In this document: positions 1-64,000 of the stretch, piece after piece
Numbering within the stretch: the first letter of the stretch is position 1
Layout of the letters: each line of letters opens with the position of its first letter
Source: Thermodesulfobacteriota bacterium
Lineage (GTDB): Bacteria; Desulfobacterota_D; UBA1144; Nemesobacterales; Mycalebacteriaceae
Length of the DNA stretch: 64,000 nt
Assembly: GCA_965226585.1 (NCBI GenBank)
Contig: OZ245366.1
Location: forward strand, 1,230,549 to 1,294,548
Direction of reading: 5' to 3'
Made by a program: the position numbers and the translations under genes
Notes under the pieces: model-generated
What the model saw: only the letters and a program-made list of their open reading frames with translations
Database searches by the model: none
What the model was told of the DNA's origin: nothing

Positions 1-740
1 GGCGCGATATACACAACCGCATGCCCGGAGTTGTCAACCGAGAGAGCGGCATCATCAGAACCCGCAAGGGTAACCTCGCCCAAACCGTCAAGGGCAAGAT
101 ATACAACACCCGTTTCAAAACGCGGGGCGAATGAAAACCTGTCATCGCCGAAAGCCCTCTGAACCGCTCCAACCGCCGCCCATGTTCGCACATCGTTAAG
201 ACCGCGATACCTGTTGCCCGTTTCGCTTCGGGTCATATCCCATTCCGTTTGCGTGAGAGAAATACGGAAATCCGCGTCCACTATGTTTGCCACCGGAAAG
301 GCGGCGGTGATTGCCGCGAGATAACGGCTTGCGTCTGCGTCCGCTTTTGTGGCGGTTCCGCGACCGGCAACGTCAAGGTCAAAATCCAGAATTTCGTAAC
401 CAATGCCGAAAGTAACCGCCGCCCAAGGCAGGGGAAACTGAACGCCGCCGTTAAAGGTGTAGGCGTCTTCGTTCCAGTTTAGGGTTTTTTCGTGTTTTGA
501 AATCCGCGCTCCGCCGCCCGCCCATACGCAGATGCCGGTTTTAAGTTCCGCGCTTTCCCCCATTCCGCAACCGTCAAGCAGGGAAACGCCGAATTGTCTG
601 TCTGAGTGGTAGCCCGATTGGACAAAGGCGTCATAGAGCAGAAGCCCTCCTTCATCGCCGCTTGCGGGGGCTGTGTGGATTAAGGTTGTAAAAATAAGCG
701 CGAGGAGCGCAACTCCGAAAGAGGTGTCAAAACGCAACAT
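1..740 (-). CDS. Stand-alone autotransporter-type beta-barrel protein with signal peptide, no passenger (3' end truncated by window edge)
   Basis: Not in the ORF track; translated by hand from ATG at 740: MLRFDTSFGVALLALIFTTLIHTAPASGDEGGLLLYDAFVQSGYHSDRQF...CGMGESAELKTGICVWAGGGAR...EDAYTFNGG...PRFETG. Open to base 1 and colinear with the barrel domains of the other paralogs. Confidence 0.85.
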   Translation of the reverse strand, partial: MLRFDTSFGVALLALIFTTLIHTAPASGDEGGLLLYDAFVQSGYHSDRQFGVSLLDGCGMGESAELKTGICVWAGGGARISKHEKTLNWNEDAYTFNGGVQFPLPWAAVTFGIGYEILDFDLDVAGRGTATKADADASRYLAAITAAFPVANIVDADFRISLTQTEWDMTRSETGNRYRGLNDVRTWAAVGAVQRAFGDDRFSFAPRFETGVVYLALDGLGEVTLAGSDDAALSVDNSGHAVVYIA

Positions 741-1782
741 TAACTCTGCCTCTGAACCCGTGCACGAAAGTCTCAAACGAAGAACTCGCGCTGCCGTCAT
801 ATTCAAACCGCAGGTTCACCCTGCCGCCTTCATCGGCTACAAAATTCATTCCCAAGCCGTAGTCATACATTACGCGCTCAATTGTTCCGTTTGCTCTGAG
901 AGAATCGCCTCCGGCGGCGGCTCCCTTCCAGCGGGTTTCAGGGTAGTAAGTGGAAAGTATCTGCGCCCCGGCTTTGCCGAAAAGATTCATGAAATCCGTT
1001 ACGGGGTACTCAATGCCAAGCGAAGGGTTCAGGTATATCAAAAACTCACTCGTGTCTTCAAATGTAATGGCATTGTCCGCATCAGAACTTCCTTCCGCTT
1101 CCTCGCTGAAAGCGTCAACGGAAAGGTATGCCATTCCGATTTCAAAACGCGGGACCAAAACAAAGTCTCCCGCGAGAACGGGTTTTTCCACCCCGCCCGC
1201 GATTGACACGGTTCTCAAATCAGGCGATGCCGTGTAAGAGTCGCTTCCCGATGCGCGGCGGGTGTCCATTTCGGTTTGCGCTATTTGAATACGCATATCC
1301 GCGTCCATAGTGTTCAGGATGTATCTTGTGCCTTGTATTCCGGCGATAAATCTGTCTGTTGTCAGCCCGGCTTTGTCGGCTTGTCCGACTGCTTCAGAGT
1401 CAAAGTTTGAGGATTCGTAGGAGATGCCGAAATCTATTTCCGCGAAAGAAAATGGCGCGGAAACTCCGCCGGTGAATGAGTAGGCGTCTTCGTCGTATTC
1501 AAGCGAGGTGTTGTGGCGTGTGTATCTTGCGCCGGCTGAACCCCAGACGCACAATCCGCCGCCCATAAAACCTGTTTCGTCTGTTTCTGTGTCAGCTCCG
1601 GCGAGACAGCCGGATTTAAGTCTGCTTCCGAAAGCGGAGTCAGCATAAAACCCTGATTGTATGAGAGGGTCATAGACAAGCAGTTCGCCGTCTTGAGTCT
1701 GAGCCGCCGAGTTATGGGCGGCGAACCCGATTACAAGCAAAAGAAGGGCGATTATCGCGCCGTTTAGCCGAAAAGAAATCAT
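727..1782 (-). CDS. Stand-alone autotransporter-type beta-barrel protein with signal peptide, no passenger
   Basis: ORF 727..1815; ATG at 1782 preferred (AGGAG about 11 nt upstream). Hydrophobic leader ending AHNSAA-Q, then YDPLIQSG..C..GLCVW motif, amphipathic strands and terminal VNVAF. Confidence 0.85.
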   Translation of the reverse strand: MISFRLNGAIIALLLLVIGFAAHNSAAQTQDGELLVYDPLIQSGFYADSAFGSRLKSGCLAGADTETDETGFMGGGLCVWGSAGARYTRHNTSLEYDEDAYSFTGGVSAPFSFAEIDFGISYESSNFDSEAVGQADKAGLTTDRFIAGIQGTRYILNTMDADMRIQIAQTEMDTRRASGSDSYTASPDLRTVSIAGGVEKPVLAGDFVLVPRFEIGMAYLSVDAFSEEAEGSSDADNAITFEDTSEFLIYLNPSLGIEYPVTDFMNLFGKAGAQILSTYYPETRWKGAAAGGDSLRANGTIERVMYDYGLGMNFVADEGGRVNLRFEYDGSASSSFETFVHGFRGRVNVAF

Positions 1783-1874
1783 AATGAGAGTTTCTCCTGC
1801 GAGAGTGGTTGCCAATTTTCGCCTAAAAAGAGGCGAATATCAAGGGGAAATGTGGAAATACAACCTTCCCCCGC

Positions 1875-2072
1875 CATTCCGTTGCCTCCCTCCGTCATTC
1901 CGTTGCCTACCCTCCCTCATTCCGTTGCCTCCCTTCCGTCATTCCTGCGGAAGCAGGAATCCAGTATTGGTTAACCAGTTGAATACTGGATTCCGTGTCA
2001 AGCACGGAATGACGGAAGGGAGACAAGCGCGGAATGACGTGGGTGGCGTGTGTCAACAAGCACGGAATGACG
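1875..2072. repeat. CGTC-tagged palindromic (REP-dimer-like) element, core 1937..2014, with flanking partial units
   Basis: CGTCATTCCTGCGGAAGCAGGAAT-CCAGTATT..AATACTGG-ATTCCGTGTCAAGCACGGAATGACG; three CATTCCGTTGCC units on the left and two GGAATGACG units on the right. Confidence 0.9.
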
Positions 2073-2099
2073 GAATTGGGAAGTGAAGGACGGCGGTTA

Positions 2100-5000
2100 C
2101 TAAAACGCCAGGTTTAGCCTTCCGGTGAAGGAGTGCACAAACGTTTTGAATGAAGAACTCATCCCGCCGTCATATTCAAAACTCGCGCTCACTGCTCCGG
2201 CGCCGTCAGATGAGAAATTAAACTCCATTCCGCCGCCGTAGGTGTGGGTGGAACGCTCAAGGGTTCCGTCAACCTGTGTGGGGTCGTCTTTTATCTTTAA
2301 CAGCGACTCATGCGTCTTGTTCAAAAGTATGTTGCTTCCGGCTTTTGCCCACACATCCACAAACTGCTGGGCGGGGTAGCGGAACTCTATTGACGGGGCG
2401 GTGAAGATAAACAACTTGTTCTCACCCTCAACGGCTATGCCGTCAAATCCGCTCTCTGTTATTGAATCCATCGCAACATGCGATAATCCCAACTCAAGGC
2501 GCGGAGTTATGTAAATCCCGCCCACTACTGACACTCTTTCAATTCCTGCGGTTGATGACAACGCCCTCAAACGGGGAGACGAAACGGCTTCCTGCTGAAC
2601 ACGGTTTGATTCCACATCGGAACGGCCTACCTGAATCCCAATATCAGCAATGAAAAGATTGGCTACCGGTCTTGACGCGCCAACTCCCACCATAAAACGC
2701 TCAACTTCCGCTTTCGTTTTTACATCAGCGCCTCTCACGCCTATGTCAAAGTTTGATGTCTCATATCCGCCCGCGATGGTAACTCCCGCAATGGCAAACG
2801 GTATGGATATTCCGCCCGAAAAAGTGAAAACATCTTCCTTGTATTCAAGCGTCCGCTTGTGGCTCACACTCCGCGAGCCGGTTGTCGCCCATGCGCATCC
2901 GCCGCCCGCCATCTCTTCAACTTCGCCCTCTGTTGAACCGCAACGCCCTCTCAGTTTTGACGCGAATGCCCTGTCTGTGTGCCACGCCGATTGTATGAAC
3001 GCATCGTAAGGCAGTAAGTTTCCGCCCGCTCCGCCCGGAGAAGCCAGACGGCTGAAACGTATCAGCAGGTCAAAGTCTTCATTAAATCTTGCCGAACCGC
3101 CGACTTTTGCCATTATGTTTGCGACCCTTGCCAGAACACTGTCGCGATTGCCGGAAGACAGAGACGCGGTTGTGTAAAGCGTGTAGTCAAGTTCCGTTGA
3201 GGCGTTGCTTGTTCCCATTATTGTCAAACTTGTTGCCAAGTCATCCGGTGAAACCGCCGCGCCGAGGTTAAAAATTGTCGCCGCGCCCGCCACGGTTACG
3301 CCTTCAGAGTCCGCCGCCGGTGTGAAGTCAACCGCCAGTATGCTTTGTCCTCTGAACAACGCTCTTTCAAGACCTGTAATTGTGTCATCCGCGCTGACTG
3401 TAAGCGTTCCGGTGGTTTCAAACGTGTCTGCGCCCGCGCCGAAGTCTATAACTCCCGCTCCCGCAAGCGTCAGCCTGCCATCGTTGTTGAAGGTGTCTGC
3501 GCCCGTGCCCATTTCCACCGTTGCGCCGCCGGGGGCAAGTGTCAAAACTCTTGAGCCAAGATTGTTGAAGGTGTCGTCTCCGCCTTTCATATCCACAACG
3601 CCCGTGAAGGTTCCGGTGTTGTTGAAGATGTCGCCGCTGCCTCCCATGTATGTGTCTCCGTCTATTTCGCCGTCATTTTGTATCTCGCCCGCGCCCGTTC
3701 CGGTCATGTTCACGGCAAACCAGGCTCCACTGACAAACGTGCCCGCGCCAATCTCAAGTGTCATATTTCCGCCGTCTGATTTGGCGTATATCCCGCGCGT
3801 TCCGCGCGGTGTTGCGCCGTTGCCCGAAACGCGGCTTCCTGAACCGCTTAATGTAATTGCCACATCTCCGCCGTCAGATTCGGCATATATTCCGTATGCT
3901 CTCGCGTCGCCCCTCGACTCGCCCCGGGCAGTTACATTCGCGCCGTTTGCCACCGTAACACTCACATCTCCGCCTGTTGCGGTTGATGCGTTGACGGTTG
4001 CCGCTTCCTGGCTTACCGTCCACACTTCCGTGCCGGAAAGAACAAGGTTTGTTTCCACTCTAATCGCGTCTGCGCCGGGGCTGTTTGACCACACTTTCAC
4101 ATTGCCGACTGTTGCCGTTCCGCCAGCCGGGGCGAAAACACTTGCCACTTTCGCGGCTGATTGGATTGTTCCGTGTGTCCAAATCTCTCCCGTTCCGTCT
4201 CCCGTGATTGTAATATCCGCCGTGCGGGGAGCCACTGATGAAATCCCGTATCTTCCTGAGCCGCCGATTCCGGAGGTGGAGGCGCCGGCATCAGACCGCA
4301 CTTTTCCGCCGCCCGTAATGCTCACCGTATCCGCTTCAATGGTGTTGCTTGTTCTTCCACTGCTCCACACCAGCGAGCCGCCGCTGACGGTAACTGTGCC
4401 CGCTCTGACAGCTTTTCCGCCGGCAACGGATTGCGCAGACACGATTGCGCCACTGTAAATATCTGCGGTTTGCGCGATGATTGCCACGCCTCTTGGACCT
4501 CTTGCAATCACTCTTGAGTCGTCAACCACTACCCTTCCGGTTGCGTTTATGGTTGTGCCGTCTCCCGAAGAATGGGAATCCTTCCGCACTGTTGAGTCGC
4601 CGGTAACGTTCACAGACGCCGCCGCGATAACGTTGGTTGAGAAACCTGCCGTTGAAACCGTAGAGGCGTCAACATTCACGTGCCCTGTTGCATAGACCGA
4701 TATGACTCTATCGGTAGCACTGTTGGACAAGACATTTGACCCGTCCGTGATATCTACATTTCTCGCGTTGACTGTTATTCCGCGGGTTCCGGTTGTCCAC
4801 ACATTTGACCCGCTGATACTCACACTTGAGGTAGTCGCGTGGATGGCTCTTTTAGATCCATCCCCGTCAGCCCACACATTTGAGCCGGTAACATTTACAT
4901 TTGTGCCATACGACCATAACGCCCAACCGTCTCTCGCCCACACCTGCGAATCGGTTATGTCCACGCCTGCCGCCCAAACGGCTATACCTTCTGATTCAGT

Positions 5001-8000
5001 CCGCACATTTGAACTGGTTATATTCACGTGTGCTGTTCGTCCCCTTATTGCCGTTGACGAACCGGTTCCACCCTGTACCCAAACATTGGAACCGGTAACA
5101 TTCACAACTTGCCCCGACCCCGCTTCCGCGTTAATTGCCGCGCTGGTGTCGCCTCTTGCCCACACTGTTGAGCCGTTGAAAACTTCTATCGTTCGCCCTC
5201 TGATTCCGTCTGACCGTGCCGCGTTCCCCAACACATTTGCCCCGCTGATGATTACTCTTCCCGCTTCCGCAACAATGGCTCCGGTTTGAGATATGTTTGT
5301 CCACACATTCGCGCTGTTGTGCACTTCCACCGTTCCGGTGGATGTAAAGATTCCGTCCGCCGTGCCGCCGTCCGACCACACACTTGAGTCGTCAACAAAC
5401 ACACTTCCTCTGAACGATGTAATGGCGGCGTTTGCCCCGCCGTTTGCCCATACCATTGCCTTGTTGAATATCCGCGCCGTTTGCGCGTCCACGCCGTTTC
5501 CTGCCGATTCCGTCCAAACTTGCGCTCCGTTCACGGTTGCCGTTCCGGTGGCAAAAACCGCGCTGCTTGCCGCGCCGTTAATCCACACTTTCGCCCCGCT
5601 CACTATTTCCGCCGTTCCCGCCGCAACCGCGTCCATATCCGGGCCGCTTCCCTGCGCCCAAACCTCTGTGCCTGTGCCGTTGACCACCGCCAGAACAGTC
5701 GCGACAATCGCCGAGCCGCCATTTTCAACCGCCCAAACTTTTGCGCCGTTATAGACGCGAGTCGTGTCCGCCGTTATCGCGTTGGTTATCCCTAAGGTGT
5801 TAGTCCACACTTGCGCGCCGCCGTCCACTATTGCGGTTGCCGCCCGTATCGCGTCCGTTCCGTTGTGTGTCCACACTTGGGAAGAGGAGTTGATGAAAGC
5901 GGATTGCGCTATAACGGCTCTGCTTCCCGCGCCGTTTGACCATACTTTAGAACTGCTTTCGGTTACCGTTTTAGTTCCGTTGATTGCTTCTCCGGTCTCG
6001 CCTTCCGCCCAAACTTCGGAGCCGGTAACGGTTGCCTCGCCTGAGGTAATGGCGATGCTGTTCTCGCCTTCCGCCCAAACTTTTGAGCCGCTCCGAACCA
6101 CCGTTCCGGTAGAGTTGATTGAGTTGCTGTCTATGCTCTCCGTCCACACTTCGGAACTGTCAACGGTTACGACTGAATCGGCGGAAGTGGCGGAAATCGC
6201 GTTGCTTGTTGAGCCGTTTGCCCAAACCTTCGCGCCGTCTATAATTCTCACATCAGCCGTAATAGCGGATGAAAAATCTCTCGCCCTGATTGATGATGAA
6301 GTGCCGCCTTCCGACCACACTTCCGAGTTTCTGACGGTTACAACCCGTCCGGTGATCGCGCTACTGCTTACGCCGTTCGCCCATACCTTTGCGCCATTGG
6401 TAACGGTAACTCCGAGGGAGGCGGTGGCCGGGATGGTATCCTGAATTGATATGGAACTGCCGCCTTCCGTCCACACTTCCGCGCCGTTGACGATTATGTC
6501 ATTTCCGGCGACCGCTCTGCTTCGGCTTCCGTTTGACCATACTTTCGCGCCGTTTTCAATAGTTGCTCTCTCGAAAACTACGACTGCGTTGGTGTCTGCG
6601 CCTAATGTCCACACATTTGAGCCGTTGACGATTACACCACTGCCGCCGCCCCCGGTAATGGCGCTGGCTCTTATCATGTTTGCCCACACATTTGAGCCGT
6701 TGTAGATTCCCGTGGTTCCTCTGCCGATTGCAAGCGCGGCGTAGCCCACAGCGTCTGTCCATATATCGGAGTTGTCAACGGTTGCCGTTTGCGCCCTCAA
6801 AGCCGTGCGGCTACTGCGGTTAGACCACACCTTGGATTCGTTGAAAATATCCACATGGCTTGCTCTCGCGACTATTCCGTTCGCGTCTGTTCCTTCCGCC
6901 CACACCTGCGAGCCGTTGACGGTTACACTGCCCGCTCTGAATTCGGTTACAGTAATGGCTGAGCCGCCCGTGCCGTTAGCCCATACTTTCGCGTTGTTTT
7001 CAACATCCACACTCGCGCCGCTGATTAATCTGATTGCGTCACGGATTGCGCCTTCCCTCCACACTTCCGCGTTGTTGACTTTTACGGATGACGTGCTTCC
7101 GGTCGCGTAAAGAGCTTCGGATGAACTGCCGTTAGACCATACTTTCGCGCCGTTTTCTACGATTATCTCGCCGCCGTCTCTCGTATATACCGTCCAACCG
7201 CTGCCGCCGGTAGTCCATACCTCTGTGCCACTGCCGTTGACTCTTACATCAGAGCCGCCGCGTGTTTCAATTGCTGTGGCGGCGATAGTGTTAGCCCAAA
7301 CTTTTGACCCGTTGTACACGCTCACCGAACCCCCGCCGAGTGAAAGGGCTGCATAAGAGCCGGCCGCCGCCGACCAAACCTCTGTGCCCGTGCCGTCAAC
7401 GGTTACGGTGCTTGAGTTAATGGTTACCGCGCTCGCGCCGTTAGACCAAACTTTTGACCCGCCGTACACACCCACACCCACAGAGCCTGAACTGCCGATT
7501 GTCTGAGAGGGCGCGCCCGCACCGCCGCCTTGCGTCCATACGTTTGACCCGCCGTTGATTGTTACGGTTGTAGCGTTAATGGCTTGCGATGATGTGCCGT
7601 TAGCCCATACCTCGGAACCGTTGACGTTCACCTGCCTGCCGAGAATACCGTTGCTTCTGACTCCGTTTGCCCCAACCTTTGAGCCGTTCACAACATTCAC
7701 CGTGCTTCCGGTCGCGTCTATTGCTTTACCGAAACTGCCGTTAGACCACACTTGCGAGCCGTTGATATCTACCCTGCCTCCGCCGGAGATTGCGCTAATG
7801 GCTGAACTGCTCGTGCTGCCGTCAGACCACACTTTCGCGTTGTTTTCAACATCCACACTCGCCCCGCTGATTGATGTGATTGCTCTACTGCTTCCGCCGC
7901 TCTGCCACACTTCCGCGTTGTTGACTTTTACGGATGAACCGCTTCCGGACGCATAAATGGTGTCTACTGCGGAACTGCCGTTAGACCAAACTTTCGCTTC

Positions 8001-10691
8001 GTTTTCTACGAGTATTTCACCGCCAAGTGTAAGTATTGTTGTTGTTCCGCTGTCGCCTTCCGACCATACCTCTGTGCCAATGCCGTTGACGGTTACATCA
8101 GAGCCGCCGCTTGTTCGAATTGTTCTGCCGGAAGTGTTAGACCAAACTTTTGAGCCGCCGTACACATCCACCGAGCCTGAACTGCCGTCTGAAAAAATTG
8201 TCGTAGAGAGGCTGCCCACAGACCAAACCTCTGTGCCACTGCCGTTGACGGTTACGGTTCTGGCGTTAATGGTTCCCGAATCCGCGCCGTTAGACCAAAC
8301 TTTTGACGCGCCATACACACCAACCGAGCCTGTAACTGCAATGATTGTGTTAGAAGTGCCGCCTTGCGTCCATACGTTTGACGCGCCGTTGATTGCTACG
8401 GTTGTACCACTAATGGCTTGTGATGATGTGCTGTTAGCCCATACCTCGGAACCGTTGACGTTCACCTGACTGCCGAGAATACCGTTACTGCTGACCCCGT
8501 TCGCTCCAACCTTTGAGCCGTTCACAACATTCACTGTTGCCGTGCCCGTTGTTACAATGGCGTTACTGTTATCCCCTTCCGTCCACACCTGCGAACTGTT
8601 TATGTTCAAATGCGCGGTGGCGGCGGTTGTAACAATGGCGTTACTTGTCGCCCCGTTTGACCAAACCTTTGAGCCGTTGACCGTTGCGGAGTCTTTTGTA
8701 ACGAACGCTATGGAATCGGTTCCGTTTGTCCATACTTCCGTTGAGTGATTTATGCTGACATGTGTAAATCCTTCCGTTGACGCAACCGCCGCGTTTATGC
8801 CGATAGAGTTACCCCCGTCCGTCCACACCTTCGCGCCGTTCAGGTCTGCTATCGCGTAAGTCAACTGGCTTGAGCCGTCAACATCTTTGGTTTCCAGTTT
8901 TATCGCCGTTGAGTTAGCACCCCTTGCCCCGATTTCGCCGCCGTTTTTCACACCCAGCCCGGCAATGCCGCCGTCCGTTGCGGAAACAAGAGCCGATATG
9001 GAATTTTCGCCCGTAGTCTCAACCTTCGCGCCGCCAACCACATTCGCAACACTTACCCCGTTGCTGAGCGCGCTGGTCGCGCTTTCGCCGAGAGAAGTGA
9101 GGTAGTCAGACAAAGATGTTCCGTTGGCAAGGGCGGTTGAAGAATGCCCGGGGTTGACGACAATCGTTCCGCTGTCATCAAAAGTGAAAAGAGGGTTTGC
9201 CTCCGCAAAAGTTTCAAGTTCTCCAATATCGCCCGCCGAAACCGCCGCCCCCGTTTCGTATCCGTCCACCACGCCAACCATTATTCCGGTTGAGTTGTGT
9301 CCCGTTGCCGTAACCCGTGAGGCATTTATATCCGCTCCGGCTGTTCCGCCCGTGTCTGAAAGCACAACAACGCCGTTTGAGTTGTCTCCGCCGGTTGTGA
9401 TTCGTGTTCTGGCGTTTGATATGTTCGCGTACGCGCTTCCGCTTGCCGTGTCCGTCAAAATCTCAACCGCAGTTGATTCCGCGCCAATTGTCTGCACACT
9501 CGCGCCGTTGAGGTTCAGGATTACGGTTCCGTCCGGAACTCCGGTGTCGCCCGTTCCTCTTTTTCCGCTCACGCGGGTTGAAATCGCCACAGAATTTGAA
9601 CCGTTTGTCCATACGTTTGTGTTGTTCAGATTGAGGGTTGTGCTTCCGCCGAATTCGCTTTCCGCGTCAATCGCCGAAGAGTTTGCCTCAGCCGCCCAGA
9701 CGTTTGAACTTACAGCGTTCACGACAGTATTTGATTGTGAAAGCGCGGTTGTGTTTATCGCCACCGATTTGCCAAGAGTATCGTTGCCGCCTTTGCGGGT
9801 GGACACATTTGAAACAAAGAGGTTAATGGCGGTGTTGACCGCTGAAGATGAGTTTGTTTCAATGGCGGAAGCCGAGCCGCCGTCTGCCCAGATGTTCGCG
9901 CTTACCGAGTTCACGGTAACGTTCAGTCCCGCTTCATAAGACGAAATGGTTGTCGCCTCTATTCCGTTTGCCCATATATCAGAGCCGCCTATGTTGACAA
10001 TCGCGTTGCCGTCTCCGGTTGCGTCATCTCCCATGTCCACAGGGTCCGGCGGGTCCGGCGGCTCCACAGGTTCTTCCGGTTCGTCCGGGTCTAAGTCCGT
10101 TACTTCGTCCCCGTTGTCTGTGCCGGTAGATTGACTGCGTCCGTCATCCGAACTTCCTCCGGGAATACCGAGAAGTTTGCTGACAATGGAGATGGTTTTC
10201 GCGCCGCCGGCTGATGCGTTGGAATAAATTATACTGCCGTTGCTTATGTTCACAGATTCGGCGTAGATGGCTGTGGTTCCTTCGCTTCCGTTTGCCCAGG
10301 CCGCCGCGCCGTTGACGTTGACAAACGGGGCGTTAATGGCGGTTACGTAAGATGCGTTTGCAAATACTTTTCCGGTAGTCAGAATTGACACGTTGCCGGA
10401 AATATCTATGGTTGTTGACGCGCCCGCCTCCGTTCCGTCCCCTTCAGTCCATATATCAGTTACTGTGCCGCCCTCGCCGCCTGTCAGGGGAATGCTTACT
10501 CCGCCAAGGTCTAATATTGAGTCGCCATCTTCCGTGGTGGTGGTGTCCGTTATGGAGTCGCCTCCGGTGTAGTCAATTGCCGTTTGCGCGCGGGCGGTAT
10601 CAAATCCCGCAAAGGGAACGGCAATTGAAAATGCCACTAAAAGAAAGATAACAAGGGCGGAAAACGCCCCGCTTTTAAGTTTAGATTTCAA
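2100..10691 (-). CDS. Giant (2863 aa) autotransporter adhesin-like protein
   Basis: TTG start, signal peptide ending ARA-Q, dozens of ~20-24 aa xNGSxVW(A/S/T)(N/D/E)G..AI repeats, G(G/A)DD/GADTF repeats, C-terminal barrel ending LNLAF. Confidence 0.9.
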   Translation of the reverse strand: MKSKLKSGAFSALVIFLLVAFSIAVPFAGFDTARAQTAIDYTGGDSITDTTTTEDGDSILDLGGVSIPLTGGEGGTVTDIWTEGDGTEAGASTTIDISGNVSILTTGKVFANASYVTAINAPFVNVNGAAAWANGSEGTTAIYAESVNISNGSIIYSNASAGGAKTISIVSKLLGIPGGSSDDGRSQSTGTDNGDEVTDLDPDEPEEPVEPPDPPDPVDMGDDATGDGNAIVNIGGSDIWANGIEATTISSYEAGLNVTVNSVSANIWADGGSASAIETNSSSAVNTAINLFVSNVSTRKGGNDTLGKSVAINTTALSQSNTVVNAVSSNVWAAEANSSAIDAESEFGGSTTLNLNNTNVWTNGSNSVAISTRVSGKRGTGDTGVPDGTVILNLNGASVQTIGAESTAVEILTDTASGSAYANISNARTRITTGGDNSNGVVVLSDTGGTAGADINASRVTATGHNSTGIMVGVVDGYETGAAVSAGDIGELETFAEANPLFTFDDSGTIVVNPGHSSTALANGTSLSDYLTSLGESATSALSNGVSVANVVGGAKVETTGENSISALVSATDGGIAGLGVKNGGEIGARGANSTAIKLETKDVDGSSQLTYAIADLNGAKVWTDGGNSIGINAAVASTEGFTHVSINHSTEVWTNGTDSIAFVTKDSATVNGSKVWSNGATSNAIVTTAATAHLNINSSQVWTEGDNSNAIVTTGTATVNVVNGSKVGANGVSSNGILGSQVNVNGSEVWANSTSSQAISGTTVAINGASNVWTQGGTSNTIIAVTGSVGVYGASKVWSNGADSGTINARTVTVNGSGTEVWSVGSLSTTIFSDGSSGSVDVYGGSKVWSNTSGRTIRTSGGSDVTVNGIGTEVWSEGDSGTTTILTLGGEILVENEAKVWSNGSSAVDTIYASGSGSSVKVNNAEVWQSGGSSRAITSISGASVDVENNAKVWSDGSTSSSAISAISGGGRVDINGSQVWSNGSFGKAIDATGSTVNVVNGSKVGANGVRSNGILGRQVNVNGSEVWANGTSSQAINATTVTINGGSNVWTQGGGAGAPSQTIGSSGSVGVGVYGGSKVWSNGASAVTINSSTVTVDGTGTEVWSAAAGSYAALSLGGGSVSVYNGSKVWANTIAATAIETRGGSDVRVNGSGTEVWTTGGSGWTVYTRDGGEIIVENGAKVWSNGSSSEALYATGSTSSVKVNNAEVWREGAIRDAIRLISGASVDVENNAKVWANGTGGSAITVTEFRAGSVTVNGSQVWAEGTDANGIVARASHVDIFNESKVWSNRSSRTALRAQTATVDNSDIWTDAVGYAALAIGRGTTGIYNGSNVWANMIRASAITGGGGSGVIVNGSNVWTLGADTNAVVVFERATIENGAKVWSNGSRSRAVAGNDIIVNGAEVWTEGGSSISIQDTIPATASLGVTVTNGAKVWANGVSSSAITGRVVTVRNSEVWSEGGTSSSIRARDFSSAITADVRIIDGAKVWANGSTSNAISATSADSVVTVDSSEVWTESIDSNSINSTGTVVRSGSKVWAEGENSIAITSGEATVTGSEVWAEGETGEAINGTKTVTESSSKVWSNGAGSRAVIAQSAFINSSSQVWTHNGTDAIRAATAIVDGGAQVWTNTLGITNAITADTTRVYNGAKVWAVENGGSAIVATVLAVVNGTGTEVWAQGSGPDMDAVAAGTAEIVSGAKVWINGAASSAVFATGTATVNGAQVWTESAGNGVDAQTARIFNKAMVWANGGANAAITSFRGSVFVDDSSVWSDGGTADGIFTSTGTVEVHNSANVWTNISQTGAIVAEAGRVIISGANVLGNAARSDGIRGRTIEVFNGSTVWARGDTSAAINAEAGSGQVVNVTGSNVWVQGGTGSSTAIRGRTAHVNITSSNVRTESEGIAVWAAGVDITDSQVWARDGWALWSYGTNVNVTGSNVWADGDGSKRAIHATTSSVSISGSNVWTTGTRGITVNARNVDITDGSNVLSNSATDRVISVYATGHVNVDASTVSTAGFSTNVIAAASVNVTGDSTVRKDSHSSGDGTTINATGRVVVDDSRVIARGPRGVAIIAQTADIYSGAIVSAQSVAGGKAVRAGTVTVSGGSLVWSSGRTSNTIEADTVSITGGGKVRSDAGASTSGIGGSGRYGISSVAPRTADITITGDGTGEIWTHGTIQSAAKVASVFAPAGGTATVGNVKVWSNSPGADAIRVETNLVLSGTEVWTVSQEAATVNASTATGGDVSVTVANGANVTARGESRGDARAYGIYAESDGGDVAITLSGSGSRVSGNGATPRGTRGIYAKSDGGNMTLEIGAGTFVSGAWFAVNMTGTGAGEIQNDGEIDGDTYMGGSGDIFNNTGTFTGVVDMKGGDDTFNNLGSRVLTLAPGGATVEMGTGADTFNNDGRLTLAGAGVIDFGAGADTFETTGTLTVSADDTITGLERALFRGQSILAVDFTPAADSEGVTVAGAATIFNLGAAVSPDDLATSLTIMGTSNASTELDYTLYTTASLSSGNRDSVLARVANIMAKVGGSARFNEDFDLLIRFSRLASPGGAGGNLLPYDAFIQSAWHTDRAFASKLRGRCGSTEGEVEEMAGGGCAWATTGSRSVSHKRTLEYKEDVFTFSGGISIPFAIAGVTIAGGYETSNFDIGVRGADVKTKAEVERFMVGVGASRPVANLFIADIGIQVGRSDVESNRVQQEAVSSPRLRALSSTAGIERVSVVGGIYITPRLELGLSHVAMDSITESGFDGIAVEGENKLFIFTAPSIEFRYPAQQFVDVWAKAGSNILLNKTHESLLKIKDDPTQVDGTLERSTHTYGGGMEFNFSSDGAGAVSASFEYDGGMSSSFKTFVHSFTGRLNLAF
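6870..8534. repeat. Diverged ~834-bp tandem duplication inside the giant autotransporter passenger
   Basis: TVNVVNGSKVGANGV.SNGILG.QVNVNGSEVWAN...SSVKVNNAEVW...ISGASVDVENNAKVW occurs twice; matching DNA anchor TTCACAACATTCAC at 7687 and 8521. Confidence 0.85.
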
Positions 10692-10770
10692 AACAAACTC
10701 TTGAGGACTGTTGTGTCCGTCAAATTTTTATTCCGCTGTTGCCTTATGATTAGATAAGACAATTTCCGCA

Positions 10771-10799
10771 ATAGTAATAGCAAATGGTGTTTTCGTCAA
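10771..10799 (-). promoter_or_regulatory. Candidate sigma70 promoter of the giant autotransporter
   Basis: TTGACG-N17-TACTAT on the minus strand, about 80 nt upstream of the start codon. Confidence 0.55.
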
Positions 10800-10868
10800 G
10801 CCCCCGCCAAGCCCCCGCAGAGGCACTTGAAATGACCGCCGTTTTAGAATAGTCTCAAAGCCCGAAAT

Positions 10869-11218
10869 GGGGGCGAACTGGCTTCGACGTATCTGAAGAC
10901 AGCTCATGCCGCATGCCGAGCTTGGCTAACTCGTTAAACTGACCTGTCGCTTATTAAACGGCGAACCAATTAACGCACTCGCGGCCTGAATAACGCCGCG
11001 ACGTCCCGCCTGACAATGCCTGCGTGTTTTGCGGGGCGGCATCCTGCAGGCTGGTCTGCCCGCGCCTCCCGGCTCGCGAGCGGATGAGAAAACAGTCGGG
11101 AAAACGGAAGAAGCGCCCGTCCGCCGGCAACTTTTTCCGTAATTACGGCGGAATAAGCATGTAGAAGCTGGGCGATTCTCTTTTGCGGACGCGGGTTCAA
11201 TTCCCGCCGCCTCCACCA
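10869..11218 (+). ncRNA. ssrA: tmRNA
   Basis: 5' GGGGGCG..GGCTTCGAC; 3' GGACGCGGGTTCAATTCCCGCCGCCTCCACCA; internal tag frame 10960..10989 GEPINALAA-stop; 350 nt. Confidence 0.95.
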
Positions 11219-11229
11219 ACGGAATCCTT

Positions 11230-15501
<4,272 letters not shown>

Positions 15502-15519
15502 AGGACACCACTTTTTCCC

Positions 15520-15788
15520 ATCATTCCGTTGCCTCACCCCGTCATTCCGTTGCCCTCCCCGTCATTCCGTTGCCTCACCCCGTCATTCCGTTGCCCTCCC
15601 CGTCATTCCGTTGCCCTCCCCGTCATTCCTGCGAAAGCAGGAATCCAGTATTACATAACCGGTTGAATACTGGATTCCGTGTCAAGCACGGAATGACGGA
15701 AGTGGAGAAGCGTCATTCCTGCGGAAGCAGGAATCCAGTATTAATTAACCGGTTGAATACTGGATTCCGTGTCAAGCACGGAATGACG
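15520..15788. repeat. Two CGTC palindromic element cores (15621..15698, 15711..15788) preceded by five 20-21 bp partial units
   Basis: Same 78-bp core as 1937..2014; lies between convergent stop codons. Confidence 0.92.
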
Positions 15789-17177
15789 TTAGCCTTTAAG
15801 CGCCTTCATTATCTCTTCTATGGTTGTGTACTTAACCCTCGGTCTTCCCTCCACCTCTCCGCGTTTTTTCTCTTTCTCATCCACAACCGACCACTTTTGA
15901 TAACTTATGTAAGCAGGCTTCCTCTCGTCAAGCAGGGCTTCTATGGAAACCGCCTTCTCATCCGGCGCAAACAAAACCCCCTTCTCCGCGTCCTCAATCA
16001 TCAAATCAACCGTTTCCGCAGAGTCGGTTTTGTTTGTCCCTATAACCCCGGTCGCGCCTCTTTTTATCCACCCTGCGGTGTAAAGACCCGTAAGCGCGCC
16101 GCCGCCGGGGGCGTCCAGCACTCTGCCCAGCCCGTTGGGTATCACACCCGCGCTGTCGTCAAACGGCACATCTTTTAGCGCGATTCCCCTGTATCCAATT
16201 GAACGGAAAACTATGTCCGCCCGTATAGTTTCGGTCTCCCCGGTCGGCACGGCGCGGACGGTTCCGTCTTCCCGCCTCTCAAGACGGTTTTTTACAAATG
16301 TTGCACTTGCCACCCTTCCGTCTTTTCCGCTTTCCATCGCAACGGGCGATAACAGAAAACGCAGGTGGAGGGTTTTCTTTTCCCCGCTCTGTTCGCGGCG
16401 GGAAAAACTTTCCAGAATTTCCAATTTTTTCGCGGTTGCCGCGTCCGGGTTTTCTTCAAGAAACCGCTTTGAAACGGGGTCAAGATTCAAATCCTCCTCC
16501 CGCGTTACGGCAAGAGCGTCTTCAAGGGCTCCAAGTTCCCTGAGTTCGGGATTTGTGAACGCCGCCTGCGCGGGTCCCCTCCTCCCGATGATGTAAATCT
16601 CTCTTATGCCGCTCGCCTCAAGTTTTTTCATCGCGTAGTCTGCGATGTCTGTTTTTCCAAGTTCGCCTCCGCTCAGACACAAAATACGCGCCACGTCTAT
16701 CGCCACATTTCCAACGCCGATGATAATGGCGCGGCTTCCCGACATTTCAAAATCCAATTCAGACGAATGGGGATGACCGTTATACCACGCCACAAACTCA
16801 GTTGCCGTGTGGCTTCCGGGAAGATTTTCGCCGGGGATTTCCATTCTTTTGTCCGTTTGCGCCCCGGTGGCGAAAACTATTTGATGATAGCGTTTTTTGA
16901 GGTCGGCAAGGGTTATGTCTTTTCCGAACTCAACAAAACCGAAGAAACGGAAAGACGGATGGGAGGCGATTTTGTCATACATCTTCGCCACCGTTTTAAT
17001 TTTCTGATGATCCGGCGCAACGCCGTGCCGCACAAGCCCGTGCGGTGTGGGCAGAGTGTCAAACATATCTATCTGAAGCTCCGCCCCGCTTTTCTTTATA
17101 AGGCGGTCTGCGGTGTAGAAACCGGCGGGACCTGAGCCGACAATCGCGATATTCAGTTTTTGTTTTCCGCTTTCCAT
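15789..17177 (-). CDS. FAD-dependent ferredoxin-NADP+ reductase (adrenodoxin reductase/FprA-like)
   Basis: GSGPAG, GLVRHGVAPDH, GVGNVAIDVAR, GWIKRGATGVIG; ATG at 17177. Confidence 0.9.
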   Translation of the reverse strand: MESGKQKLNIAIVGSGPAGFYTADRLIKKSGAELQIDMFDTLPTPHGLVRHGVAPDHQKIKTVAKMYDKIASHPSFRFFGFVEFGKDITLADLKKRYHQIVFATGAQTDKRMEIPGENLPGSHTATEFVAWYNGHPHSSELDFEMSGSRAIIIGVGNVAIDVARILCLSGGELGKTDIADYAMKKLEASGIREIYIIGRRGPAQAAFTNPELRELGALEDALAVTREEDLNLDPVSKRFLEENPDAATAKKLEILESFSRREQSGEKKTLHLRFLLSPVAMESGKDGRVASATFVKNRLERREDGTVRAVPTGETETIRADIVFRSIGYRGIALKDVPFDDSAGVIPNGLGRVLDAPGGGALTGLYTAGWIKRGATGVIGTNKTDSAETVDLMIEDAEKGVLFAPDEKAVSIEALLDERKPAYISYQKWSVVDEKEKKRGEVEGRPRVKYTTIEEIMKALKG

Positions 17178-17261
17178 CTGTTTAATCCGCAACCCTCAAA
17201 TCAACCCGTCTATACGCGCAAGTAGGTTATCAGTATAATTACAGCCGGGTTTTTTAAAATT

Positions 17262-19562
17262 ATGCCGCGCGCCAATGTGGACAGAGAACATCTTCACCTG
17301 AAAATAGTTCAGGAGATCAGCGATTTTATGAATAAATCGACTGGTCTGGACACTATTCTCAAAGGTGTGGTCAACAAAATAAGCGAGTCTCTCCACTTCG
17401 CGGTCGTGTCAATATACATAACCGACACCGAGAGCGGAAACTTGCGTCTTATGGCAAACACCGGATTTAAGACCGAAAAAAAATCCGCAATCACCTTCGC
17501 CCCCGGAGAGGGGGTGGCGGGAATGATACTTGAAACCATGCGCCCGTTTGTGTCTATGAACGTGTCTCAGCACCCGAAATACAAGCCGGTTTTCGGCGCG
17601 GGCGAGGAAAAATACGATTGCTATCTCGGCATTCCCATTGTTTTGAACAACCGCTGTGTGGGCGTTCTTGTGGGGCAGACAAGCGAGCATCGCCACATAA
17701 CTCCGGCAGAGCAAACGCTTTTTGAGATTATCGCCCTTCGTCTTGCGGGGCTTCTTGAAGTTGCCGACACGCTTGACCGTTTGCACACGCCTTCAATTCT
17801 TGAGCATAAGACCAGAACCTATCAGGGCACGGGGGCGTCTCCCGGAGTTGCCGTTGGAAATGTGTTTCTCATAAGGGGGCTTTTCGGGCGCGCCGGCGCG
17901 GGATTTTCCGCCCCTTTGACGGTTGAGGAAGAGAAAAAACGCCTGCTTGAAGCCGTCTTGCGTGTGGAGCGCGATATGAAGGAATTGATAGAGGTTTTGC
18001 GAAAAGACAACATTCTTTCGCCCGGAGAGGTGGAGATTTTTGAAGCGCATTTGATGTTGCTTTCAAGCGACAGCGCAGATTCGGTTAGGGGTGTGATTCT
18101 CTCCTTTCTTGAAAAGGGCGGGGTTACGGCTGAGAACGCCGTTGTTCAGGGAATTGAGTCCATTGCCGGAAGGTTTGAGCATCAGGAAGACCGTTATGTG
18201 AGGGAGAAAGCGCAGGATTTCAGAGACATTGGCGAGAAACTGCTTCACGAACTTGTGGGGCTTAAAACGCCGGACGGCGCGGAGGCGGGAACGCAGGGCG
18301 GCGCGGTGCTTGTGGCTCCTGAAATAGGACCTTCGTTTGTGTCCATGCTTGGCAAAAACAAGGCGGCGGGCGTGGTAACGGAGCGCGGCGGTGAAACTTC
18401 TCACGCGGTCATCATAGCGAAATCGCTTGGCATTCCCGTTGTGATTGGCATAGACAACATTTGCGATATGGTGAGTTCGGGAGACCGCGTTGTTGTGGAC
18501 GGGCGCACGGGTTTTGTTTTTGTCAATCCTGATGAGACGCTTGAGAACGAGTATCTGGACAGTGGAAGGCGGATTGAGGAGATACGCCACTTTTTTGAGA
18601 CTGACAAAAAGGCGGGAGAAAACGCGCTTGGCATTTCTCTTACGGCGAACATAGGTTTTCCTGATGATGTGGAGGCGGCTTTGCGGCACGGTGTTCGGGA
18701 TGTGGGTTTGTTCAGAACGGAGTTTGCTTTCACGAGGTTTGAGAAATCCCCTGATGTTAAGGAGCAGACAAAAATATATTGTGATATGTCGAACCGGTTT
18801 GACGGGCACGTAACGGTGAGAACGCTTGATATCGGGGCGGACAAGATGCTTCCGTATTTCAACATTCCCGAAGAGGAGAATCCGCTTTTGGGGCTGAGGG
18901 CGATACGGTTTTCAATGGAGTATCTTGATTTGTTCAGAGACCAGATAAAGTCCATTGTTCTTGCCGCCGACCATGGGGCGCGGTTGAGGATTCTTCTTCC
19001 GATGGTGTCAAACATTTGGGAGGTTGAGACGGCGAAGCAGATAATGGATGACGTTGCGTCTGAGATAGGGCTTGCTGAGGAGGATATTCCGGAGCTTGGC
19101 GTTATGCTTGAGGTTCCCGCTCTTGTGCCGCTTGTTGACGAGTACGCGAAGATAGTTGATTTCATATCAGTAGGCACGAATGACCTTGTGCAGTATCTTC
19201 TTGCCGTTGACAGGAATTCAACCGCTGTTGGGCATCTTTACACATCGTTTCACCCTGCGGTTTTGCGGGTTTTGGATGAGATCAGAAAAAGCGCGGACAA
19301 GAACGGGACAGAGGTTTCCATTTGCGGTGAGATAGCGGGAAGTCCGAAGGGTGCGTTGCTTATTTTCGCTCTTGGCTACAAGCATTTAAGTGTTTCCCCG
19401 TACAGAATTCCCGTTGTGCGGTTCATATCGAACCGTATTAAGAAGGGGGTTCTCGCGGATTTGAGGAAAGAGTTGATGCTTCAAAAAAGCGATGCCGATG
19501 TAGAGCGTCTGCTCGCAGACCATCTTGAGGAGATAGACCCCTCGCTGATGGAATTGGGATAG
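17262..19562 (+). CDS. ptsP: GAF-domain PEP-protein phosphotransferase (EI-Ntr type)
   Basis: N-terminal GAF-like region, GGETSHAVI phospho-His, GLFRTEF, SVGTNDLVQY, ICGE. Confidence 0.92.
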   Translation: MPRANVDREHLHLKIVQEISDFMNKSTGLDTILKGVVNKISESLHFAVVSIYITDTESGNLRLMANTGFKTEKKSAITFAPGEGVAGMILETMRPFVSMNVSQHPKYKPVFGAGEEKYDCYLGIPIVLNNRCVGVLVGQTSEHRHITPAEQTLFEIIALRLAGLLEVADTLDRLHTPSILEHKTRTYQGTGASPGVAVGNVFLIRGLFGRAGAGFSAPLTVEEEKKRLLEAVLRVERDMKELIEVLRKDNILSPGEVEIFEAHLMLLSSDSADSVRGVILSFLEKGGVTAENAVVQGIESIAGRFEHQEDRYVREKAQDFRDIGEKLLHELVGLKTPDGAEAGTQGGAVLVAPEIGPSFVSMLGKNKAAGVVTERGGETSHAVIIAKSLGIPVVIGIDNICDMVSSGDRVVVDGRTGFVFVNPDETLENEYLDSGRRIEEIRHFFETDKKAGENALGISLTANIGFPDDVEAALRHGVRDVGLFRTEFAFTRFEKSPDVKEQTKIYCDMSNRFDGHVTVRTLDIGADKMLPYFNIPEEENPLLGLRAIRFSMEYLDLFRDQIKSIVLAADHGARLRILLPMVSNIWEVETAKQIMDDVASEIGLAEEDIPELGVMLEVPALVPLVDEYAKIVDFISVGTNDLVQYLLAVDRNSTAVGHLYTSFHPAVLRVLDEIRKSADKNGTEVSICGEIAGSPKGALLIFALGYKHLSVSPYRIPVVRFISNRIKKGVLADLRKELMLQKSDADVERLLADHLEEIDPSLMELG

Positions 19563-19576
19563 AGGGGGAATTATGG

Positions 19577-19984
19577 TGTCATTCCTGCGGAAGCAGGAAT
19601 CCAGTATTAATTAACCAGTTGAATACTGGATTCCGTGTCAGGCACGGAATGACGGAAGTGGAGAAGCGTCATTCCGTTGCCTCCTCCGTCATTCCTGCGA
19701 AAGCAGGAATCCAGTATTAGTTAGCCAGTTGAATACTGGATTCCGTATCAGGCACGGAATGACGGAAGTGGAGAAGCGTCATTCCGTTGCCTCCTCCGTC
19801 ATTCCTGCGAAAGCAGGAATCCAGTATTAATTAACCAGTTGAATACTGGATTCCGTGTCAAGCACGGAATGACGGGAGTGGAGAAGCGTCATTCCGTTGC
19901 CTCCTCCGTCATTCCTGCGAAAGCAGGAATCCAGTATTAATTAACCAGTTGAATACTGGATTCCGTGTCAGGCACGGAATGACG
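19577..19984. repeat. Tandem array of four CGTC palindromic elements, 110-bp period
   Basis: Cores start at 19577, 19687, 19797 and 19907; nearly invariant 32-bp linker G(A/G)AGTGGAGAAGCGTCATTCCGTTGCCTCCTC. Confidence 0.95.
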
Positions 19985-19998
19985 GAAAGGCAAGTATC

Positions 19999-20028
19999 TT
20001 GACCTACCCCCATTCTTGTCCATAGACT
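19999..20028 (+). promoter_or_regulatory. Candidate sigma70 promoter of the three-autotransporter cluster
   Basis: TTGACC-N18-TAGACT between the repeat array and the GGAG/ATG at 20058. Confidence 0.4.
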
Positions 20029-20057
20029 AATCTTTAATAGAGTTTGGAGCACCTAAA

Positions 20058-23000
20058 ATGTCTAAAACCGCAACCACTCTTATTCTGCTTTCTCTCTTAC
20101 TCGCGCTTGCCGCGCCGCCCTCTTATGCACAAACAGCAACAACCGTTGTAGTCAACGGCTCTGAAGAGCGGACGGAAGACGACGGAAGCAACACAATAGT
20201 GGCGGAAACGGTCAACATTGTGAACGAAGGAAAAGTGTGGGCAAGCGGAGAGAATAGTTCGGCGATTGCTTCGGGAAATTCGGGAAACGTTACTATTATT
20301 TCAGGAGACGGAACGGGAGAGGTTTGGACAACCATTAGCGGCGTTTCAACAGTGAATGCGACAGGAACGGCGGAAATCAAAAACCTGAAAGTGTGGGCTA
20401 ACGGTCGCTCAAGCAATGCGGCTAAGGCGGCAACGGCAATAATCAACGGAGCACAAGTTTGGACGAACGGAAACTTTTCAAGAGCCGTGTTTGCGACCAC
20501 GGCGATTGTTCACGGCGCGGACGTTTGGGCTGACGACAGCATTGGAGGCATCGCTATTTACACACCGCTCGGAACAGCAACCGTAAGTAACAACTCGCAG
20601 GTTTGGGCTAACGGCGTTGGAGGCATGGCTATTTTCACACCGGGCGGAACAGTAACCGTAAGTAACAACTCACAGGTTTGGGCTGACGACATTGGAGGCA
20701 TCACCATTTACGCACTGGGCGGGACAGTAAATGTAAGCAACTCGCGGGTTTGGGCTGACGACACTGGAGGCATGGCTATTTTTACAACGGTCGGGACAGC
20801 AACCGTAAGTAACAACTCACAGGTTTGGGCTAACGGCGGTGAAGGCAGAGCCATTTACGCACCGGGTGGAACAGCAAATGTAAGCAACTCGCGGGTTTGG
20901 GCTAATGGATTTGGAAGCACCGCCATTATTGCGAATAACGTAGAGATTGAAGGTTCTGATGTTTGGACGGAAGAAGATTCCTCCGTTGTTACAATCAGCT
21001 CGGGAATTTCAAGCGTGAACAGTTCAAACCTTACTGCTTATAAGGACGGAAAGGTTTTTGCTCTGGACGCAAGCGAGGGCGACATTGAACTCAACCTTCA
21101 CAACTCAACAATCGGGTTTAATGGCGCAGGCGGAGAGTTTTTTAAGATTATTGACACAGAAGACAGCGGAACAGTAAACATTCAATCCCGCAACTCATCT
21201 TTCTGGATGGGAAAAGAGAACGCGGCTGTTTTCTCAACCATAGTAGAGGCGAACGGAACGGTAACAGACCGGATTGGTGAATTTGAACTGACAGACAGCA
21301 TTGAAATTTCCGATATGAACAGAGTATGGACAAAAGGCAAAAACGGCGCCGCCTTCTCTCTTGACTACCAAGGGATGAATGATGTGAAAATCAGCGAATA
21401 CTTCAACGCTCAACAGGCATGGACGGAAGGGGATAACAGCAACACAATCCGCATAAATACGGGAACCGGAGATGTCTCATTCGCCACCACCAGCAAGATA
21501 TGGGCAAACGGCGCGAACAGTTCGGTGATAAGTGCGGAAACCGGCGGCGGAGATGCGAACATTGAAATAGGAGCAGACCATAGTGTCTGGACAAGCGGCG
21601 TGAATTCTGTGGCAGTTAAGGCAAAAGCAACCGGAGCGGGAAACGCAAGCGTCTACACCCGTGCGGGCGCAAGGATTTTCACAAATGCGGCGGATAGTGT
21701 GGCGGTTTTTATTCGGGCAGGCGGTTCGGCTGGAAGCAGTGGAGTAGAGTTAAACATTGGAAATGGCTCGGTTGTGTGCGGTGGTGTGTTTTCAGATTCA
21801 AGTGACTGCACACAGGGAGCAAATTCTTACGCCGTGCAGTTTGAGTCTGAGGAAGGAGATACAAAAATAGTAATCGGCGCGGGCGGCTCTATAGCGGGAG
21901 TGGTGTTGCTTTCAGAAAAACGCGATTTTATCTACAACAACGGTTCTTTCACGGGTTCGGGAACAACCGGAGACGGTGATGATACGGTTGAAAACAAGGG
22001 AACTTTCACCCTCACCGGAGATTTTGACATGGGAGACGGTGAAGACATTTTCCAAAACAGGGGCACAATAAACGGCACGGGTATGGTCATATACGGTGAC
22101 GATGACGAAGTTGGTGGGCTTTCTACGCCCGCCCGTCATTCGTCCGCGCCCTCCCGTCATTCCGCATCCTCCCCTTCCCGTCATTCCGTGCCTGACACGG
22201 AATCCAGTATTCAACTGGCTAACCAATACTGGATTCCTGCTTCCGCAGGAATGACGGAGGGGGCAGGAATGACGGGGGAGGCAGGAATGACGGGGGAGGG
22301 GTCAGCAAGCGGCGACAGCCGTTTCCGCCTTTCCGCCGCCGCGCCGGAACGGGAGCCGGAACGGGTAACCATCAACTTTGGCGATGGCGATGACCATTTC
22401 ATAAACGAAGGCACAGTAGTTCTTGGAGGCACGGGCGGCTTTAACGGCTTGGACAAAATAACCTTCGGCGTGAACTCAACCCTTGTTGTCTCGGCAGACC
22501 CTGAAGAAATGAATGACAAACCGCTCATAGATATTGAAGGCGAGATAACTGCGGAAGATATTGAGGGTTTTAGAGTCAGGGTTGATGTTCCCGGAACGCA
22601 CGTAACGGAATACACAATTTTTGAAGCGGATGACTTGCCGGACGGCGAGGAAAGGCAGGAAGTTGTGGAGCGTCTGAATGCGGAAATAGGCGAAAGGGGA
22701 AGTGTTCAGACAGATGGAGACGGCAATCTGTTTTTGACAGCAATATCGTTAAAAGACGCCAGTTTGGATATTTATGACTCTCTCATCCAATCCGCTTACC
22801 GCGCAGACAGGAGTTTTGCCACAAAACTTTCAAGCGGTTGCGGTTACGGATCTGCGGCGAGTGATGAGATAGACGGAGATTTCTGGACTGGTTGTGTGTG
22901 GGCAACATCGGGCGGAAGATACACACGTTATTCTTCAGCAATTAACTATGATGAAGATGCCTATACCTTCACCGGAGGCGTTTCAGCTCCGTTCAACAGT

Positions 23001-23723
23001 ATCCTTGTCTCGGTGGCAGGCGGTTATGAAATCTCAACCCTTGATATGGATGTGCTGACTGATGAAGGCAGGGCAGACGCAAGCGGAGAAGCGACAAGAT
23101 TTATGGGCGGTATCTTTGCCTCCACAATAGTGGACAGATACATGGTTGACGGCAGGTTTCAGTATGTTTCTACGAGTTGGGAGTCAACCCGCTCTGATGG
23201 AGATAACCGTTACTCTGCGGATACAAACGCGACAGTATTCGGCGGCGCGCTTAGCGCGGCAATGCCGTTTTTGTCCGGCAGTTTCGCGTTATTTCCCCGC
23301 ATAGAGATTGGAGCGTCTTATGTAACAGCGGGCGCGTTTGATGAGACTTCCTTAACAGACTCAGAAGAGGCAAGGGCTGATGCTTTCAAGGTAAAAGACA
23401 CAAGTGAGATATTGGTATATGTAAGTCCGTCATTTGAGGCGCGTTCACCTTTGAGTGAAACGGTAAATATGAGAATTCGCGTGGGGGCGGATATACACAT
23501 CTTGAACCCTGAAGCCGACCTTGAGGCAACTCTTGATGGCGGTAGCGTTCCCCGAAGCGGCGGGCAGGACCGGATAATGTTCAACTACGGCGCAGGTTTT
23601 GAATACACACCGTATGCTCCTCTGCGGGAATTGAGTGTAAGGATTGACTACGATGGCGGAATGAGCGCGAGTTTTGATACTTTCGTGCAAGAGTTCAGAG
23701 GCGGCGTTAATTACAGTTTTTAA
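20058..23723 (+). CDS. Autotransporter adhesin-like protein (1221 aa) with in-frame palindromic element
   Basis: Signal peptide ending PSYA-Q, VSNNSQVWA repeats, GDGDD repeats, barrel ending VNYSF. Confidence 0.9.
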   Translation: MSKTATTLILLSLLLALAAPPSYAQTATTVVVNGSEERTEDDGSNTIVAETVNIVNEGKVWASGENSSAIASGNSGNVTIISGDGTGEVWTTISGVSTVNATGTAEIKNLKVWANGRSSNAAKAATAIINGAQVWTNGNFSRAVFATTAIVHGADVWADDSIGGIAIYTPLGTATVSNNSQVWANGVGGMAIFTPGGTVTVSNNSQVWADDIGGITIYALGGTVNVSNSRVWADDTGGMAIFTTVGTATVSNNSQVWANGGEGRAIYAPGGTANVSNSRVWANGFGSTAIIANNVEIEGSDVWTEEDSSVVTISSGISSVNSSNLTAYKDGKVFALDASEGDIELNLHNSTIGFNGAGGEFFKIIDTEDSGTVNIQSRNSSFWMGKENAAVFSTIVEANGTVTDRIGEFELTDSIEISDMNRVWTKGKNGAAFSLDYQGMNDVKISEYFNAQQAWTEGDNSNTIRINTGTGDVSFATTSKIWANGANSSVISAETGGGDANIEIGADHSVWTSGVNSVAVKAKATGAGNASVYTRAGARIFTNAADSVAVFIRAGGSAGSSGVELNIGNGSVVCGGVFSDSSDCTQGANSYAVQFESEEGDTKIVIGAGGSIAGVVLLSEKRDFIYNNGSFTGSGTTGDGDDTVENKGTFTLTGDFDMGDGEDIFQNRGTINGTGMVIYGDDDEVGGLSTPARHSSAPSRHSASSPSRHSVPDTESSIQLANQYWIPASAGMTEGAGMTGEAGMTGEGSASGDSRFRLSAAAPEREPERVTINFGDGDDHFINEGTVVLGGTGGFNGLDKITFGVNSTLVVSADPEEMNDKPLIDIEGEITAEDIEGFRVRVDVPGTHVTEYTIFEADDLPDGEERQEVVERLNAEIGERGSVQTDGDGNLFLTAISLKDASLDIYDSLIQSAYRADRSFATKLSSGCGYGSAASDEIDGDFWTGCVWATSGGRYTRYSSAINYDEDAYTFTGGVSAPFNSILVSVAGGYEISTLDMDVLTDEGRADASGEATRFMGGIFASTIVDRYMVDGRFQYVSTSWESTRSDGDNRYSADTNATVFGGALSAAMPFLSGSFALFPRIEIGASYVTAGAFDETSLTDSEEARADAFKVKDTSEILVYVSPSFEARSPLSETVNMRIRVGADIHILNPEADLEATLDGGSVPRSGGQDRIMFNYGAGFEYTPYAPLRELSVRIDYDGGMSASFDTFVQEFRGGVNYSF
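20523..20910 (+). repeat. About five near-identical 66-69 bp coding repeats
   Basis: GT(A/V)(T/N)VSN(N)S(Q/R)VWA(N/D)xxxGxAI(F/Y) units with strong DNA identity. Confidence 0.85.
22134..22292. repeat. In-frame CGTC palindromic element (core 22179..22256)
   Basis: Reverse-orientation copy of the intergenic core; encodes RHSVPDTESSIQLANQYWIPASAGMT. Confidence 0.92.
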
Positions 23724-23752
23724 TACCCCTTCTGATTTGCGGAGGCAATGTT

Positions 23753-26700
23753 TTGTCTAAAAAATTATCCTGTATTATTCTGTCTACTCTCTTATTTGCA
23801 TTTTCCGCGCCGTCATCCTCTTACGCGCAACCAGCAGTCTTCGAAATCTGTGGCGACAAAAGCATCATACCCAACGCAGTCAATTTAAGATGTATCTCCA
23901 CAACCGGAAACGCAGTTATTATCCTGTACCTTCCTGGTGCCGAATTTACTGAAGACAGTGGCAACTTTAGTCTGCTCAACGCCACCGAAGCGGGTGCGGA
24001 TGCAATCTTTAACACTCACGCTATAAAGATCACAACAACCCAAACAGGCGGAGATACTATAATTATCGGCGGCGCGGGAAACGCTGCTTTCAGAGCCGAT
24101 GACGAAGCATTTACCATCAAATCTGGCGGCGGGAATGTTGTTACTATGACAGCCGGAACGGGTGATGCGAATATAGAAATTTACAATCAATCAAAAGTTC
24201 AAATTGAATCAACCGGCGGCGGGAACGGAATTGTCGCTTCAAGCGAAAGCGGAGATGTGTTTGCGGACTTCTCCAATCAAGGGAGAATCTATTCAGTTCA
24301 AGATGACGCGACCGGGTTTATCGCGACAACCAACGGCGGTGAAATCAGCGCGAATTTTGACGGTTTGTATTCAAGAATACTTATGTACCCCGTAGGCAAT
24401 CACGGTGGCTCATCAGACGCCAAAGGCGCGACACTCACATCCACAAGCGGCGATATAAGTGTTTTGCTTACAAACTCCTCGGCAATCCTCGCCCCGTCTC
24501 TGGGAGATTCCCACGGCTTGGAGGCGGTAACGGGAGGGGACGGCGACATAAACATACATTTGCAAAATGGAAACGCCTGCATAGTCGGCAGAAACGGGGT
24601 TAAAGCCACTACTGTTGACGGAGATATAAACATATACCTGTCGAACGCGCTGATTCGCGGCATAGGCACAGGCGGACGGGCTTTGAATGCAACATCTACA
24701 AACGGAGATATCACAATCACAGGCGATGGCACGGGCAATATCAACTCTGTTAGTAACGTCGTCTATCTTGACACCAGCGGCGAGGCAAACATCAGCGGTG
24801 TCAGAATCGGGACAGAAGCCGGTACGGCTGTCGAGTCAACGGGAAACCTGACTGTTTCAAACGCAGAGATTTGGGCGAACGGCAATTCTAGCGATGCGGT
24901 GAAAGCACAGACGGTACATGTATCGGGCGGAATGATCTGGACTAACGGCTTTTCTAGCGAGGCGGTGAATGCACAGACGGTGTATGTATCGGGCGGAATG
25001 ATTTGGACTAACGATTTGTTTAGCGATGCGGTGGAAGCACAGACGGTGCATGTATCGGGTGGAATGATTTGGGCGAACGGCAGCGGTGCATTGTCCTCAG
25101 AGACGGTGAATGTGTCGGACGGAATGATCTGGACAACCGGCGATGTTGATGATGCGGTGTCCTCAGATACGGTGAATGTGTCGGGCGGAATGATTTGGAC
25201 AATCGGCGATTCTAGTGATGCCGTGGACGCAGATACGGTAGTGAATGTGTCGGGCGGAATGATTTGGGCTAACGGCAGATCTAGCGAGGCGGTGAAAGCA
25301 CAGACGGTGTATGTGTCGGGTGGAATGATTTGGGCTGACGGCTCCCATGGCGCAGCGGTGAGTGCACAGACGTTAGTAAATGTGTCGGACGGAATGATTT
25401 GGGCTGACGGCTCCCGTGGCACAGCGGTGAATGCACAGACGGTAAATGTGTCGGGTGGAATAATTTGGTCTAACGGCTCGAATAGCCATGCGGTGAGTGC
25501 ACAGACGGTAAATGTGCCGGGCGGAATAATTTGGTCTAACGGCTCCGGCATATTATCCAGTGCTGTGTTTCTCAGAAACATAGAAGGTCCAGCGGAGTTG
25601 AAGGTTGGAGGAGGCGCGGTTGTGTGCGGCGGTATACTTTCGGGTTCTGTCTGCACGGCGGGTGGCTCTGACGTGCATGCCGTGCGTGCTGATGACTTTG
25701 CAACCACTGGCGGAACGATAACAACCGAAGACGGCGGCAATATAACGGGCAGAATTTTGCTTTCAAAACACAACGATGTTTTCTACAACAACGGCTCATT
25801 CACCGGACACGGAAACACCAGAGGCGGCGATGACAGGGTTGAAAACAAGGGAACCTTCACCCTGACTGGAGACTTTGAAATGGGTGAAGGCGATGACACT
25901 TTTGAAAACAAAGACAGTGGAATGGTAGTTTATGGCAACCACTCAATAATCGCAGAAACCAAGCCTGACCCACCCTCCACGCAACAATCCTCTCCTTCCC
26001 GTCATTCCGCATCTTCACCTTCCCGTCATTCCGTGCTTGACACGGAATCCAGTATTCAACTGGCTAACCAATACTGGATTCCTGCTTCCGCAGGAATGAC
26101 GGAGGGGGCAGGAATGACGGAGGGGGCAGGAATGACGGAGGGGGCGGGAATGACGGAGGGGGCAGGAAACAGCCGTTTCCGCCTATCTTCTGCAGACCCC
26201 GCCCCTGCGGACACAACCGCAACCATTAACTTCGGAGATGGCGATGACCATTTCATAAACAATGGCACAATCGTAATTCAAAACACAGGCGGATTTGCGG
26301 GGCTGGAGAAAATAACCTTCGGCGAAAACTCAACCGTAATGGTTACCGCAGACTCTACAGAAATGACAACAGACAAACCCCTCATAGAACTTGAAGGCGA
26401 GATAACTGCGGAAGATGTTAAAGACTTAAACATAAAATTAGCCAACCCTGAAAGACATTCAGACGAATTTTCTTTATTCAGTGAAACCGCCTTGCCAGAC
26501 AGCGAAGCCGAAAGGCAAGAGGTATTGAGCATGATAAGCGGCGGGCTTGGTGAAGGCAGTAGCGCGGGGATGGATTCAAACGGCAACATATTTGTTGTGC
26601 TTGCAAATTCCGTCCACTTTAACTACTTGAGAAACTATGACGCGATGATTCAATCCGCTTACCAATCGGATAGTGCCTTTTCAGAAAAACTGCGAGGCAG

Positions 26701-27529
26701 TTGCTACGGCGGAGAGGCGGAAACACAAGATTTAAGCGGCGGCTGTCTCTGGGCAGACGCAGGAAGCCGTCACACACGGCACGACACAAAGGTTAAATAC
26801 GGAGAAGATGCCTATGTATTTGCCGGAGGTTTGTCCATCCCCGCAGGGCAGTCCGCCGTGTCAATCGGCGCGGGTTATGAAACATCAGACTTTAACGCCG
26901 GAACGGACACAAACGCGGCGGGTGAGCGTTTTATGGCAGGATTATCAGTAGCAGGTGAGATTTGGAAAAGAATTATCGCAGATGCAAGAACACAGTTTGC
27001 AAAAGCGGCATGGGAATCAACATCCGCAAGGGGAGAAGATACCTACTCCGCAAAGACAAATATAACAACGTGGTCTGCCGCAATAGGGGCGGAAATGCCA
27101 TTCTTTCCCGGTGGTGTATTTATGGTGGTTCCGCGTCTTGAAGCGGGAGTAGCCCGTGTATCTGCGGATGGTTTTACAGAAACCGGAGACATGCCTCTTT
27201 CTGTTGAAGGATTATCACAAACATATTTGCGTGTAACTCCATCAGTAACGGCTTATGCTCCCGCAGGGGAAAGTGTAAATATGTGGATGACCGCCGGAGC
27301 GGATGCTCACTTAACAGACCCCAAAACAGACTTAAAAGCCGCCTTTTCCCCTGATGACCCGGTAAATACAAAAGGCGGACTTGAACGCATAAACATAAGA
27401 TACAGCGCGGGTGCAGAGGTAAGTCCGTTAAAAGGTGTAAGTGTTCGTGTGGCGTATAGCGGCGGTGTTTCCACTACCTTTGATACGCTTACGCAGACAT
27501 TTACGGCAAGGTTCGGAGTGGCGTTTTAG
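23753..27529 (+). CDS. Autotransporter adhesin-like protein (1258 aa) with in-frame palindromic element
   Basis: GGAGG 7 nt before TTG start, signal peptide ending SSYA-Q, TVxVSGGMIW repeats, barrel ending FGVAF. Confidence 0.9.
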   Translation: MSKKLSCIILSTLLFAFSAPSSSYAQPAVFEICGDKSIIPNAVNLRCISTTGNAVIILYLPGAEFTEDSGNFSLLNATEAGADAIFNTHAIKITTTQTGGDTIIIGGAGNAAFRADDEAFTIKSGGGNVVTMTAGTGDANIEIYNQSKVQIESTGGGNGIVASSESGDVFADFSNQGRIYSVQDDATGFIATTNGGEISANFDGLYSRILMYPVGNHGGSSDAKGATLTSTSGDISVLLTNSSAILAPSLGDSHGLEAVTGGDGDINIHLQNGNACIVGRNGVKATTVDGDINIYLSNALIRGIGTGGRALNATSTNGDITITGDGTGNINSVSNVVYLDTSGEANISGVRIGTEAGTAVESTGNLTVSNAEIWANGNSSDAVKAQTVHVSGGMIWTNGFSSEAVNAQTVYVSGGMIWTNDLFSDAVEAQTVHVSGGMIWANGSGALSSETVNVSDGMIWTTGDVDDAVSSDTVNVSGGMIWTIGDSSDAVDADTVVNVSGGMIWANGRSSEAVKAQTVYVSGGMIWADGSHGAAVSAQTLVNVSDGMIWADGSRGTAVNAQTVNVSGGIIWSNGSNSHAVSAQTVNVPGGIIWSNGSGILSSAVFLRNIEGPAELKVGGGAVVCGGILSGSVCTAGGSDVHAVRADDFATTGGTITTEDGGNITGRILLSKHNDVFYNNGSFTGHGNTRGGDDRVENKGTFTLTGDFEMGEGDDTFENKDSGMVVYGNHSIIAETKPDPPSTQQSSPSRHSASSPSRHSVLDTESSIQLANQYWIPASAGMTEGAGMTEGAGMTEGAGMTEGAGNSRFRLSSADPAPADTTATINFGDGDDHFINNGTIVIQNTGGFAGLEKITFGENSTVMVTADSTEMTTDKPLIELEGEITAEDVKDLNIKLANPERHSDEFSLFSETALPDSEAERQEVLSMISGGLGEGSSAGMDSNGNIFVVLANSVHFNYLRNYDAMIQSAYQSDSAFSEKLRGSCYGGEAETQDLSGGCLWADAGSRHTRHDTKVKYGEDAYVFAGGLSIPAGQSAVSIGAGYETSDFNAGTDTNAAGERFMAGLSVAGEIWKRIIADARTQFAKAAWESTSARGEDTYSAKTNITTWSAAIGAEMPFFPGGVFMVVPRLEAGVARVSADGFTETGDMPLSVEGLSQTYLRVTPSVTAYAPAGESVNMWMTAGADAHLTDPKTDLKAAFSPDDPVNTKGGLERINIRYSAGAEVSPLKGVSVRVAYSGGVSTTFDTLTQTFTARFGVAF
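24868..25550 (+). repeat. About 10-11 tandem 60-69 bp coding repeats (AQTVxVSGGMIWxxGxxSxAV)
   Basis: Repeated GGAAT(G/A)AT(C/T)TGG and CAGACGGT DNA anchors. Confidence 0.9.
26000..26168. repeat. In-frame CGTC palindromic element (core 26024..26101) plus 18-bp satellite
   Basis: Encodes RHSVLDTESSIQLANQYWIPASAGMTEG followed by three more AGMTEG units. Confidence 0.92.
26170..27529 (+). repeat. ~1.36-kb near-identical direct repeat, partner at 29281..30646
   Basis: C-terminal ~450 aa of two adjacent autotransporters differ by about a dozen residues and one 6-nt indel. Confidence 0.95.
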
Positions 27530-27549
27530 AGACGCGGACGCGCCCACTC

Positions 27550-27593
27550 CGTCATTCCGTGCCTGACACGGAATCCAGTATTCAACTGGCTAA
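27550..27593. repeat. Half copy of the CGTC palindromic element
   Basis: CGTCATTCCGTGCCTGACACGGAATCCAGTATTCAACTGGCTAA; second arm missing. Confidence 0.85.
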
Positions 27594-27712
27594 TTTCATA
27601 TATATTAAAAAAACAAACAAATGTCATTGCCACAAAAAATATTTTTTTTCTCTCGTTTTTCCTCACCGCTGTAACGCTTACGGCAATTGCACCTGTTCCC
27701 GCTTATTCGCAA

Positions 27713-30646
27713 TTGCAATTCAATTATTGCGACAACCCTCCCCCTCCCTCTGCGACTTGCACCCCAGACAACATATACATCCGATTTTATCACGAACACA
27801 TAAGAACCGTACTGCTTGAACCTCCGGACAAAACCTCCGTTGATGAAACAACCGTCCGTGACGGAACCATCACCATACTCTTTAACAAACAAGGCAGAAT
27901 TGCATCAAGAGTACCGGATGGCGCGAACGGGATTTTGGCAACAACTGAAAACGGCGATATGACCGCAACTTTTGACGGACTGGGTTCGGGAATCTTTATG
28001 TATCCAAGTGGCAAACGCGACACCTACTCAAATGCCAGAGGCGCGACATTCACAAGCGATAGCGGCAATATAAGTGTTTTACTAACAAACTCTGGGTCAA
28101 TCCTCGCGCCGTCTCTGGGAGATTCCCACGGCTTTGTGGCTCAAACGGGAGAGGACGGAGATATAGACATAGTGATGAAAAACGGGAACTCATGCATAGT
28201 AGGCAGAAACGGTGTTAAAGCAACTACTGTTGACGGAGATATACGCATAGAACTGTCGGGCGCGCTGATTCGCGGTATAGGCACAGGCGGATGGGCTTTG
28301 AATGCAACATCGGTAAATGGAGATATCACAATCACAGGCGATGGCACGGGCAACATTGCCTCTCTGAATCATAATAGCAGCGGCGTTTATCTTGACACCG
28401 ATGGTGAGGCAAGCATCAGCAATATTGATATATGGACGCAAGGAGATGGCGGCACAACAATAGAATCGGTGAGCGGCTTGCGTGTAGTATCGGGAAACAT
28501 CTGGGCTAACGGCTCGGGCGGCAATACGGTGGAAGCGGGAACTGTGAATGTGTCGGGCGGAGATATTTTTACGACAGTCCATAACAGCAATGCGGTGGTT
28601 GCGCAGGCGGTGAATATATCGGGTGGAGGGATTTGGACACTCAGAGGCGGGTCATCAGAGAGCATTTTCAGTACCGCCGTGCTTCTCAGAAACGAAGACG
28701 GGCAAGCGGAATTAACGGTTGGAGGAAGCGCGATTGTGTGCGGCGGTGCGCTTTCGGGCATAATCTGCACGGCAAGCGACTATGGCTATGCCGTGCGTGC
28801 TGAGACCCCGGCGGCGACCTATGGCACAAAGATAACAACCGAAGGTAGCGGCAATATAACGGGCAGAATTGGGCTTTCAGACAACAGCGATGTTTTCTAC
28901 AACAACGGCTCTTTCACCGGACACGGAAACACCGGAGCCGGTGATGACAGGGTTGAAAACAAGGGAACCTTCACCCTCACCGGAGATTTTGAAATGGGTG
29001 AAGGCGATGACAGCTTTGTGAACATAGACGGCGGAATGGTAGTAGGCGATGACACTCACACAATAACGCCTACACCGACTACGGGAACACAATCCTCTCC
29101 ACCCCGTCATTCCGCATCCTCTCCTTCCCGTCATTCCGTGCTTGACACGGAATCCAGTATTCAACTGGGTTACCCAATACTGGATTCCTGCTTTCGCAGG
29201 AATGACGGAGGGGGCAGGAATGGCGAGAGTGGGGAATGTCATTCCGCGCCTGCGTCTTCCACCCCGTCAGCAAGCGGCGACAGCCGTTTCCGCCTCTCTT
29301 CTGCAGACCCCGCCCCTGCGGACACAACCGCAACCATTAACTTCGGCGATGGCGATGACCATTTCATAAACAACGGCACAATCGTAATTCAAGATACAGG
29401 CGGCTTTGCGGGCTTGGAGAAAATAACCTTCGGTGAAAACTCAACCGTTATGGTTACCGCAGATTCTACAGAAATGACAACAGACAAACCCCTCATAGAA
29501 CTTGAAGGCGAGATAACCGCAGAGGATGTTAAAGACTTAAACATAAAATTAGCCAACCCCGAAAGACATTCAGACGAATTCGCCCTGTTCAGTGAAACCG
29601 CCTTGCCTGATAATGAAGCCGAAAGGCAAGAGGTATTGAGCATGATAAGCGGCGGTCTTGGTGAAGGCAGTAGCGCGGGGGTGGATTCAAACGGCAATAT
29701 ATTTGTTGTGCTTGCCAATTCCGTTCACTTTAACTACCTGAGAAATTATGACGCAATGATCCAATCCGCTTACCACTCGGATAGTGCCTTCTCAGAAAAA
29801 CTGCGCGGCAGTTGTTACGGCGGGGAAGCGGAGACACAACATTTAAGCGGCGGCTGTCTCTGGGCAGACGCAGGAAGCCGTCATACGAGACACGACACAA
29901 AGGTTAAATACGGAGAAGACGCTTATGTATTTGCCGGTGGTTTGTCCATCCCCGCCGGGCAGTCTGCCGTATCAATCGGCGCAGGTTATGAAACATCAGA
30001 CTTTAACGCCGGAACTGATACAAACGCGGCAGGTGAAAGGTTTATGGCAGGATTATCAGTAGCAGGTGAGATTTGGAAAAGAGTTATCGCGGATGCAAGA
30101 ACACAGTTTGCAAAAGCGGCATGGGAATCAACATCCGCAAGGGGAGAAGATGCCTACTCCGCAAAGACAAATATAACAACATGGTCTGCCGCAATAGGGG
30201 CGGAGATGCCGTTTTTCCCCGGTGGTGTATTTATGGTGGTTCCGCGTCTTGAAGCGGGAGTAGCCCGTGTATCTGCGGACAGTTTCATGGAAACCGGCGG
30301 CGGAGATATGCCTCTTTCTGTAGGCGGATTATCACAAACATATTTGCGTGTAACTCCATCGGTAACGGCTTATGCTCCCGCAGGGGAAAGTGTAAATATG
30401 TGGATGACCGCCGGAGCGGACGCTCATTTAACAGACCCCAAGACAGACTTAAAAGCCACCTTCTCTCCTGATGACCCTGTGAATACAAAAGGCGGTTTTG
30501 AACGCATAAACATAAGATACAGCGCGGGTGCTGAGGTAAGTCCGTTAAAAGGTGTAAGTGTTCGTGTTGCGTATAGCGGCGGGGTTTCCACTACCTTTGA
30601 TACGCTTACGCAGACATTTACGGCAAGGTTCGGAGTGGCGTTTTAG
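27713..30646 (+). CDS. Autotransporter adhesin-like protein; natural start probably ATG 27621, out of frame (frameshifted leader)
   Basis: 977-aa ORF paralogous to 23753..27529. The in-frame upstream codons read IFFLSFFLTAVTLTAIAPVPAYSQ (signal-like) but have no in-frame ATG/GTG/TTG. Confidence 0.85.
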   Translation: MQFNYCDNPPPPSATCTPDNIYIRFYHEHIRTVLLEPPDKTSVDETTVRDGTITILFNKQGRIASRVPDGANGILATTENGDMTATFDGLGSGIFMYPSGKRDTYSNARGATFTSDSGNISVLLTNSGSILAPSLGDSHGFVAQTGEDGDIDIVMKNGNSCIVGRNGVKATTVDGDIRIELSGALIRGIGTGGWALNATSVNGDITITGDGTGNIASLNHNSSGVYLDTDGEASISNIDIWTQGDGGTTIESVSGLRVVSGNIWANGSGGNTVEAGTVNVSGGDIFTTVHNSNAVVAQAVNISGGGIWTLRGGSSESIFSTAVLLRNEDGQAELTVGGSAIVCGGALSGIICTASDYGYAVRAETPAATYGTKITTEGSGNITGRIGLSDNSDVFYNNGSFTGHGNTGAGDDRVENKGTFTLTGDFEMGEGDDSFVNIDGGMVVGDDTHTITPTPTTGTQSSPPRHSASSPSRHSVLDTESSIQLGYPILDSCFRRNDGGGRNGESGECHSAPASSTPSASGDSRFRLSSADPAPADTTATINFGDGDDHFINNGTIVIQDTGGFAGLEKITFGENSTVMVTADSTEMTTDKPLIELEGEITAEDVKDLNIKLANPERHSDEFALFSETALPDNEAERQEVLSMISGGLGEGSSAGVDSNGNIFVVLANSVHFNYLRNYDAMIQSAYHSDSAFSEKLRGSCYGGEAETQHLSGGCLWADAGSRHTRHDTKVKYGEDAYVFAGGLSIPAGQSAVSIGAGYETSDFNAGTDTNAAGERFMAGLSVAGEIWKRVIADARTQFAKAAWESTSARGEDAYSAKTNITTWSAAIGAEMPFFPGGVFMVVPRLEAGVARVSADSFMETGGGDMPLSVGGLSQTYLRVTPSVTAYAPAGESVNMWMTAGADAHLTDPKTDLKATFSPDDPVNTKGGFERINIRYSAGAEVSPLKGVSVRVAYSGGVSTTFDTLTQTFTARFGVAF
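29105..29246. repeat. In-frame CGTC palindromic element (79-bp core 29129..29207)
   Basis: Same element with one extra base in the central loop. Confidence 0.9.
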
Positions 30647-31089
30647 TTTCGCCTCTTTACCGCACGCGCCATCTCCCTCTCGGCATCCTTCTTCTTAATA
30701 TCCGCCCTCTTGTCAAACTTCTTCTTCCCCTTCCCCAACGCCAACTCCACCTTCGCGTAACCGCCCCTGAAATAAACCTTCGTAGGCACAAGCGCGAAAC
30801 CCTTTATCTGCGTCTTGCCAGTCAACTTGTCTATCTCCCGCTTCTTTAACAACAACTTCCGGGAACGGGTCGGGTCGTAACCATCAATATCCGCCGCCTC
30901 ATACGGCGCGATGTAACTCCCAACAAGAAAAACCTCGCCAGCCCTCGCTACGGCGTAACTCTCCTTTATGCTCGCCTTGCCGCCCCTTAACGATTTAACC
31001 TCGGAGCCGGTTAAAACCATTCCGGCTTCAAACCTCTCCTCTATGCTGTAATCCCTGTTAACCGTGGGGTGTTTGCATACCTGCTTCAT
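30643..31089 (-). CDS. smpB: SsrA-binding protein
   Basis: EAGMVLTGSEVKSLR, RKLLL, GKKKFDKR. Confidence 0.97.
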   Translation of the reverse strand: MKQVCKHPTVNRDYSIEERFEAGMVLTGSEVKSLRGGKASIKESYAVARAGEVFLVGSYIAPYEAADIDGYDPTRSRKLLLKKREIDKLTGKTQIKGFALVPTKVYFRGGYAKVELALGKGKKKFDKRADIKKKDAEREMARAVKRRN

Positions 31090-31094
31090 CAAAA

Positions 31095-31748
31095 TCAGTA
31101 AAAAGTTCCCGCCACTCCAAGAACGGTGGCGATAAAACTGACGGGAGCAAGATCTTCTATGGTGTCCAAACTGGTGTTGGCTTTCAATATCGTGTCTTTC
31201 GCGGCGTGATACAAATCATCCTCATTTACCAACTTCCCTATCGCGCCTTCACCCTCGTCTATCTTCTCAAGAATGGAATCCAAACGCGCCGCCGCACTGG
31301 ACGCCTCACTTAAAAACTTTCCGGCGTCATCTATTATCCCGTCAAAATTATGCGGCTTCTTGCCGTCAAGAGAATCCCCCGAAAAAAGCATCTCGCCACT
31401 GCCGGACGGCAAAGAAAGATTTATGTATCCAGACCCAAGAAAACTGACAAGCCGTATTGATGCAACCGTGTCTGTGGTAACGGGAGTGTTTTTCGCTATC
31501 CGCGCAACCACCTTTATCCTCTCGCCGTCTTCGGAAAACTTTATCTCCTTAACATTGCCGACACGCACGCCCTCCATCTTTACAAGCGTCCCCTCGTTCA
31601 AACCGGACGCAGACTCAAAATAAATGTTCAGATTTTTGTAACTTGAAAAAAACGGCAGGCTTCCCGCGAACTCAAGCACAACAAGAACGGCAAGAATGCC
31701 GGTGAGGAAAAACGCGCCCGTCTTTAAATTTTTTCTTCCGCCTTTCAC
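31095..31748 (-). CDS. mlaD: MCE/MlaD-family periplasmic protein
   Basis: N-terminal TM helix, SGLNEGTLVKMEGVRVGNV MCE signature, GEGAIGKLV tail. Confidence 0.85.
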   Translation of the reverse strand: MKGGRKNLKTGAFFLTGILAVLVVLEFAGSLPFFSSYKNLNIYFESASGLNEGTLVKMEGVRVGNVKEIKFSEDGERIKVVARIAKNTPVTTDTVASIRLVSFLGSGYINLSLPSGSGEMLFSGDSLDGKKPHNFDGIIDDAGKFLSEASSAAARLDSILEKIDEGEGAIGKLVNEDDLYHAAKDTILKANTSLDTIEDLAPVSFIATVLGVAGTFY

Positions 31749-32512
31749 AATTCTTCCTCCCTCTCCGCTTCAAAGAAACTCCTTACAAGAGGGTCTTCAC
31801 TGGCGGAAACCTGTTCAACCGTTCCGGTCTCTATCACCCTTCCGCCATGCATTATAGATAACCGCTCGGCAAGGGTAAAAGCAAGTTGTATGTCGTGCGT
31901 TACAATCATCTGCGTTATGCCGATATTTTCGCGTATGGCGACAATCAGGTCGCTCACGGCTTTTTTTGTGGCGGGGTCAAGCCCGGTTGTCGGCTCGTCA
32001 AACAGCAAAACATCAGGGTTTGTCAGCAAAGCCCGCGCTATGGCGACACGCCTTTTCATTCCACCGCTTAATTGTGAAGGCAAAGCGTCTTCCCTTCCCG
32101 ATATGCCGACAACGGAAAGCGCGGCGCGGGAAAGAGCGGTTATCTCGCGCTCGTTTTTCATAAAAACCCGCTCCCTTAAATACAACTCCACATTCTCCGC
32201 CACCGTCATTGAATTGAAAAGCGCGGACGACTGAAACACAAGAGACACCGTTGCCCCCGCCTCAGAGGGAGGAAGCGAGTTTATCAGCACCTCGCCCTCA
32301 TCCGGCTCTTCCAGTCCGCATATCTGGCGCAAAAGCGTGGTTTTTCCCGAACCGCTTCTGCCGATAACCACCATCATCTCGCCCGCTTTGACCTCAAGAT
32401 TCGCCCCGCTCAAAACCTTAAGTTCACCAAAAGTTTTTGTTACACCTTTAACCTCAATCCCCGTAGGCTTTCCGCACAGATGCGCCATCAGTATTTCAAG
32501 GTCGCCGCTCAT
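31745..32512 (-). CDS. mlaF: MlaF-family ABC ATPase
   Basis: GRSGSGKT, LSGGMKRRV, DEPTTGLDP; lies between mlaE and mlaD. Confidence 0.85.
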   Translation of the reverse strand: MSGDLEILMAHLCGKPTGIEVKGVTKTFGELKVLSGANLEVKAGEMMVVIGRSGSGKTTLLRQICGLEEPDEGEVLINSLPPSEAGATVSLVFQSSALFNSMTVAENVELYLRERVFMKNEREITALSRAALSVVGISGREDALPSQLSGGMKRRVAIARALLTNPDVLLFDEPTTGLDPATKKAVSDLIVAIRENIGITQMIVTHDIQLAFTLAERLSIMHGGRVIETGTVEQVSASEDPLVRSFFEAEREEEL

Positions 32513-32518
32513 AACTTC

Positions 32519-33304
32519 CTACACTATCCCCGCCACAGACAACACTTTGGAGATGAAATAATCGCAAACAAGTATCATCACAATTGACGCCACAACCGCC
32601 CGCGTAACCGAAACCCCTATCTGGCGGGGTCCTCCCCTTGTTTTAAGCCCGATTTTACAGCATATCATCAGGATTACCAGACCGAAGAAAAGCGCCTTTA
32701 TAACGCCGTTCAAAACCGTTTTGTAGGTTACGAAATCGCCGAGATTGTTGAAATACACAACCGCCGGAAGCGACACCTGAGGGTTTGTCGCGCTCACCAC
32801 CGCGCCGCCTATCCAGCCCGTTACTATCATCAAAAGCACCAGCACGGGCATTGATATCGCGAAAGCCACAAGGCGCGGAGTTACGAGAAACTTCACGGGG
32901 TCTATCTTCATCGTTTGGAGCGCGTCTATCTCGTCATAAACCCGCATTGACGCCAGTTCCGCGGTTATCGCCGAACCCAGCCGCCCCGCGACAAGAATTG
33001 AGCACATAACGGGACCTATCTCCCTTGAAACCGCTATCCCCACAAGACCGCCAAGCGTTTCCTGTATGCCGAAACCGGCAAGCAGGGGTCCCGTCTGCAG
33101 GGCAAGCACCGCGCCGCTTGAAAGCCCGATTATCGCCGCCACAACAAGCGTGTCCGCCCCGATAACAACTATCTGGAACATCACCTTGTCTGCGTTCGCC
33201 CTGATGTCTTTGCACCAGTAGACGGACGAAGCAAACAGGGCGAGAGCGTCTCCCGTGAAAGCCGCGAACCGGTGTAAAACTCCCCGCTTCATAACTGTCT
33301 GCAC
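32519..33304 (-). CDS. mlaE: MlaE-family ABC permease (start may be ATG 33292)
   Basis: REIGPV, AGRLGSAITAELASM, EIDAL, PRL motifs. Confidence 0.9.
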   Translation of the reverse strand: MQTVMKRGVLHRFAAFTGDALALFASSVYWCKDIRANADKVMFQIVVIGADTLVVAAIIGLSSGAVLALQTGPLLAGFGIQETLGGLVGIAVSREIGPVMCSILVAGRLGSAITAELASMRVYDEIDALQTMKIDPVKFLVTPRLVAFAISMPVLVLLMIVTGWIGGAVVSATNPQVSLPAVVYFNNLGDFVTYKTVLNGVIKALFFGLVILMICCKIGLKTRGGPRQIGVSVTRAVVASIVMILVCDYFISKVLSVAGIV

Positions 33305-34686
33305 ATCTCCTCGCTTTTTACCGCCTCTCCAATCTTAACAGGCAAAAACAGAAATCTAATCTTCCGCGCTTCAAAATCCGAAGAATATCCAAGCGCGCCG
33401 CCCGCAACCAGAAACGATGACTTCTCGCACGATTTTCTGAATGAGAACGTTCCGAAAAGAAACGAAACCGCCGTTCCCTTTCCTTCCATCGTCCGCACAT
33501 CAAGAGGCCGCCACAAAAAGGCGTAGTTTCTGTAAAGTTTTCCGCTTGACCCTATAAACGGCTCTATGGGCGAGAACATATGAAACCGCGCCGCCCCGCG
33601 CTCGTCCCGCTTGTAAGTGAACAGGGGCCAGAGGTCAACGCGAATGGACTGCCTTTTGTTTGTGTTGTGGGGAATCTCGCGCCGGATTTTCAGGGCGAGA
33701 AGAAAAGTGTCTTTTGTGGAGACGCTTGAAGTCAGGTTGAAGCGGACTGAGGTATAGAGGGGCCAGAGGATAAACCGCGTTTTTTTAACGCCGCGTATTT
33801 CCGATTTTTCAAAAAACGGGAAAAACCGCACCCGCCTTGAGTTGTCAGACTTGCTGAAATTGATAAGGGGCCAGGGCACATGATACGACTTCAAATTGGT
33901 TGCCGAATCCGTGCTTTTCTGAAACAGGGGCCACAGGTACATACGGTGCGACTGGGTTTGGTAGTCAAAACGGTAGTAGAACGGGAAAAACGCCTTGTAG
34001 TATCTATAATTGCGGTCTTCCAGTCTGCCCTTCTCTTTTTCCAGATACAGGGGCCACAGGGCGAAGCGCAGGCGCGAGTTAGAGTCTTTCACAGAGCCGT
34101 AAAGGGGCCAGAAGCGGAAGCCCTCTTTGCCGTCCGAATAGAAACCGATAAGGGGCCAGAGGATGTTGTGCGAAACCCCCGTTTCCGAGCGCGTTTGCAG
34201 GTAGAGCGGGAACATATACGTCTTCACCTTGCCGCCGAAATTGCCGTAGAACGGGGCGAATGAAAACAGGTTTCTTTCAGGCATTTCCGAAGAGCGGTAG
34301 AAAAGCAGCGGGTAGATTCTGAAACTTGTTTCCGTTATGGCGGCGGCTTCCACATCCCTTACCTCTCCGCGCAGGGATATCAGGTTGAAAAGAAAACCCG
34401 CGTTGTAGCCGTTGTGGTCTTTTCTGAAATTGAAAAACGGATACAGCAGTTCCACGTTGAGAGTCTCGCGCTGAAGATTTCTGCTGACATGAAAAAACGG
34501 TCTGAACCCGTATGAGCCCGTCTCTCTGTCGTCATTTCTTGTTTTTACATAGGGACCCAGTTCGTAGGCGGAAGTCTTTTCGCTTGAAAACCCGAAAGGG
34601 TCCGGCTCCATAACAAACGCGCTTGCGGGCGCGGATAAAAGAACGCACAACGCGAAAACCGCCGCCTTGATGACTGTTTTTTTCAA
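33289..34686 (-). CDS. Exported aromatic-rich repeat protein of unknown function
   Basis: Signal peptide ending ASA-F; more than 12 (L/F)(W/Y/F)P(L/F) motifs at roughly 15-25 aa spacing; overlaps alr and mlaE. Confidence 0.8.
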   Translation of the reverse strand: MKKTVIKAAVFALCVLLSAPASAFVMEPDPFGFSSEKTSAYELGPYVKTRNDDRETGSYGFRPFFHVSRNLQRETLNVELLYPFFNFRKDHNGYNAGFLFNLISLRGEVRDVEAAAITETSFRIYPLLFYRSSEMPERNLFSFAPFYGNFGGKVKTYMFPLYLQTRSETGVSHNILWPLIGFYSDGKEGFRFWPLYGSVKDSNSRLRFALWPLYLEKEKGRLEDRNYRYYKAFFPFYYRFDYQTQSHRMYLWPLFQKSTDSATNLKSYHVPWPLINFSKSDNSRRVRFFPFFEKSEIRGVKKTRFILWPLYTSVRFNLTSSVSTKDTFLLALKIRREIPHNTNKRQSIRVDLWPLFTYKRDERGAARFHMFSPIEPFIGSSGKLYRNYAFLWRPLDVRTMEGKGTAVSFLFGTFSFRKSCEKSSFLVAGGALGYSSDFEARKIRFLFLPVKIGEAVKSEEMCRQL

Positions 34687-35780
34687 GATGGCTTAAACAC
34701 CTTCCTGACCGTCTTTCCGCCCATAACGGTCATCACCTCGTAAGGCACGGTGCCGGCCCACGCCGCCACATCGTCAACCGAAACGCGCCCGTCTCCGAAA
34801 AGAACCACCTCATCGCCCACGCAAACGCCGGGAATATCCGTTACGTCAACCGTTGTGGAGTCCATACAAACCTTTCCCGCCACCGGCGCGGCGGCTCCCC
34901 TCACCGATACGTTTGCGCGGTTTGAAAGCGCGCGGAAATAGCCGTCTTTATATCCGGCGGGAACTGTTGCAAGCACAGACGGTTTTTTTGTTACAAATGT
35001 TCCGCCGTATCCTATGGGCTTGCCCGCCTCCACGCGCCTTATGTGCGCGACTGAAGTTTTTATGCTCATCACGGGCTCAAGCCCTTTTTTCTCAAACGAA
35101 GAGCCGTAGAGCATAATTCCGGGGCGCACGGCGTTTCCGAAAGATTCGGGAAACCTTTGCACCGCCGCGCTGTTTGCCATGTGTTTTTGCGCCGCCGCCG
35201 CGCCGCAGTTTTCAAGGGTGGAAACTGCGCGGTTGAAACGGTCTATCTGCCCAAGTGTCGGCTCTTTTTCAGGGGCGGAAGAATAAGCGAGATGGGTAAA
35301 AACGCCGTCAAGCCGCAGGCTTTTCATTTCCCGCGCTTGCCGGGCGAGAGCGGCGGCTTCATCCTCCTCCGCGCCGAAACGCCCCATTCCCGTGTCTATT
35401 TTCAAATGAAAGCCAACCTGTTTTCCGTTCTTCGCCGCAGATGATGAAAGGGATTTGAGGCAATCTGAAGTAAAAATGGAAAGCGTTATGTCCGCCTTTA
35501 CAGACTGCTCAACCATCGCCCCCGGAACGGCTCCGAGAACAAGCACGGGAGCAGACACGCCCGATTCTCTCAATTCAAGTGCCTCCTCCATGGAGGAAAC
35601 TCCAAGCATTGAAACTTGCGGGATTTGTTCAAGAACGCGGGATATTTCAACGGCTCCGTGTCCGTAAGCGTCCGCCTTGACGACCGCTATAATTCCGACA
35701 TCGCCGCCAACCGTCCGCGCTGACAGTTCCACATTGTTTTTCAACGCATTTAAGTCAATTTCAGCCCATACACGGTTCAT
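34683..35780 (-). CDS. alr: Alanine racemase
   Basis: AVVKADAYGHG, KIDTGMGR, VRPGIMLYG, GKVCMD. Confidence 0.97.
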   Translation of the reverse strand: MNRVWAEIDLNALKNNVELSARTVGGDVGIIAVVKADAYGHGAVEISRVLEQIPQVSMLGVSSMEEALELRESGVSAPVLVLGAVPGAMVEQSVKADITLSIFTSDCLKSLSSSAAKNGKQVGFHLKIDTGMGRFGAEEDEAAALARQAREMKSLRLDGVFTHLAYSSAPEKEPTLGQIDRFNRAVSTLENCGAAAAQKHMANSAAVQRFPESFGNAVRPGIMLYGSSFEKKGLEPVMSIKTSVAHIRRVEAGKPIGYGGTFVTKKPSVLATVPAGYKDGYFRALSNRANVSVRGAAAPVAGKVCMDSTTVDVTDIPGVCVGDEVVLFGDGRVSVDDVAAWAGTVPYEVMTVMGGKTVRKVFKPS

Positions 35781-35866
35781 TAAATAACAAGGCGCTGCGG
35801 GAGATTAAAGGCCTCTGATTATGATAAGATACCACTTCAAGGAAAGCAACAGGACACCCCGCCAAT

Positions 35867-37027
35867 ATGAACCCCGCCGAGGCGAGATCAACTCAGATAA
35901 TAGGAATTGTGCTTGCGACCCGTCTGCTGGGAATTTTTCTCATACTTCCGGTTTTCAGCCCCTATGTGATTGACTATCCCGGCTCATCTCACTTTCTCGC
36001 CGGTCTCGCGTTCGGAATGTACGCCCTCACACAGGCGGCTTTACAAATTCCATTCGGACGCGCAAGCGACAGGTTCGGGAGAAAGCCCGTTATTGTGGCG
36101 GGATTGATGATTTTCTGCGCGGGAAGCGTCTGGTGCGGACTTGCGGACGGAATATGGGAATTTGTCGCCGCACGGTCGCTTCAAGGTTGCGGCGCGGTCG
36201 GTTCCGTGGCAATTGCCGCCCTGGGAGACTCCACCAGACCGCAAGTGCGCGGACAGTGCTTTGCGGTAACGGGAATTATCATCGGGGCGAGTTTTATGGT
36301 GTCTATTGTCGCGGGTCCCGCCCTTGTGTCGTGGATTGATTTTCAGGGGCTTTTCTACATAACGGCGGCGCTTGGAGCGGCGGCGGCGGTTATAACCCTG
36401 CTGTTTTTTCCCGAAACGGAAAAGATGCCTGAGCGGTCGCGTGAGGGAGTTCTGTCTGTTTTGCGGAGACGGGGGGCGAGAAAAATTCTGCTCGGCGCGT
36501 TTTTCCTGTCGTCTGTTTTGAGCATATTTCTTTTTGTGTTTCCGCTTAACTGGGAAGAATCCGCCGGAGGGGAAATCTCGCGCATCTGGACGGCGTATCT
36601 TGCCGCGCTCGCTCCCGCCGCGCTGATTACTTATCCGTTTGTGAAACTGATGGAAAAGCGCGGCACGATGAACATACCGCCGTCTGTGGCGATGGTTCTG
36701 CTCGGCGCGGGAACGGCGGCGGCAATGGCAAGCGGCGGAAAAGCGGGAATGATAGCGGCGGGCGCGGCGTTTTTTCTGGGTCATTCCATATTTCAGACGC
36801 TTCTGCCCACCTTTCTCACAAGCATCGTTCCCGAAGGCGAGAGGGGAAACGCGAGCGGTTTTCTCAATCTTGCGGGATTTTCAGGGGCTTTTGCCGGAAG
36901 CGCGCTCGCGGGGCTTCTCTATGCGGCGGGAGCGGGCGCGGCTCTGGCTTTGTGTCTGGCGCTGATAGCGATATGGTTCTTTGCGGGCGCGCCTGAGCCG
37001 CCCGAAGCGGAGGCGGACAAAGCATGA
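35867..37027 (+). CDS. MFS transporter (YajR-like)
   Basis: QIPFGRASDRFGRKP motif A; about 12 hydrophobic segments. Confidence 0.9.
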   Translation: MNPAEARSTQIIGIVLATRLLGIFLILPVFSPYVIDYPGSSHFLAGLAFGMYALTQAALQIPFGRASDRFGRKPVIVAGLMIFCAGSVWCGLADGIWEFVAARSLQGCGAVGSVAIAALGDSTRPQVRGQCFAVTGIIIGASFMVSIVAGPALVSWIDFQGLFYITAALGAAAAVITLLFFPETEKMPERSREGVLSVLRRRGARKILLGAFFLSSVLSIFLFVFPLNWEESAGGEISRIWTAYLAALAPAALITYPFVKLMEKRGTMNIPPSVAMVLLGAGTAAAMASGGKAGMIAAGAAFFLGHSIFQTLLPTFLTSIVPEGERGNASGFLNLAGFSGAFAGSALAGLLYAAGAGAALALCLALIAIWFFAGAPEPPEAEADKA

Positions 37028-37914
37028 CTTTTGAACGGATTTATTCGGGAAACAAATCAGGCGGCAAACCCGTCATATCGTTTGAAATCTTTCCCCCGAA
37101 AACACCTGAGGGAATGGACAACCTTTCCCGCACTCTGGACGAACTCGCCGCCCTTTCGCCGGGATTCATATCGGTTACCTACGGCGCGATGGGAACAACG
37201 AGGGAAAACAGTTTTGAAATCGCCTCGCGCATAAAAGAGATGGGAATTGAGACGGCGAGCCACCTGACTTGTGTCGGCTCTTCAAGCGGCGAAATAGAGC
37301 GGATATTGGGCGAACTGCGCGAACGCGGGATAGAAAACATAGTCGCGCTGAGAGGCGACCCGCCCGGCGGAGGAGGAAGCTTTGTCGCGGAAAACGGCGG
37401 ATACAGTTACGCAAACGAACTGGTAAGCCACATTCGGGATTTTGACAAAAGGGGCGGCGGCAAAAGTTTCGGGGTCGCCGTTGCGGGCTATCCTGAAAAG
37501 CATACCGAAGCGGAGTCTCTTGAAAAAGACATAGAAAACCTCGCGAAAAAAACACGCGCCGGGGCGGACGCTGTCATCACACAGCTTTTTTATGACAACG
37601 CTTTCTATTTTGACTACCTTCAAAAAGCGCGGAGCGCGGGCATAGAAACGCCCGTTGTGCCGGGTCTTATGCCGATAGTGTCTGCAAAGCAGGTGGTGAA
37701 AATAACTTCAATGTGCGGCAGTTCCATACCGAAAGGGATTATGGCGCGGCTTGAGGAATGTGAGAAAGAAAACCGGAGCGCGGAGGATGTGGGGGTAAAC
37801 GTTTGCGCGGCGCAGGCTGAGGAACTTCTGGAAAAAGGCGCGCCGGGAATACACTTTTACGTTCTCAACAGAGCGGCGCAGGTGAAAGCCGTTTTGAACC
37901 GGCTCGGTTTATAA
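37024..37914 (+). CDS. metF: Methylenetetrahydrofolate reductase
   Basis: SFEIFPPK, SVTYGA, ALRGDPP, AGYPEKH, ITQLF, HFYVLN. Confidence 0.96.
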   Translation: MTFERIYSGNKSGGKPVISFEIFPPKTPEGMDNLSRTLDELAALSPGFISVTYGAMGTTRENSFEIASRIKEMGIETASHLTCVGSSSGEIERILGELRERGIENIVALRGDPPGGGGSFVAENGGYSYANELVSHIRDFDKRGGGKSFGVAVAGYPEKHTEAESLEKDIENLAKKTRAGADAVITQLFYDNAFYFDYLQKARSAGIETPVVPGLMPIVSAKQVVKITSMCGSSIPKGIMARLEECEKENRSAEDVGVNVCAAQAEELLEKGAPGIHFYVLNRAAQVKAVLNRLGL

Positions 37915-37922
37915 ATCAGCCG

Positions 37923-38552
37923 TCAGGGGGCGAGACGCTCAACAACCCATCCGCCGCCGCCCATGCGGTAGCGGATTCTGTCGTGCATCCGGTTTTTTCT
38001 TCCCTGCCAGAACTCAAAAACGGAGGGAACAACGCGGTAGCCTTCCCAAAACGGCGGACGGGGAACCTTGTCCGTATTTTTGAATTCCTTTTCTCTTTGG
38101 GCAAACAACTCGTCAAGCTCGCTTCTGTCGTTCACAACCTCGCCCTGCGGCGAAGCCCACGCCCCTATCGCGCTCATCCGGGGTCTTGTGGCGAAATAGG
38201 CATCCGCCTCCTTGTCTCCGACCTTTTCCACTTTGCCCTCAACTCGCACCTGCCTTTCCATGGACACCCAGAAAAAACACATTGCGGCGCGGGGGGCGGA
38301 TTTGAGTTCCGCGCCTTTTCTGCTGAGAGAGTTTGTGTAGAAAACAAACCCGCTTTTGTCCGCCCCTTTGAGAAGAAGCGTTCTTGATGACGGATTTCCG
38401 CCCGCGGCGGTTGAAAGCGTAAAGGCGTTTGGAAGGTCTATCCCAGCATTTTTCGCGTCTGTGTACCAGAGGTCGAACTGCTCAAAAGGGTCTTTTGAAA
38501 CGCCGTTTTCATCAAGTGTCATAAGGTTGTATTGCCTGTCTGTTTTTGTCAT
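37923..38552 (-). CDS. pdxH: Pyridoxamine 5'-phosphate oxidase
   Basis: RTLLLK, FYTNSLSRKG, RQVRVEG, EFWQGRKNRMHDR. Confidence 0.96.
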   Translation of the reverse strand: MTKTDRQYNLMTLDENGVSKDPFEQFDLWYTDAKNAGIDLPNAFTLSTAAGGNPSSRTLLLKGADKSGFVFYTNSLSRKGAELKSAPRAAMCFFWVSMERQVRVEGKVEKVGDKEADAYFATRPRMSAIGAWASPQGEVVNDRSELDELFAQREKEFKNTDKVPRPPFWEGYRVVPSVFEFWQGRKNRMHDRIRYRMGGGGWVVERLAP

Positions 38553-39421
38553 CAGCCGCCACCGCTTAATTCGGAAAGCAGAAATTCGTCAAGGTTTTCG
38601 TCTTCAAACTCAAAACCCGCGTCCGCCAGTTTGCCCGGAACCGCCCTCGCGCTCGCGGTAATAACTTCCCCGCCCATCTCACCGAAAACAAGTTTTATAA
38701 TCCCCGCAGGCACGGAAAGAAAAACCTTTCGCCCCACGGCGCGCGCAACGGCGCGAGTGAATTCGCGGTTTGTTGCCGGCGAGGGCGACACGATATTCAC
38801 CGCCCCCGAAACAGTCTCGTTTTCCATCGCAAACTCCATCGCCCTCACCGCGTCTTTTAACGATATCCACCCCATATAGCCGCTTCCGTCTCCCGCCACC
38901 GCGCCAAGCCCAAGTTTGAAGGGCAGTTTCATAGTTTTAAGCGCGCCGCCCTTTGATGAGAGGACGATGCCGAACCGCAAATTCACAACCCTTACAGAAG
39001 GCGGAACCTCTTTTGCGGCGGCTTCCCACCTGCCCGCGACACGGGCAAGAAAACCCTCTCCCTCCGCGCTTTGCTCGTTTAGAATCTCATCCGCCCTGCT
39101 TCCGTAAAACCCCGTGGCGGAAGCGCAGAGAAACACCTTCGGCGGTCTGTTGAGACGCGAAAAGACAGACGCCAAATAACTCGCGCTCTCAACCCTGCTG
39201 TTCTCAATCTCTTTTTTGACTGATGAGTTCCACCTTCGCATTATGCCGTATCCGCAAAGGTTGACCGCCGCGTCCGCGCCCTCAAAATCCGCGTCATGGA
39301 AAAACGGACTGCCGCCCCGCATGTTTCTTTCAAGACGCTCAACATCGTGCCCCCGCGCCTCAAGAGAGGCGGCAAAAGCCGAGCCTATCAGACCGCCGGA
39401 ACCGGAAATCAGCACTCTCAC
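38552..39421 (-). CDS. TIGR01777-like NAD-dependent epimerase family protein
   Basis: SGSGGLIG, ASATGFYG, LRFGIVLS..GGAL, WISLKD. Confidence 0.9.
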   Translation of the reverse strand: MRVLISGSGGLIGSAFAASLEARGHDVERLERNMRGGSPFFHDADFEGADAAVNLCGYGIMRRWNSSVKKEIENSRVESASYLASVFSRLNRPPKVFLCASATGFYGSRADEILNEQSAEGEGFLARVAGRWEAAAKEVPPSVRVVNLRFGIVLSSKGGALKTMKLPFKLGLGAVAGDGSGYMGWISLKDAVRAMEFAMENETVSGAVNIVSPSPATNREFTRAVARAVGRKVFLSVPAGIIKLVFGEMGGEVITASARAVPGKLADAGFEFEDENLDEFLLSELSGGG

Positions 39422-39462
39422 AGTTTTTCAATACTGTTTGATAAAGGGCGGGAAAGCAAACA

Positions 39463-40491
39463 TCAGCGGGAGCCGAATGCGTCTATTATGCGCCCCTGAT
39501 ACATGGCGACCTGTTCGGGCGAAAGGTAGTAATGCGGCGCGCTCAGTATCGGCAAGTCAACATAAGCGGCGCACTCCTCAATCCTGTCTCTGCACTGCCG
39601 TGCCGTGCCGACAACGGCAAAGGTTTCAAGCATCTCGTCGCTAACATTTTCTATCATCGCTTCGATGTCTCCGCTGAAATAGGCGTCACGTATCTTTTCC
39701 GCCACATCCGCGAATCCGTGCAATTTGAACGGCTCTCTGTAAGTTTTGACTGTGGCGTAGAACGCGACTGTGGCTTTTGCGGCTCTACGGGTTTGCTCAA
39801 CATCGCTGTCACCGCAAACGGCGCAGATAAAGATGGTTGACAGGGTAAAGTTCGCACGGTCTCGCCCCGATTGTGAAAGACCTTCAAGCAGGGCGGGAAG
39901 AACCCGCTCTTTTGTGTATTTTTCCGTGCAGACGATATGCCCTATGTATCCGTCAGCGGAACGGGCGGATTCCCGCGCCATATTTTCCCCGACCGCGGCG
40001 AGAAAAACCGGCACTTCCTCGCGGACGGGCTTAAACGGTCTTCTGAAACCTTTGATGTTGATGTTGTAGTGTTCGCCCTCATACACAACATCCGCCCCCT
40101 TGTGAGAGCCGGAAATGACGCGCCGTGCGATTTCAACGCACTCCCTGATTCTCGCCACCGGTTTGCCGTGCGTTTGTCCGTGCCACATCTCGTTTGTTCG
40201 CCGCGCCCCGGAGCCCAGCCCAAGTATCAAACGACCGCCGGACGCTTCGTCCAAGTCCATCGCGCTTATCGCCGTTATAAGCGGGCTTCGCACAAACGCG
40301 AGCGCGACTGATGTGCCAAGTTTAATTTTTGAGGTCGCGGGCGCGATAGCCGCGAGTTGCTGAAACGCTGTTCTGTAAAGTTCGGTTGTCCAGACGGAAT
40401 GAAAACCCGCATTTTCCGCCGCGCGGGAGACTTCAACGATTTCCCTTATGGAGTGAGAGTCAACTATCAGTCCGAGGGGAATGTTTTTCAC
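39463..40491 (-). CDS. LLM-class flavin-dependent oxidoreductase
   Basis: AENAGFHSVW, TSKIKLGTSV, DEASGGRLILGLG, PVFLAAVG. Confidence 0.9.
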   Translation of the reverse strand: MKNIPLGLIVDSHSIREIVEVSRAAENAGFHSVWTTELYRTAFQQLAAIAPATSKIKLGTSVALAFVRSPLITAISAMDLDEASGGRLILGLGSGARRTNEMWHGQTHGKPVARIRECVEIARRVISGSHKGADVVYEGEHYNINIKGFRRPFKPVREEVPVFLAAVGENMARESARSADGYIGHIVCTEKYTKERVLPALLEGLSQSGRDRANFTLSTIFICAVCGDSDVEQTRRAAKATVAFYATVKTYREPFKLHGFADVAEKIRDAYFSGDIEAMIENVSDEMLETFAVVGTARQCRDRIEECAAYVDLPILSAPHYYLSPEQVAMYQGRIIDAFGSR

Positions 40492-41075
40492 TCTTTCTTC
40501 TCTTTGTTGTCCTTATCTGCGGAAGAGTCAGCCGGCGGCGTTTCCGCTTTGGTTTCCTGCTCTGTCTCCGCCTTCGCTTCTTTCGCTTCTTCTTGCGCCT
40601 CCGCCGCTTTGTTTTCTTCCGCCTTCTCGTCTTTCGGCGGCGGCGCGGGAAGGTTTGATTTGCGCGGTGTTTTCTCGCGTGCGGACGGTTTGTATTCTTC
40701 CGCTACCAGTTCTATCCGCGAAACGGGTGCTTGGTCGCCCCTGCGGAATCCGAGGCTCACTATCCTTGAGTATCCGCCCGGACGCTGTTTGTATCTTTCC
40801 GCTATCTCGGTGAAAACCTTGCGCGCGACCTGCTTGTCTGTGATACAGCCGAATATGCGTCTTTTGTAGGAAAGCCCGTCGCCCGCCGCGCTATCTTTCG
40901 CGCCGTTTTTGGCGATGGTGATGATTTTGTCCGCGAAACGTTTGAGTTCTTTGGCTTTTACGTCAGTCGTCTGTATTTTCTCGTGACGGAACAACTCTGT
41001 GGCGAGGTTTCTTAACATCGCCTTTCTGTGCTTGGTCGTTACGCCAAGTTTTCTTCCCAGTCTTCTGTTTCTCAT
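40488..41075 (-). CDS. rplQ: 50S ribosomal protein L17 with C-terminal extension
   Basis: HRKAMLRNLA, RPGGYSRI, RRGDQAP. Confidence 0.97.
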   Translation of the reverse strand: MRNRRLGRKLGVTTKHRKAMLRNLATELFRHEKIQTTDVKAKELKRFADKIITIAKNGAKDSAAGDGLSYKRRIFGCITDKQVARKVFTEIAERYKQRPGGYSRIVSLGFRRGDQAPVSRIELVAEEYKPSAREKTPRKSNLPAPPPKDEKAEENKAAEAQEEAKEAKAETEQETKAETPPADSSADKDNKEKKE

Positions 41076-41104
41076 TTCTCAAACTTCCCGTATCCCTGAC
41101 AGTT

Positions 41105-42133
41105 TTATGACTTGGCTACGCTTTCCCTCTTTCTGTCGTAAATCTCGCGGTTGATTTTCATGTCAAGAGACATGGACGGCGAGAGTGTTTTGAGTTTCGC
41201 GCGCACATCGTCAAGGGAACTTTTGCCAAAACTCGGAAGGTTGAGCAGTTCGCCTTCGGTTTTCTGAATCAGGTCGCCGACAAACTCTATCTGCGCCCCC
41301 ATCAGGCAGTTGAGCGAACGGACGGAGAAATCCACCTCGTCAAGCGGGGTGAACAGAATGTCTTCATCACCCTTTACGGTGTATGCCTCTTCGGTCTCCT
41401 CCTCCTGATCCTGTTTCTGGTCGTCAAAGTTGATGAACTTCTCAAGTTGGTGGTTGATTATCTTCGCCGCGTACGCGAGCGCGTCTTCGGAAAGCACCGA
41501 ACCCTTTGTCCACATCTCTATCACGAGGTTTTCGTAGTCGGTTTTCCTGCCGACACGCGCGTTTTTGATTGTGTAGTTCACCTTCGTAACCGGAGAGAAG
41601 AACGCGTCTATCGGAAGGTATTCCTCGCCCATTGAACGCGGGTTTTCCCTTTCCTCAACGGGCTGATAGCCCCTGCCGGTTTCAATGACAAGACTCATCT
41701 CAACCTTCGTTTTGTCCGACACGGTTGCTATGAAGTGGTCGCCGTTTAGAACCTCAACCTTGTCGGTTGATTTTATGTCCGCCGCCGTTATCTCGCCGGG
41801 ACCCTGAAAAACAAGGTCAAGCACCTGCGGTTCTGCGGTTGTCGCCTTGAAGTTGACACCTTTGAAGTTGATGAGGATTTCCGTAACATCCTCCACAACT
41901 CCCGATATTGAGGTGAATTCGTGAAGAATGCCCTCTATCTTTACCGCCGTGATGGCGGGACCTTGCAGTGATGAGAGAAGAACTCGTCTGAGCGCGTTTC
42001 CCACCGTAACGCCGTAACCCCTTTCCAGCGGCTCAAAGCTGAACTTTGAGTAGAAAGGTGTAGCCGTCTTTTCGTCCTTTTGAACCTTTTTAGGTCTTAC
42101 AAGTGTCGTCCAGTTATTTTGAAAATCTTTCAA
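41105..42133 (-). CDS. rpoA: RNA polymerase alpha subunit
   Basis: EPLERGYGVTVGNALRRVLLSS; alpha-CTD SVRSLNCL. Confidence 0.98.
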   Translation of the reverse strand: MKDFQNNWTTLVRPKKVQKDEKTATPFYSKFSFEPLERGYGVTVGNALRRVLLSSLQGPAITAVKIEGILHEFTSISGVVEDVTEILINFKGVNFKATTAEPQVLDLVFQGPGEITAADIKSTDKVEVLNGDHFIATVSDKTKVEMSLVIETGRGYQPVEERENPRSMGEEYLPIDAFFSPVTKVNYTIKNARVGRKTDYENLVIEMWTKGSVLSEDALAYAAKIINHQLEKFINFDDQKQDQEEETEEAYTVKGDEDILFTPLDEVDFSVRSLNCLMGAQIEFVGDLIQKTEGELLNLPSFGKSSLDDVRAKLKTLSPSMSLDMKINREIYDRKRESVAKS

Positions 42134-42193
42134 ATTCAGCCCTCCGCTTCAATTCCTCTAAAATTCGCCCGCTCTTTTGAACGGGACTTTTCA

Positions 42194-42826
42194 TTAAACC
42201 CTTGAGTAGAATTCAACAATCAGGTTCTCGCTAATCGGAACCTGAACGTCTTCCCTCTCGGGCCTCCTGCTTACCGTTCCCTTGTATTTCTCCCTGTCCA
42301 GATTCAGCCACGCGGGAATGCCCTTCTTTTCGGAAACCCCCAGAGATTTGTTTATGCTCGGCATTTGTCTGCTCCGCTCCCGTATCTCCACAATACTGTC
42401 AGGCTGAACCCTGTATGACGCGACATCCACGCGGCTGCCGTCAACGGTGATGTGTCCAAGGTTCACAAGTTGGCGAGCTTCGTTGCGCGATGAGGCAAAT
42501 CCGAGCCGGAACACAACGTTGTCAAGCCGCGTTTCTATGATGGAAAGAAGCAGGGAGCCGGTTACGCCCCTTGTTCTCACCGCTTCGCGGAAGTAAATCT
42601 TGAACTGCCTCTCCGTTACGCCGTAAATCCTTCTGGCTTTCTGTTTTTCCCTCAAACGCAGACCGTATTCCGTAACCCTTCTGCGTATCCTCTTGCCCTG
42701 CATTCCGGGCGGATACGGCTTTCTCTCAATGGCGCACTTGCTCGTAAGGCATCTTTCGCCCTTGAGGAAAAGCTTTTCGCCTTCCCGCCTGCAAAGTTTG
42801 CAAACTGCTCCCGTGTATCTTGACAT
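42194..42826 (-). CDS. rpsD: 30S ribosomal protein S4
   Basis: CKLCRREG, RLDNVVFRLG, IVEFYSR. Confidence 0.98.
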   Translation of the reverse strand: MSRYTGAVCKLCRREGEKLFLKGERCLTSKCAIERKPYPPGMQGKRIRRRVTEYGLRLREKQKARRIYGVTERQFKIYFREAVRTRGVTGSLLLSIIETRLDNVVFRLGFASSRNEARQLVNLGHITVDGSRVDVASYRVQPDSIVEIRERSRQMPSINKSLGVSEKKGIPAWLNLDREKYKGTVSRRPEREDVQVPISENLIVEFYSRV

Positions 42827-42844
42827 ATCTTTTTTGTCTCCCGC

Positions 42845-43228
42845 CTATACCCTTCTCTTGCCCGGAGGTCTGCATCCGTTGTGGGGAATCGGGGTAACGT
42901 CTCTAATTGAGGCGACCCTTATGCCCGCCGTCTGGATTGACCTTATCGCGGACTCTCTTCCGGGTCCGGGTCCTCTCACGTAAACGCGGGCGGTTTTCAT
43001 TCCCGAACCGATTGCCCTTTTCGCAACATCTTCGGCGGCTATCTGAGCCGCAAACGGTGTTCCCTTCCTCGTGCCCTTGAAGCCTCTCGCGCCGCCGCTT
43101 GACCACGCGATAACATCTCCCTGAGGGTCTGATATTGTGATAATCGTGTTGCTGAAAGTGGCGTGTATGTTTATCACGCCGTCTTCAACAGATCTTTTTA
43201 TCTTCTTTTTTGTTTTCTTTTTAGCCAT
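42845..43228 (-). CDS. rpsK: 30S ribosomal protein S11
   Basis: [13 protein letters not shown]. Confidence 0.98.
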
Positions 43229-43247
43229 TGTTAACTAATCCCGTTTC

Positions 43248-43628
43248 CTATTTGCCAACCTTCTTCTTCTTCGCTATCGCCGTGCCGCGCGGACCTTTTC
43301 TGGTTCTCGCGTTCGCCTTTGTTTTCTGCCCGCGAACGGGAAGCCCGGTGCGATGCCGGACGCCTCTGTAACAGCCAATCTCCACAAGGCGTTTGATGTT
43401 CATCTGCACATCTTTGCGGAGGTCTCCCTCAACAACGCAGTTTTGTTCTATAAAAAGCCGTATGTTCGTTACTTCCTTTTCGTCCAGATCTTTCGCCCTT
43501 TTTGTCGGGTCTATGTTGAGCGATTTCACTATTCCGGCGGCGGTAGTTCTGCCTATCCCGAATATGTAAGTCAGGGAAAACTCCACCCTCTTGTTCAGGG
43601 GAATGTCAACGCCGGCTATTCTGGGCAT
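43248..43628 (-). CDS. rpsM: 30S ribosomal protein S13
   Basis: [22 protein letters not shown]. Confidence 0.98.
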
Positions 43629-43635
43629 ATCCCGT

Positions 43636-43749
43636 TCACCCCTGCCTCTGCTTGCAACGCTTGTTGACGCAGATGACCCTCACAACTCCTCTGCGTTTTA
43701 TAAGCCTGCATTTGTTGCAAATTTTCTTTACCGATGACCTTACTTTCAA
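43636..43749 (-). CDS. rpmJ: 50S ribosomal protein L36
   Basis: Below the ORF-track cutoff; manual translation from TTG 43749: [37 protein letters not shown]. Confidence 0.96.
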
Positions 43750-43988
43750 TTTACTCTCTCCGGTCTCATTCTGTACGTAATCCTGCCCCTTGAAAGGTCG
43801 TAGGGCGATATCTCAATCTTTACCTTGTCTCCGGGAACTATTCTCACAAACCTCGATCTTGCCCTTCTCATTTTACCTGAAACATAGGCAAGCACACGCG
43901 AACCGTTTTGCATCTCAACCCTGAACATCGCGTTGGGCAATGCCTCAACAACCGTTCCTTCAAACTCTACCGCGTCATTCTTTCCCAT
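43746..43988 (-). CDS. infA: Translation initiation factor IF-1
   Basis: [25 protein letters not shown]. Confidence 0.97.
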
Positions 43989-44010
43989 AAATATCTCTTT
44001 CCGTTCCCTC

Positions 44011-44784
44011 TCAGTTAAACATCGTCAGCACTTCGGGACCGTTTTCCGTGATGGCGACTGTGTGCTCAAAATGAACGGACATTTTACCATCACTTGTAAC
44101 AACAGTCCAATTATCCGGCAAAGTTTTTACATCGGGAGACCCCTCGTTCACCATCGGCTCTATCGCGAGAGCCATACCGGGACGCAAAAGCGCGCCGCCT
44201 GAACCGTCTCCTCCGGGCGGAACAAAGTTGGGAACCTGCGGCTCTTCGTGAAGTTTTTTCCCTATGCCGTGACCCACAAAAGCCTTGACGACAGAAAAAC
44301 CGTTTTTTTCCACATGGCTCTGTATCGCCCCCGATATGCCGTAAAGACGGGCGGATGGGCGCGCCTTTTCTATGCCTCTCTCAAGCGACTCTTTTGCGAT
44401 TTTCATTAGACGCTCTCTGCCCGGAGCAACGCGCCCGACCGGAACGGTGATGGCGGAATCTCCGTGAAACCCTTTTACAACCGCACCGAAATCCATTCCC
44501 ACTATGTCGCCCTCTTTAAGAACCCTGTCTTTTGACGGTATGCCGTGAACAACCTCTTCGTTGACGGCAACGCACACCGAGCACGGAAAGTTCATATACC
44601 CTTTGAACGCGGGACGCGCCGACCGTTTTTCGGCAATCTCTTCAGCAACGCGGTTGAGTTCCCACGTGGAAACACCGTCTCTCGCGGTTTCGCTCAATGT
44701 TTCAAGAACCTCTGAAACAACAGCCGCCGCCGCTTTCATGCCATCCAGTTTCTCTTTTATCTCGCTTGACGTCATCTTCTTCAC
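44011..44784 (-). CDS. map: Methionine aminopeptidase type I
   Basis: [28 protein letters not shown]. Confidence 0.97.
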
Positions 44785-45344
44785 AGCAAGGAAACCACCG
44801 AGTCTATCCTCCCCCTGACTTCCTCAATCGCGCCGGTTCCGTCTATGCCGTGAAAAACCCCTCTGGATTTGTAGTAATCGGCAAGCGGAAGGGTCTGCTC
44901 GCGGTACACGTCAAGACGTTTGCGGATAACGGATTCGTTGTCGTCTGTCCGCCCCTCAATCTCCGCCCTTTTCAAAAGCCGCTCAACCACCTCGCTCTCG
45001 TTCACTTCAAGAGAGATAACGGCTGAAATCTTCATTCCCTGTTTTTCAAGCATCTCGTCAAGGGCGCACGCCTGCGCGGTGGTTCGCGGAAAACCGTCAA
45101 GAAGAAAACCCCCGCCGCCAAGCGCGTCCGTTTTCTGCCTGATAATCTCTATCACCACCTCATCGGGAACCAGTTTGCCCTCGTCCATATAAGTTTTCGC
45201 CATAAGCCCCGTTTCGGTTTCGTTTTTGACCGCCTCCCTCAGAAGGTCGCCCGTTGATATGTGCGCCGTGCCGCGGGCACTCACTATGAAATCCGCCTGT
45301 GTTCCTTTTCCCGCTCCCGGCGGTCCGAATATTATCAGATTCAT
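44781..45344 (-). CDS. adk: Adenylate kinase (short-LID type)
   Basis: GPPGAGKGTQ, LDGFPRT, GRTDD; ATG at 45344. Confidence 0.97.
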   Translation of the reverse strand: MNLIIFGPPGAGKGTQADFIVSARGTAHISTGDLLREAVKNETETGLMAKTYMDEGKLVPDEVVIEIIRQKTDALGGGGFLLDGFPRTTAQACALDEMLEKQGMKISAVISLEVNESEVVERLLKRAEIEGRTDDNESVIRKRLDVYREQTLPLADYYKSRGVFHGIDGTGAIEEVRGRIDSVVSLL

Positions 45345-45369
45345 TTTCCGTCCTCTCCCGTGTTTTTTC

Positions 45370-46689
45370 TTAGAAACGTCTCCTGCGGCGTCCGGCTTGC
45401 GCTCCGCCCCGGCTGCCTCCCGCCCCTGAAAACGATTCGTAGTTGCGTGTGATGACAAACGACTGAACCCTCTGCATAAAATCAAGCGTTACCCCGATGA
45501 TAATCAGAAGCGAAGTGCCGCCGAAGTAGAAAGGCAGATTGAACGGGTCTCTCTGGAGAAAGCTGGGAAGCACGCAGACGGCAACAAGGTATATGGAACC
45601 GATAAGCGTTATCCTGTTGAGAATTGTGCCAATGTATTCCGTTGTTTTCGCGCCCGGTCTGATGCCCGGAATGTTCGCGCCGCTGTTTTTTACGTTGTCT
45701 GAAAGGTCTGCGGGGTCATACACGATGCCGGTGTAGAAAAACGAGAAAAACACTATCAGCACCGCAAACACTATGTTGTAGAAAAGAGGATTCTGAAGAA
45801 CGCCCTCTGAAAGAGTTCTGACAAGCGGGTTGTCCGTTACCACAAGCAGGGTGGCGGGGAATATCAGCAGAGACGAAGCGAATATGGGCGGAATAACCCC
45901 GGACGGGTTTATCTTGAGCGGAAGGTGGGTCGCCTGTCCCTCCATCATCTTTCTGCCCACAACCTTTCGCGGATGCTGAATTGGAATCTTCCTTGAAGCC
46001 GTCTCAACAAAAACGATAACACCCATGACGATTATAAGAAAAACCGCTATTAAAAGCATTCCAAGCGCGGTTATATCGCCGCCCTGCACAAGCCGCCCCA
46101 TGTTCCACAGCGCGCCCGGAGTTCCGGCAAGTATGGACATTGTGATTATCAGCGAAACGCCGTTGCCAACCCCTTTTTCCGATATCTGCTCTCCGAGCCA
46201 CATAACAAGCATGGAGCCGGACGTGAGCGTCAATATCGCGCTCAGGCGGAAGCCGAGCCCCGGAGTTTCGGAAGCGCCGCCTTCAAGGGCGAGAGTCAGA
46301 ACAGTCGCCTGAATAATGGATATCGGCACAGTTCCGTAGCGGGAATACTGGTTTATCTTCCTTCTGCCCGCCTGACCCTCCTCTTTCTGCATCGCTTCAA
46401 GCGAGGGAATCGCCTTCACCATAAGAGACATCAGAATTGAAGATGTGATATAGGGAATAACGCCGAGAGCGAAAATTGACGCCTGTTCAAGAGCGCCGCC
46501 CGAAAACATATTAAAAAGGTCGAAAACCGTTCCGCTCGTGCGCTCAAACAGTTCCGCAACTTGTGTCGGTGAAACCCCCGGAACCGGGATGAAAACCCCC
46601 AGTCTGTAGACGAGGATTATAAAAAGGGTGATTAGCAGCCTTTTGTTAAGTTCGGAAATGCGGGGAGCCGATGAAGAAGCCGCGCTCAT
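45370..46689 (-). CDS. secY: Preprotein translocase SecY
   Basis: FSGGAL, PYITSSI, GNGVSLII, IPGIRPG, GGTSLLI. Confidence 0.98.
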   Translation of the reverse strand: MSAASSSAPRISELNKRLLITLFIILVYRLGVFIPVPGVSPTQVAELFERTSGTVFDLFNMFSGGALEQASIFALGVIPYITSSILMSLMVKAIPSLEAMQKEEGQAGRRKINQYSRYGTVPISIIQATVLTLALEGGASETPGLGFRLSAILTLTSGSMLVMWLGEQISEKGVGNGVSLIITMSILAGTPGALWNMGRLVQGGDITALGMLLIAVFLIIVMGVIVFVETASRKIPIQHPRKVVGRKMMEGQATHLPLKINPSGVIPPIFASSLLIFPATLLVVTDNPLVRTLSEGVLQNPLFYNIVFAVLIVFFSFFYTGIVYDPADLSDNVKNSGANIPGIRPGAKTTEYIGTILNRITLIGSIYLVAVCVLPSFLQRDPFNLPFYFGGTSLLIIIGVTLDFMQRVQSFVITRNYESFSGAGGSRGGAQAGRRRRRF

Positions 46690-47117
46690 ACAAACTCTAC
46701 CTTGCCTCCGGATTTCTCTATCTTCTCAACGGAAACCCCGCTCGCGGCGTTCACCACAAGGATCAGCTTTTTCTTAACCTCTCCGTTTCCGAGAAGTTTT
46801 ACCGGACGTTTGCCGCTCACAAGGTTCTCTTTGACAAGCGTTTCGGAATCAACTGTCGCGCCGTCATCAAAACGTTCAAGCGCGCTCACGTTGACGGTGT
46901 CATATACGTTTCTAAATCTGTTTTTGAAGCCCCTTTTCGGAATCCTCATTTTGAGCGGTGTCTGTCCGCCTTCAAACCAAAGGGAAACGCCTCCGCCCGT
47001 TCTGGAGCCCTGCCCCTTCTGCCCGCGCCCCGAAGTTTTGCCGCGCGAACCCGCGCCCCTGCCGACTCTGCGGCGGGATTTTGCTGAACCTGCTGGTTTG
47101 GGAAGTCTGTCTAACAC
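46686..47117 (-). CDS. rplO: 50S ribosomal protein L15
   Basis: GKTSGRGQKGQ, FEGGQTP. Confidence 0.97.
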   Translation of the reverse strand: MLDRLPKPAGSAKSRRRVGRGAGSRGKTSGRGQKGQGSRTGGGVSLWFEGGQTPLKMRIPKRGFKNRFRNVYDTVNVSALERFDDGATVDSETLVKENLVSGKRPVKLLGNGEVKKKLILVVNAASGVSVEKIEKSGGKVEFV

Positions 47118-47128
47118 TGTTTCTACCT

Positions 47129-47686
47129 CTAAACTCTGTAATACGGCGGAAGGTCAAGGTCTGAAACCTGCCGGTCTCTCTCCGCCGCAATGTCTTCGGG
47201 AAGGGAAAGCATGGAAAGCGCCTTCATAACCGCCGCCACAACGTTGATTGGATTTCTTGAGCCCACAACTTTGGAAAGTATGTCGTGTATGCCCGCAAGG
47301 TCTGCGACCGCACGCACGGCTCCGCCGGAGATAACCCCGGTTCCGGGAGCGGCGGGCAGAAGCACAACACGGCTTGAAGAACTCTCGCACGTAACCTCGT
47401 GCGGTATGGTTGAGCCGCGAAGCGGAATTTTTATCAAGCTTTTGCGCGCCTTGTCCGTCCCCTTCTTAATCGCGCCCGGAACCTCGTTTGATTTGCCGAG
47501 ACCATAGCCGACTATGCCATTTCCGTTGCCCACAACCGTCATCGCGGTAAAGTGGAACCTTTTTCCGCCCTTGGTAACTTTGGCGACACGCCTTATGTCC
47601 ACAACCTTCTCCTCCAGTTCAAGACCGGCGGGGTCGATGTATTTAGGACTGAAACCGGAGCCGATTATACTGCTGTTAGAATTCAA
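47129..47686 (-). CDS. rpsE: 30S ribosomal protein S5
   Basis: RVAKVTKGG, PAAPGTGVI; start placed at TTG 47686, with GGAG upstream. Confidence 0.95.
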   Translation of the reverse strand: MNSNSSIIGSGFSPKYIDPAGLELEEKVVDIRRVAKVTKGGKRFHFTAMTVVGNGNGIVGYGLGKSNEVPGAIKKGTDKARKSLIKIPLRGSTIPHEVTCESSSSRVVLLPAAPGTGVISGGAVRAVADLAGIHDILSKVVGSRNPINVVAAVMKALSMLSLPEDIAAERDRQVSDLDLPPYYRV

Positions 47687-48041
47687 CGCCTTTCTCCCTG
47701 AGTCCGCTCGCAAGAGATTTAACCCTTCCGTGAAAAGGGTATCCGCCCCTGTCAAAGACCGCTTTTTTTACGCCCCCGTCAACTGAAATCTGCCCGAGGT
47801 ACTCTCCAACGGCTTTCGCCTGTTCAACTTTTGAGTCGCTTTCTCCAATGCTTTTCCGTATTTCAGGCGTAAGCGATGACGCGGCAAACATGGTTTTGCC
47901 CTCAACATCGTCAACTATCTGGGCGTATATGTGCCTTGAAGATTTGAAAACGCATATTCTGGGAATCGCGGCGGTGCCGGATATAACCCTTCTTATCCGC
48001 TTGTGCCTTTTGTTTCTGAGGGCTTTTCTGTCTTTCTTCAT
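47676..48041 (-). CDS. rplR: 50S ribosomal protein L18
   Basis: HIYAQ, FDRGGY..HGRV. Confidence 0.97.
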   Translation of the reverse strand: MKKDRKALRNKRHKRIRRVISGTAAIPRICVFKSSRHIYAQIVDDVEGKTMFAASSLTPEIRKSIGESDSKVEQAKAVGEYLGQISVDGGVKKAVFDRGGYPFHGRVKSLASGLREKGVEF

Positions 48042-48583
48042 TTCTTCACCCCTGACTTTCCAGCCTTGAGAATAATCCTTTCCGTTGAAAGCCGCACTCC
48101 CTTGCCTTTGTAGGAGTCCGGTTCGCGCAGTCTGCGTATCTTCGCCGCCGCTTCGCCGACAACCTGTTTGTCAATCCCTTCAAGAGTAAGTTTTGTTCCA
48201 CGCGCCTCCACTTTGGCGGTAACGCCTTCAGGAAGCGGAAAGACAACCGGATGCGAATAGCCGAGAGACATCTTGAGGGCGTCTTTTCCCGAAAGTTCCG
48301 CCTTGTATCCAGTTCCCACTATCTCAAGCGTTCTTGTGAAACCCTCCGTAACACCCTGAACCGAGTTTGCTATGAGCATCCTCACAAGTCCGTGATACGA
48401 CCTCGCAGACCTCGCGCCATCTGTTTTCACTTTTACGGCTCCGTCTGCGACTTCAACCTGAACCCCTTGCGGAACGGAAACAGGCAGTTCGCCTTTGGGA
48501 CCCTTGACGTTCACAAGTCGCCCCGTCTGACTGACGTCCACCTTCTCAGGGAGAATCACAGGTTTGTTTCCAATTCTTGACAT
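48038..48583 (-). CDS. rplF: 50S ribosomal protein L6
   Basis: MSRIG, GYSHPV, YKGKG. Confidence 0.97.
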   Translation of the reverse strand: MSRIGNKPVILPEKVDVSQTGRLVNVKGPKGELPVSVPQGVQVEVADGAVKVKTDGARSARSYHGLVRMLIANSVQGVTEGFTRTLEIVGTGYKAELSGKDALKMSLGYSHPVVFPLPEGVTAKVEARGTKLTLEGIDKQVVGEAAAKIRRLREPDSYKGKGVRLSTERIILKAGKSGVKK

Positions 48584-48588
48584 ATCAA

Positions 48589-48981
48589 TCACACCACCGT
48601 GCAGATAACTTCCCCGCCCACGCCGATATTTCTCGCGTTGCGTCCGGTCATTATGCCGTTTGAGGTTGAAAGTATAGCCGTTCCTATGCCCGTAACAACA
48701 CGGGGAATTTCGTCTTTTCCTATGTACACCCTGCCGCTCGGCTTGCTAATTCTCGTTATCTCTCTGATGCTCGGAACGCCGTCTCCGGAATATTTGAGCG
48801 TAACCTTTATCTGACGGGTTACGCCTTCGCCTTCATCCGTGATTTCCGCAATGTAGCCCTCTTCCTTGAGAACCCTCGCAATCTCCCGTTTGATGCCGGA
48901 GTGGGGAATTGAAACGTCCCCGTGCCGCGCCATAAGGGCGTTTTTAATTCTGGCAAGCATGTCCGCTATTGGATCAGTCAT
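48589..48981 (-). CDS. rpsH: 30S ribosomal protein S8
   Basis: MTDPIADML, GGEVIC. Confidence 0.98.
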   Translation of the reverse strand: MTDPIADMLARIKNALMARHGDVSIPHSGIKREIARVLKEEGYIAEITDEGEGVTRQIKVTLKYSGDGVPSIREITRISKPSGRVYIGKDEIPRVVTGIGTAILSTSNGIMTGRNARNIGVGGEVICTVV

Positions 48982-49001
48982 TTTCTTTATTTCCCGGCGG
49001 T

Positions 49002-49187
49002 TTAGAAACTCGCCTTTCTCACTCCCACAATTTCACCCCGGCTCGCGAGTTCCCTGAAACACAGACGGCAGATGCCGAATTTTCTCATAAACGCGCGGGG
49101 TCTTCCGCACAGGGAACAGCGGTTGACCTTCCTGACCGCATACTTGGGTTTCCTCATGGATTTTTCCCAAAGTGATTTTTTAGCCAT
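49002..49187 (-). CDS. rpsN: 30S ribosomal protein S14 (short Zn-binding type)
   Basis: [16 protein letters not shown], 61 aa. Confidence 0.97.
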
Positions 49188-49760
49188 CTAAGCGTCCTCC
49201 CTGGAAAAAGGCACGCCCAGTTCCTCAAGCAGAACTCTTGCCTCGCCGTCGTTTTCCGTTGTTGTTACAAAAGTTATGTTGAGCCCCTTCACACGCGCAA
49301 CTTTGCTGTAGTCAATTTCGGGGAATATGATGTGCTCTTTGATTCCGAGCGTGTAGTTGCCGTTTCCGTCAAACGATTTCTTGTTGACCCCTCTGAAGTC
49401 TCTGACTCGCGGAAGCGCGAGATTTACAAGGCGGTCGAAAAATTCGTACATCATCGTCCCTCTCAGCGTAACGGCACAGCCGATGGGCATATCTTCACGG
49501 AGTTTGAAACCCGCTATGGATTTTTTGGATATCGTTACCGCAGGCCTCTGCCCCGCTATAAGGGCGAGTTCGGCAACCGCTTCTTCCACAACCGTTTTAT
49601 TGCGTCCAGCTTCGCTCAAACGCCCCAGCCCCATGTTCAGAACTATGCGCTCAAGGCGGGGAACCCTCATCGGATTGGAGTAAGAGTTTCTCTCCATAAT
49701 CCGGGGAACAACTTCCTCGTTGTATATCTTCTTCATTCTTGGTTGCGCGCCAGACATCAT
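49188..49760 (-). CDS. rplE: 50S ribosomal protein L5
   Basis: LPRVRDFRG, FDGNGNY, IFPEI. Confidence 0.98.
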   Translation of the reverse strand: MMSGAQPRMKKIYNEEVVPRIMERNSYSNPMRVPRLERIVLNMGLGRLSEAGRNKTVVEEAVAELALIAGQRPAVTISKKSIAGFKLREDMPIGCAVTLRGTMMYEFFDRLVNLALPRVRDFRGVNKKSFDGNGNYTLGIKEHIIFPEIDYSKVARVKGLNITFVTTTENDGEARVLLEELGVPFSREDA

Positions 49761-50077
49761 ACCTTCTTCCCCGTTTTGCGGTTCACTCTGACCTTTTTGC
49801 CGCCTTCATCCGTGTAGCCCGCTTTGACGGGGGAAGACTCCTTTGAATCGTAAAGCATCAAATTTGAGATGTGCAGACTCGCTTCCTTGTCCACTATTCC
49901 GCCTGAAGGGTTGTCGCGGGTGGGGCGCGTGTGGCGTTTCACCATGTTGAGTTTTTGCACTATCGCCCTGCTTTTTCCGGTGAGAATGCCGGCAACCGTG
50001 CCGGTTTTGCCCTTCTCCTTTCCGGAAAGCACGATAACTTCATCGCCTTTCTTTATGTGGAACTTCACGTTTGCCAC
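49757..50077 (-). CDS. rplX: 50S ribosomal protein L24
   Basis: IKKGDEVIVLSGKEKG KOW motif. Confidence 0.97.
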   Translation of the reverse strand: MANVKFHIKKGDEVIVLSGKEKGKTGTVAGILTGKSRAIVQKLNMVKRHTRPTRDNPSGGIVDKEASLHISNLMLYDSKESSPVKAGYTDEGGKKVRVNRKTGKKV

Positions 50078-50079
50078 CG

Positions 50080-50448
50080 CTACACAACCTCCGGGGCGAG
50101 CGATATGATTTTCATAAAGCCCTTGAATCTGAGTTCTCTCGCTATCGGTCCGAAAACCCTTGTCCCTATCGGTTCCCTGTTGTCATCTATTATCACCGCC
50201 GCGTTGTTGTCAAAACGCACGTAAGTGCCGTCAGTCCTTCTGCTCTCTTTTCTCACGCGCACAACAACCGCCTTGCACACATCGCCCTTGGAAACTCTGG
50301 AGTTCGGCATCGCCTCTTTAATGGACACCACCACCACGTCTCCCAGACGCGCAAACCTTCTTCTGGAGCCACCGAGAACCTTTATGCAGTAAAGCCTCTT
50401 TGCTCCCGTGTTGTCAGCGGAATCAAGATATGAACTTGACTGAATCAT
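50080..50448 (-). CDS. rplN: 50S ribosomal protein L14
   Basis: [21 protein letters not shown]. Confidence 0.98.
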
Positions 50449-50747
50449 TCTTCCGCTCCGCCCTCACCGGCAAGCACGGGATTTGCCTTGCCAACGATTT
50501 TGCCAACTCTCCATCTCTTGGTTTTGCTCACGGGCTTTGACTCGTATATCAGTGCCTTGTCTCCAACTTCGCACTGGTTTTTTGCGTCATGAACGACGTA
50601 GCGAACCCGCTTTTTGATAGACCTGTTGTAGAGGAGGTGCTTCTTTGTTGCCATAACGTCCACAACGGCGGTTTTGTCGGAGCCGGTTTTTACAACCGTT
50701 CCGATAAGCGAAGTAAGACGCCCTCTTTTTGACTGTTGTTCAGACAT
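50445..50747 (-). CDS. rpsQ: 30S ribosomal protein S17
   Basis: KPVSKTKRW; ATG at 50747; canonical position. Confidence 0.95.
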
Positions 50748-50748
50748 T

Positions 50749-50970
50749 TTATCCTTCCGTGTTCTCCGGTTTATTCTTCCTCTCAAGTTCCGCCCTCACC
50801 GTCCGTATCCTCGCTATGTCTCTTCTGAGAATCTTTATCTTCGCAAAAGCTGTGGTCTGCTTCGTTGAGACCTGCATGCGGAGATTGAAAAGGGAGGAAG
50901 CCAGCTCGCGCTCCTTTTTGTTGAGGTCGCCGACCGTTAACTCTCTGAGTTTAGCAGGTTTTTCAGCCAT
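50749..50970 (-). CDS. rpmC: 50S ribosomal protein L29
   Basis: LFNLRMQ, RRDIARIRT. Confidence 0.95.
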   Translation of the reverse strand: MAEKPAKLRELTVGDLNKKERELASSLFNLRMQVSTKQTTAFAKIKILRRDIARIRTVRAELERKNKPENTEG

Positions 50971-51389
50971 TATACAACATCCTCGCTGCGCTCAACCGTG
51001 CGCGTTTTCAGGGGCAGTTTGTGGGAGGCGAGCCTGAAAGCCTCTTTGGCGAGACTTGTGGGAACGCCGCTCAACTCATAAAGCATCTGTCCGCGTCTCA
51101 CGGGAGCCACATATTCCGACAGGTCGCCCTTTCCTTTTCCCATCCTCGTTTCGGCGGGCTTTTTCGTAAGCGGTTTGTCGGGGAATATCCGTATCCAAAG
51201 TTTCGCGCCCCTTTTCACATGGCGGGTTATTGCTATCCTCGCCGCCTCTATCTGCCTTGAAGTGAGACGCCCGTTCTCAAGCGTCTGGAGACCGAACTGA
51301 CCGAAATCAATTCCGGTTCCTCTGGTCGCCGCGCCGCGTATACGCCCCTTGAACATCTTGCGGTATTTTGTTTTTTTAGGTTGAAGCAT
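50970..51389 (-). CDS. rplP: 50S ribosomal protein L16
   Basis: [18 protein letters not shown]. Confidence 0.98.
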
Positions 51390-51401
51390 TGCGTTTCACC
51401 G

Positions 51402-52049
51402 TCAGGAAGATGCCTTTTTCTCTATGATGTCTCCTTTGAATATCCAGGTCTTGATGCCGATAACCCCGTATTTGGTCTTTGCCTGAGCAAAGCCGTAGTC
51501 TATGTCCGCTCTCAATTTCGCAAGGGGGATACTGCCTTCCTTGTACCATTCTCTTCTGGCTATCTCCGCTCCGGCAAGCCGCCCCGCCGCCATAATTTTT
51601 ATCCCGAGTGCGCCGGTTCTCATGGCGGATGAAATTGCCTGCTTCATCGCCCTTTTGTATGCCACCCTGCGCTCTATCTGAAGCGCGACATTTTCCGCGA
51701 CCATTTGCGCGTCTGTCTCGGAACGGCGGACTTCTTTGATGTCCACAACCATTTCCTTGCCCGTTTGCGCCTGAAGTTCCTTGCGTATTCTCTCAATCTC
51801 CTGCCCGTTGCGCCCTATGATGATTCCGGGACGAAGGGCGTGTATGACGACCTTGACCTTTTTCTGAATGACGCGCTCTATCTCAATCCGGGAAATGCCC
51901 GCCTGATAGAAATCCTTTTTGAGAAATCTCCGTATTCTGATGTCTTCGTTCAGCATTTCCGTAAAAGACGCCTTCTCCGCATACCATTTGGAGTCCCAGG
52001 TTTTCGTTATGCCTATTCTCAGACCTATTGGATTTACTTTCTGTCCCAT
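51402..52049 (-). CDS. rpsC: 30S ribosomal protein S3
   Basis: [18 protein letters not shown]. Confidence 0.98.
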
Positions 52050-52050
52050 A

Positions 52051-52389
52051 TTAAAGCCCCTTCCTCTCAAGCACTATTGTGATATGGCTTGTTTTTCTTT
52101 TTATCTGAAAAGCCCTTCCCATCGCCCTTGCCTTGAACCTTTTAAGAGCGGGGCCTTCATCGGCGTACGCCTCTTTAATGTAAAGTTCATCCGGCTCCGG
52201 AAAGCCCTTCTCCGAAGCATTTGCCACTGCGGACTTGAGAATTCCGGCGATAACCGGCGCAGACCTTTTACGCAGAAGGTGAAGCACCGAGAACGCTTCC
52301 TCCACATTCCTGCCCCTTATAAGCGGAAGAACAAGGCGAACCTTGTCGGGAGACATTCTGTAATATTTGAGAACGGATTTTGAAACCAT
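52051..52389 (-). CDS. rplV: 50S ribosomal protein L22
   Basis: SAVANA, RAMGRA, TSHITI. Confidence 0.97.
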
Positions 52390-52400
52390 TTGAAAAACCC

Positions 52401-52700
52401 CTATCTTCCCACCTTGGATTTTTTGTCTCCGCCGCCGCCGGCCGCGTGTCCCTGAAAACTTCTTGTCGGCGAAAACTCTCCGAGTTTGTGCCCTATCATG
52501 TGTTCGTTAACCGACACGGGAATAAACCTCTTGCCGTTGTGAACGGCTATTGTCAGCCCTATCATCTCAGGTATCACCATTGATGAGCGCGACCACGTTT
52601 TGATATACGCGTCGCTCTTTTTCTGCTCTTTTGCCGCGAGCACCTTCTTGAGAAGTTTCTCGTGAATAAACGGCTGTTTCTGTTTTGCGTCTTCTGTCAT
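52401..52700 (-). CDS. rpsS: 30S ribosomal protein S19
   Basis: [22 protein letters not shown]. Confidence 0.97.
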
Positions 52701-52702
52701 GG

Positions 52703-53545
52703 TTAATCCATCCCGTACCCTACCCTGCGGGGCCTTACTATGTATTTGTCCGTCCTTTTGTTCTTTCTCGTTTTGTATCCGATGGTTATCCAGCCCCAGG
52801 GGGAAACGGGGTGAGGATTTCCTTTCGCGGCTTTGCCCTCTCCGCCGCCGTGAGGGTGGTCAACGGGGTTCATCGCCACTCCCCTGACGTTGGGTCTGCG
52901 CCGTCTGTGCCTGTTTCTTCCGGCTTTTCCGATTGTTACAAGTTCATGCTCTGAGTTGCCAACTTTTCCGACTGTCGCCATACATTCAAGGCTTATCATC
53001 CGTATTTCCCCTGACGGCATTTTAAGAAGCGCGCGTCCGCCCTCTTTGGCGGTTATCTGCACCGAACTTCCCGCGCTGCGGGCTATCTTGCCGCCGCCGC
53101 CCGGGCGAATCTCAACGTTGTGAACAAACACGCCCGTGGGGATATCTTTCAGTTTCAGCGCGTTGCCCGATGTAACTTCGGAACCTTCGCCCGAAAAAAT
53201 TGTGTCTCCAACCGACATTCCGTCGCAGGCGATAACGTATCTTTTCTCGCCGTCTGCGTAGTGCAGAAGCGCGATTCTGGCAGATCTGTAAGGGTCGTAC
53301 TCTATTGACGCGACCTTTGCGGGAACTCCGGATTTTGCTCTTTTGAAGTCAACCTCGCGGTAGAGCCGTTTGTGCCCGCCGCCCCGGTTGTAACTTGAGA
53401 TGCGTCCGCCGCTTCCTCTTCCCGCCTTGTTGGGTATGGAGGCGGTGAGCGGCTTGTGCGGGGTGGATTTCGTCACTTCGGAGAAATCTTCGCCCGTTCT
53501 GAAACGCGTTCCCGGAGATGTGGGTTTGAACTTTCTTATTCCCAT
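52703..53545 (-). CDS. rplB: 50S ribosomal protein L2
   Basis: [22 protein letters not shown]. Confidence 0.98.
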
Positions 53546-53833
53546 TTATACGCCCTCAAAAATTTCTATCTTTCCCTCAATTACTTTGACATACGCCTTT
53601 TTGTAGCCGGGTCTTCTTCCCGCCGCCCCGCGCGCCCGCCTGACAGTTTTGCCGGGCATAACGGCGGTTCTAACCTTGCCGACCTTCACACCGAACGCCT
53701 TTTCAACGGAATCCTTTATCTGATGCTTGGCGGTTCTCTCGTCAACCGAGAAAACGTACCAGCCGTTTTCACGAACAGACAGACTCTTCTCCGTAACAAC
53801 GGGAGACTTGATGATTTTATACGGGTCGTTCAA
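53546..53833 (-). CDS. rplW: 50S ribosomal protein L23
   Basis: PVVTEKS, YKKAYV. Confidence 0.96.
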   Translation of the reverse strand: MNDPYKIIKSPVVTEKSLSVRENGWYVFSVDERTAKHQIKDSVEKAFGVKVGKVRTAVMPGKTVRRARGAAGRRPGYKKAYVKVIEGKIEIFEGV

Positions 53834-54459
53834 TGCTCAAGAGCCTCCTGTACGGACTTGACCGCATCCACGGTCATTATCACTCCGTCAAATCCCAGAG
53901 TGTCGTAAACATTCACTCCTTTGTCCGCAAGAATCTTCACTCCCGGAATATTGTTTGCCGATTTCGCGAAGTTCTCCCAGTTGCTTCCCGGAACATCCAC
54001 AAAAAGCGCGCTGGAAACCCCGAAAGCCTTCATCATTTCGGCGACCTGTTTTGTCTTTATTTCGGGAAGGCTCAAGTCCTGCACAACCGTTATCGCGCCG
54101 TCACGGAACCTTGCCGAGAGGGCAGACTTGAGAGCCTGTTTTCTTACCTTGCGCGGAACTTTGAAAGACCAGTCTTTGGGTTTGGGACCGAAGGTAACTC
54201 CGCCTTTTCTCCATATAGGGGAACGGGTGGAGCCGTGCCTTGCGCGCCCTGAGTGTTTCTGCTTCCAGGGCTTCGCGCCGCCGCCTCTCACCTCGCCGCG
54301 CGTTTTGGTTGAAGCGGTTCCGCTTCTCGCCGCGGCAAGCTGCCACCTGACGACAACCTGCATAAGGTCTTCTCTGACGGCAGACTCAAAAACATCGCCT
54401 TTGAGGTCAAGTTTGCCGACCGGAGATTTGCTCATGTCATATACTTCAACCGTCGGCAA
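53830..54459 (-). CDS. rplD: 50S ribosomal protein L4
   Basis: TKTRGEVRGGGAKPWKQK, GGVTFGP. Confidence 0.97.
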   Translation of the reverse strand: MPTVEVYDMSKSPVGKLDLKGDVFESAVREDLMQVVVRWQLAAARSGTASTKTRGEVRGGGAKPWKQKHSGRARHGSTRSPIWRKGGVTFGPKPKDWSFKVPRKVRKQALKSALSARFRDGAITVVQDLSLPEIKTKQVAEMMKAFGVSSALFVDVPGSNWENFAKSANNIPGVKILADKGVNVYDTLGFDGVIMTVDAVKSVQEALEH

Positions 54460-55087
54460 CAGACCCGCCTCCTTTTACAGAATGTCTTATAAAAACCCCC
54501 GAACCCCTGTGCCCCGCAACGGAGCCCTTAACGGTTACAAGGTTCTTTTCCCTGTCAACCGACACAACTTTCAAACCTTGAGAAGTTACACTGCGTCCGC
54601 CCGCTCTTCCCGCCATCTTTATTCCCTTCCACACACGCGCCGGATATGACGCCTGCCCGATTGAGCCGGGTCTGCGGTGCGCCTTTCCGCCGTGCGAAGC
54701 GGGCTGTCCCGCAAATCCGTGCCTTTTAATAACGCCCGTAAAACCTTTTCCTTTTCCGGTTCCAACCACGTCAACCTTGTCTCCCTCTTTGAAAAGATCT
54801 GCGGTGAAAATGTCTCCCGGCTTTATATCTTCGCCCTCGCAACTGACTTCAACAATACGTTTCATTGCCGGAAGCCCGGCGGCGGAGCAATGCCCGGCGG
54901 CGGCTTTATTCGGGGTAAAATCTTCCCCGTATCCGATTTGAACCGAGTTGTAGCCGTCTGTATCTTCGGTTTTTTTCTGAATCACGTAGCACGGACCCAC
55001 CTCAAGAACCGTAACGGGAACAAGCACGGAGCCGTCCTGAAACACTTGAGTCATCGCCACTTTCTTTCCTATAAGTCCGCCTATCAT
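54446..55087 (-). CDS. rplC: 50S ribosomal protein L3
   Basis: KGKGFTGVIKRHGF, HRRPGSIG. Confidence 0.97.
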   Translation of the reverse strand: MIGGLIGKKVAMTQVFQDGSVLVPVTVLEVGPCYVIQKKTEDTDGYNSVQIGYGEDFTPNKAAAGHCSAAGLPAMKRIVEVSCEGEDIKPGDIFTADLFKEGDKVDVVGTGKGKGFTGVIKRHGFAGQPASHGGKAHRRPGSIGQASYPARVWKGIKMAGRAGGRSVTSQGLKVVSVDREKNLVTVKGSVAGHRGSGVFIRHSVKGGGSVADG

Positions 55088-55105
55088 TTTTTCTGCCGCC
55101 GTTTG

Positions 55106-55420
55106 TTATGTCAGTTTGATGTCAACATCCACGCCTGAAGCCAAATCCAGCTTCATGAGTTCGTCAACCGTCTGGTGTGTCGGCTCAAGTATGTAGACAA
55201 TACGTTTGTGAGTCCTCACCTCAAAATGCTCCCTTGAATTTTTGTTCACGTGCGGGGAACGCAGAACGCAAAACCTGCGTATGTGCGTGGGAAGCGGAAG
55301 GGGACCTGAAATTCTGGCTCCCGTTCTCTTCGCCGTGTCCGCTATCTCAAACGCCGACTTGTCGAGGAGACGGTGGTCGAACGATTTGAGTTTGATTCTT
55401 ATTTTTGAGGCAAGGTTCAT
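55106..55420 (-). CDS. rpsJ: 30S ribosomal protein S10
   Basis: GPLPLPT, RSPHV, RTHKR. Confidence 0.98.
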
Positions 55421-55423
55421 GGC

Positions 55424-56599
55424 TTACTCGATAATACCCGTGACGACGCCTGCGCCCACGGTTTTGCCTCCTTCCCTTATGGCGAAGCGGAGTTGTTCCT
55501 CCATCGCCACCGGGGCTATAAGTTCAACTTCCACGTTCACACTGTCTCCGGGCATAACCATCTCCACTCCGTCAGGGAGTTTCACCGAGCCCGTTACGTC
55601 CGTTGTCCTCAGGTAAAACTGAGGCCTGTATCCGGGGAAAAACGGCGTGTGCCTGCCGCCTTCCTCTTTCTTCAAAACATACACTTCCGCGGAAAACTTC
55701 TTGTGCGGCGTTATACTTCCCACCGCGCTCAAAACCTGCCCGCGCTCCACATTCTCTTTGTCTATGCCTCTGAGAAGCACACCCACATTGTCTCCGGCAA
55801 CAGCATCGTCAAGTATCTTGCGGAACATCTCAAGGCTCGTGGCCACAGTCTTGACCGTCTCGCCAAAACCCACTATCTCAACCTCGTCTCCAGCCTCTAT
55901 CTTGCCCTTCTCCACCCTGCCCGTTACAACAGTCCCGCGTCCCGATATTGTGAACACATCCTCCACCGCCATAATGAACGGCTTGTCCACCTCTCTCACA
56001 GGCTCGGGAATGTAGCTGTCCACGGCGCTCATCAACTCCCGTATCTGCGCCTCCGCATCCGCATCCCCTTCAAGCGCCTTAAGTGCGCTTACTTTTACTA
56101 TCGGTATGTCGTCACCGGGAAACTTGTACTCACTCAAAAGCTCCCGTATCTCTAACTCTACAAGATCAAGCAACTCAGGGTCGTCCAGCATGTCAATCTT
56201 GTTCAACGCAACCACTATCGACGGAACACCTACCTGACGCGCAAGCAGTATGTGCTCCCGCGTCTGGGGCATCGGTCCGTCTGGTGCGCTCACCACAAGT
56301 ATCGCGCCGTCCATCTGCGCAGCTCCCGTTATCATGTTCTTTACATAGTCCGCGTGACCGGGACAGTCAACGTGCGCGTAGTGCCGCGTATCCGTCTCAT
56401 ACTCCACGTGAGATATGTTTATCGTTATCCCCCTGTCCTTCTCCTCAGGAGACTTGTCTATGTCACCAAACTCTACATACTCTGCCTTGTCCAAAACCTT
56501 CGTTATCGCCGCTGTAAGTGTCGTCTTGCCATGGTCCACGTGACCCACTGTCCCTATGTTTAAATGCGGCTTCCCTCTCTCAAACTTCTCCTTCGACAT
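55424..56599 (-). CDS. tuf: Elongation factor Tu
   Basis: [28 protein letters not shown]. Confidence 0.99.
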
Positions 56600-56622
56600 A
56601 TCTGTATACCTCCTTTCTTGTG

Positions 56623-58707
56623 TCAGCCGTCGCCCGCCGACTGTCTAAGTTCTTCCGCTATATTCGGCGGAAGAGCCTCGTAACGCGCGAACTCCATTGT
56701 GAAGGAACCCCTTCCCTCAGTCATCGACCTCAGCGTTGTAGCATATCCGAACACTTCGCCGAGGGGAACATCTGATTTTACCGCCTGCATTCCGCCGCGC
56801 ATTTCAGTGCTTACGATTCTTCCCCTTCTGGAGTTCAAATCCCCAATAATTCCGCCGGTAAAGTCTTCCGGCGCGACAACCTCAAGGCTCATCACCGGCT
56901 CAAGAATTGACGGAGACGCTTTCGCAAAACCGTCTTTGAAAGCCATTGACCCCGCGATTTTGAACGCTATCTCGGAAGAGTCAACCTCGTGGAAAGAGCC
57001 GTCATAAAGCGTAACGCGCACGTCAACAACCGGATAGCCGGAAATAACTCCGGTCTCTATAACCTCTTTCATTCCCTTCTGAACGGCGGGGATGTATTCC
57101 CTCGGTATCACTCCGCCTTTTATCTTGTCAATAAACTCAAAACCGCCGCCTCTCTCAAGCGGCTCCATCTGTATCTTCACGTGCCCGTACTGCCCGCGCC
57201 CGCCCGTTTGCCTGATGAATTTGGCTTCAACATCCGAGGAACCCATTATGGTCTCCCTGTACGCGACCTGCGGCTTTCCAACATTCGCATCCACGCCGAA
57301 CTCCCTTGAAAGCCTGTCAACAATAACGTCAAGGTGAAGTTCGCCCATTCCCGATATAACAGTCTGCCCGGTCTCCTCGTCGCTTCTGACCCTGAATGAA
57401 GGGTCTTCAAGGGCGAGGCGCGAAAGGGAAACCGCGAGTTTTTCCTGATCGGGTTTGGATTTCGGCTCAATCGCGATAGATATGACGGGGTCTGAAATAT
57501 TGAGACTTTCAAGCACTATGGGGTTTGCCTGATCGCAAAGCGTGTCGCCGGTTATGGAGATTTTAAGCCCAACGGCGGCAACTATTCCGCCCGCCCCTAT
57601 CTCTTTGATTTCCTCTCTCTTGTTGGCGTGCATTCTCACAAGCCGCCCTATTTTTTCTTTCTTGCCCTTGGTTGAGTTCAAAACCGTACTGCCGGAAACC
57701 ATCTTCCCGGAATACACCCTCACGTATGTAAGTTGTCCCACAAAGGGGTCGTTCATAATCTTAAAAGCCAGCCCTGAAAAAGGAGCCTCCGTGTCTGAGG
57801 GTCTTGAATCCTCTTCGCCGTCATCGTTTAACCCCGGTATCGGGGGAAGGTCAACCGGAGAGGGAAGGTAGTCCACAACGGCGTCAAGAAGAAGCTGAAC
57901 GCCCTTGTTTTTGAACGCCGAACCGCAGAACACCGGAATTATGTTAAGGGCGATGGTCTGCTCTCTCACAACTTTTTTAACGATGGCGGTGTCCACATCT
58001 TCGTCGCTCAGGTACGCCTCCATTATGGAGTCGTCAAAATCGGCAATCGCTTCAAGCAGTTGTTTGCGCCCCGCCGAAAAATCTTCCCGCGACTCTTCGG
58101 GGATGTCTTTCTCTTCAAACTTCGCCCCCAGAGATTCTCCGTCCCACACCACAAGTTTTTGCGAAACAAGGTCGATTATGCCCTTAAAGTCTTCGCCCTC
58201 AAACCAGGGTATGTGCATATAAACGGGGCGGGCGTTCAGCCGCTCCTCAATCTGTTTGACAACCTTGAAAAAGTCCGCGCCGATTCTGTCCATCTTGTTG
58301 ACAAAGCACATTCTCGGAACGCCGTAGCGGTCTGCCTGCCGCCAAACGGTTTCGGTTTGCGGCTCAACTCCGCCAACGCAGTCAAACACAACAACGGCTC
58401 CGTCAAGAACTTTGAGCGAACGCTCAACCTCTATCGTGAAATCAACGTGTCCGGGAGTGTCAACGATGTTTATCCTGTGGTCGTCCCAGAAGCAGGTTGT
58501 TGTTGCCGAAGTGATGGTTATTCCGCGCTCCCTTTCCTGGTCCATCCAGTCCATCGTGGCGGTTCCTTCGTGAACCTCTCCTATTTTGTAGGTAAGCCCG
58601 GTGTAGAAAAGTATGCGTTCGGTGGTTGTGGTTTTACCCGCGTCTATGTGCGCCACAATCCCTATATTGCGCACCTTGTCCATGGGGACTTTTATTTCTT
58701 CTGCCAT
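56623..58707 (-). CDS. fusA: Elongation factor G
   Basis: [29 protein letters not shown]. Confidence 0.99.
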
Positions 58708-58722
58708 CTCTTGTCCCCCTTT

Positions 58723-59196
58723 TTACCATCTGTAGTGGGCGAAGGCGCGGTTTGCCTCAGCCATTTTGTGAGTGTCTTCCCTCTTTTTGATTGCCGCGCC
58801 TTTGTTCTGCGAGGCTTCAAGTAATTCCATTGCGAGTTTTTCGCGCACGCCGTTTTCCGGTCTTTTGCGCATGGCGTCAAGAAGCCAGCGTATCGCCAGA
58901 TAGTTTCTTCTGACGGGTTTTACTTCCATCGGCACCTGATAGGTCGCGCCGCCAACCCTTCTTGAGCGAACTTCAAGAGACGGCTTCACATTGTCCATGG
59001 CTTCATAGAACACCTTTACCGGCTCTTTCGTGTTCGCCTTTTCGGCGAGCAGGTCAAGCATCTCGTAGAACACCTGTTCCGCTTTGCTCTTCTTTCCTTC
59101 AAGCATGAGCGAGTTGATGAACTTCGCTATAAAAACGTCCCCGAAACGCGGGTCGGGCTCAACTCTGAGCCGTGCTGATGAATTTTTTCGTGACAT
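58723..59196 (-). CDS. rpsG: 30S ribosomal protein S7
   Basis: [24 protein letters not shown]. Confidence 0.98.
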
Positions 59197-59207
59197 TTTC
59201 TATACTC

Positions 59208-59579
59208 TTATTTGGGTTTTTTGCTTCCGTATTTGGAGCGTCCTCTGCGCCTGTTTTCAACGCCCGTTGTGTCGAGGGTGCCCCTGACAACGTGGTAGCG
59301 GACGCCGGGAAGATCTTTCACTCTGCCGCCTCTCACAAGAACAACGGAGTGTTCCTGCAAGGTGTGCCCCTCTCCGGGGATGTATGCCGCAACCTCAACG
59401 CCGTTTGTAAGGCGAACTCTGGCGACTTTTCTCATTGCGGAATTGGGTTTTTTCGGGGTCGTTGTGTAGACCCTGACGCACACCCCTCTTTTTTGGGGGT
59501 TATTCTGAAGCGCGGGCGAACTGCTTTTGGAAACTGTCCGCTTTCTGCCCTTTCTTATAAGTTGGTTTGCGCTTGGCAT
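59208..59579 (-). CDS. rpsL: 30S ribosomal protein S12
   Basis: [18 protein letters not shown]. Confidence 0.98.
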
Positions 59580-59621
59580 ATCCTCAAATACTCCCGTCTT
59601 TATAGCAAAGACAGAGCGGTA

Positions 59622-59650
59622 GTTTTATCAGGTGGCGGGCGTGTTGTCAA
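59622..59650 (-). promoter_or_regulatory. Candidate sigma70 promoter of the str operon
   Basis: TTGACA-N17-TAAAAC with TG at the extended -10 position, 42 nt upstream of rpsL, overlapping the last helicase codons. Confidence 0.5.
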
Positions 59651-61904
59651 GCAGTTCGGGGGCTGCGCTTAAAATACCTTTTATCTCGCGGGCAACCTTT
59701 TCAGACGGGGCGCGAACCGTTCTGCACTTCGGCACGGATTCAACAAACCGTTTTCCGTATCCTTTGCTCACTATTCTGCTGTCCAGAACCGCCACCGCGC
59801 CCTTGTCTGTGGCGGCGCGTATCAGTCTTCCGAACCCCTGGCGGAAGCCCACAACCGCCATCGGAACGGCGTAGCGCGAGAAAGCATCTCCGCCCGCCGC
59901 CGTGATTGCCTCCATTCTCGCCTGAAAAACCGGCTCGTCCGGCACTCTGAACGGCAGGCGCGTTATCACAACGAGGCGCAGGGCGTTTCCCGCGATATCA
60001 ACGCCCTCTCTGAAGCTGTCTGTCGCGAAAAGGGCGGAGTTTTCGTCAGACTTGAAACCGGCAAGCAGTTTTTCTCTCGGCAGGTCGCCCTGAGTGAGAA
60101 CCTTCACGCCCTTTTCCGCAAGGCGCGGGGAAAGAGCGGAACTCACCTTCCTCAGCATCTGATAAGAGTTGAACAGAACAAGCGCGCCGCCGCCCGCCGC
60201 CGTTACGCAGTCAAAAACCGCTTCGGTCAGTTTTTCCGTATGGTTTTCCCGCGAGGGTTCCGGCACATCGGTTGCGAGGGCGAGAAGGGCTTGATCTTCA
60301 TAGCGGAACGGAGACGGCACGGCGAGTTCGCTCAGGCGGTGATTTTCCGTAAGACCCAGCGAGCGTTTTTGAAAATCAAACCCGCCTTCCGCCGTCAGTG
60401 TGGCGGAGGTCATTATCACGGTTCCGTATTTGGCGTAAATCTTTTTCAACTGCGCGGCAATGTCTATCGGCGAAAGGGAGACGGCGGTAAAAACCTTTTT
60501 GCCTCTGCGCCGTATCTCAACGCTTTTCACAAACTCTTCAAACGATTCCGCTCCGGCAAAAAGCCCGGCGACATCGGCAAGGCGCACAAGTCCGTTAAGA
60601 GCCGCCTTGAGTTCCGAAACCAGAGCCGCGTCATCCGCGCCCACATCGGCAAGAGTGGCGGCGGCGTCTTTCACGGCAGACGCAAGCCCCAGAGCAGACG
60701 CTCTGATTTGGGCGCACGGCTCCACGCATTCGTAAAAGTTTCCGCCTTGTTCAAGGTCGGTTTTCGTAACGCGCATATTTTGCGCCCCCGTGTTTGCGGC
60801 GCGGGAGGGCAAAACGCATGAGCCGAGAGACTCAAAGAAAATTTCAGAAGCCGTCATCAGCGCGTCAATTCTGGGCATAAAAACCCTCTGCATTCCCGAA
60901 AGAGCTTTGAACACCTTTGTGTTTGCGGATGCGGAGTCCGCTCTTTTCATTTTCCGCGCGGCTTTTTCCGAACGCGCCACCACCTTTCTCAGCCGTCCGA
61001 GAGTTTTCGCGACTGCGGCGGTGGACGCTCTCATGGAGAAATGCGAAGTGGCGGAATCCACAACGTTGTGGGCTTCGTCAATAACAAGCCGTCTGTTTTG
61101 AGGCAGAACCCCCGCGTCTTCTCTGCCCGATGACTCTTTAATGGCGATGTCTGAAAAAAGCAGGTGGTGGTTGACAACTATAATGTCTGACTCCGCCACT
61201 TTCCGCCGCGCTTTGAAAAAGAAACATTCTTTATAGTGCGGGCATTCCCTTTTCACGCAACTTTCGCTTTCTGCGGCAAATTTGTCCCACACTTCGCCTG
61301 ACGGCTCAAACCCCAGGTCTGACACTGAGCCGGCGGAAGTTTTTCCCGCCCATTCAACTATTGCGCGCTCTTCGCTCATCTCCGGGTCGGGATTTTCAGC
61401 GTTTTCGTCTTCAAACAGAGTCCGCAATTCGTCTCGTTCGGAGTCTGCGCGCAAGAGGCACAGGTAGTTTCTCATTCCCTTCACAAGCGAGTATCTGATG
61501 TCTTCGCCGAGGATGTTTTTTAGCATTGGCATATCTTTGTTGATTATCTGGTCTTGCAGGTTGATTGTGTTTGTGGATATGACGATTCTTTCTTTGTTGA
61601 GCAAAGCCCAGCGCGCGGCGGGCACGAGGTATGAGAGGGTTTTTCCGGTTCCCGTCGGGGCTTCGAGCAGTGATATTGAGTCTCCGTTAAACGCGGCGGT
61701 GATTTCCCTTGTAACGGACTGTTGTTCTTTTCTGAATTCGTATCCCTCGCCGAATGTGGTTTCCACTCTGCCGCCGGGCAGGAAGTAGGAGGCGATTTCC
61801 TCAGGGTTCATAAACTTGCGTTCCCCTTCAATCACGGCGTCGGGTGTAAAGACTTCCGGCGCAATGTCGGGAAGGTCGTTTGTTTTTTCCGGTTTGTCGC
61901 TCAT
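59628..61904 (-). CDS. DinG/YoaA-family Fe-S helicase
   Basis: EAPTGTGKT, KGMRNYLC, C..C..C cluster, DEAH, TSATL, QGFGRLIR. Confidence 0.93.
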   Translation of the reverse strand: MSDKPEKTNDLPDIAPEVFTPDAVIEGERKFMNPEEIASYFLPGGRVETTFGEGYEFRKEQQSVTREITAAFNGDSISLLEAPTGTGKTLSYLVPAARWALLNKERIVISTNTINLQDQIINKDMPMLKNILGEDIRYSLVKGMRNYLCLLRADSERDELRTLFEDENAENPDPEMSEERAIVEWAGKTSAGSVSDLGFEPSGEVWDKFAAESESCVKRECPHYKECFFFKARRKVAESDIIVVNHHLLFSDIAIKESSGREDAGVLPQNRRLVIDEAHNVVDSATSHFSMRASTAAVAKTLGRLRKVVARSEKAARKMKRADSASANTKVFKALSGMQRVFMPRIDALMTASEIFFESLGSCVLPSRAANTGAQNMRVTKTDLEQGGNFYECVEPCAQIRASALGLASAVKDAAATLADVGADDAALVSELKAALNGLVRLADVAGLFAGAESFEEFVKSVEIRRRGKKVFTAVSLSPIDIAAQLKKIYAKYGTVIMTSATLTAEGGFDFQKRSLGLTENHRLSELAVPSPFRYEDQALLALATDVPEPSRENHTEKLTEAVFDCVTAAGGGALVLFNSYQMLRKVSSALSPRLAEKGVKVLTQGDLPREKLLAGFKSDENSALFATDSFREGVDIAGNALRLVVITRLPFRVPDEPVFQARMEAITAAGGDAFSRYAVPMAVVGFRQGFGRLIRAATDKGAVAVLDSRIVSKGYGKRFVESVPKCRTVRAPSEKVAREIKGILSAAPELLDNTPAT

Positions 61905-61966
61905 ATCGCGGGGTTTAAGTTAACAGCAATTTGCCCGCAGTGCTTGCGGGGTGTAACTTAACCGCC

Positions 61967-62056
61967 GGAGGGATGGCCGAGTGGTCGAAGGCGCTGGTTT
62001 CGAAAACCAGTAGAGTCTCACGGCTCTCAGGGGTTCGAATCCCCTTCCCTCCGCCA
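61967..62056 (+). tRNA. tRNA-Ser(CGA)
   Basis: GGAGGGA/TCCCTCC acceptor stem, CTGGT-TTCGAAA-ACCAG anticodon arm, long variable arm, GGTTCGAATCC, G73 followed by CCA. Confidence 0.97.
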
Positions 62057-62131
62057 AAAGACTGTGGCATACTTGCAGGAAAGAATAACGCTTTTTTTGA
62101 TAATAAAGAGGTTTTGGAGAAGCGGAAATCC

Positions 62132-63328
62132 ATGAGAGTTGCTAAGAAAAGGCAGTACCGAATTACTAGCGTGTCCCAAGCAAAAGAGGTCTCTAGGAAT
62201 TTTCTCAAGAATCTCGACCTACATAATGCTGTGGTCTTTGGGTTGCCAGAGATTGATGACCGCTATCATATTTGGCGGGTTCCCCTGCTTGGTAAAGAGA
62301 AGGAATCCATCGGAGAAATTGTTATAGACGCTATTACCACTTTGGTCAACGAGAAGAAAACCACAGACAAGGAAGTACTTGAATCAAGACTTCTTGGTAG
62401 AAAGAAGTTAAAGAGTCTACAAATAAAACAGCAACCTTGTGCAAGAGGAAAATCGACTCCAAAACTTTCCACTTTGAGGAACACTATAGGGCTTGGCGAT
62501 AGTGAAGAACTTTTGTCTGAGACACCAAACGAGTCTGTGGATTTAGTTTTCACCTCACCTCCATATTACAATTCAAGACCTGAATACTCAGAGTACCTAA
62601 CCTATGAAGGTTATCTATTAAAAATTCAGAAAATCATACACCAATGCCATCGCGTCATGAATGAGGGACGATTTTTCGTTATGAACGTATCACCCATACT
62701 GATTAGACGACCAAGCAGGAACCAATCATCTAAACGCATCGCTGTACCATTTGATTTTCATCGCCTTTTTATTGAAGAAGGATTTGAATTTATTGATGAC
62801 ATACACTGGGTAAAACCCGAAGGGGCCGGTTGGGCAACAGGTAGGGGGAGAAGGTTCGCAGCTGACAGGAATCCACTACAATACAAACCGGTTCCAGTAA
62901 CTGAATACTTGCTAGTTTATCGCAAAAAGACTGACAAACTGATTGATTGGCACATTCGCAATCATCCTAATCGAAAACTAGTCAAGCAATCAAAAATCAA
63001 AGATGGATATGAAAAAACTAATATTTGGAAAATTCATCCTGCTCACCATTCAAAACATCCAGCTGTTTTCCCCTACGAACTTGCAGAGAAGGTGATTAGT
63101 TACTATTCATTCAAAAGCGATGTTATTCTTGACCCCTTCGCCGGAACAGGGACAGTAGGACAAGCAGCTATAAACCTTGAGCGCAGATTCATACTTTTTG
63201 AACAAGAAAACGAATATATGGAAGTCATGAAAGAAAAAATACAAAAATTAATGAAAAACAAGATGGATGAGATTAATTGGATAAATACACAGCCTAGCAA
63301 ACCTCACAATTACCCTCTGGATTTTTAA
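62132..63328 (+). CDS. Beta-class amino DNA methyltransferase (probably N4-cytosine)
   Basis: TSPPY catalytic motif before the HPAVFP and [12 protein letters not shown] motifs; start moved to ATG 62132 because the longer ORF crosses the tRNA. Confidence 0.9.
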
Positions 63329-63329
63329 G

Positions 63330-64000
63330 TTGCCTAAAAAGAAACAATCCGAAGCACGACTCGCCCAAAACATACCATCTGTAGGTTTGAATTTAGCGAA
63401 ATATACCAGTGGACAACTAATTGAAAGATTAGGAGAGGACATAATAAGGCAAGTTGTTACTTCCATACTCTGTGGAGGAAATGTCCGCTCCCTAACTGAG
63501 GGGCTGACCCAGAGACGAGTGGCACTTTCAAATGCCTCTATGTTTGTTGCATTTTTGCAGGCATCAAAAAATGTTTCAAAGTTTCCAGAGAACCTCACAA
63601 AAATTGTCAGCAAAGAAATAAACACAGCAAATCTTTCCCGCGAAGAAACAATATTCCTTAATTGGTTTGTTGGGTTAACGGGAAAAAGCATTCAAAACGT
63701 TTTAAGAAGTGACCGCAAACAACTGGCCACATACTTAGAGGAACTTGACAAGTCACTACATAAGTCCATTCAACAATCTCAGAAAGAATTTGGAGATCTC
63801 TCCGGCATTATCAATCTCAACAAAGACGAATACCCCGTAAGTTGGAATTCAATTCTACATTTGTTTCTTGCCATCGGAGCTCAAACGCTTTCCATAAGAG
63901 GGTCTGAAAAATCCATGTACGGAAAATTGTTTGAGAAACTCATACTTGGTTCACTTCTTACAATTCTTGGTTTTGAAAAAATTGATAGTACCAAATCTAA
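63330..64000 (+). CDS. Probable type II restriction endonuclease, possibly CfrBI-like (truncated by window edge)
   Basis: TTG 1 nt after the MTase stop, open to the end: MPKKKQSEARL...GAQTLSIRGSEKSMYGKLFEKLILGSLLTILGF. Family assignment is from recollection and context, not a search. Confidence 0.65.
   Translation, partial: MPKKKQSEARLAQNIPSVGLNLAKYTSGQLIERLGEDIIRQVVTSILCGGNVRSLTEGLTQRRVALSNASMFVAFLQASKNVSKFPENLTKIVSKEINTANLSREETIFLNWFVGLTGKSIQNVLRSDRKQLATYLEELDKSLHKSIQQSQKEFGDLSGIINLNKDEYPVSWNSILHLFLAIGAQTLSIRGSEKSMYGKLFEKLILGSLLTILGFEKIDSTKS

Follow-up and report, generated by a model that had tools for sequence, protein, structure and literature searches.

Two clusters of a probable lineage-specific type Va autotransporter family with rung-repeat passengers and in-frame hairpin elements

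Six paralogous genes, here called A to F, lie within positions 1-30646 of the window, by which we mean the whole 64,000-nt (64-kb) stretch of DNA that was analyzed. Three of them are on the reverse strand: genes A (3-740) and B (727-1815, an ORF of 362 aa), which encode autotransporters without a passenger, and gene C (2100-10691), which encodes an autotransporter of 2863 aa. The 3' end of A lies beyond the window edge; 246 of its 347 aa are inside the window, and ORF residues 23-268 match residues 1-246 of the full-length protein, P0010 (347 aa), at 100% identity. The start of B is likely the ATG at 1782, giving a protein of 351 aa that corresponds to P0005 (100% identical to the window). Genes D (20058-23723, 1221 aa), E (23753-27529, 1258 aa) and F (27713-30646) are on the forward strand. 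The main ORF of F comprises 977 aa when counted from its first TTG, and its open frame extends back to 27530, encoding the remaining part of a putative signal peptide. As judged by eye, the N-terminus of each product of A to E is rich in K/R and continues into a hydrophobic core and then an (A/S)x(A/S/G) site that precedes Q or D, and the putative signal peptide of F is divided by a frameshift. A previous sequence-only reading of this DNA had listed two members without passengers and four of 2863, 1221, 1258 and 977 aa. Those lengths agree with the ORFs of C, D, E and F, and A and B consist of a putative signal peptide, a linker helix and a barrel, and nothing else. The protein-database searches did not return C, D or E, and the deposited annotation may differ from the ORF calls used here.

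All six proteins share a single type of C-terminal domain. In an alignment of their C-terminal ~310-325 aa (335 columns), the barrels were 34-37% identical to that of B, 28 columns were invariant and a pair of cysteines that follows the helix and precedes the first strand was conserved in every sequence, which confirms the single barrel type proposed earlier. The HMM search suggested as a check at that time succeeded in part. When the barrels were scanned alone against PF03797 (gathering cut-off, 26 bits), those of E (55.7 bits), F (49.9 bits) and C (43.8 bits) passed, but those of D, B and A gave no match, nor did any of the six full-length proteins in Pfam and NCBIfam scans. Membership of D, B and A is based on their alignment to C, E and F and on the predicted fold. 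An AlphaFold model of B, built from the six-sequence alignment, contained a helix (residues 6-31) and 12 main strands (pLDDT 78.3, pTM 0.78), and in a Foldseek search of this barrel against the PDB, ranks 1-14 were all type Va translocators (E values from 2e-17 to 3e-11), with matches including EstA, NalP, AaaA, EspP, Hbp, AIDA-I and BrkA and TM scores up to 0.73-0.80. The C-terminal domain is accordingly modeled as a type Va helix-plugged 12-stranded barrel. Although the sequence-only reading did not recognize the family, it is recognizable: beyond the three barrels that pass PF03797, a family profile retrieved 170 cluster representatives at E <= 0.001 from 1.84 billion sequences searched, and PF03797 was present in 39 of the 45 remote profile matches that were scanned.

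The description of a six-member family proved to be an undercount. A search with the C-terminus of E gave 11 matches, nine of them on a contig of 1,484,247 bases, and because the contig with B has exactly this length, we infer that these nine further members share the contig of the window. Based on summed gene lengths, the family totals ~61 kb, roughly 4% of the 1.48-Mb contig. The terminal residue is phenylalanine in B, C, D, E and F and in 17 of 18 listed relatives, a count that takes in C to F of the window and leaves out two partial proteins. The only named relatives found in the protein databases are proteins of Thermodesulfobacteriota metagenome-assembled genomes (MAGs), the closest PyrG sequence from the genome collection shows only 61-63% identity, and the source chromosome would be that of an uncultured, sulfate-reducer-like bacterium. 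The host-associated lifestyle expected in the sequence-only reading found no support in these data.

The passengers of C, D, E and F are repetitive, with [VIM]W motifs (62 in C, 15 in D, 13 in E and five in F) spaced mostly 22-27 residues apart. Tandem arrays are present in D (75 nt x 5.3 copies, 20539-20927) and E (66 nt x 10.3 copies, 24868-25544), and with these counts the rung-level repeat expansion claimed previously was borne out. In an AlphaFold model of the mature D protein, residues 1-650 were all short strands, three per rung, with pLDDT values (means of 10-residue blocks) above 80 across the first ~290 residues and of 32-93 beyond; the barrel of this whole model was poor (pLDDT about 30-40). 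Foldseek returned no matches for the whole D model at E <= 0.001, the top weak ones being Ag43, pertactin and PL6 lyases. Structure prediction, another check suggested earlier, thus gave a type Va barrel for B and a stranded passenger for D, but only weak matches for the whole D model. We predict that the passengers are beta-solenoids built of 22-27-residue Trp rungs, and this solenoid model, together with the barrel fold and the PF03797 matches in three of the six proteins, supports the original suggestion of type Va autotransporters with repetitive passengers.

Differences between members are extensive. The counterpart of C in another MAG, P0009 (2806 aa), is identical to C in 2391 of 2928 aligned columns, with indels of 102 and 48 aa and with identities in 100-residue windows ranging from 25 to 98%. 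P0019, an F-like protein, has more rungs than F, an intact start and no copy of the hairpin element described below. Both among the paralogs and between this genome and a related MAG, the family differs by the gain or loss of rungs, by block duplication, by low-identity mosaic blocks in the passenger, and by the presence, absence, orientation and number of 18-nt units of the element. The diversity proposed earlier, in the number of rungs, in duplicated blocks and in the elements carried in frame, is real. Changes in length may arise when the 66-75-nt rung repeats recombine unequally or slip, and dN/dS values of 0.45-0.76 suggest nearly neutral evolution or diversifying pressure in the passengers. 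The block duplication is in C (6953-8534, reverse strand), where the copies at 6953-7700 (residues 997-1246) and 7796-8534 (residues 719-965) each span about 11 rungs. Over the whole block the copies are 79-80% identical (dS 0.30, dN 0.23), and a 180-nt core (7524-7703 versus 8358-8537, offset by 834 nt) is 92% identical. What had been reported as an ~834-bp duplication is a block of ~0.75 kb (~250 residues) whose copies start 834 nt apart.

The palindromic element previously noticed in and between the genes was also confirmed. It is an 86-nt hairpin, formed by two short palindromes in inverted orientation that make one long hairpin, and its right half occurs 11 times and its left half 10 times versus none expected (100 shuffles). 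All copies are within 1-30 kb of the window, with one each in the coding sequences of D, E and F, and single-REP remnants occur. The folding energy of one unit is -49.8 kcal/mol (z = -9.4), and none of 200 shuffles was equally stable. On the forward strand, a copy between B and C (1935-2020) follows tandem GTCATTCC units of 21-22 nt (1867-1945), and two copies (15619-15704 and 15709-15794, within 15517-15794) are accompanied by 20-nt GTCATTCC units in a region that has an RNase II-family gene on one side and a convergent gene for an oxidoreductase on the other. The gap between D and ptsP, which is upstream of D, holds four tandem copies (19575-19990, forward strand; 110-nt period, 3.7 copies, 96% matches). 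The remaining copies are on the reverse strand: a half copy, comprising one hairpin, directly after the stop codon of E (27548-27595); an in-frame copy in D (22122-22305, core 22170-22262), where three units of 18 nt encode AGMT(E/G)(G/E); an in-frame copy in E (25988-26186, core 26015-26107), accompanied by 4.4 of the 18-nt units; and a copy in F (29093-29249, with the element at 29116-29216) whose second half is in a frame other than that used in D and E, the gene frame being regained downstream. The element peptide is at the same linker position in eight of the 13 passenger-bearing members, and the number of 18-nt units among members and relatives ranges from 0 to 4. C, P0157, P0014, P0012, P0160, P0019 and P0008 are free of the element, and half copies are present in P0020 and, in the opposite orientation, in P0015. 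The in-frame insertions in D, E and F thus have known element-free relatives, the pattern by which RPE-like insertions are recognized. In the AlphaFold model of D the element-encoded stretch is predicted to be disordered (pLDDT 21-24), and the element would therefore be placed in frame within a disordered linker, exactly where the variable passenger joins the conserved translocation module. No RAYT or other transposase was found within the 64-kb window. The earlier statement that no recombinase, transposase or reverse transcriptase is encoded there also held, with no Pfam match to any of these among 152 closed ORFs of at least 90 aa and two open-ended ORFs.

A conserved 3' module in E (26169-27529, forward strand) begins at the downstream edge of the element and has its counterpart in F at 29280-30646. 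The two are identical in 1272 of 1367 columns; a shared 3' end of 1.36 kb was correctly identified before, but at 93.1% nucleotide identity the term "near-identical" was generous. Between the modules dS is 0.28 and dN 0.015 (dN/dS about 0.05), and 72 of the 89 substitutions are at codon position 3 (pS 0.24). The differences are evenly spread, with a longest identical run of 63 nt versus a random median of 67 nt. Recent recombination as the source of this similarity was rejected because of the low dN/dS, the scattered third-position changes and the absence of a long identical tract. Judging from these substitutions, the shared 3' end appears to be an old duplication under strong purifying selection.

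The frameshift in F, attributed earlier to a homopolymer, is real. The putative true start region (27621-27674, forward strand) comprises an ATG, an A6 run, a T8 tract (27642-27649) and an in-frame stop. From the ATG at 27621, a frame of 17 codons runs through the T8 tract to the stop at 27672-27674, and the rest of the putative signal peptide and the 3-kb ORF of F are shifted by one base relative to it. The counterpart of F that is known as a protein, P0019, begins MPQKIFFSLSLFL... and reads through intact. Only two homopolymers of at least eight bases occur in the 64 kb, the T8 tract being one of them, and there are 14 other runs of seven. A T8 tract is short for a phase-variable tract. Its position in the 5' coding region, where it sets the frame, fits such a tract, and one tract-length state was observed. 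Long-standing decay of F was excluded given its stop-free 3-kb ORF and the dN/dS of about 0.05 of its 3' module versus E. Since the 3' module shows no decay, the break would be recent, reversible (that is, phase variation) or an assembly error, and phase variation of F is plausible.

Several other explanations have to be weighed against these interpretations. With regard to the break in F, there is only a little less than an even chance that it is no switch at all but either a sequencing or assembly error at a homopolymer, in which case F is intact, or a fixed inactivating mutation, in which case F is a young pseudogene. Homopolymer miscalls are frequent in some sequencing chemistries, the T8 tract is merely one base longer than the 14 other runs, no second tract-length state was seen and the region upstream of F showed no promoter-like site. 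The intact 3-kb frame and the constrained 3' module speak against this explanation, although an error or a very recent loss would be compatible with both, as does the location of the break within the first 10 codons, in the signal-peptide region, which is where the excerpts of PMC6740158 place the switch tracts of Chlamydia autotransporters. The function of the family is similarly arguable. We consider it a real, if lesser, prospect that the proteins are not adhesins but form another surface structure, such as a coat protecting against phages or predators or contact proteins for syntrophic partners. Domain scans found no adhesin, enzyme or lectin domain in any passenger, the sole named relatives are MAG proteins rather than those of known pathogens, and roughly 4% of the contig is devoted to the family; conversely, the closest, though weak, structural matches were Ag43 and pertactin, which are self-associating or adhesive autotransporters.

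As for the conserved module, its last ~420 aa are 94-98% identical at the protein level among six paralogs (E, F and four further members), compared with merely 34-37% among other barrels of the family, the step in identity starts directly after the element, and dS is somewhat lower downstream of this point (0.28) than upstream (0.41-0.45). Ongoing gene conversion (concerted evolution), in which converted tracts are bounded upstream by the element, would account for this pattern. It is nevertheless unlikely given the predominance of third-position substitutions and the even spread of differences, with no recent tract, an argument that applies to the DNA of E and F. We regard it as rather improbable that, instead of being selfish insertions, the copies within D, E and F have a function as coding modules, either as a flexible spacer or as a cleavage site, and that the intergenic copies are regulatory hairpins (terminators or mRNA stabilizers). 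The recurrent linker position, the very stable fold, the half copy behind the stop codon of E and the four tandem copies between ptsP and D are consistent with such roles, but C, P0157, P0014, P0012, P0160 and P0019 do without the element, the encoded stretch is predicted to be disordered and no terminator-like T-run was found after the copies. Furthermore, the change of frame in F and the opposite orientation of the half copy in P0015 imply that no particular peptide is required. Lastly, the placement of the element at the junction of passenger and module in eight of 13 members, together with the intergenic arrays beside the genes, raises the idea that it is active in cassette swapping. As a portable patch of homology, or as a target for a REP-type transposase encoded elsewhere, it might exchange passengers on a fixed export module and, with the homopolymer switch and the in-frame array of 18-nt units, provide programmed surface variation. 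We consider this very unlikely.

We favor, with a probability of roughly 0.78 for the explanation as a whole, the interpretation that C-B-A and D-E-F are two clusters of a lineage-specific, strongly expanded type Va autotransporter family. A full member would begin with a Sec-type signal peptide, followed by a beta-solenoid passenger whose 22-27-residue rungs carry a conserved (V/I)W. Next would come a GDDxFxNxG region rich in Gly and Asp and a disordered linker rich in Pro and Ser, and then a final beta-strand segment, a pore-plugging alpha-helix and a 12-stranded barrel ending in Phe. The C-terminal module, unlike the passengers, would be under strong purifying selection (dN/dS about 0.05). 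The repetitive predicted outer parts change quickly and the membrane anchor stays fixed, and the proteins likely coat the cell surface with a variable layer that is adhesive or protective, the target of which may be a host, a partner cell, a surface, a phage or a predator.

The family has the predicted beta-solenoid passenger, plug helix and 12-strand barrel, the terminal Phe and, as judged by eye, the signal peptide in common with type Va autotransporters such as pertactin, Ag43, AIDA-I, NalP, EspP and EstA. It differs from them in that its (V/I)W rung every 22-27 residues fits no Pfam or NCBIfam model, in its divergent barrels, which fall below PF03797 in D, B and A and carry the invariant Cys pair, and in that two of the members here entirely lack a passenger. 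As far as the excerpts of PMC6740158 describe them, the chlamydial Pmp proteins likewise form a large family of paralogous autotransporters encoded by a small genome, with short repeated passenger motifs, and are alike in their duplication, pseudogenization and on/off frameshifts at homopolymers near the gene start. However, the likeness is in behavior alone: the repeat motif and the phylum are different, the Pmp repeat and middle domains (PF02415 and PF07548) had no match in the six proteins even at E <= 10, and the tract here is T8, versus poly-G/C in Pmp genes. Homopolymer tracts are also tied to decay or switching in autotransporter genes of Campylobacter and Neisseria, according to the portions of PMC7168839 and PMC5953494 consulted; sequenced strains differ in the lengths of those tracts, whereas a single state was seen here.

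The element, in turn, resembles two classes of short palindromic repeats. In the excerpted text of PMC10969869, Rickettsia RPEs and MITEs are likewise short palindromes that occur both between genes and in frame, with the peptide in a tolerant region. RPEs are in unrelated housekeeping genes, in contrast to the in-frame copies here, which are all at one linker of one gene family, and the ~86-nt element with its flanking 18-24-nt GTCATTCC units is likened to them by description, not by sequence. The two inverted palindromes forming one hairpin, the clustered or tandem copies and the single-REP remnants are shared with REPINs as presented in parts of PMC3116915 and PMC3337134, which describe REPINs as extragenic; here, three of the 11 copies are translated. 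The locus thus encodes a known class of protein, closest in its behavior to the chlamydial Pmp families and carrying RPE-like in-frame insertions.

Six autotransporter paralogs (A to F) sharing one type of C-terminal domain lie at positions 1–30646 of the window in two clusters, one on the minus strand comprising C (2100–10691, 2863 aa), B (727–1815, with a likely start at 1782 that gives 351 aa) and A (3–740, truncated by the window edge), and one on the plus strand comprising D (20058–23723, 1221 aa), E (23753–27529, 1258 aa) and F (27713–30646, a 977-aa ORF). The six domains were aligned over 335 columns, with 34–37% identity to B and 28 invariant columns, two of them cysteines, which bears out the single barrel type proposed in the sequence-only reading; the four passenger-bearing lengths (2863, 1221, 1258 and 977 aa) were also as described there, and A and B have no passenger, their signal peptide being joined directly to the linker helix. 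The same reading had not recognised the family, and full-length scans of the six proteins against Pfam (at E ≤ 0.01 and ≤ 10) and NCBIfam found no family. When the barrels were scanned alone, those of E (55.7 bits), F (49.9) and C (43.8) exceeded the PF03797 cut-off of 26, and those of D, B and A were below it. The HMM check that had been proposed was therefore positive for three of the six barrels scanned alone and for none of the six proteins at full length, PF03797 being unseen by hmmscan in full-length C, E and F even at E ≤ 10 versus 44–56 bits in the barrel-only scan. It follows that such families can easily stay "hypothetical" in MAG annotation; the NCBI names of the relatives are "hypothetical protein" or "beta strand repeat-containing protein", with P0009 (C-like) and P0019 (F-like) left as "hypothetical".

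An AlphaFold model of B, built from the six-sequence alignment (pLDDT 78.3, pTM 0.78), has a predicted fold in which one helix (6–31) precedes 12 main strands. All of the 14 top-ranking PDB matches to it were type Va translocators (E 2e-17 to 3e-11), those matched being EstA, NalP, AaaA, EspP, Hbp, AIDA-I and BrkA with TM up to 0.73–0.80, in agreement with the type Va assignment made earlier; at the sequence level, B, D and E had no PDB match with E < 0.05. A profile of the six domains, searched against 1.84 billion cluster representatives, identified 170 proteins at E ≤ 0.001, 44 at ≤ 1e-10 and 20 at ≤ 1e-30, and among the 70 of 150 listed matches that were scanned, PF03797 was found in 2 of 25 near matches and 39 of 45 more remote ones. 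Based on the PF03797 scores, the type Va fold matches and the presence of PF03797 in the remote profile matches, the family forms a small and divergent offshoot within the autotransporter beta-domain family and is not an unknown barrel, and its members belong to a well-described class with standard architecture. Three points about them are of interest: a Trp-rung passenger specific to the lineage, the family size, and a hairpin element that lies in frame where passenger and translocator meet. The invariant cysteines (C33 and C52 of B, in the numbering of the barrel alignment) occur in all six paralogs and bracket an acidic loop of variable sequence that connects the linker helix to strand 1 and for which pLDDT was low in AlphaFold; a disulfide-closed loop at this helix/first-strand position is not known to be a feature of solved translocators.

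The passengers consist of repeats (rungs) carrying a (V/I/M)W motif, which was counted 62 times in C, 15 in D, 13 in E and 5 in F at a spacing of mostly 22–27 residues. Tandem DNA arrays were present in D (20539–20927, period 75 nt, 5.3 copies, 77% matches) and E (24868–25544, 66 nt, 10.3 copies, 79% matches), and the rung-level expansion reported earlier was thus upheld. No Pfam, NCBIfam or PDB sequence match covered the rung, a passenger repeat outside the reach of both family collections. When mature D was modelled with AlphaFold (11-sequence alignment, mean pLDDT 63.8), residues 1–650 came out as short strands spaced like rungs, for which the mean pLDDT per 10-residue block exceeded 80 up to about residue 290 and was 32–93 thereafter; residues 656–744 had a pLDDT of 21–24 and the barrel was poorly modelled. 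Foldseek with the whole model returned zero matches at E ≤ 0.001, and the best weak matches, Ag43, pertactin (probability 0.97, target TM 0.45) and PL6 alginate lyases, are all right-handed beta-helices. An ESM Atlas search with D 1–700 gave scores of only 0.81–0.84, and its BigA pectate-lyase-like and PATR matches are leads, not evidence.

Rung number varies among the paralogs, and ~750 nt of E rungs are absent from F. The block duplication described in C was recovered, at window positions 6953–8534, as residues 719–965 and 997–1246 (70% identical, dS 0.30, dN 0.23). Comparison of C with P0009, from another MAG, showed 2391 of 2928 aligned columns to be identical, most 100-residue windows being 86–98% identical with several blocks down to 25–70%, and indels of 102 and 48 residues correspond to about four and two rungs. 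E and F form a mosaic in which the 5' ends are unalignable, identity is 72–83% at 24345–24790 and 66–89% at 25534–26260, and it reaches 89–96% over the last 1.3 kb. The shared 1.36-kb 3' end noted earlier was confirmed at 93.1% identity, and recent recombination, or gene conversion, between E and F as its origin was ruled out by the scatter of the changes: 72 of 89 substitutions fall at third codon positions, the differences are evenly spread, and the longest identical run is 63 nt versus a median of 67 in random placement. In this module dS is 0.28 and dN 0.015, versus 0.41–0.45 and 0.20 upstream of it, and the export module appears from these substitution patterns to be under strong purifying selection (dN/dS ~0.05); passenger dN/dS is 0.45–0.76. 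Among six E-type paralogs, protein identity rises from 0.7–0.8 to 0.94–0.98 directly past the hairpin element.

This REPIN-like element of ~86 nt is built from a central palindrome and, on either side of it, two short palindromes inverted relative to each other, and it folds as a single hairpin (-49.8 kcal/mol, z = -9.4; none of 200 shuffles as stable). As had been reported, it occurs both within and between the genes, with 11 copies of the right half and 10 of the left versus 0 expected, all in window 1–30 kb: one intergenic copy between B and C, two 3' of the RNase gene, four in tandem with a 110-nt period upstream of D, a half copy 3' of the E stop codon, and one in-frame copy each in D, E and F. 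Its flanks carry 18–24-nt units with a common GTCATTCC. The in-gene site is a Pro/Ser-rich linker in which 18-nt units (22245–22299 in D, 26090–26168 in E) encode AGMTEG repeats (four AGMT motifs in E and three in D; 4.4 and 3.1 copies by Tandem Repeats Finder). Of 13 passenger-bearing members, 8 carry the element peptide. In F the second half of the element is read in another frame, the gene frame being restored downstream; P0019, P0008 and P0014 have no element at the aligned site, and half copies are left in P0020 and, in opposite orientation, in P0015. Given this frame change and these half, inverted and absent copies, the linker needs no particular peptide and tolerates arbitrary sequence. 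An Rfam scan (E ≤ 1) of the element array gave chance-level scores of 18–22 bits versus gathering scores of 55–80 and no matching family.

The homopolymer-linked frameshift in F was also substantiated. An ATG at 27621 opens a frame (MSLPQKIFFF...) that passes A6 and T8 (27642–27649) and stops at 27672–27674, and the rest of a good signal peptide (...LSFFLTAVTLTAIAPVPAYSQ) together with the entire 3-kb gene lies in a frame shifted by one base. P0019, from a related MAG, begins MPQKIFFSLSLFL... and reads through unbroken. Only two homopolymers of at least 8 bases occur in the 64 kb, this T8 and an in-frame A8 in ptsP. Because the 3' module of F is without decay, this break is either of recent date, or reversible, or due to an assembly error.

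The family has more members than the six first recognised. A search with the E C-terminus, which took in only proteins of 691–2202 aa, gave 11 matches, nine of them on a contig of 1,484,247 bases, and B is present on one contig only, also of 1,484,247 bases. Four of the nine (P0155, P0007, P0156 and P0157) are 93–96% identical to E over the last 459 aa, the other five being P0158, P0014, P0159, P0012 and P0160, and we infer that all nine are paralogs elsewhere in the same chromosome. By summed lengths, these and the six window genes amount to ~20,400 aa, or 61 kb, ~4% of the contig. Longer relatives (P0008, P0013, P0016 and P0017) were among the matches of the six-domain profile. The remaining E C-terminus matches, P0019 and P0020, and the sole match to the C C-terminus, P0009, are NCBI-named proteins of Thermodesulfobacteriota MAGs. 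P0019 and P0020 are partial and end at identical residues (…YETSDFNAGTDT) within the conserved barrel module, their contigs apparently breaking at a stretch that is almost the same in several paralogs, and the family is therefore probably undercounted in short-read assemblies. A PyrG scan of species-representative genomes gave 80 loci at 53–63% identity and no close genome, the nearest (61–63%) being mostly Desulfobacterales- or Geobacter-type MAGs; none of the 80 loci (1.30 Mb) held the element or a relative of the barrel, and none of 165 pattern matches in a genome-contig scan with B was a relative. The gene order at 44011–46689 (secY-adk-map, then S13, S11, S4, rpoA, L17) fits lineages other than the Gammaproteobacteria, for instance the former Deltaproteobacteria, and agrees with the Thermodesulfobacteriota label given to the relatives.

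Between the clusters lie the tmRNA gene (ssrA, 10869–11218, tag peptide GEPINALAA), a Ham1-family gene, pyrG, an RNase II-family gene, an oxidoreductase gene and ptsP. The tmRNA gene is 178 nt from the C start, and smpB (30643–31092), encoding the tmRNA partner, is on the strand opposite F and overlaps its stop by 4 nt; each cluster is thus flanked by one trans-translation half. GC is uniform (0.49–0.56) over both clusters and the genes between and around them, and there is therefore no sign of foreign origin for either. A genomic island at the tmRNA gene was ruled out, C-B-A being on the 5' side of ssrA with the GC of the rest of the window. As stated earlier, genes for a transposase, a recombinase or a reverse transcriptase are absent from the 64 kb, and promoter and terminator scans 5' of D and F gave shuffle-level scores only. 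Two ORFs with no Pfam match, 15498–16178 (+, 226 aa), overlapping the element array and oxidoreductase gene, and 10926–11534 (-, 202 aa), overlapping the tmRNA gene, are probably not genes. The remainder of the window holds Mla transport genes, housekeeping genes and ribosomal-protein operons; a 465-aa ORF at 33289–34686 (-), with no Pfam match, is immediately upstream of the MlaE/MlaF/MlaD genes. At the far end, a low-GC stretch (0.397, within 61931–63998) comes after tRNA-Ser(CGA) (61967–62056); its products are an N6/N4 DNA methylase and a restriction enzyme resembling CfrBI, and it is probably a restriction-modification island acquired at this tRNA.

The initial description of the locus was thus borne out almost item by item, and its interpretation was right in part. 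A role of the proteins as adhesins, a host-associated lifestyle, phase variation of F and an active role of the element are putative. The element in D, E and F behaves like Rickettsia palindromic elements as portrayed in a MITE review (PMC10969869), and its structure resembles that of REPINs (PMC3116915, PMC3337134). Its in-frame insertion into a single linker of a single gene family is an uncommon and tidy example of selfish DNA tolerated within coding sequence. A switch of the kind that the F frameshift may represent is known in chlamydial pmpG genes, according to PMC6740158; one tract state, T8, is seen here. The locus shows that an uncultured Thermodesulfobacteriota-like lineage shares a strategy familiar in Chlamydia, Rickettsia and pathogens of mucosal surfaces: numerous paralogous autotransporters whose repetitive passengers change fast while the export module stays fixed, together with a homopolymer break.

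What the first reader, a model, noticed from the sequence alone, without database searches (positions are those of the whole stretch)
22134..29246. Palindromic element retained in frame at the same loop of three autotransporters
Seen: in genes 20058, 23753 and 27713 the element sits between the MG(D/E)G(E/D)D and NFGDGDD repeats. The giant paralog has only ~11 aa at that position, equivalent to an empty site. The core is exactly 26 codons, and its partial flanking units are spaced 18, 21 or 24 bp in genes but 20-22 bp between genes, indicating frame-preserving selection. The core stays nearly identical to intergenic copies although genes 20058 and 23753 are otherwise highly diverged. Known: Rickettsia RPEs insert in frame in proteins. 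Inference: recurrent targeting or gene conversion at a passenger/translocator hinge, serving as a recombination joint, an mRNA structure or a flexible cleavable linker.
Basis: partly seen in the sequence, partly recalled or inferred. Interest (0 to 1): 0.8.

Follow-up and report, generated by a model that had tools for sequence, protein, structure and literature searches.

The report
Nuclease-linked hairpin repeat translated inside autotransporters
A small palindromic repeat, the gene-less miniature of a mobile element that carries a tiny GIY-YIG nuclease gene, is read through in frame at one linker position in 13 related surface-protein genes of a small bacterial genome, and it lies at the centre of the DNA exchange among those genes.

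Summary
A 79-nt nested palindrome with short flanking units lies in frame at one linker position in all three window genes. Genome-wide it does so in 13 of 27 full-length paralogs of a lineage-specific type Va autotransporter family (29 genes, 10% of a 1.48 Mb genome).

About 125 further copies are intergenic, mostly in arrays beside these genes. The frame is kept: 25 of 25 genic unit spacings are 18, 21 or 24 nt, and a 1-nt insertion in two copies is compensated downstream.

The filled genes are polyphyletic on the barrel tree. Exchange between barrel clades peaks at the element and fades within about 0.8 kb, which points to spread by gene conversion. A reverse-oriented remnant in another paralog shows a second insertion.

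The element's identity is new here. Its ends are inverted NTS-like hairpins. Two full-length copies in the same genome carry a 96-aa GIY-YIG gene exactly in the central loop. This is the NTS-ssnA-NTS layout of the Ssn nuclease family described in Neisseria in 2025.

No function for the protein or the mRNA is shown, and no RNA data were available. I class it as a new variant of known kinds.

The parts
20058..23723 (+). Autotransporter paralog 1 (1221 aa), barrel clade A
   Evidence: ORF. The AF2 model of its last 450 aa has pLDDT 79; Foldseek top hits are EstA, NalP (TM 0.83 to target), AIDA-I, EspP, BrkA and Hbp. Pfam on its barrel piece alone gave no hit.
22131..22301 (+). Element-derived in-frame stretch in paralog 1: three left units, 79-nt core (22179-22257), three right 18-nt units
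   Evidence: As RNA, 161 nt fold at -91.9 kcal/mol, z -7.3. As DNA, the core folds at z -8.1.
23753..27529 (+). Autotransporter paralog 2 (1258 aa), barrel clade C
   Evidence: Its barrel piece hits PF03797 at 55.7 bits against a cut-off of 26.
25988..26168 (+). Element-derived in-frame stretch in paralog 2: two left units, core (26024-26102), four right 18-nt units (GMTEGA x4)
27713..30646 (+). Autotransporter paralog 3 (977 aa as listed). The signal-peptide ATG at 27621 is out of frame across a T8 run.
   Evidence: Its barrel piece hits PF03797 at 49.9 bits.
29093..29252 (+). Element-derived stretch in paralog 3: core with a 1-nt insertion (29129-29208), read in another frame, followed by an inverted unit that restores the frame
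   Evidence: The same variant is the first of two copies in the paralog at genome 686839-690234. Its RNA fold has z -6.6.
19576..19984 (-). Intergenic array of four cores (period 110 nt), 74 nt upstream of paralog 1, in the opposite orientation to the genic copy
27549..27595 (+). Left half of an element 20 nt after the stop of paralog 2, ending abruptly at an AT-rich stretch
15539..15788 (-). Five tandem 20-21-nt units followed by two cores, between an RNase R-like gene and an oxidoreductase gene
1892..2073 (-). One core with flanking units, between a barrel-only paralog and the giant paralog
2100..10691 (-). Giant paralog (2863 aa) without the linker: the 'empty, linker-less' state
   Evidence: Its barrel piece hits PF03797 at 43.8 bits. 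A 79%-identical protein from another assembly also lacks the linker.
727..1815 (-). Barrel-only paralog (362 aa), with no passenger
   Evidence: PF03797 matches at 43.7 bits in the whole-genome scan.

Best explanation
What the element is. It is the gene-less miniature of an NTS-ssn-NTS type mobile element. Its two ends are inverted hairpins of the form CGTCATTCC-stem-loop-GGAATCCAG. They are joined by a short AT-rich palindrome (CCAGTATT...AATACTGG). In the same genome, two full-length copies carry a 96-aa single-domain GIY-YIG nuclease gene exactly in that central loop.

Where it sits. The miniature has about 139 copies, mostly in intergenic arrays around a lineage-specific family of 29 type Va autotransporter genes. 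A forward-oriented copy became part of the Pro/Ser-rich linker between the variable passenger and the conserved unit of junction domain, pore helix and 12-strand barrel.

How it is kept and spread. It is translated as extra linker residues. Selection keeps only the reading frame open, not a particular peptide. It reached 13 paralogs in four barrel clades by gene conversion or recombination that carried flanking sequence with it. The same linker was hit at least once more, by a reverse-oriented copy.

Inferred, not shown. The 80-200 nt of near-identity is the only good homology between diverged clades, so exchange between clades starts or ends there. The resident nuclease may nick the hairpins in single-stranded DNA and so seed repair by conversion.
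For: Shown:
- 139 loci of at least 60 nt; 14 lie inside 13 ORFs of 782-1909 aa, all in the gene's orientation and about 1.43-1.55 kb from the 3' end.
- No genic hairpins in any other real gene.
- The family is 29 genes and 149 kb, 10.1% of the genome.
- Autotransporter fold and Pfam hits.
- Frame keeping: 25 of 25 genic unit spacings are multiples of three against 43 of 145 intergenic. A 1-nt insertion is compensated in 2 copies. The genic frame is open in only 53 of 125 intergenic copies.
- Barrel tree: the filled state needs 5 changes, 4 of them forced by starred branches, and is monophyletic in 0 of 200 bootstrap trees.
- The element is 97-98% identical between paralogs whose barrels are about 50% identical.
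- The share of 90-nt windows whose best match (at least 90% identity) comes from another barrel clade is 12 of 26 at the element, 7-9 of 26 within about 300 nt, and 0 beyond +780.
- Just downstream of the element this share is 14 of 52 and 17 of 52 in filled genes, against 4 of 32 and 6 of 32 in empty ones.
- All four combinations of the two polymorphic sites inside the core occur among the genic copies.
- Related proteins from other assemblies show an empty site (P0006), a half element (P0008) and a reverse remnant (P0010), on passengers and barrels combined differently from here.
- The reverse remnant in paralog o27460 is a 21-nt exact match, z 10.6.
- The GIY-YIG gene sits in the central loop in 2 of 2 copies, both inside arrays between family genes, and hits Pfam PF01541 at 58.6 bits.
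- A congener's 68%-identical gene is flanked by exact matches to the published NTS consensus; a genome of another family in the order shows the same layout.
- 137 genome sites match the NTS consensus with up to 3 substitutions, against 0 in shuffles.
- The published description of NTS-ssnA-NTS and of NTS clusters near membrane-protein genes is in PMC11893778.
Against: - The published degenerate SRM search pattern does not pick up these hairpins: 7 hits against 4-10 in shuffles.
- Homology to Neisseria SsnA itself was not tested, because no SsnA sequence was in hand.
- A close GIY-YIG homolog was found in only 3 of 6 hairpin-rich genomes, so many genomes keep hairpins without the gene.
- Breakpoints are scattered from about -700 to +700 and are not confined to the element. 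Empty paralogs also show exchange between clades in the junction domain, 4-7 of 32 windows per bin. The element is therefore not needed for exchange, and the roughly twofold excess beside it rests on non-independent paralogs.
- No target-site duplication was seen.
- There is no evidence of transcription, translation or nuclease activity.
Confidence: 0.7

Rival explanations
1. Recurrent independent insertion: the element, or its nuclease, targets this linker sequence, and each clade acquired its copy separately.
For: The filled genes are polyphyletic. A reverse-oriented remnant in o27460 and P0010 shows at least two hits on the same linker. The site is empty, half-filled or filled in related assemblies.
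Against: All 14 full genic copies have one orientation and one entry frame, although reverse frame 1 is open in 115 of 125 copies. Flanking sequence is shared across clades together with the element. No target-site duplication or common target motif was seen beyond a Ser/Pro-rich context. No other gene carries a copy.
Confidence: 0.12
2. One ancient insertion inherited vertically through the family's duplications, lost several times, with the element sequence held constant by selection.
For: The position, orientation and frame are the same in all 13 genes. Deletion derivatives exist: a half element in o1354085 and a solo unit in o830181.
Against: The element is 97-100% identical where barrels are 43% identical in amino acids. 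At least 4-5 changes are needed on the barrel tree. Genic copies are as similar to intergenic copies as to each other, and the four-gamete pattern occurs inside the core. The mosaic flanks point the same way.
Confidence: 0.08
3. The insert is kept because it does something for the gene product or the message. It could be a flexible or cleavable linker peptide, or a strong mRNA structure that slows the ribosome or sets mRNA stability.
For: It is retained open in 13 genes. The predicted RNA structure is very stable, -91.9 kcal/mol with z -7.3, and this is kept in the frameshifted variant, z -6.6. It sits in a Pro/Ser-rich linker that deeper paralogs lack.
Against: Two of 14 copies encode a different peptide after a frameshift. 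Fourteen paralogs, some with near-identical barrels (o1318889 is 94% identical to paralog 1), lack the full core. The structure is a property of every intergenic copy too. No expression or peptide data exist.
Confidence: 0.1

Closest known systems
NTS/SRM hairpin repeats with the Ssn (SsnA) GIY-YIG single-stranded DNA nuclease (Chenal et al., Nat Commun 2025, PMC11893778; read: outline, passages, Discussion, Methods section 17)
   Same: The oriented hairpin has CGTCATTCC on one side and GGAATCCAG on the other. A single-domain GIY-YIG gene of about 100 aa is flanked on both sides by inverted hairpins. There are hundreds of copies clustering beside membrane or surface protein genes, in a host-associated bacterium. 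A congener carries exact NTS-consensus hairpins.
   Different: Here two hairpins are fused into a 79-nt gene-less doublet with a central palindrome. The stems differ: 3 substitutions from the NTS consensus, and the published SRM pattern is not matched. Copies are translated in frame in 13 genes, whereas the paper reports NTS as rarely inside genes (2% in one meningococcal genome). The phylum differs: related proteins are labelled Thermodesulfobacteriota. Nuclease activity was not tested.
Neisserial intergenic mosaic elements, NIME: dRS3 hairpins flanking RS elements (Bentley et al. 2007, PMC1797815; passages read)
   Same: Arrays of 20-21-bp ATTCC...GGAAT inverted repeats alternate with AT-richer spacers, with periods of 86-163 nt. 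They lie next to variable surface-protein genes that are mosaics.
   Different: That paper states NIME arrays had not been observed outside Neisseria; here they are in an unrelated lineage. The spacer is one conserved palindrome rather than more than 100 RS families. One unit lies inside coding sequence.
Rickettsia palindromic elements, RPE (as summarised in the MITE review PMC10969869; passages read)
   Same: A palindromic repeat is inserted in frame in protein-coding genes and read through as extra residues.
   Different: RPEs sit in many unrelated genes. This element sits at one homologous site in one paralog family and spread by conversion. No sequence comparison with RPEs was made. An associated nuclease gene is present here.
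MITEs, including Correia elements
   Same: It is short, has terminal inverted repeats, occurs in many copies, and is a deletion derivative of a longer gene-carrying element in the same genome.
   Different: No target-site duplication was seen. The partner gene is a small GIY-YIG nuclease, not a known transposase. Tandem arrays are the main form.
REP/BIME repeats with RAYT transposases
   Same: Hairpin repeats occur in arrays, and a single RAYT-like gene exists in the genome (76.3 bits, just under the NCBIfam cut-off of 80).
   Different: The RAYT-like gene is not flanked by these repeats. It has orthologs in 4 of 5 congeners that lack the composite element.

Membership tests
Type Va (classical) autotransporter | C-terminal 12-strand beta-barrel (Pfam PF03797) | tested here: met
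   Barrel pieces of paralogs 2 and 3 and of the giant paralog score 55.7, 49.9 and 43.8 bits against a cut-off of 26. The whole-genome scan gives 16 matches over the cut-off. Paralog 1 has no Pfam hit, but its AF2 model matches EstA, NalP, AIDA-I, EspP, BrkA and Hbp. Scans of the full-length proteins gave nothing.
Type Va (classical) autotransporter | Alpha-helix through the pore just before the barrel, and a terminal aromatic residue | tested here: met
   The model has a helix at residues 130-154 of the last 450 aa, followed by strands 175-449. All three proteins end in F. This rests on a prediction only.
Type Va (classical) autotransporter | N-terminal signal peptide and a secreted beta-helical passenger | not tested
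   Paralogs 1 and 2 start with a hydrophobic stretch ending ...YAQ, read by eye. In paralog 3 this stretch is out of frame. The passenger fold was not modelled.
NTS/SRM-Ssn elements | Oriented hairpin matching the NTS consensus CGTCATTCCCGCGMAVGCGGGAATCYRG | tested here: inconclusive
   There are 0 exact matches and 1 with at most 1 mismatch. With at most 3 substitutions there are 137, against 0 in shuffles even at up to 5 substitutions. The conserved flanks are kept while the stems differ. The congener G001 has 11 exact matches in 14 kb.
NTS/SRM-Ssn elements | Match to the published degenerate SRM search pattern | tested here: not met
   7 matches in the genome against 4-10 in five shuffles.
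NTS/SRM-Ssn elements | Single-domain GIY-YIG gene of about 100 aa flanked by hairpins on both sides | tested here: met
   Two identical 96-aa genes at genome 1209374-1209661 and 1333306-1333593 each lie between inverted hairpins. PF01541 scores 58.6 bits. The same layout occurs in G001 and G011.
NTS/SRM-Ssn elements | Homology of the gene to Neisseria SsnA, and cleavage specific to single-stranded DNA next to the hairpin | not testable with these tools
   No SsnA sequence came from any tool. There was no PDB or NCBIfam match. At least 7,989 homolog clusters at E<=1e-10 fit a very widespread family. Activity needs a bench assay.
MITE | Terminal inverted repeats, and derivation from a longer element in the same genome | tested here: met
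   The short and long forms share both ends and differ only in the central loop.
MITE | Target-site duplication | tested here: not met
   None was seen at the filled/empty comparisons of linker DNA. These comparisons were between paralogs, not alleles.
REP with RAYT | RAYT gene flanked by its own repeats | tested here: not met
   No inverted repeats and no GTCATTCC units lie around the RAYT-like gene.
Rickettsia palindromic elements | Sequence membership in an RPE family | not tested
   No RPE sequence was compared. Only the behaviour (in-frame, palindromic) is alike.

The most novel reading that the evidence does not exclude
The NTS-like doublets inside the coding sequence are working sites of the resident Ssn-like nuclease. 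Nicks at the hairpins in single-stranded DNA would start repair from paralogous copies. On this reading the cell has a built-in device that swaps passenger modules against translocation units and keeps remodelling its surface-protein repertoire. A selfish nuclease element would have been turned into a diversity generator placed within genes rather than beside them.
Probability: 0.25. Interest if true: 0.85.

Novelty: new variant of a known kind. Interest (0 to 1): 0.62.

Why it matters
The 2025 paper on Ssn nucleases says their role outside Neisseria remains to be elucidated. It also notes that the repeat-gene-repeat layout looks like a mobile element.

This genome offers a compact natural case:
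- The full-length form and the miniature form lie side by side.
- Hairpin arrays bracket a surface-protein family that makes up a tenth of the genome.
- The miniature sits inside 13 of those genes, at the centre of the zone where diverged paralogs exchange sequence.

That turns 'do these hairpins and their nuclease drive recombination at neighbouring genes?' into a testable question with defined substrates.

It also extends in-frame 'selfish DNA' beyond the Rickettsia case, to one site spread through a paralog family. And it shows NIME-like arrays outside Neisseria.

Tried and rejected
- Expression: no RNA holder was listed for paralog 1.
- Laid contigs of four runs were short pieces that do not bridge the element. 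The one joint at the element (22211 to 22301 with ACCCC between) equals the half form of paralog o1354085, so it is no allele of paralog 1.
- A second structure prediction, of the junction region (alignment A2), was meant to see whether the insert is a disordered excursion.
- RAYT as mobiliser: rejected.
- IS110/Piv-type recombinase: PF01548 gave no match, and PF02371 was below its cut-off.
- Rfam: nothing at the gathering threshold; only sub-threshold miRNA-like hairpin matches.
- Phage and plasmid collections: one 35-nt chance-level match, and none.
- The composite core pattern was not found in 40 relatives, in 185,579 species genomes, or in JGI metagenome contigs. The own genome may be left out of those scans.
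- Relatives of the autotransporter C-domain: none in 20 related genomes or in the two collections. The profile search gave only 21 hits at E<=1e-30, mostly own paralogs.
- Idea that every 'empty' linker is a decayed element: rejected. 11 of 14 non-filled linkers show no similarity above shuffles.
- Full-length hmmscan gave no family for the four big proteins; barrel pieces had to be scanned alone.
One search used a wrong anchor and was redone.
Full report
WHAT IS AT THE COORDINATES. The window (52% GC) holds three tandem ORFs on the + strand: 20058-23723, 23753-27529 and 27713-30646. Each contains the same sequence between a ...MG(D/E)G(E/D)D... repeat and ...INFGDGDD.... That sequence is a 79-nt core, CGTCATTCCGTGCCTGACACGGAATCCAGTATTCAACTGGCTAACCAATACTGGATTCCTGCTTCCGCAGGAATGACGG. 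It has one to three short units bearing GTCATTCC on the left and one to four 18-nt units bearing GGAATGAC on the right. A 47-nt piece of the core matches 7 times in the window with at most 3 mismatches, against none in 100 shuffles. The 10-mer CCGTCATTCC matches 32 times against 0.17 expected. Intergenic copies lie at 1892-2073, 15539-15788 and 19576-19984 (four cores, period 110), and a half copy lies at 27549-27595. The core folds as a three-hairpin junction: z -8.1 as DNA, and -91.9 kcal/mol with z -7.3 for 161 nt as RNA.

GENOME-WIDE PICTURE. The genome is one contig of 1,484,247 bp with 51.6% GC. A short-word BLAST finds 139 loci of at least 60 nt, grouped in 60 places. Fourteen copies lie inside 13 ORFs of 782-1909 aa. 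All are in the orientation of the gene and 1.43-1.55 kb from its 3' end. These ORFs belong to a family of 29 paralogs, 27 full-length and two barrel-only, totalling 149 kb or 10.1% of the genome.

Of the 47 intergenic places, about half abut a family gene. In tandem gene contexts, 15 of 16 arrays at the 3' end of a family gene point the same way as the gene, against 6 of 18 at other genes. Hairpins inside other 'genes' fall only in short spurious ORFs that run through arrays. So the genic state is confined to this family and to one homologous site.

ARE THEY AUTOTRANSPORTERS, AND WHERE IS THE SITE? Full-length scans gave no Pfam or NCBIfam family. Barrel pieces alone hit PF03797: paralog 2 at 55.7 bits, paralog 3 at 49.9 and the giant paralog at 43.8, against a cut-off of 26. 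Paralog 1 gave none. A whole-genome scan agrees. An AF2 model of the last 450 residues of paralog 1 (18-row alignment, pLDDT 79) has a beta-rich part at residues 1-124, a helix at 130-154 and then twelve strands. Its best Foldseek matches are EstA, NalP (TM 0.83 to the target), AaaA, AIDA-I, EspP, BrkA and Hbp.

The element therefore sits before a conserved junction domain, about 155 residues upstream of the pore helix. It is not at the barrel hinge itself. The deepest paralogs (the giant one at 2100-10691, plus o1222151 and o1328720) have no linker there at all. Others have a Pro/Ser-rich linker ending in ...GG.GRFRLS.... Thirteen have that linker plus the element.

THE FRAME IS KEPT, THE PEPTIDE IS NOT. 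Inside family genes, 25 of 25 unit spacings are 18, 21 or 24 nt. Between genes, 43 of 145 are multiples of three, over a range of 17-29 nt. The frame used in genes is open in only 53 of 125 intergenic copies, many of which carry TAA in the central loop. Genic copies carry GCTAA(C/T)CAA there. Twelve genic copies read RHSV(P/L)DTESSIQLANQYWIPASAGMT. Two copies, in paralog 3 and the first copy in o686839, have a 1-nt insertion. They read GYPILDSCFRRND... and return to frame after an inverted unit about 70 nt on. This fits selection for an open frame in a tolerant linker. It argues against a role for a specific peptide.

HISTORY. On a tree of the last 330 residues (27 genes), the filled state needs 5 changes, 4 of them forced by starred branches. 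It is monophyletic in 0 of 200 bootstrap trees. Filled genes sit in four well-supported clades, each alongside empty members.

Paralogs 1 and 2 are 97-98% identical over the element, about 70-77% over the next 300 nt, and about 50% over the barrel. Other pairs are plain mosaics. For example, o445149 and o1189475 are 100% identical for more than 600 nt up to the element and 65-75% beyond +480. Paralog 3 and o771678 share only the stretch from -345 to +255.

Taking 90-nt windows of the 13 filled genes, I counted those whose best match (at least 90% identity) comes from another barrel clade. The count is 12 of 26 at the element and 7-9 of 26 within about 300 nt. It falls to 2-4 of 26 out to about 700 nt on either side, and to 0 beyond +780. 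Just downstream of the element it is 14 of 52 and 17 of 52 in filled genes, against 4 of 32 and 6 of 32 in empty ones. Further into the junction domain the two groups are alike. Within clades, mosaicism is dense everywhere. The two polymorphic sites inside the core occur in all four combinations among genic copies, and they do not follow barrel clades.

Three non-filled paralogs keep element remnants at the site. One is a left half (o1354085, z 34.6). One is a single unit (o830181, z 4.0). One is a 21-nt terminal hairpin in the reverse orientation, read in the reverse frame as GFRVRHGE (o27460, z 10.6). The other 11 show nothing above shuffles. In total, 16 of 27 full-length paralogs carry element-derived sequence at this site.

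Proteins from other assemblies, two of them named as MAG proteins of a Thermodesulfobacteriota bacterium, add to this:
- P0006 has an empty site.
- P0008 has the half form, on a passenger 82% identical to o771678 but with a clade-C-like barrel.
- P0010 has the reverse remnant with a barrel 98% identical to that of paralog 1.

Together this supports one founding forward insertion spread by conversion together with its flanks, plus at least one separate reverse insertion. It does not fit a single neutral ancestral insertion.

WHAT THE ELEMENT IS. The terminal hairpin pattern TCATTCC-N10/11-GGAAT occurs 281 times here, and 1-34 times in five congeners. It occurs 23 and 35 times in two genomes of other families of the order. 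The backwards control pattern gives 0 throughout.

In congener G001 the hairpins flank a small ORF. A tblastn search with that ORF found two identical homologs here, 68% identical to it, at genome 1209374-1209661 and 1333306-1333593. Each lies exactly in the central loop of an element: GTCATTCC-hairpin-GGAATCCAGTATT | gene | ...AATACTGGATTCC-hairpin-GGAATGAC. Each lies inside an array between two family genes, and the nearer one is about 21 kb upstream of the window. The 96-aa product is a single GIY-YIG domain, PF01541 at 58.6 bits. It has at least 7,989 homolog clusters at E<=1e-10, many of them 70-80% identical and named only 'GIY-YIG nuclease family protein'. G011, from another family of the order, shows the same layout, including the CCAGTATT/AATACTGG motif. 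So the 79-nt element is the long element minus its gene.

A full-text search for GIY-YIG with dRS3 gave one paper: Chenal et al. 2025 (PMC11893778; I read the outline, passages, the Discussion and Methods section 17). It describes SsnA, a small GIY-YIG nuclease that cuts single-stranded DNA next to the 28-nt NTS hairpin CGTCATTCCCGCGMAVGCGGGAATCYRG. It describes the NTS-ssnA-NTS layout as 'identical to mobile genetic elements'. It reports NTS clusters next to membrane-protein genes, NTS rarely inside genes (2% in one genome), and enrichment in symbionts.

G001's hairpins match that consensus exactly, 11 times in 14 kb. Here, 137 sites match with up to 3 substitutions, against 0 in shuffles. 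The paper's degenerate SRM pattern is not matched, with 7 hits against 4-10 in shuffles. The arrays also resemble the neisserial NIME arrays, which Bentley et al. 2007 said had not been seen outside Neisseria (PMC1797815, passages).

DISTRIBUTION.
- The composite core was not found in 40 related genomes, including 5 of the genus. It was not found in 185,579 species genomes or in JGI metagenome contigs.
- The C-domain of the family was not found in 20 relatives or in either collection. A profile search of 1.84 billion representatives gave 21 proteins at E<=1e-30, mostly this genome's own.
- A close GIY-YIG homolog (E<=1e-30) occurs in 3 of the 6 hairpin-rich genomes sampled and in 0 of 7 hairpin-poor ones.
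- Contigs of a sponge-metagenome run from another study lie on the passenger of paralog 1, with 0-5 other letters per 155-378-nt piece.

MECHANISM, WITH ITS STATUS.
- Shown: the anatomy, the long and short forms, the frame keeping, the polyphyly, and the exchange zone centred on the element.
- Inferred: the near-identical 80-200 nt acts as the homology that lets diverged clades exchange sequence, and the resident nuclease nicks the hairpins in single-stranded DNA and so seeds conversion.
- Against a strong version: breakpoints are scattered, empty paralogs also exchange, and paralogs are not independent observations.
- A peptide or mRNA role is not excluded, but nothing specific supports it.

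WHAT COULD NOT BE DONE. No RNA run holds the stretch. The contigs were too short to bridge the element. Supplementary tables of the Ssn paper, which list genomes and SRM counts, were not available and might already include this lineage.

NOVELTY. In-frame palindromic repeats (RPEs) and the Ssn/NTS system are both in print. My searches found no report that joins autotransporters with in-frame palindromic elements, or with repeat-linked gene conversion. The term sets gave one unrelated paper and no relevant one. I found none for such a case in sponge-associated Thermodesulfobacteriota either. Three things appear new:
- the gene-less NTS doublet;
- its fixation in frame at one site across 13 paralogs of an autotransporter family;
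- its position at the centre of exchange between clades.

I rate it a new variant of known kinds.

Noticed in passing
window 27621-27712: Paralog 3 has an ATG at 27621 followed by a good signal-peptide reading (MSLPQKIFF...), but this is out of frame with the ORF across a run of eight T. A run of six or nine T would join them. This could be slipped-strand phase variation, a pseudogene or a homopolymer error.
   Followed up: partly
genome C1:1209374-1209661 and 1333306-1333593 (about 21 kb upstream of the window, and beyond its end): Two identical 96-aa GIY-YIG genes, each nested in the central loop of an element inside an array between autotransporter genes. They are the likely full-length form of the repeat.
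   Followed up: yes
L030 (G001:C1:1383000-1397000), 5650-7700: A congener has arrays with a 110-nt period. Each unit holds an exact Neisseria-type NTS hairpin plus the first 24 codons of the GIY-YIG gene, so the arrays grow by copying an end of the element.
   Followed up: partly
genome C1:1393314-1394135 (L029 1420-2241): A single RAYT-like tyrosine transposase gene scores 76.3 bits, just under the cut-off of 80. It is not flanked by the repeats and is conserved in 4 of 5 congeners.
   Followed up: yes
window 727-1815 and 3-806 (-): Two barrel-only paralogs (362 and about 369 aa), each with its own hydrophobic N-terminus and no passenger, lie next to the giant paralog.
   Followed up: no
window 10869-11218 and 30643-31092: A standard one-piece tmRNA (149.7 bits) lies about 9 kb upstream of the autotransporter trio, and SmpB lies directly after it.
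   Followed up: no
window 61931-64000: GC drops to 39.7% in the last 2 kb. A tRNA (61967-62053) overlaps the start of an ORF that has an N6/N4 DNA methylase domain. This may be an island edge.
   Followed up: no
genome C1:686542-686808: An orphan fragment matches the last 92 residues of a barrel (60% identity) and lies just upstream of the paralog that carries two element copies. It is probably a recombination leftover.
   Followed up: no
window 20058-30646 (method): hmmscan of the full-length repetitive proteins returned no family, while the barrel pieces alone scored 44-56 bits for PF03797. Long repetitive passengers can hide the domain in this tool.
   Followed up: yes
runs X5 and X6 laid on window 22149-22394: Two other runs hold only the right-hand hairpin part (X5), or the element at high depth plus a 90-95% alike C-domain (X6). 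This suggests relatives with related repeats elsewhere.
   Followed up: no
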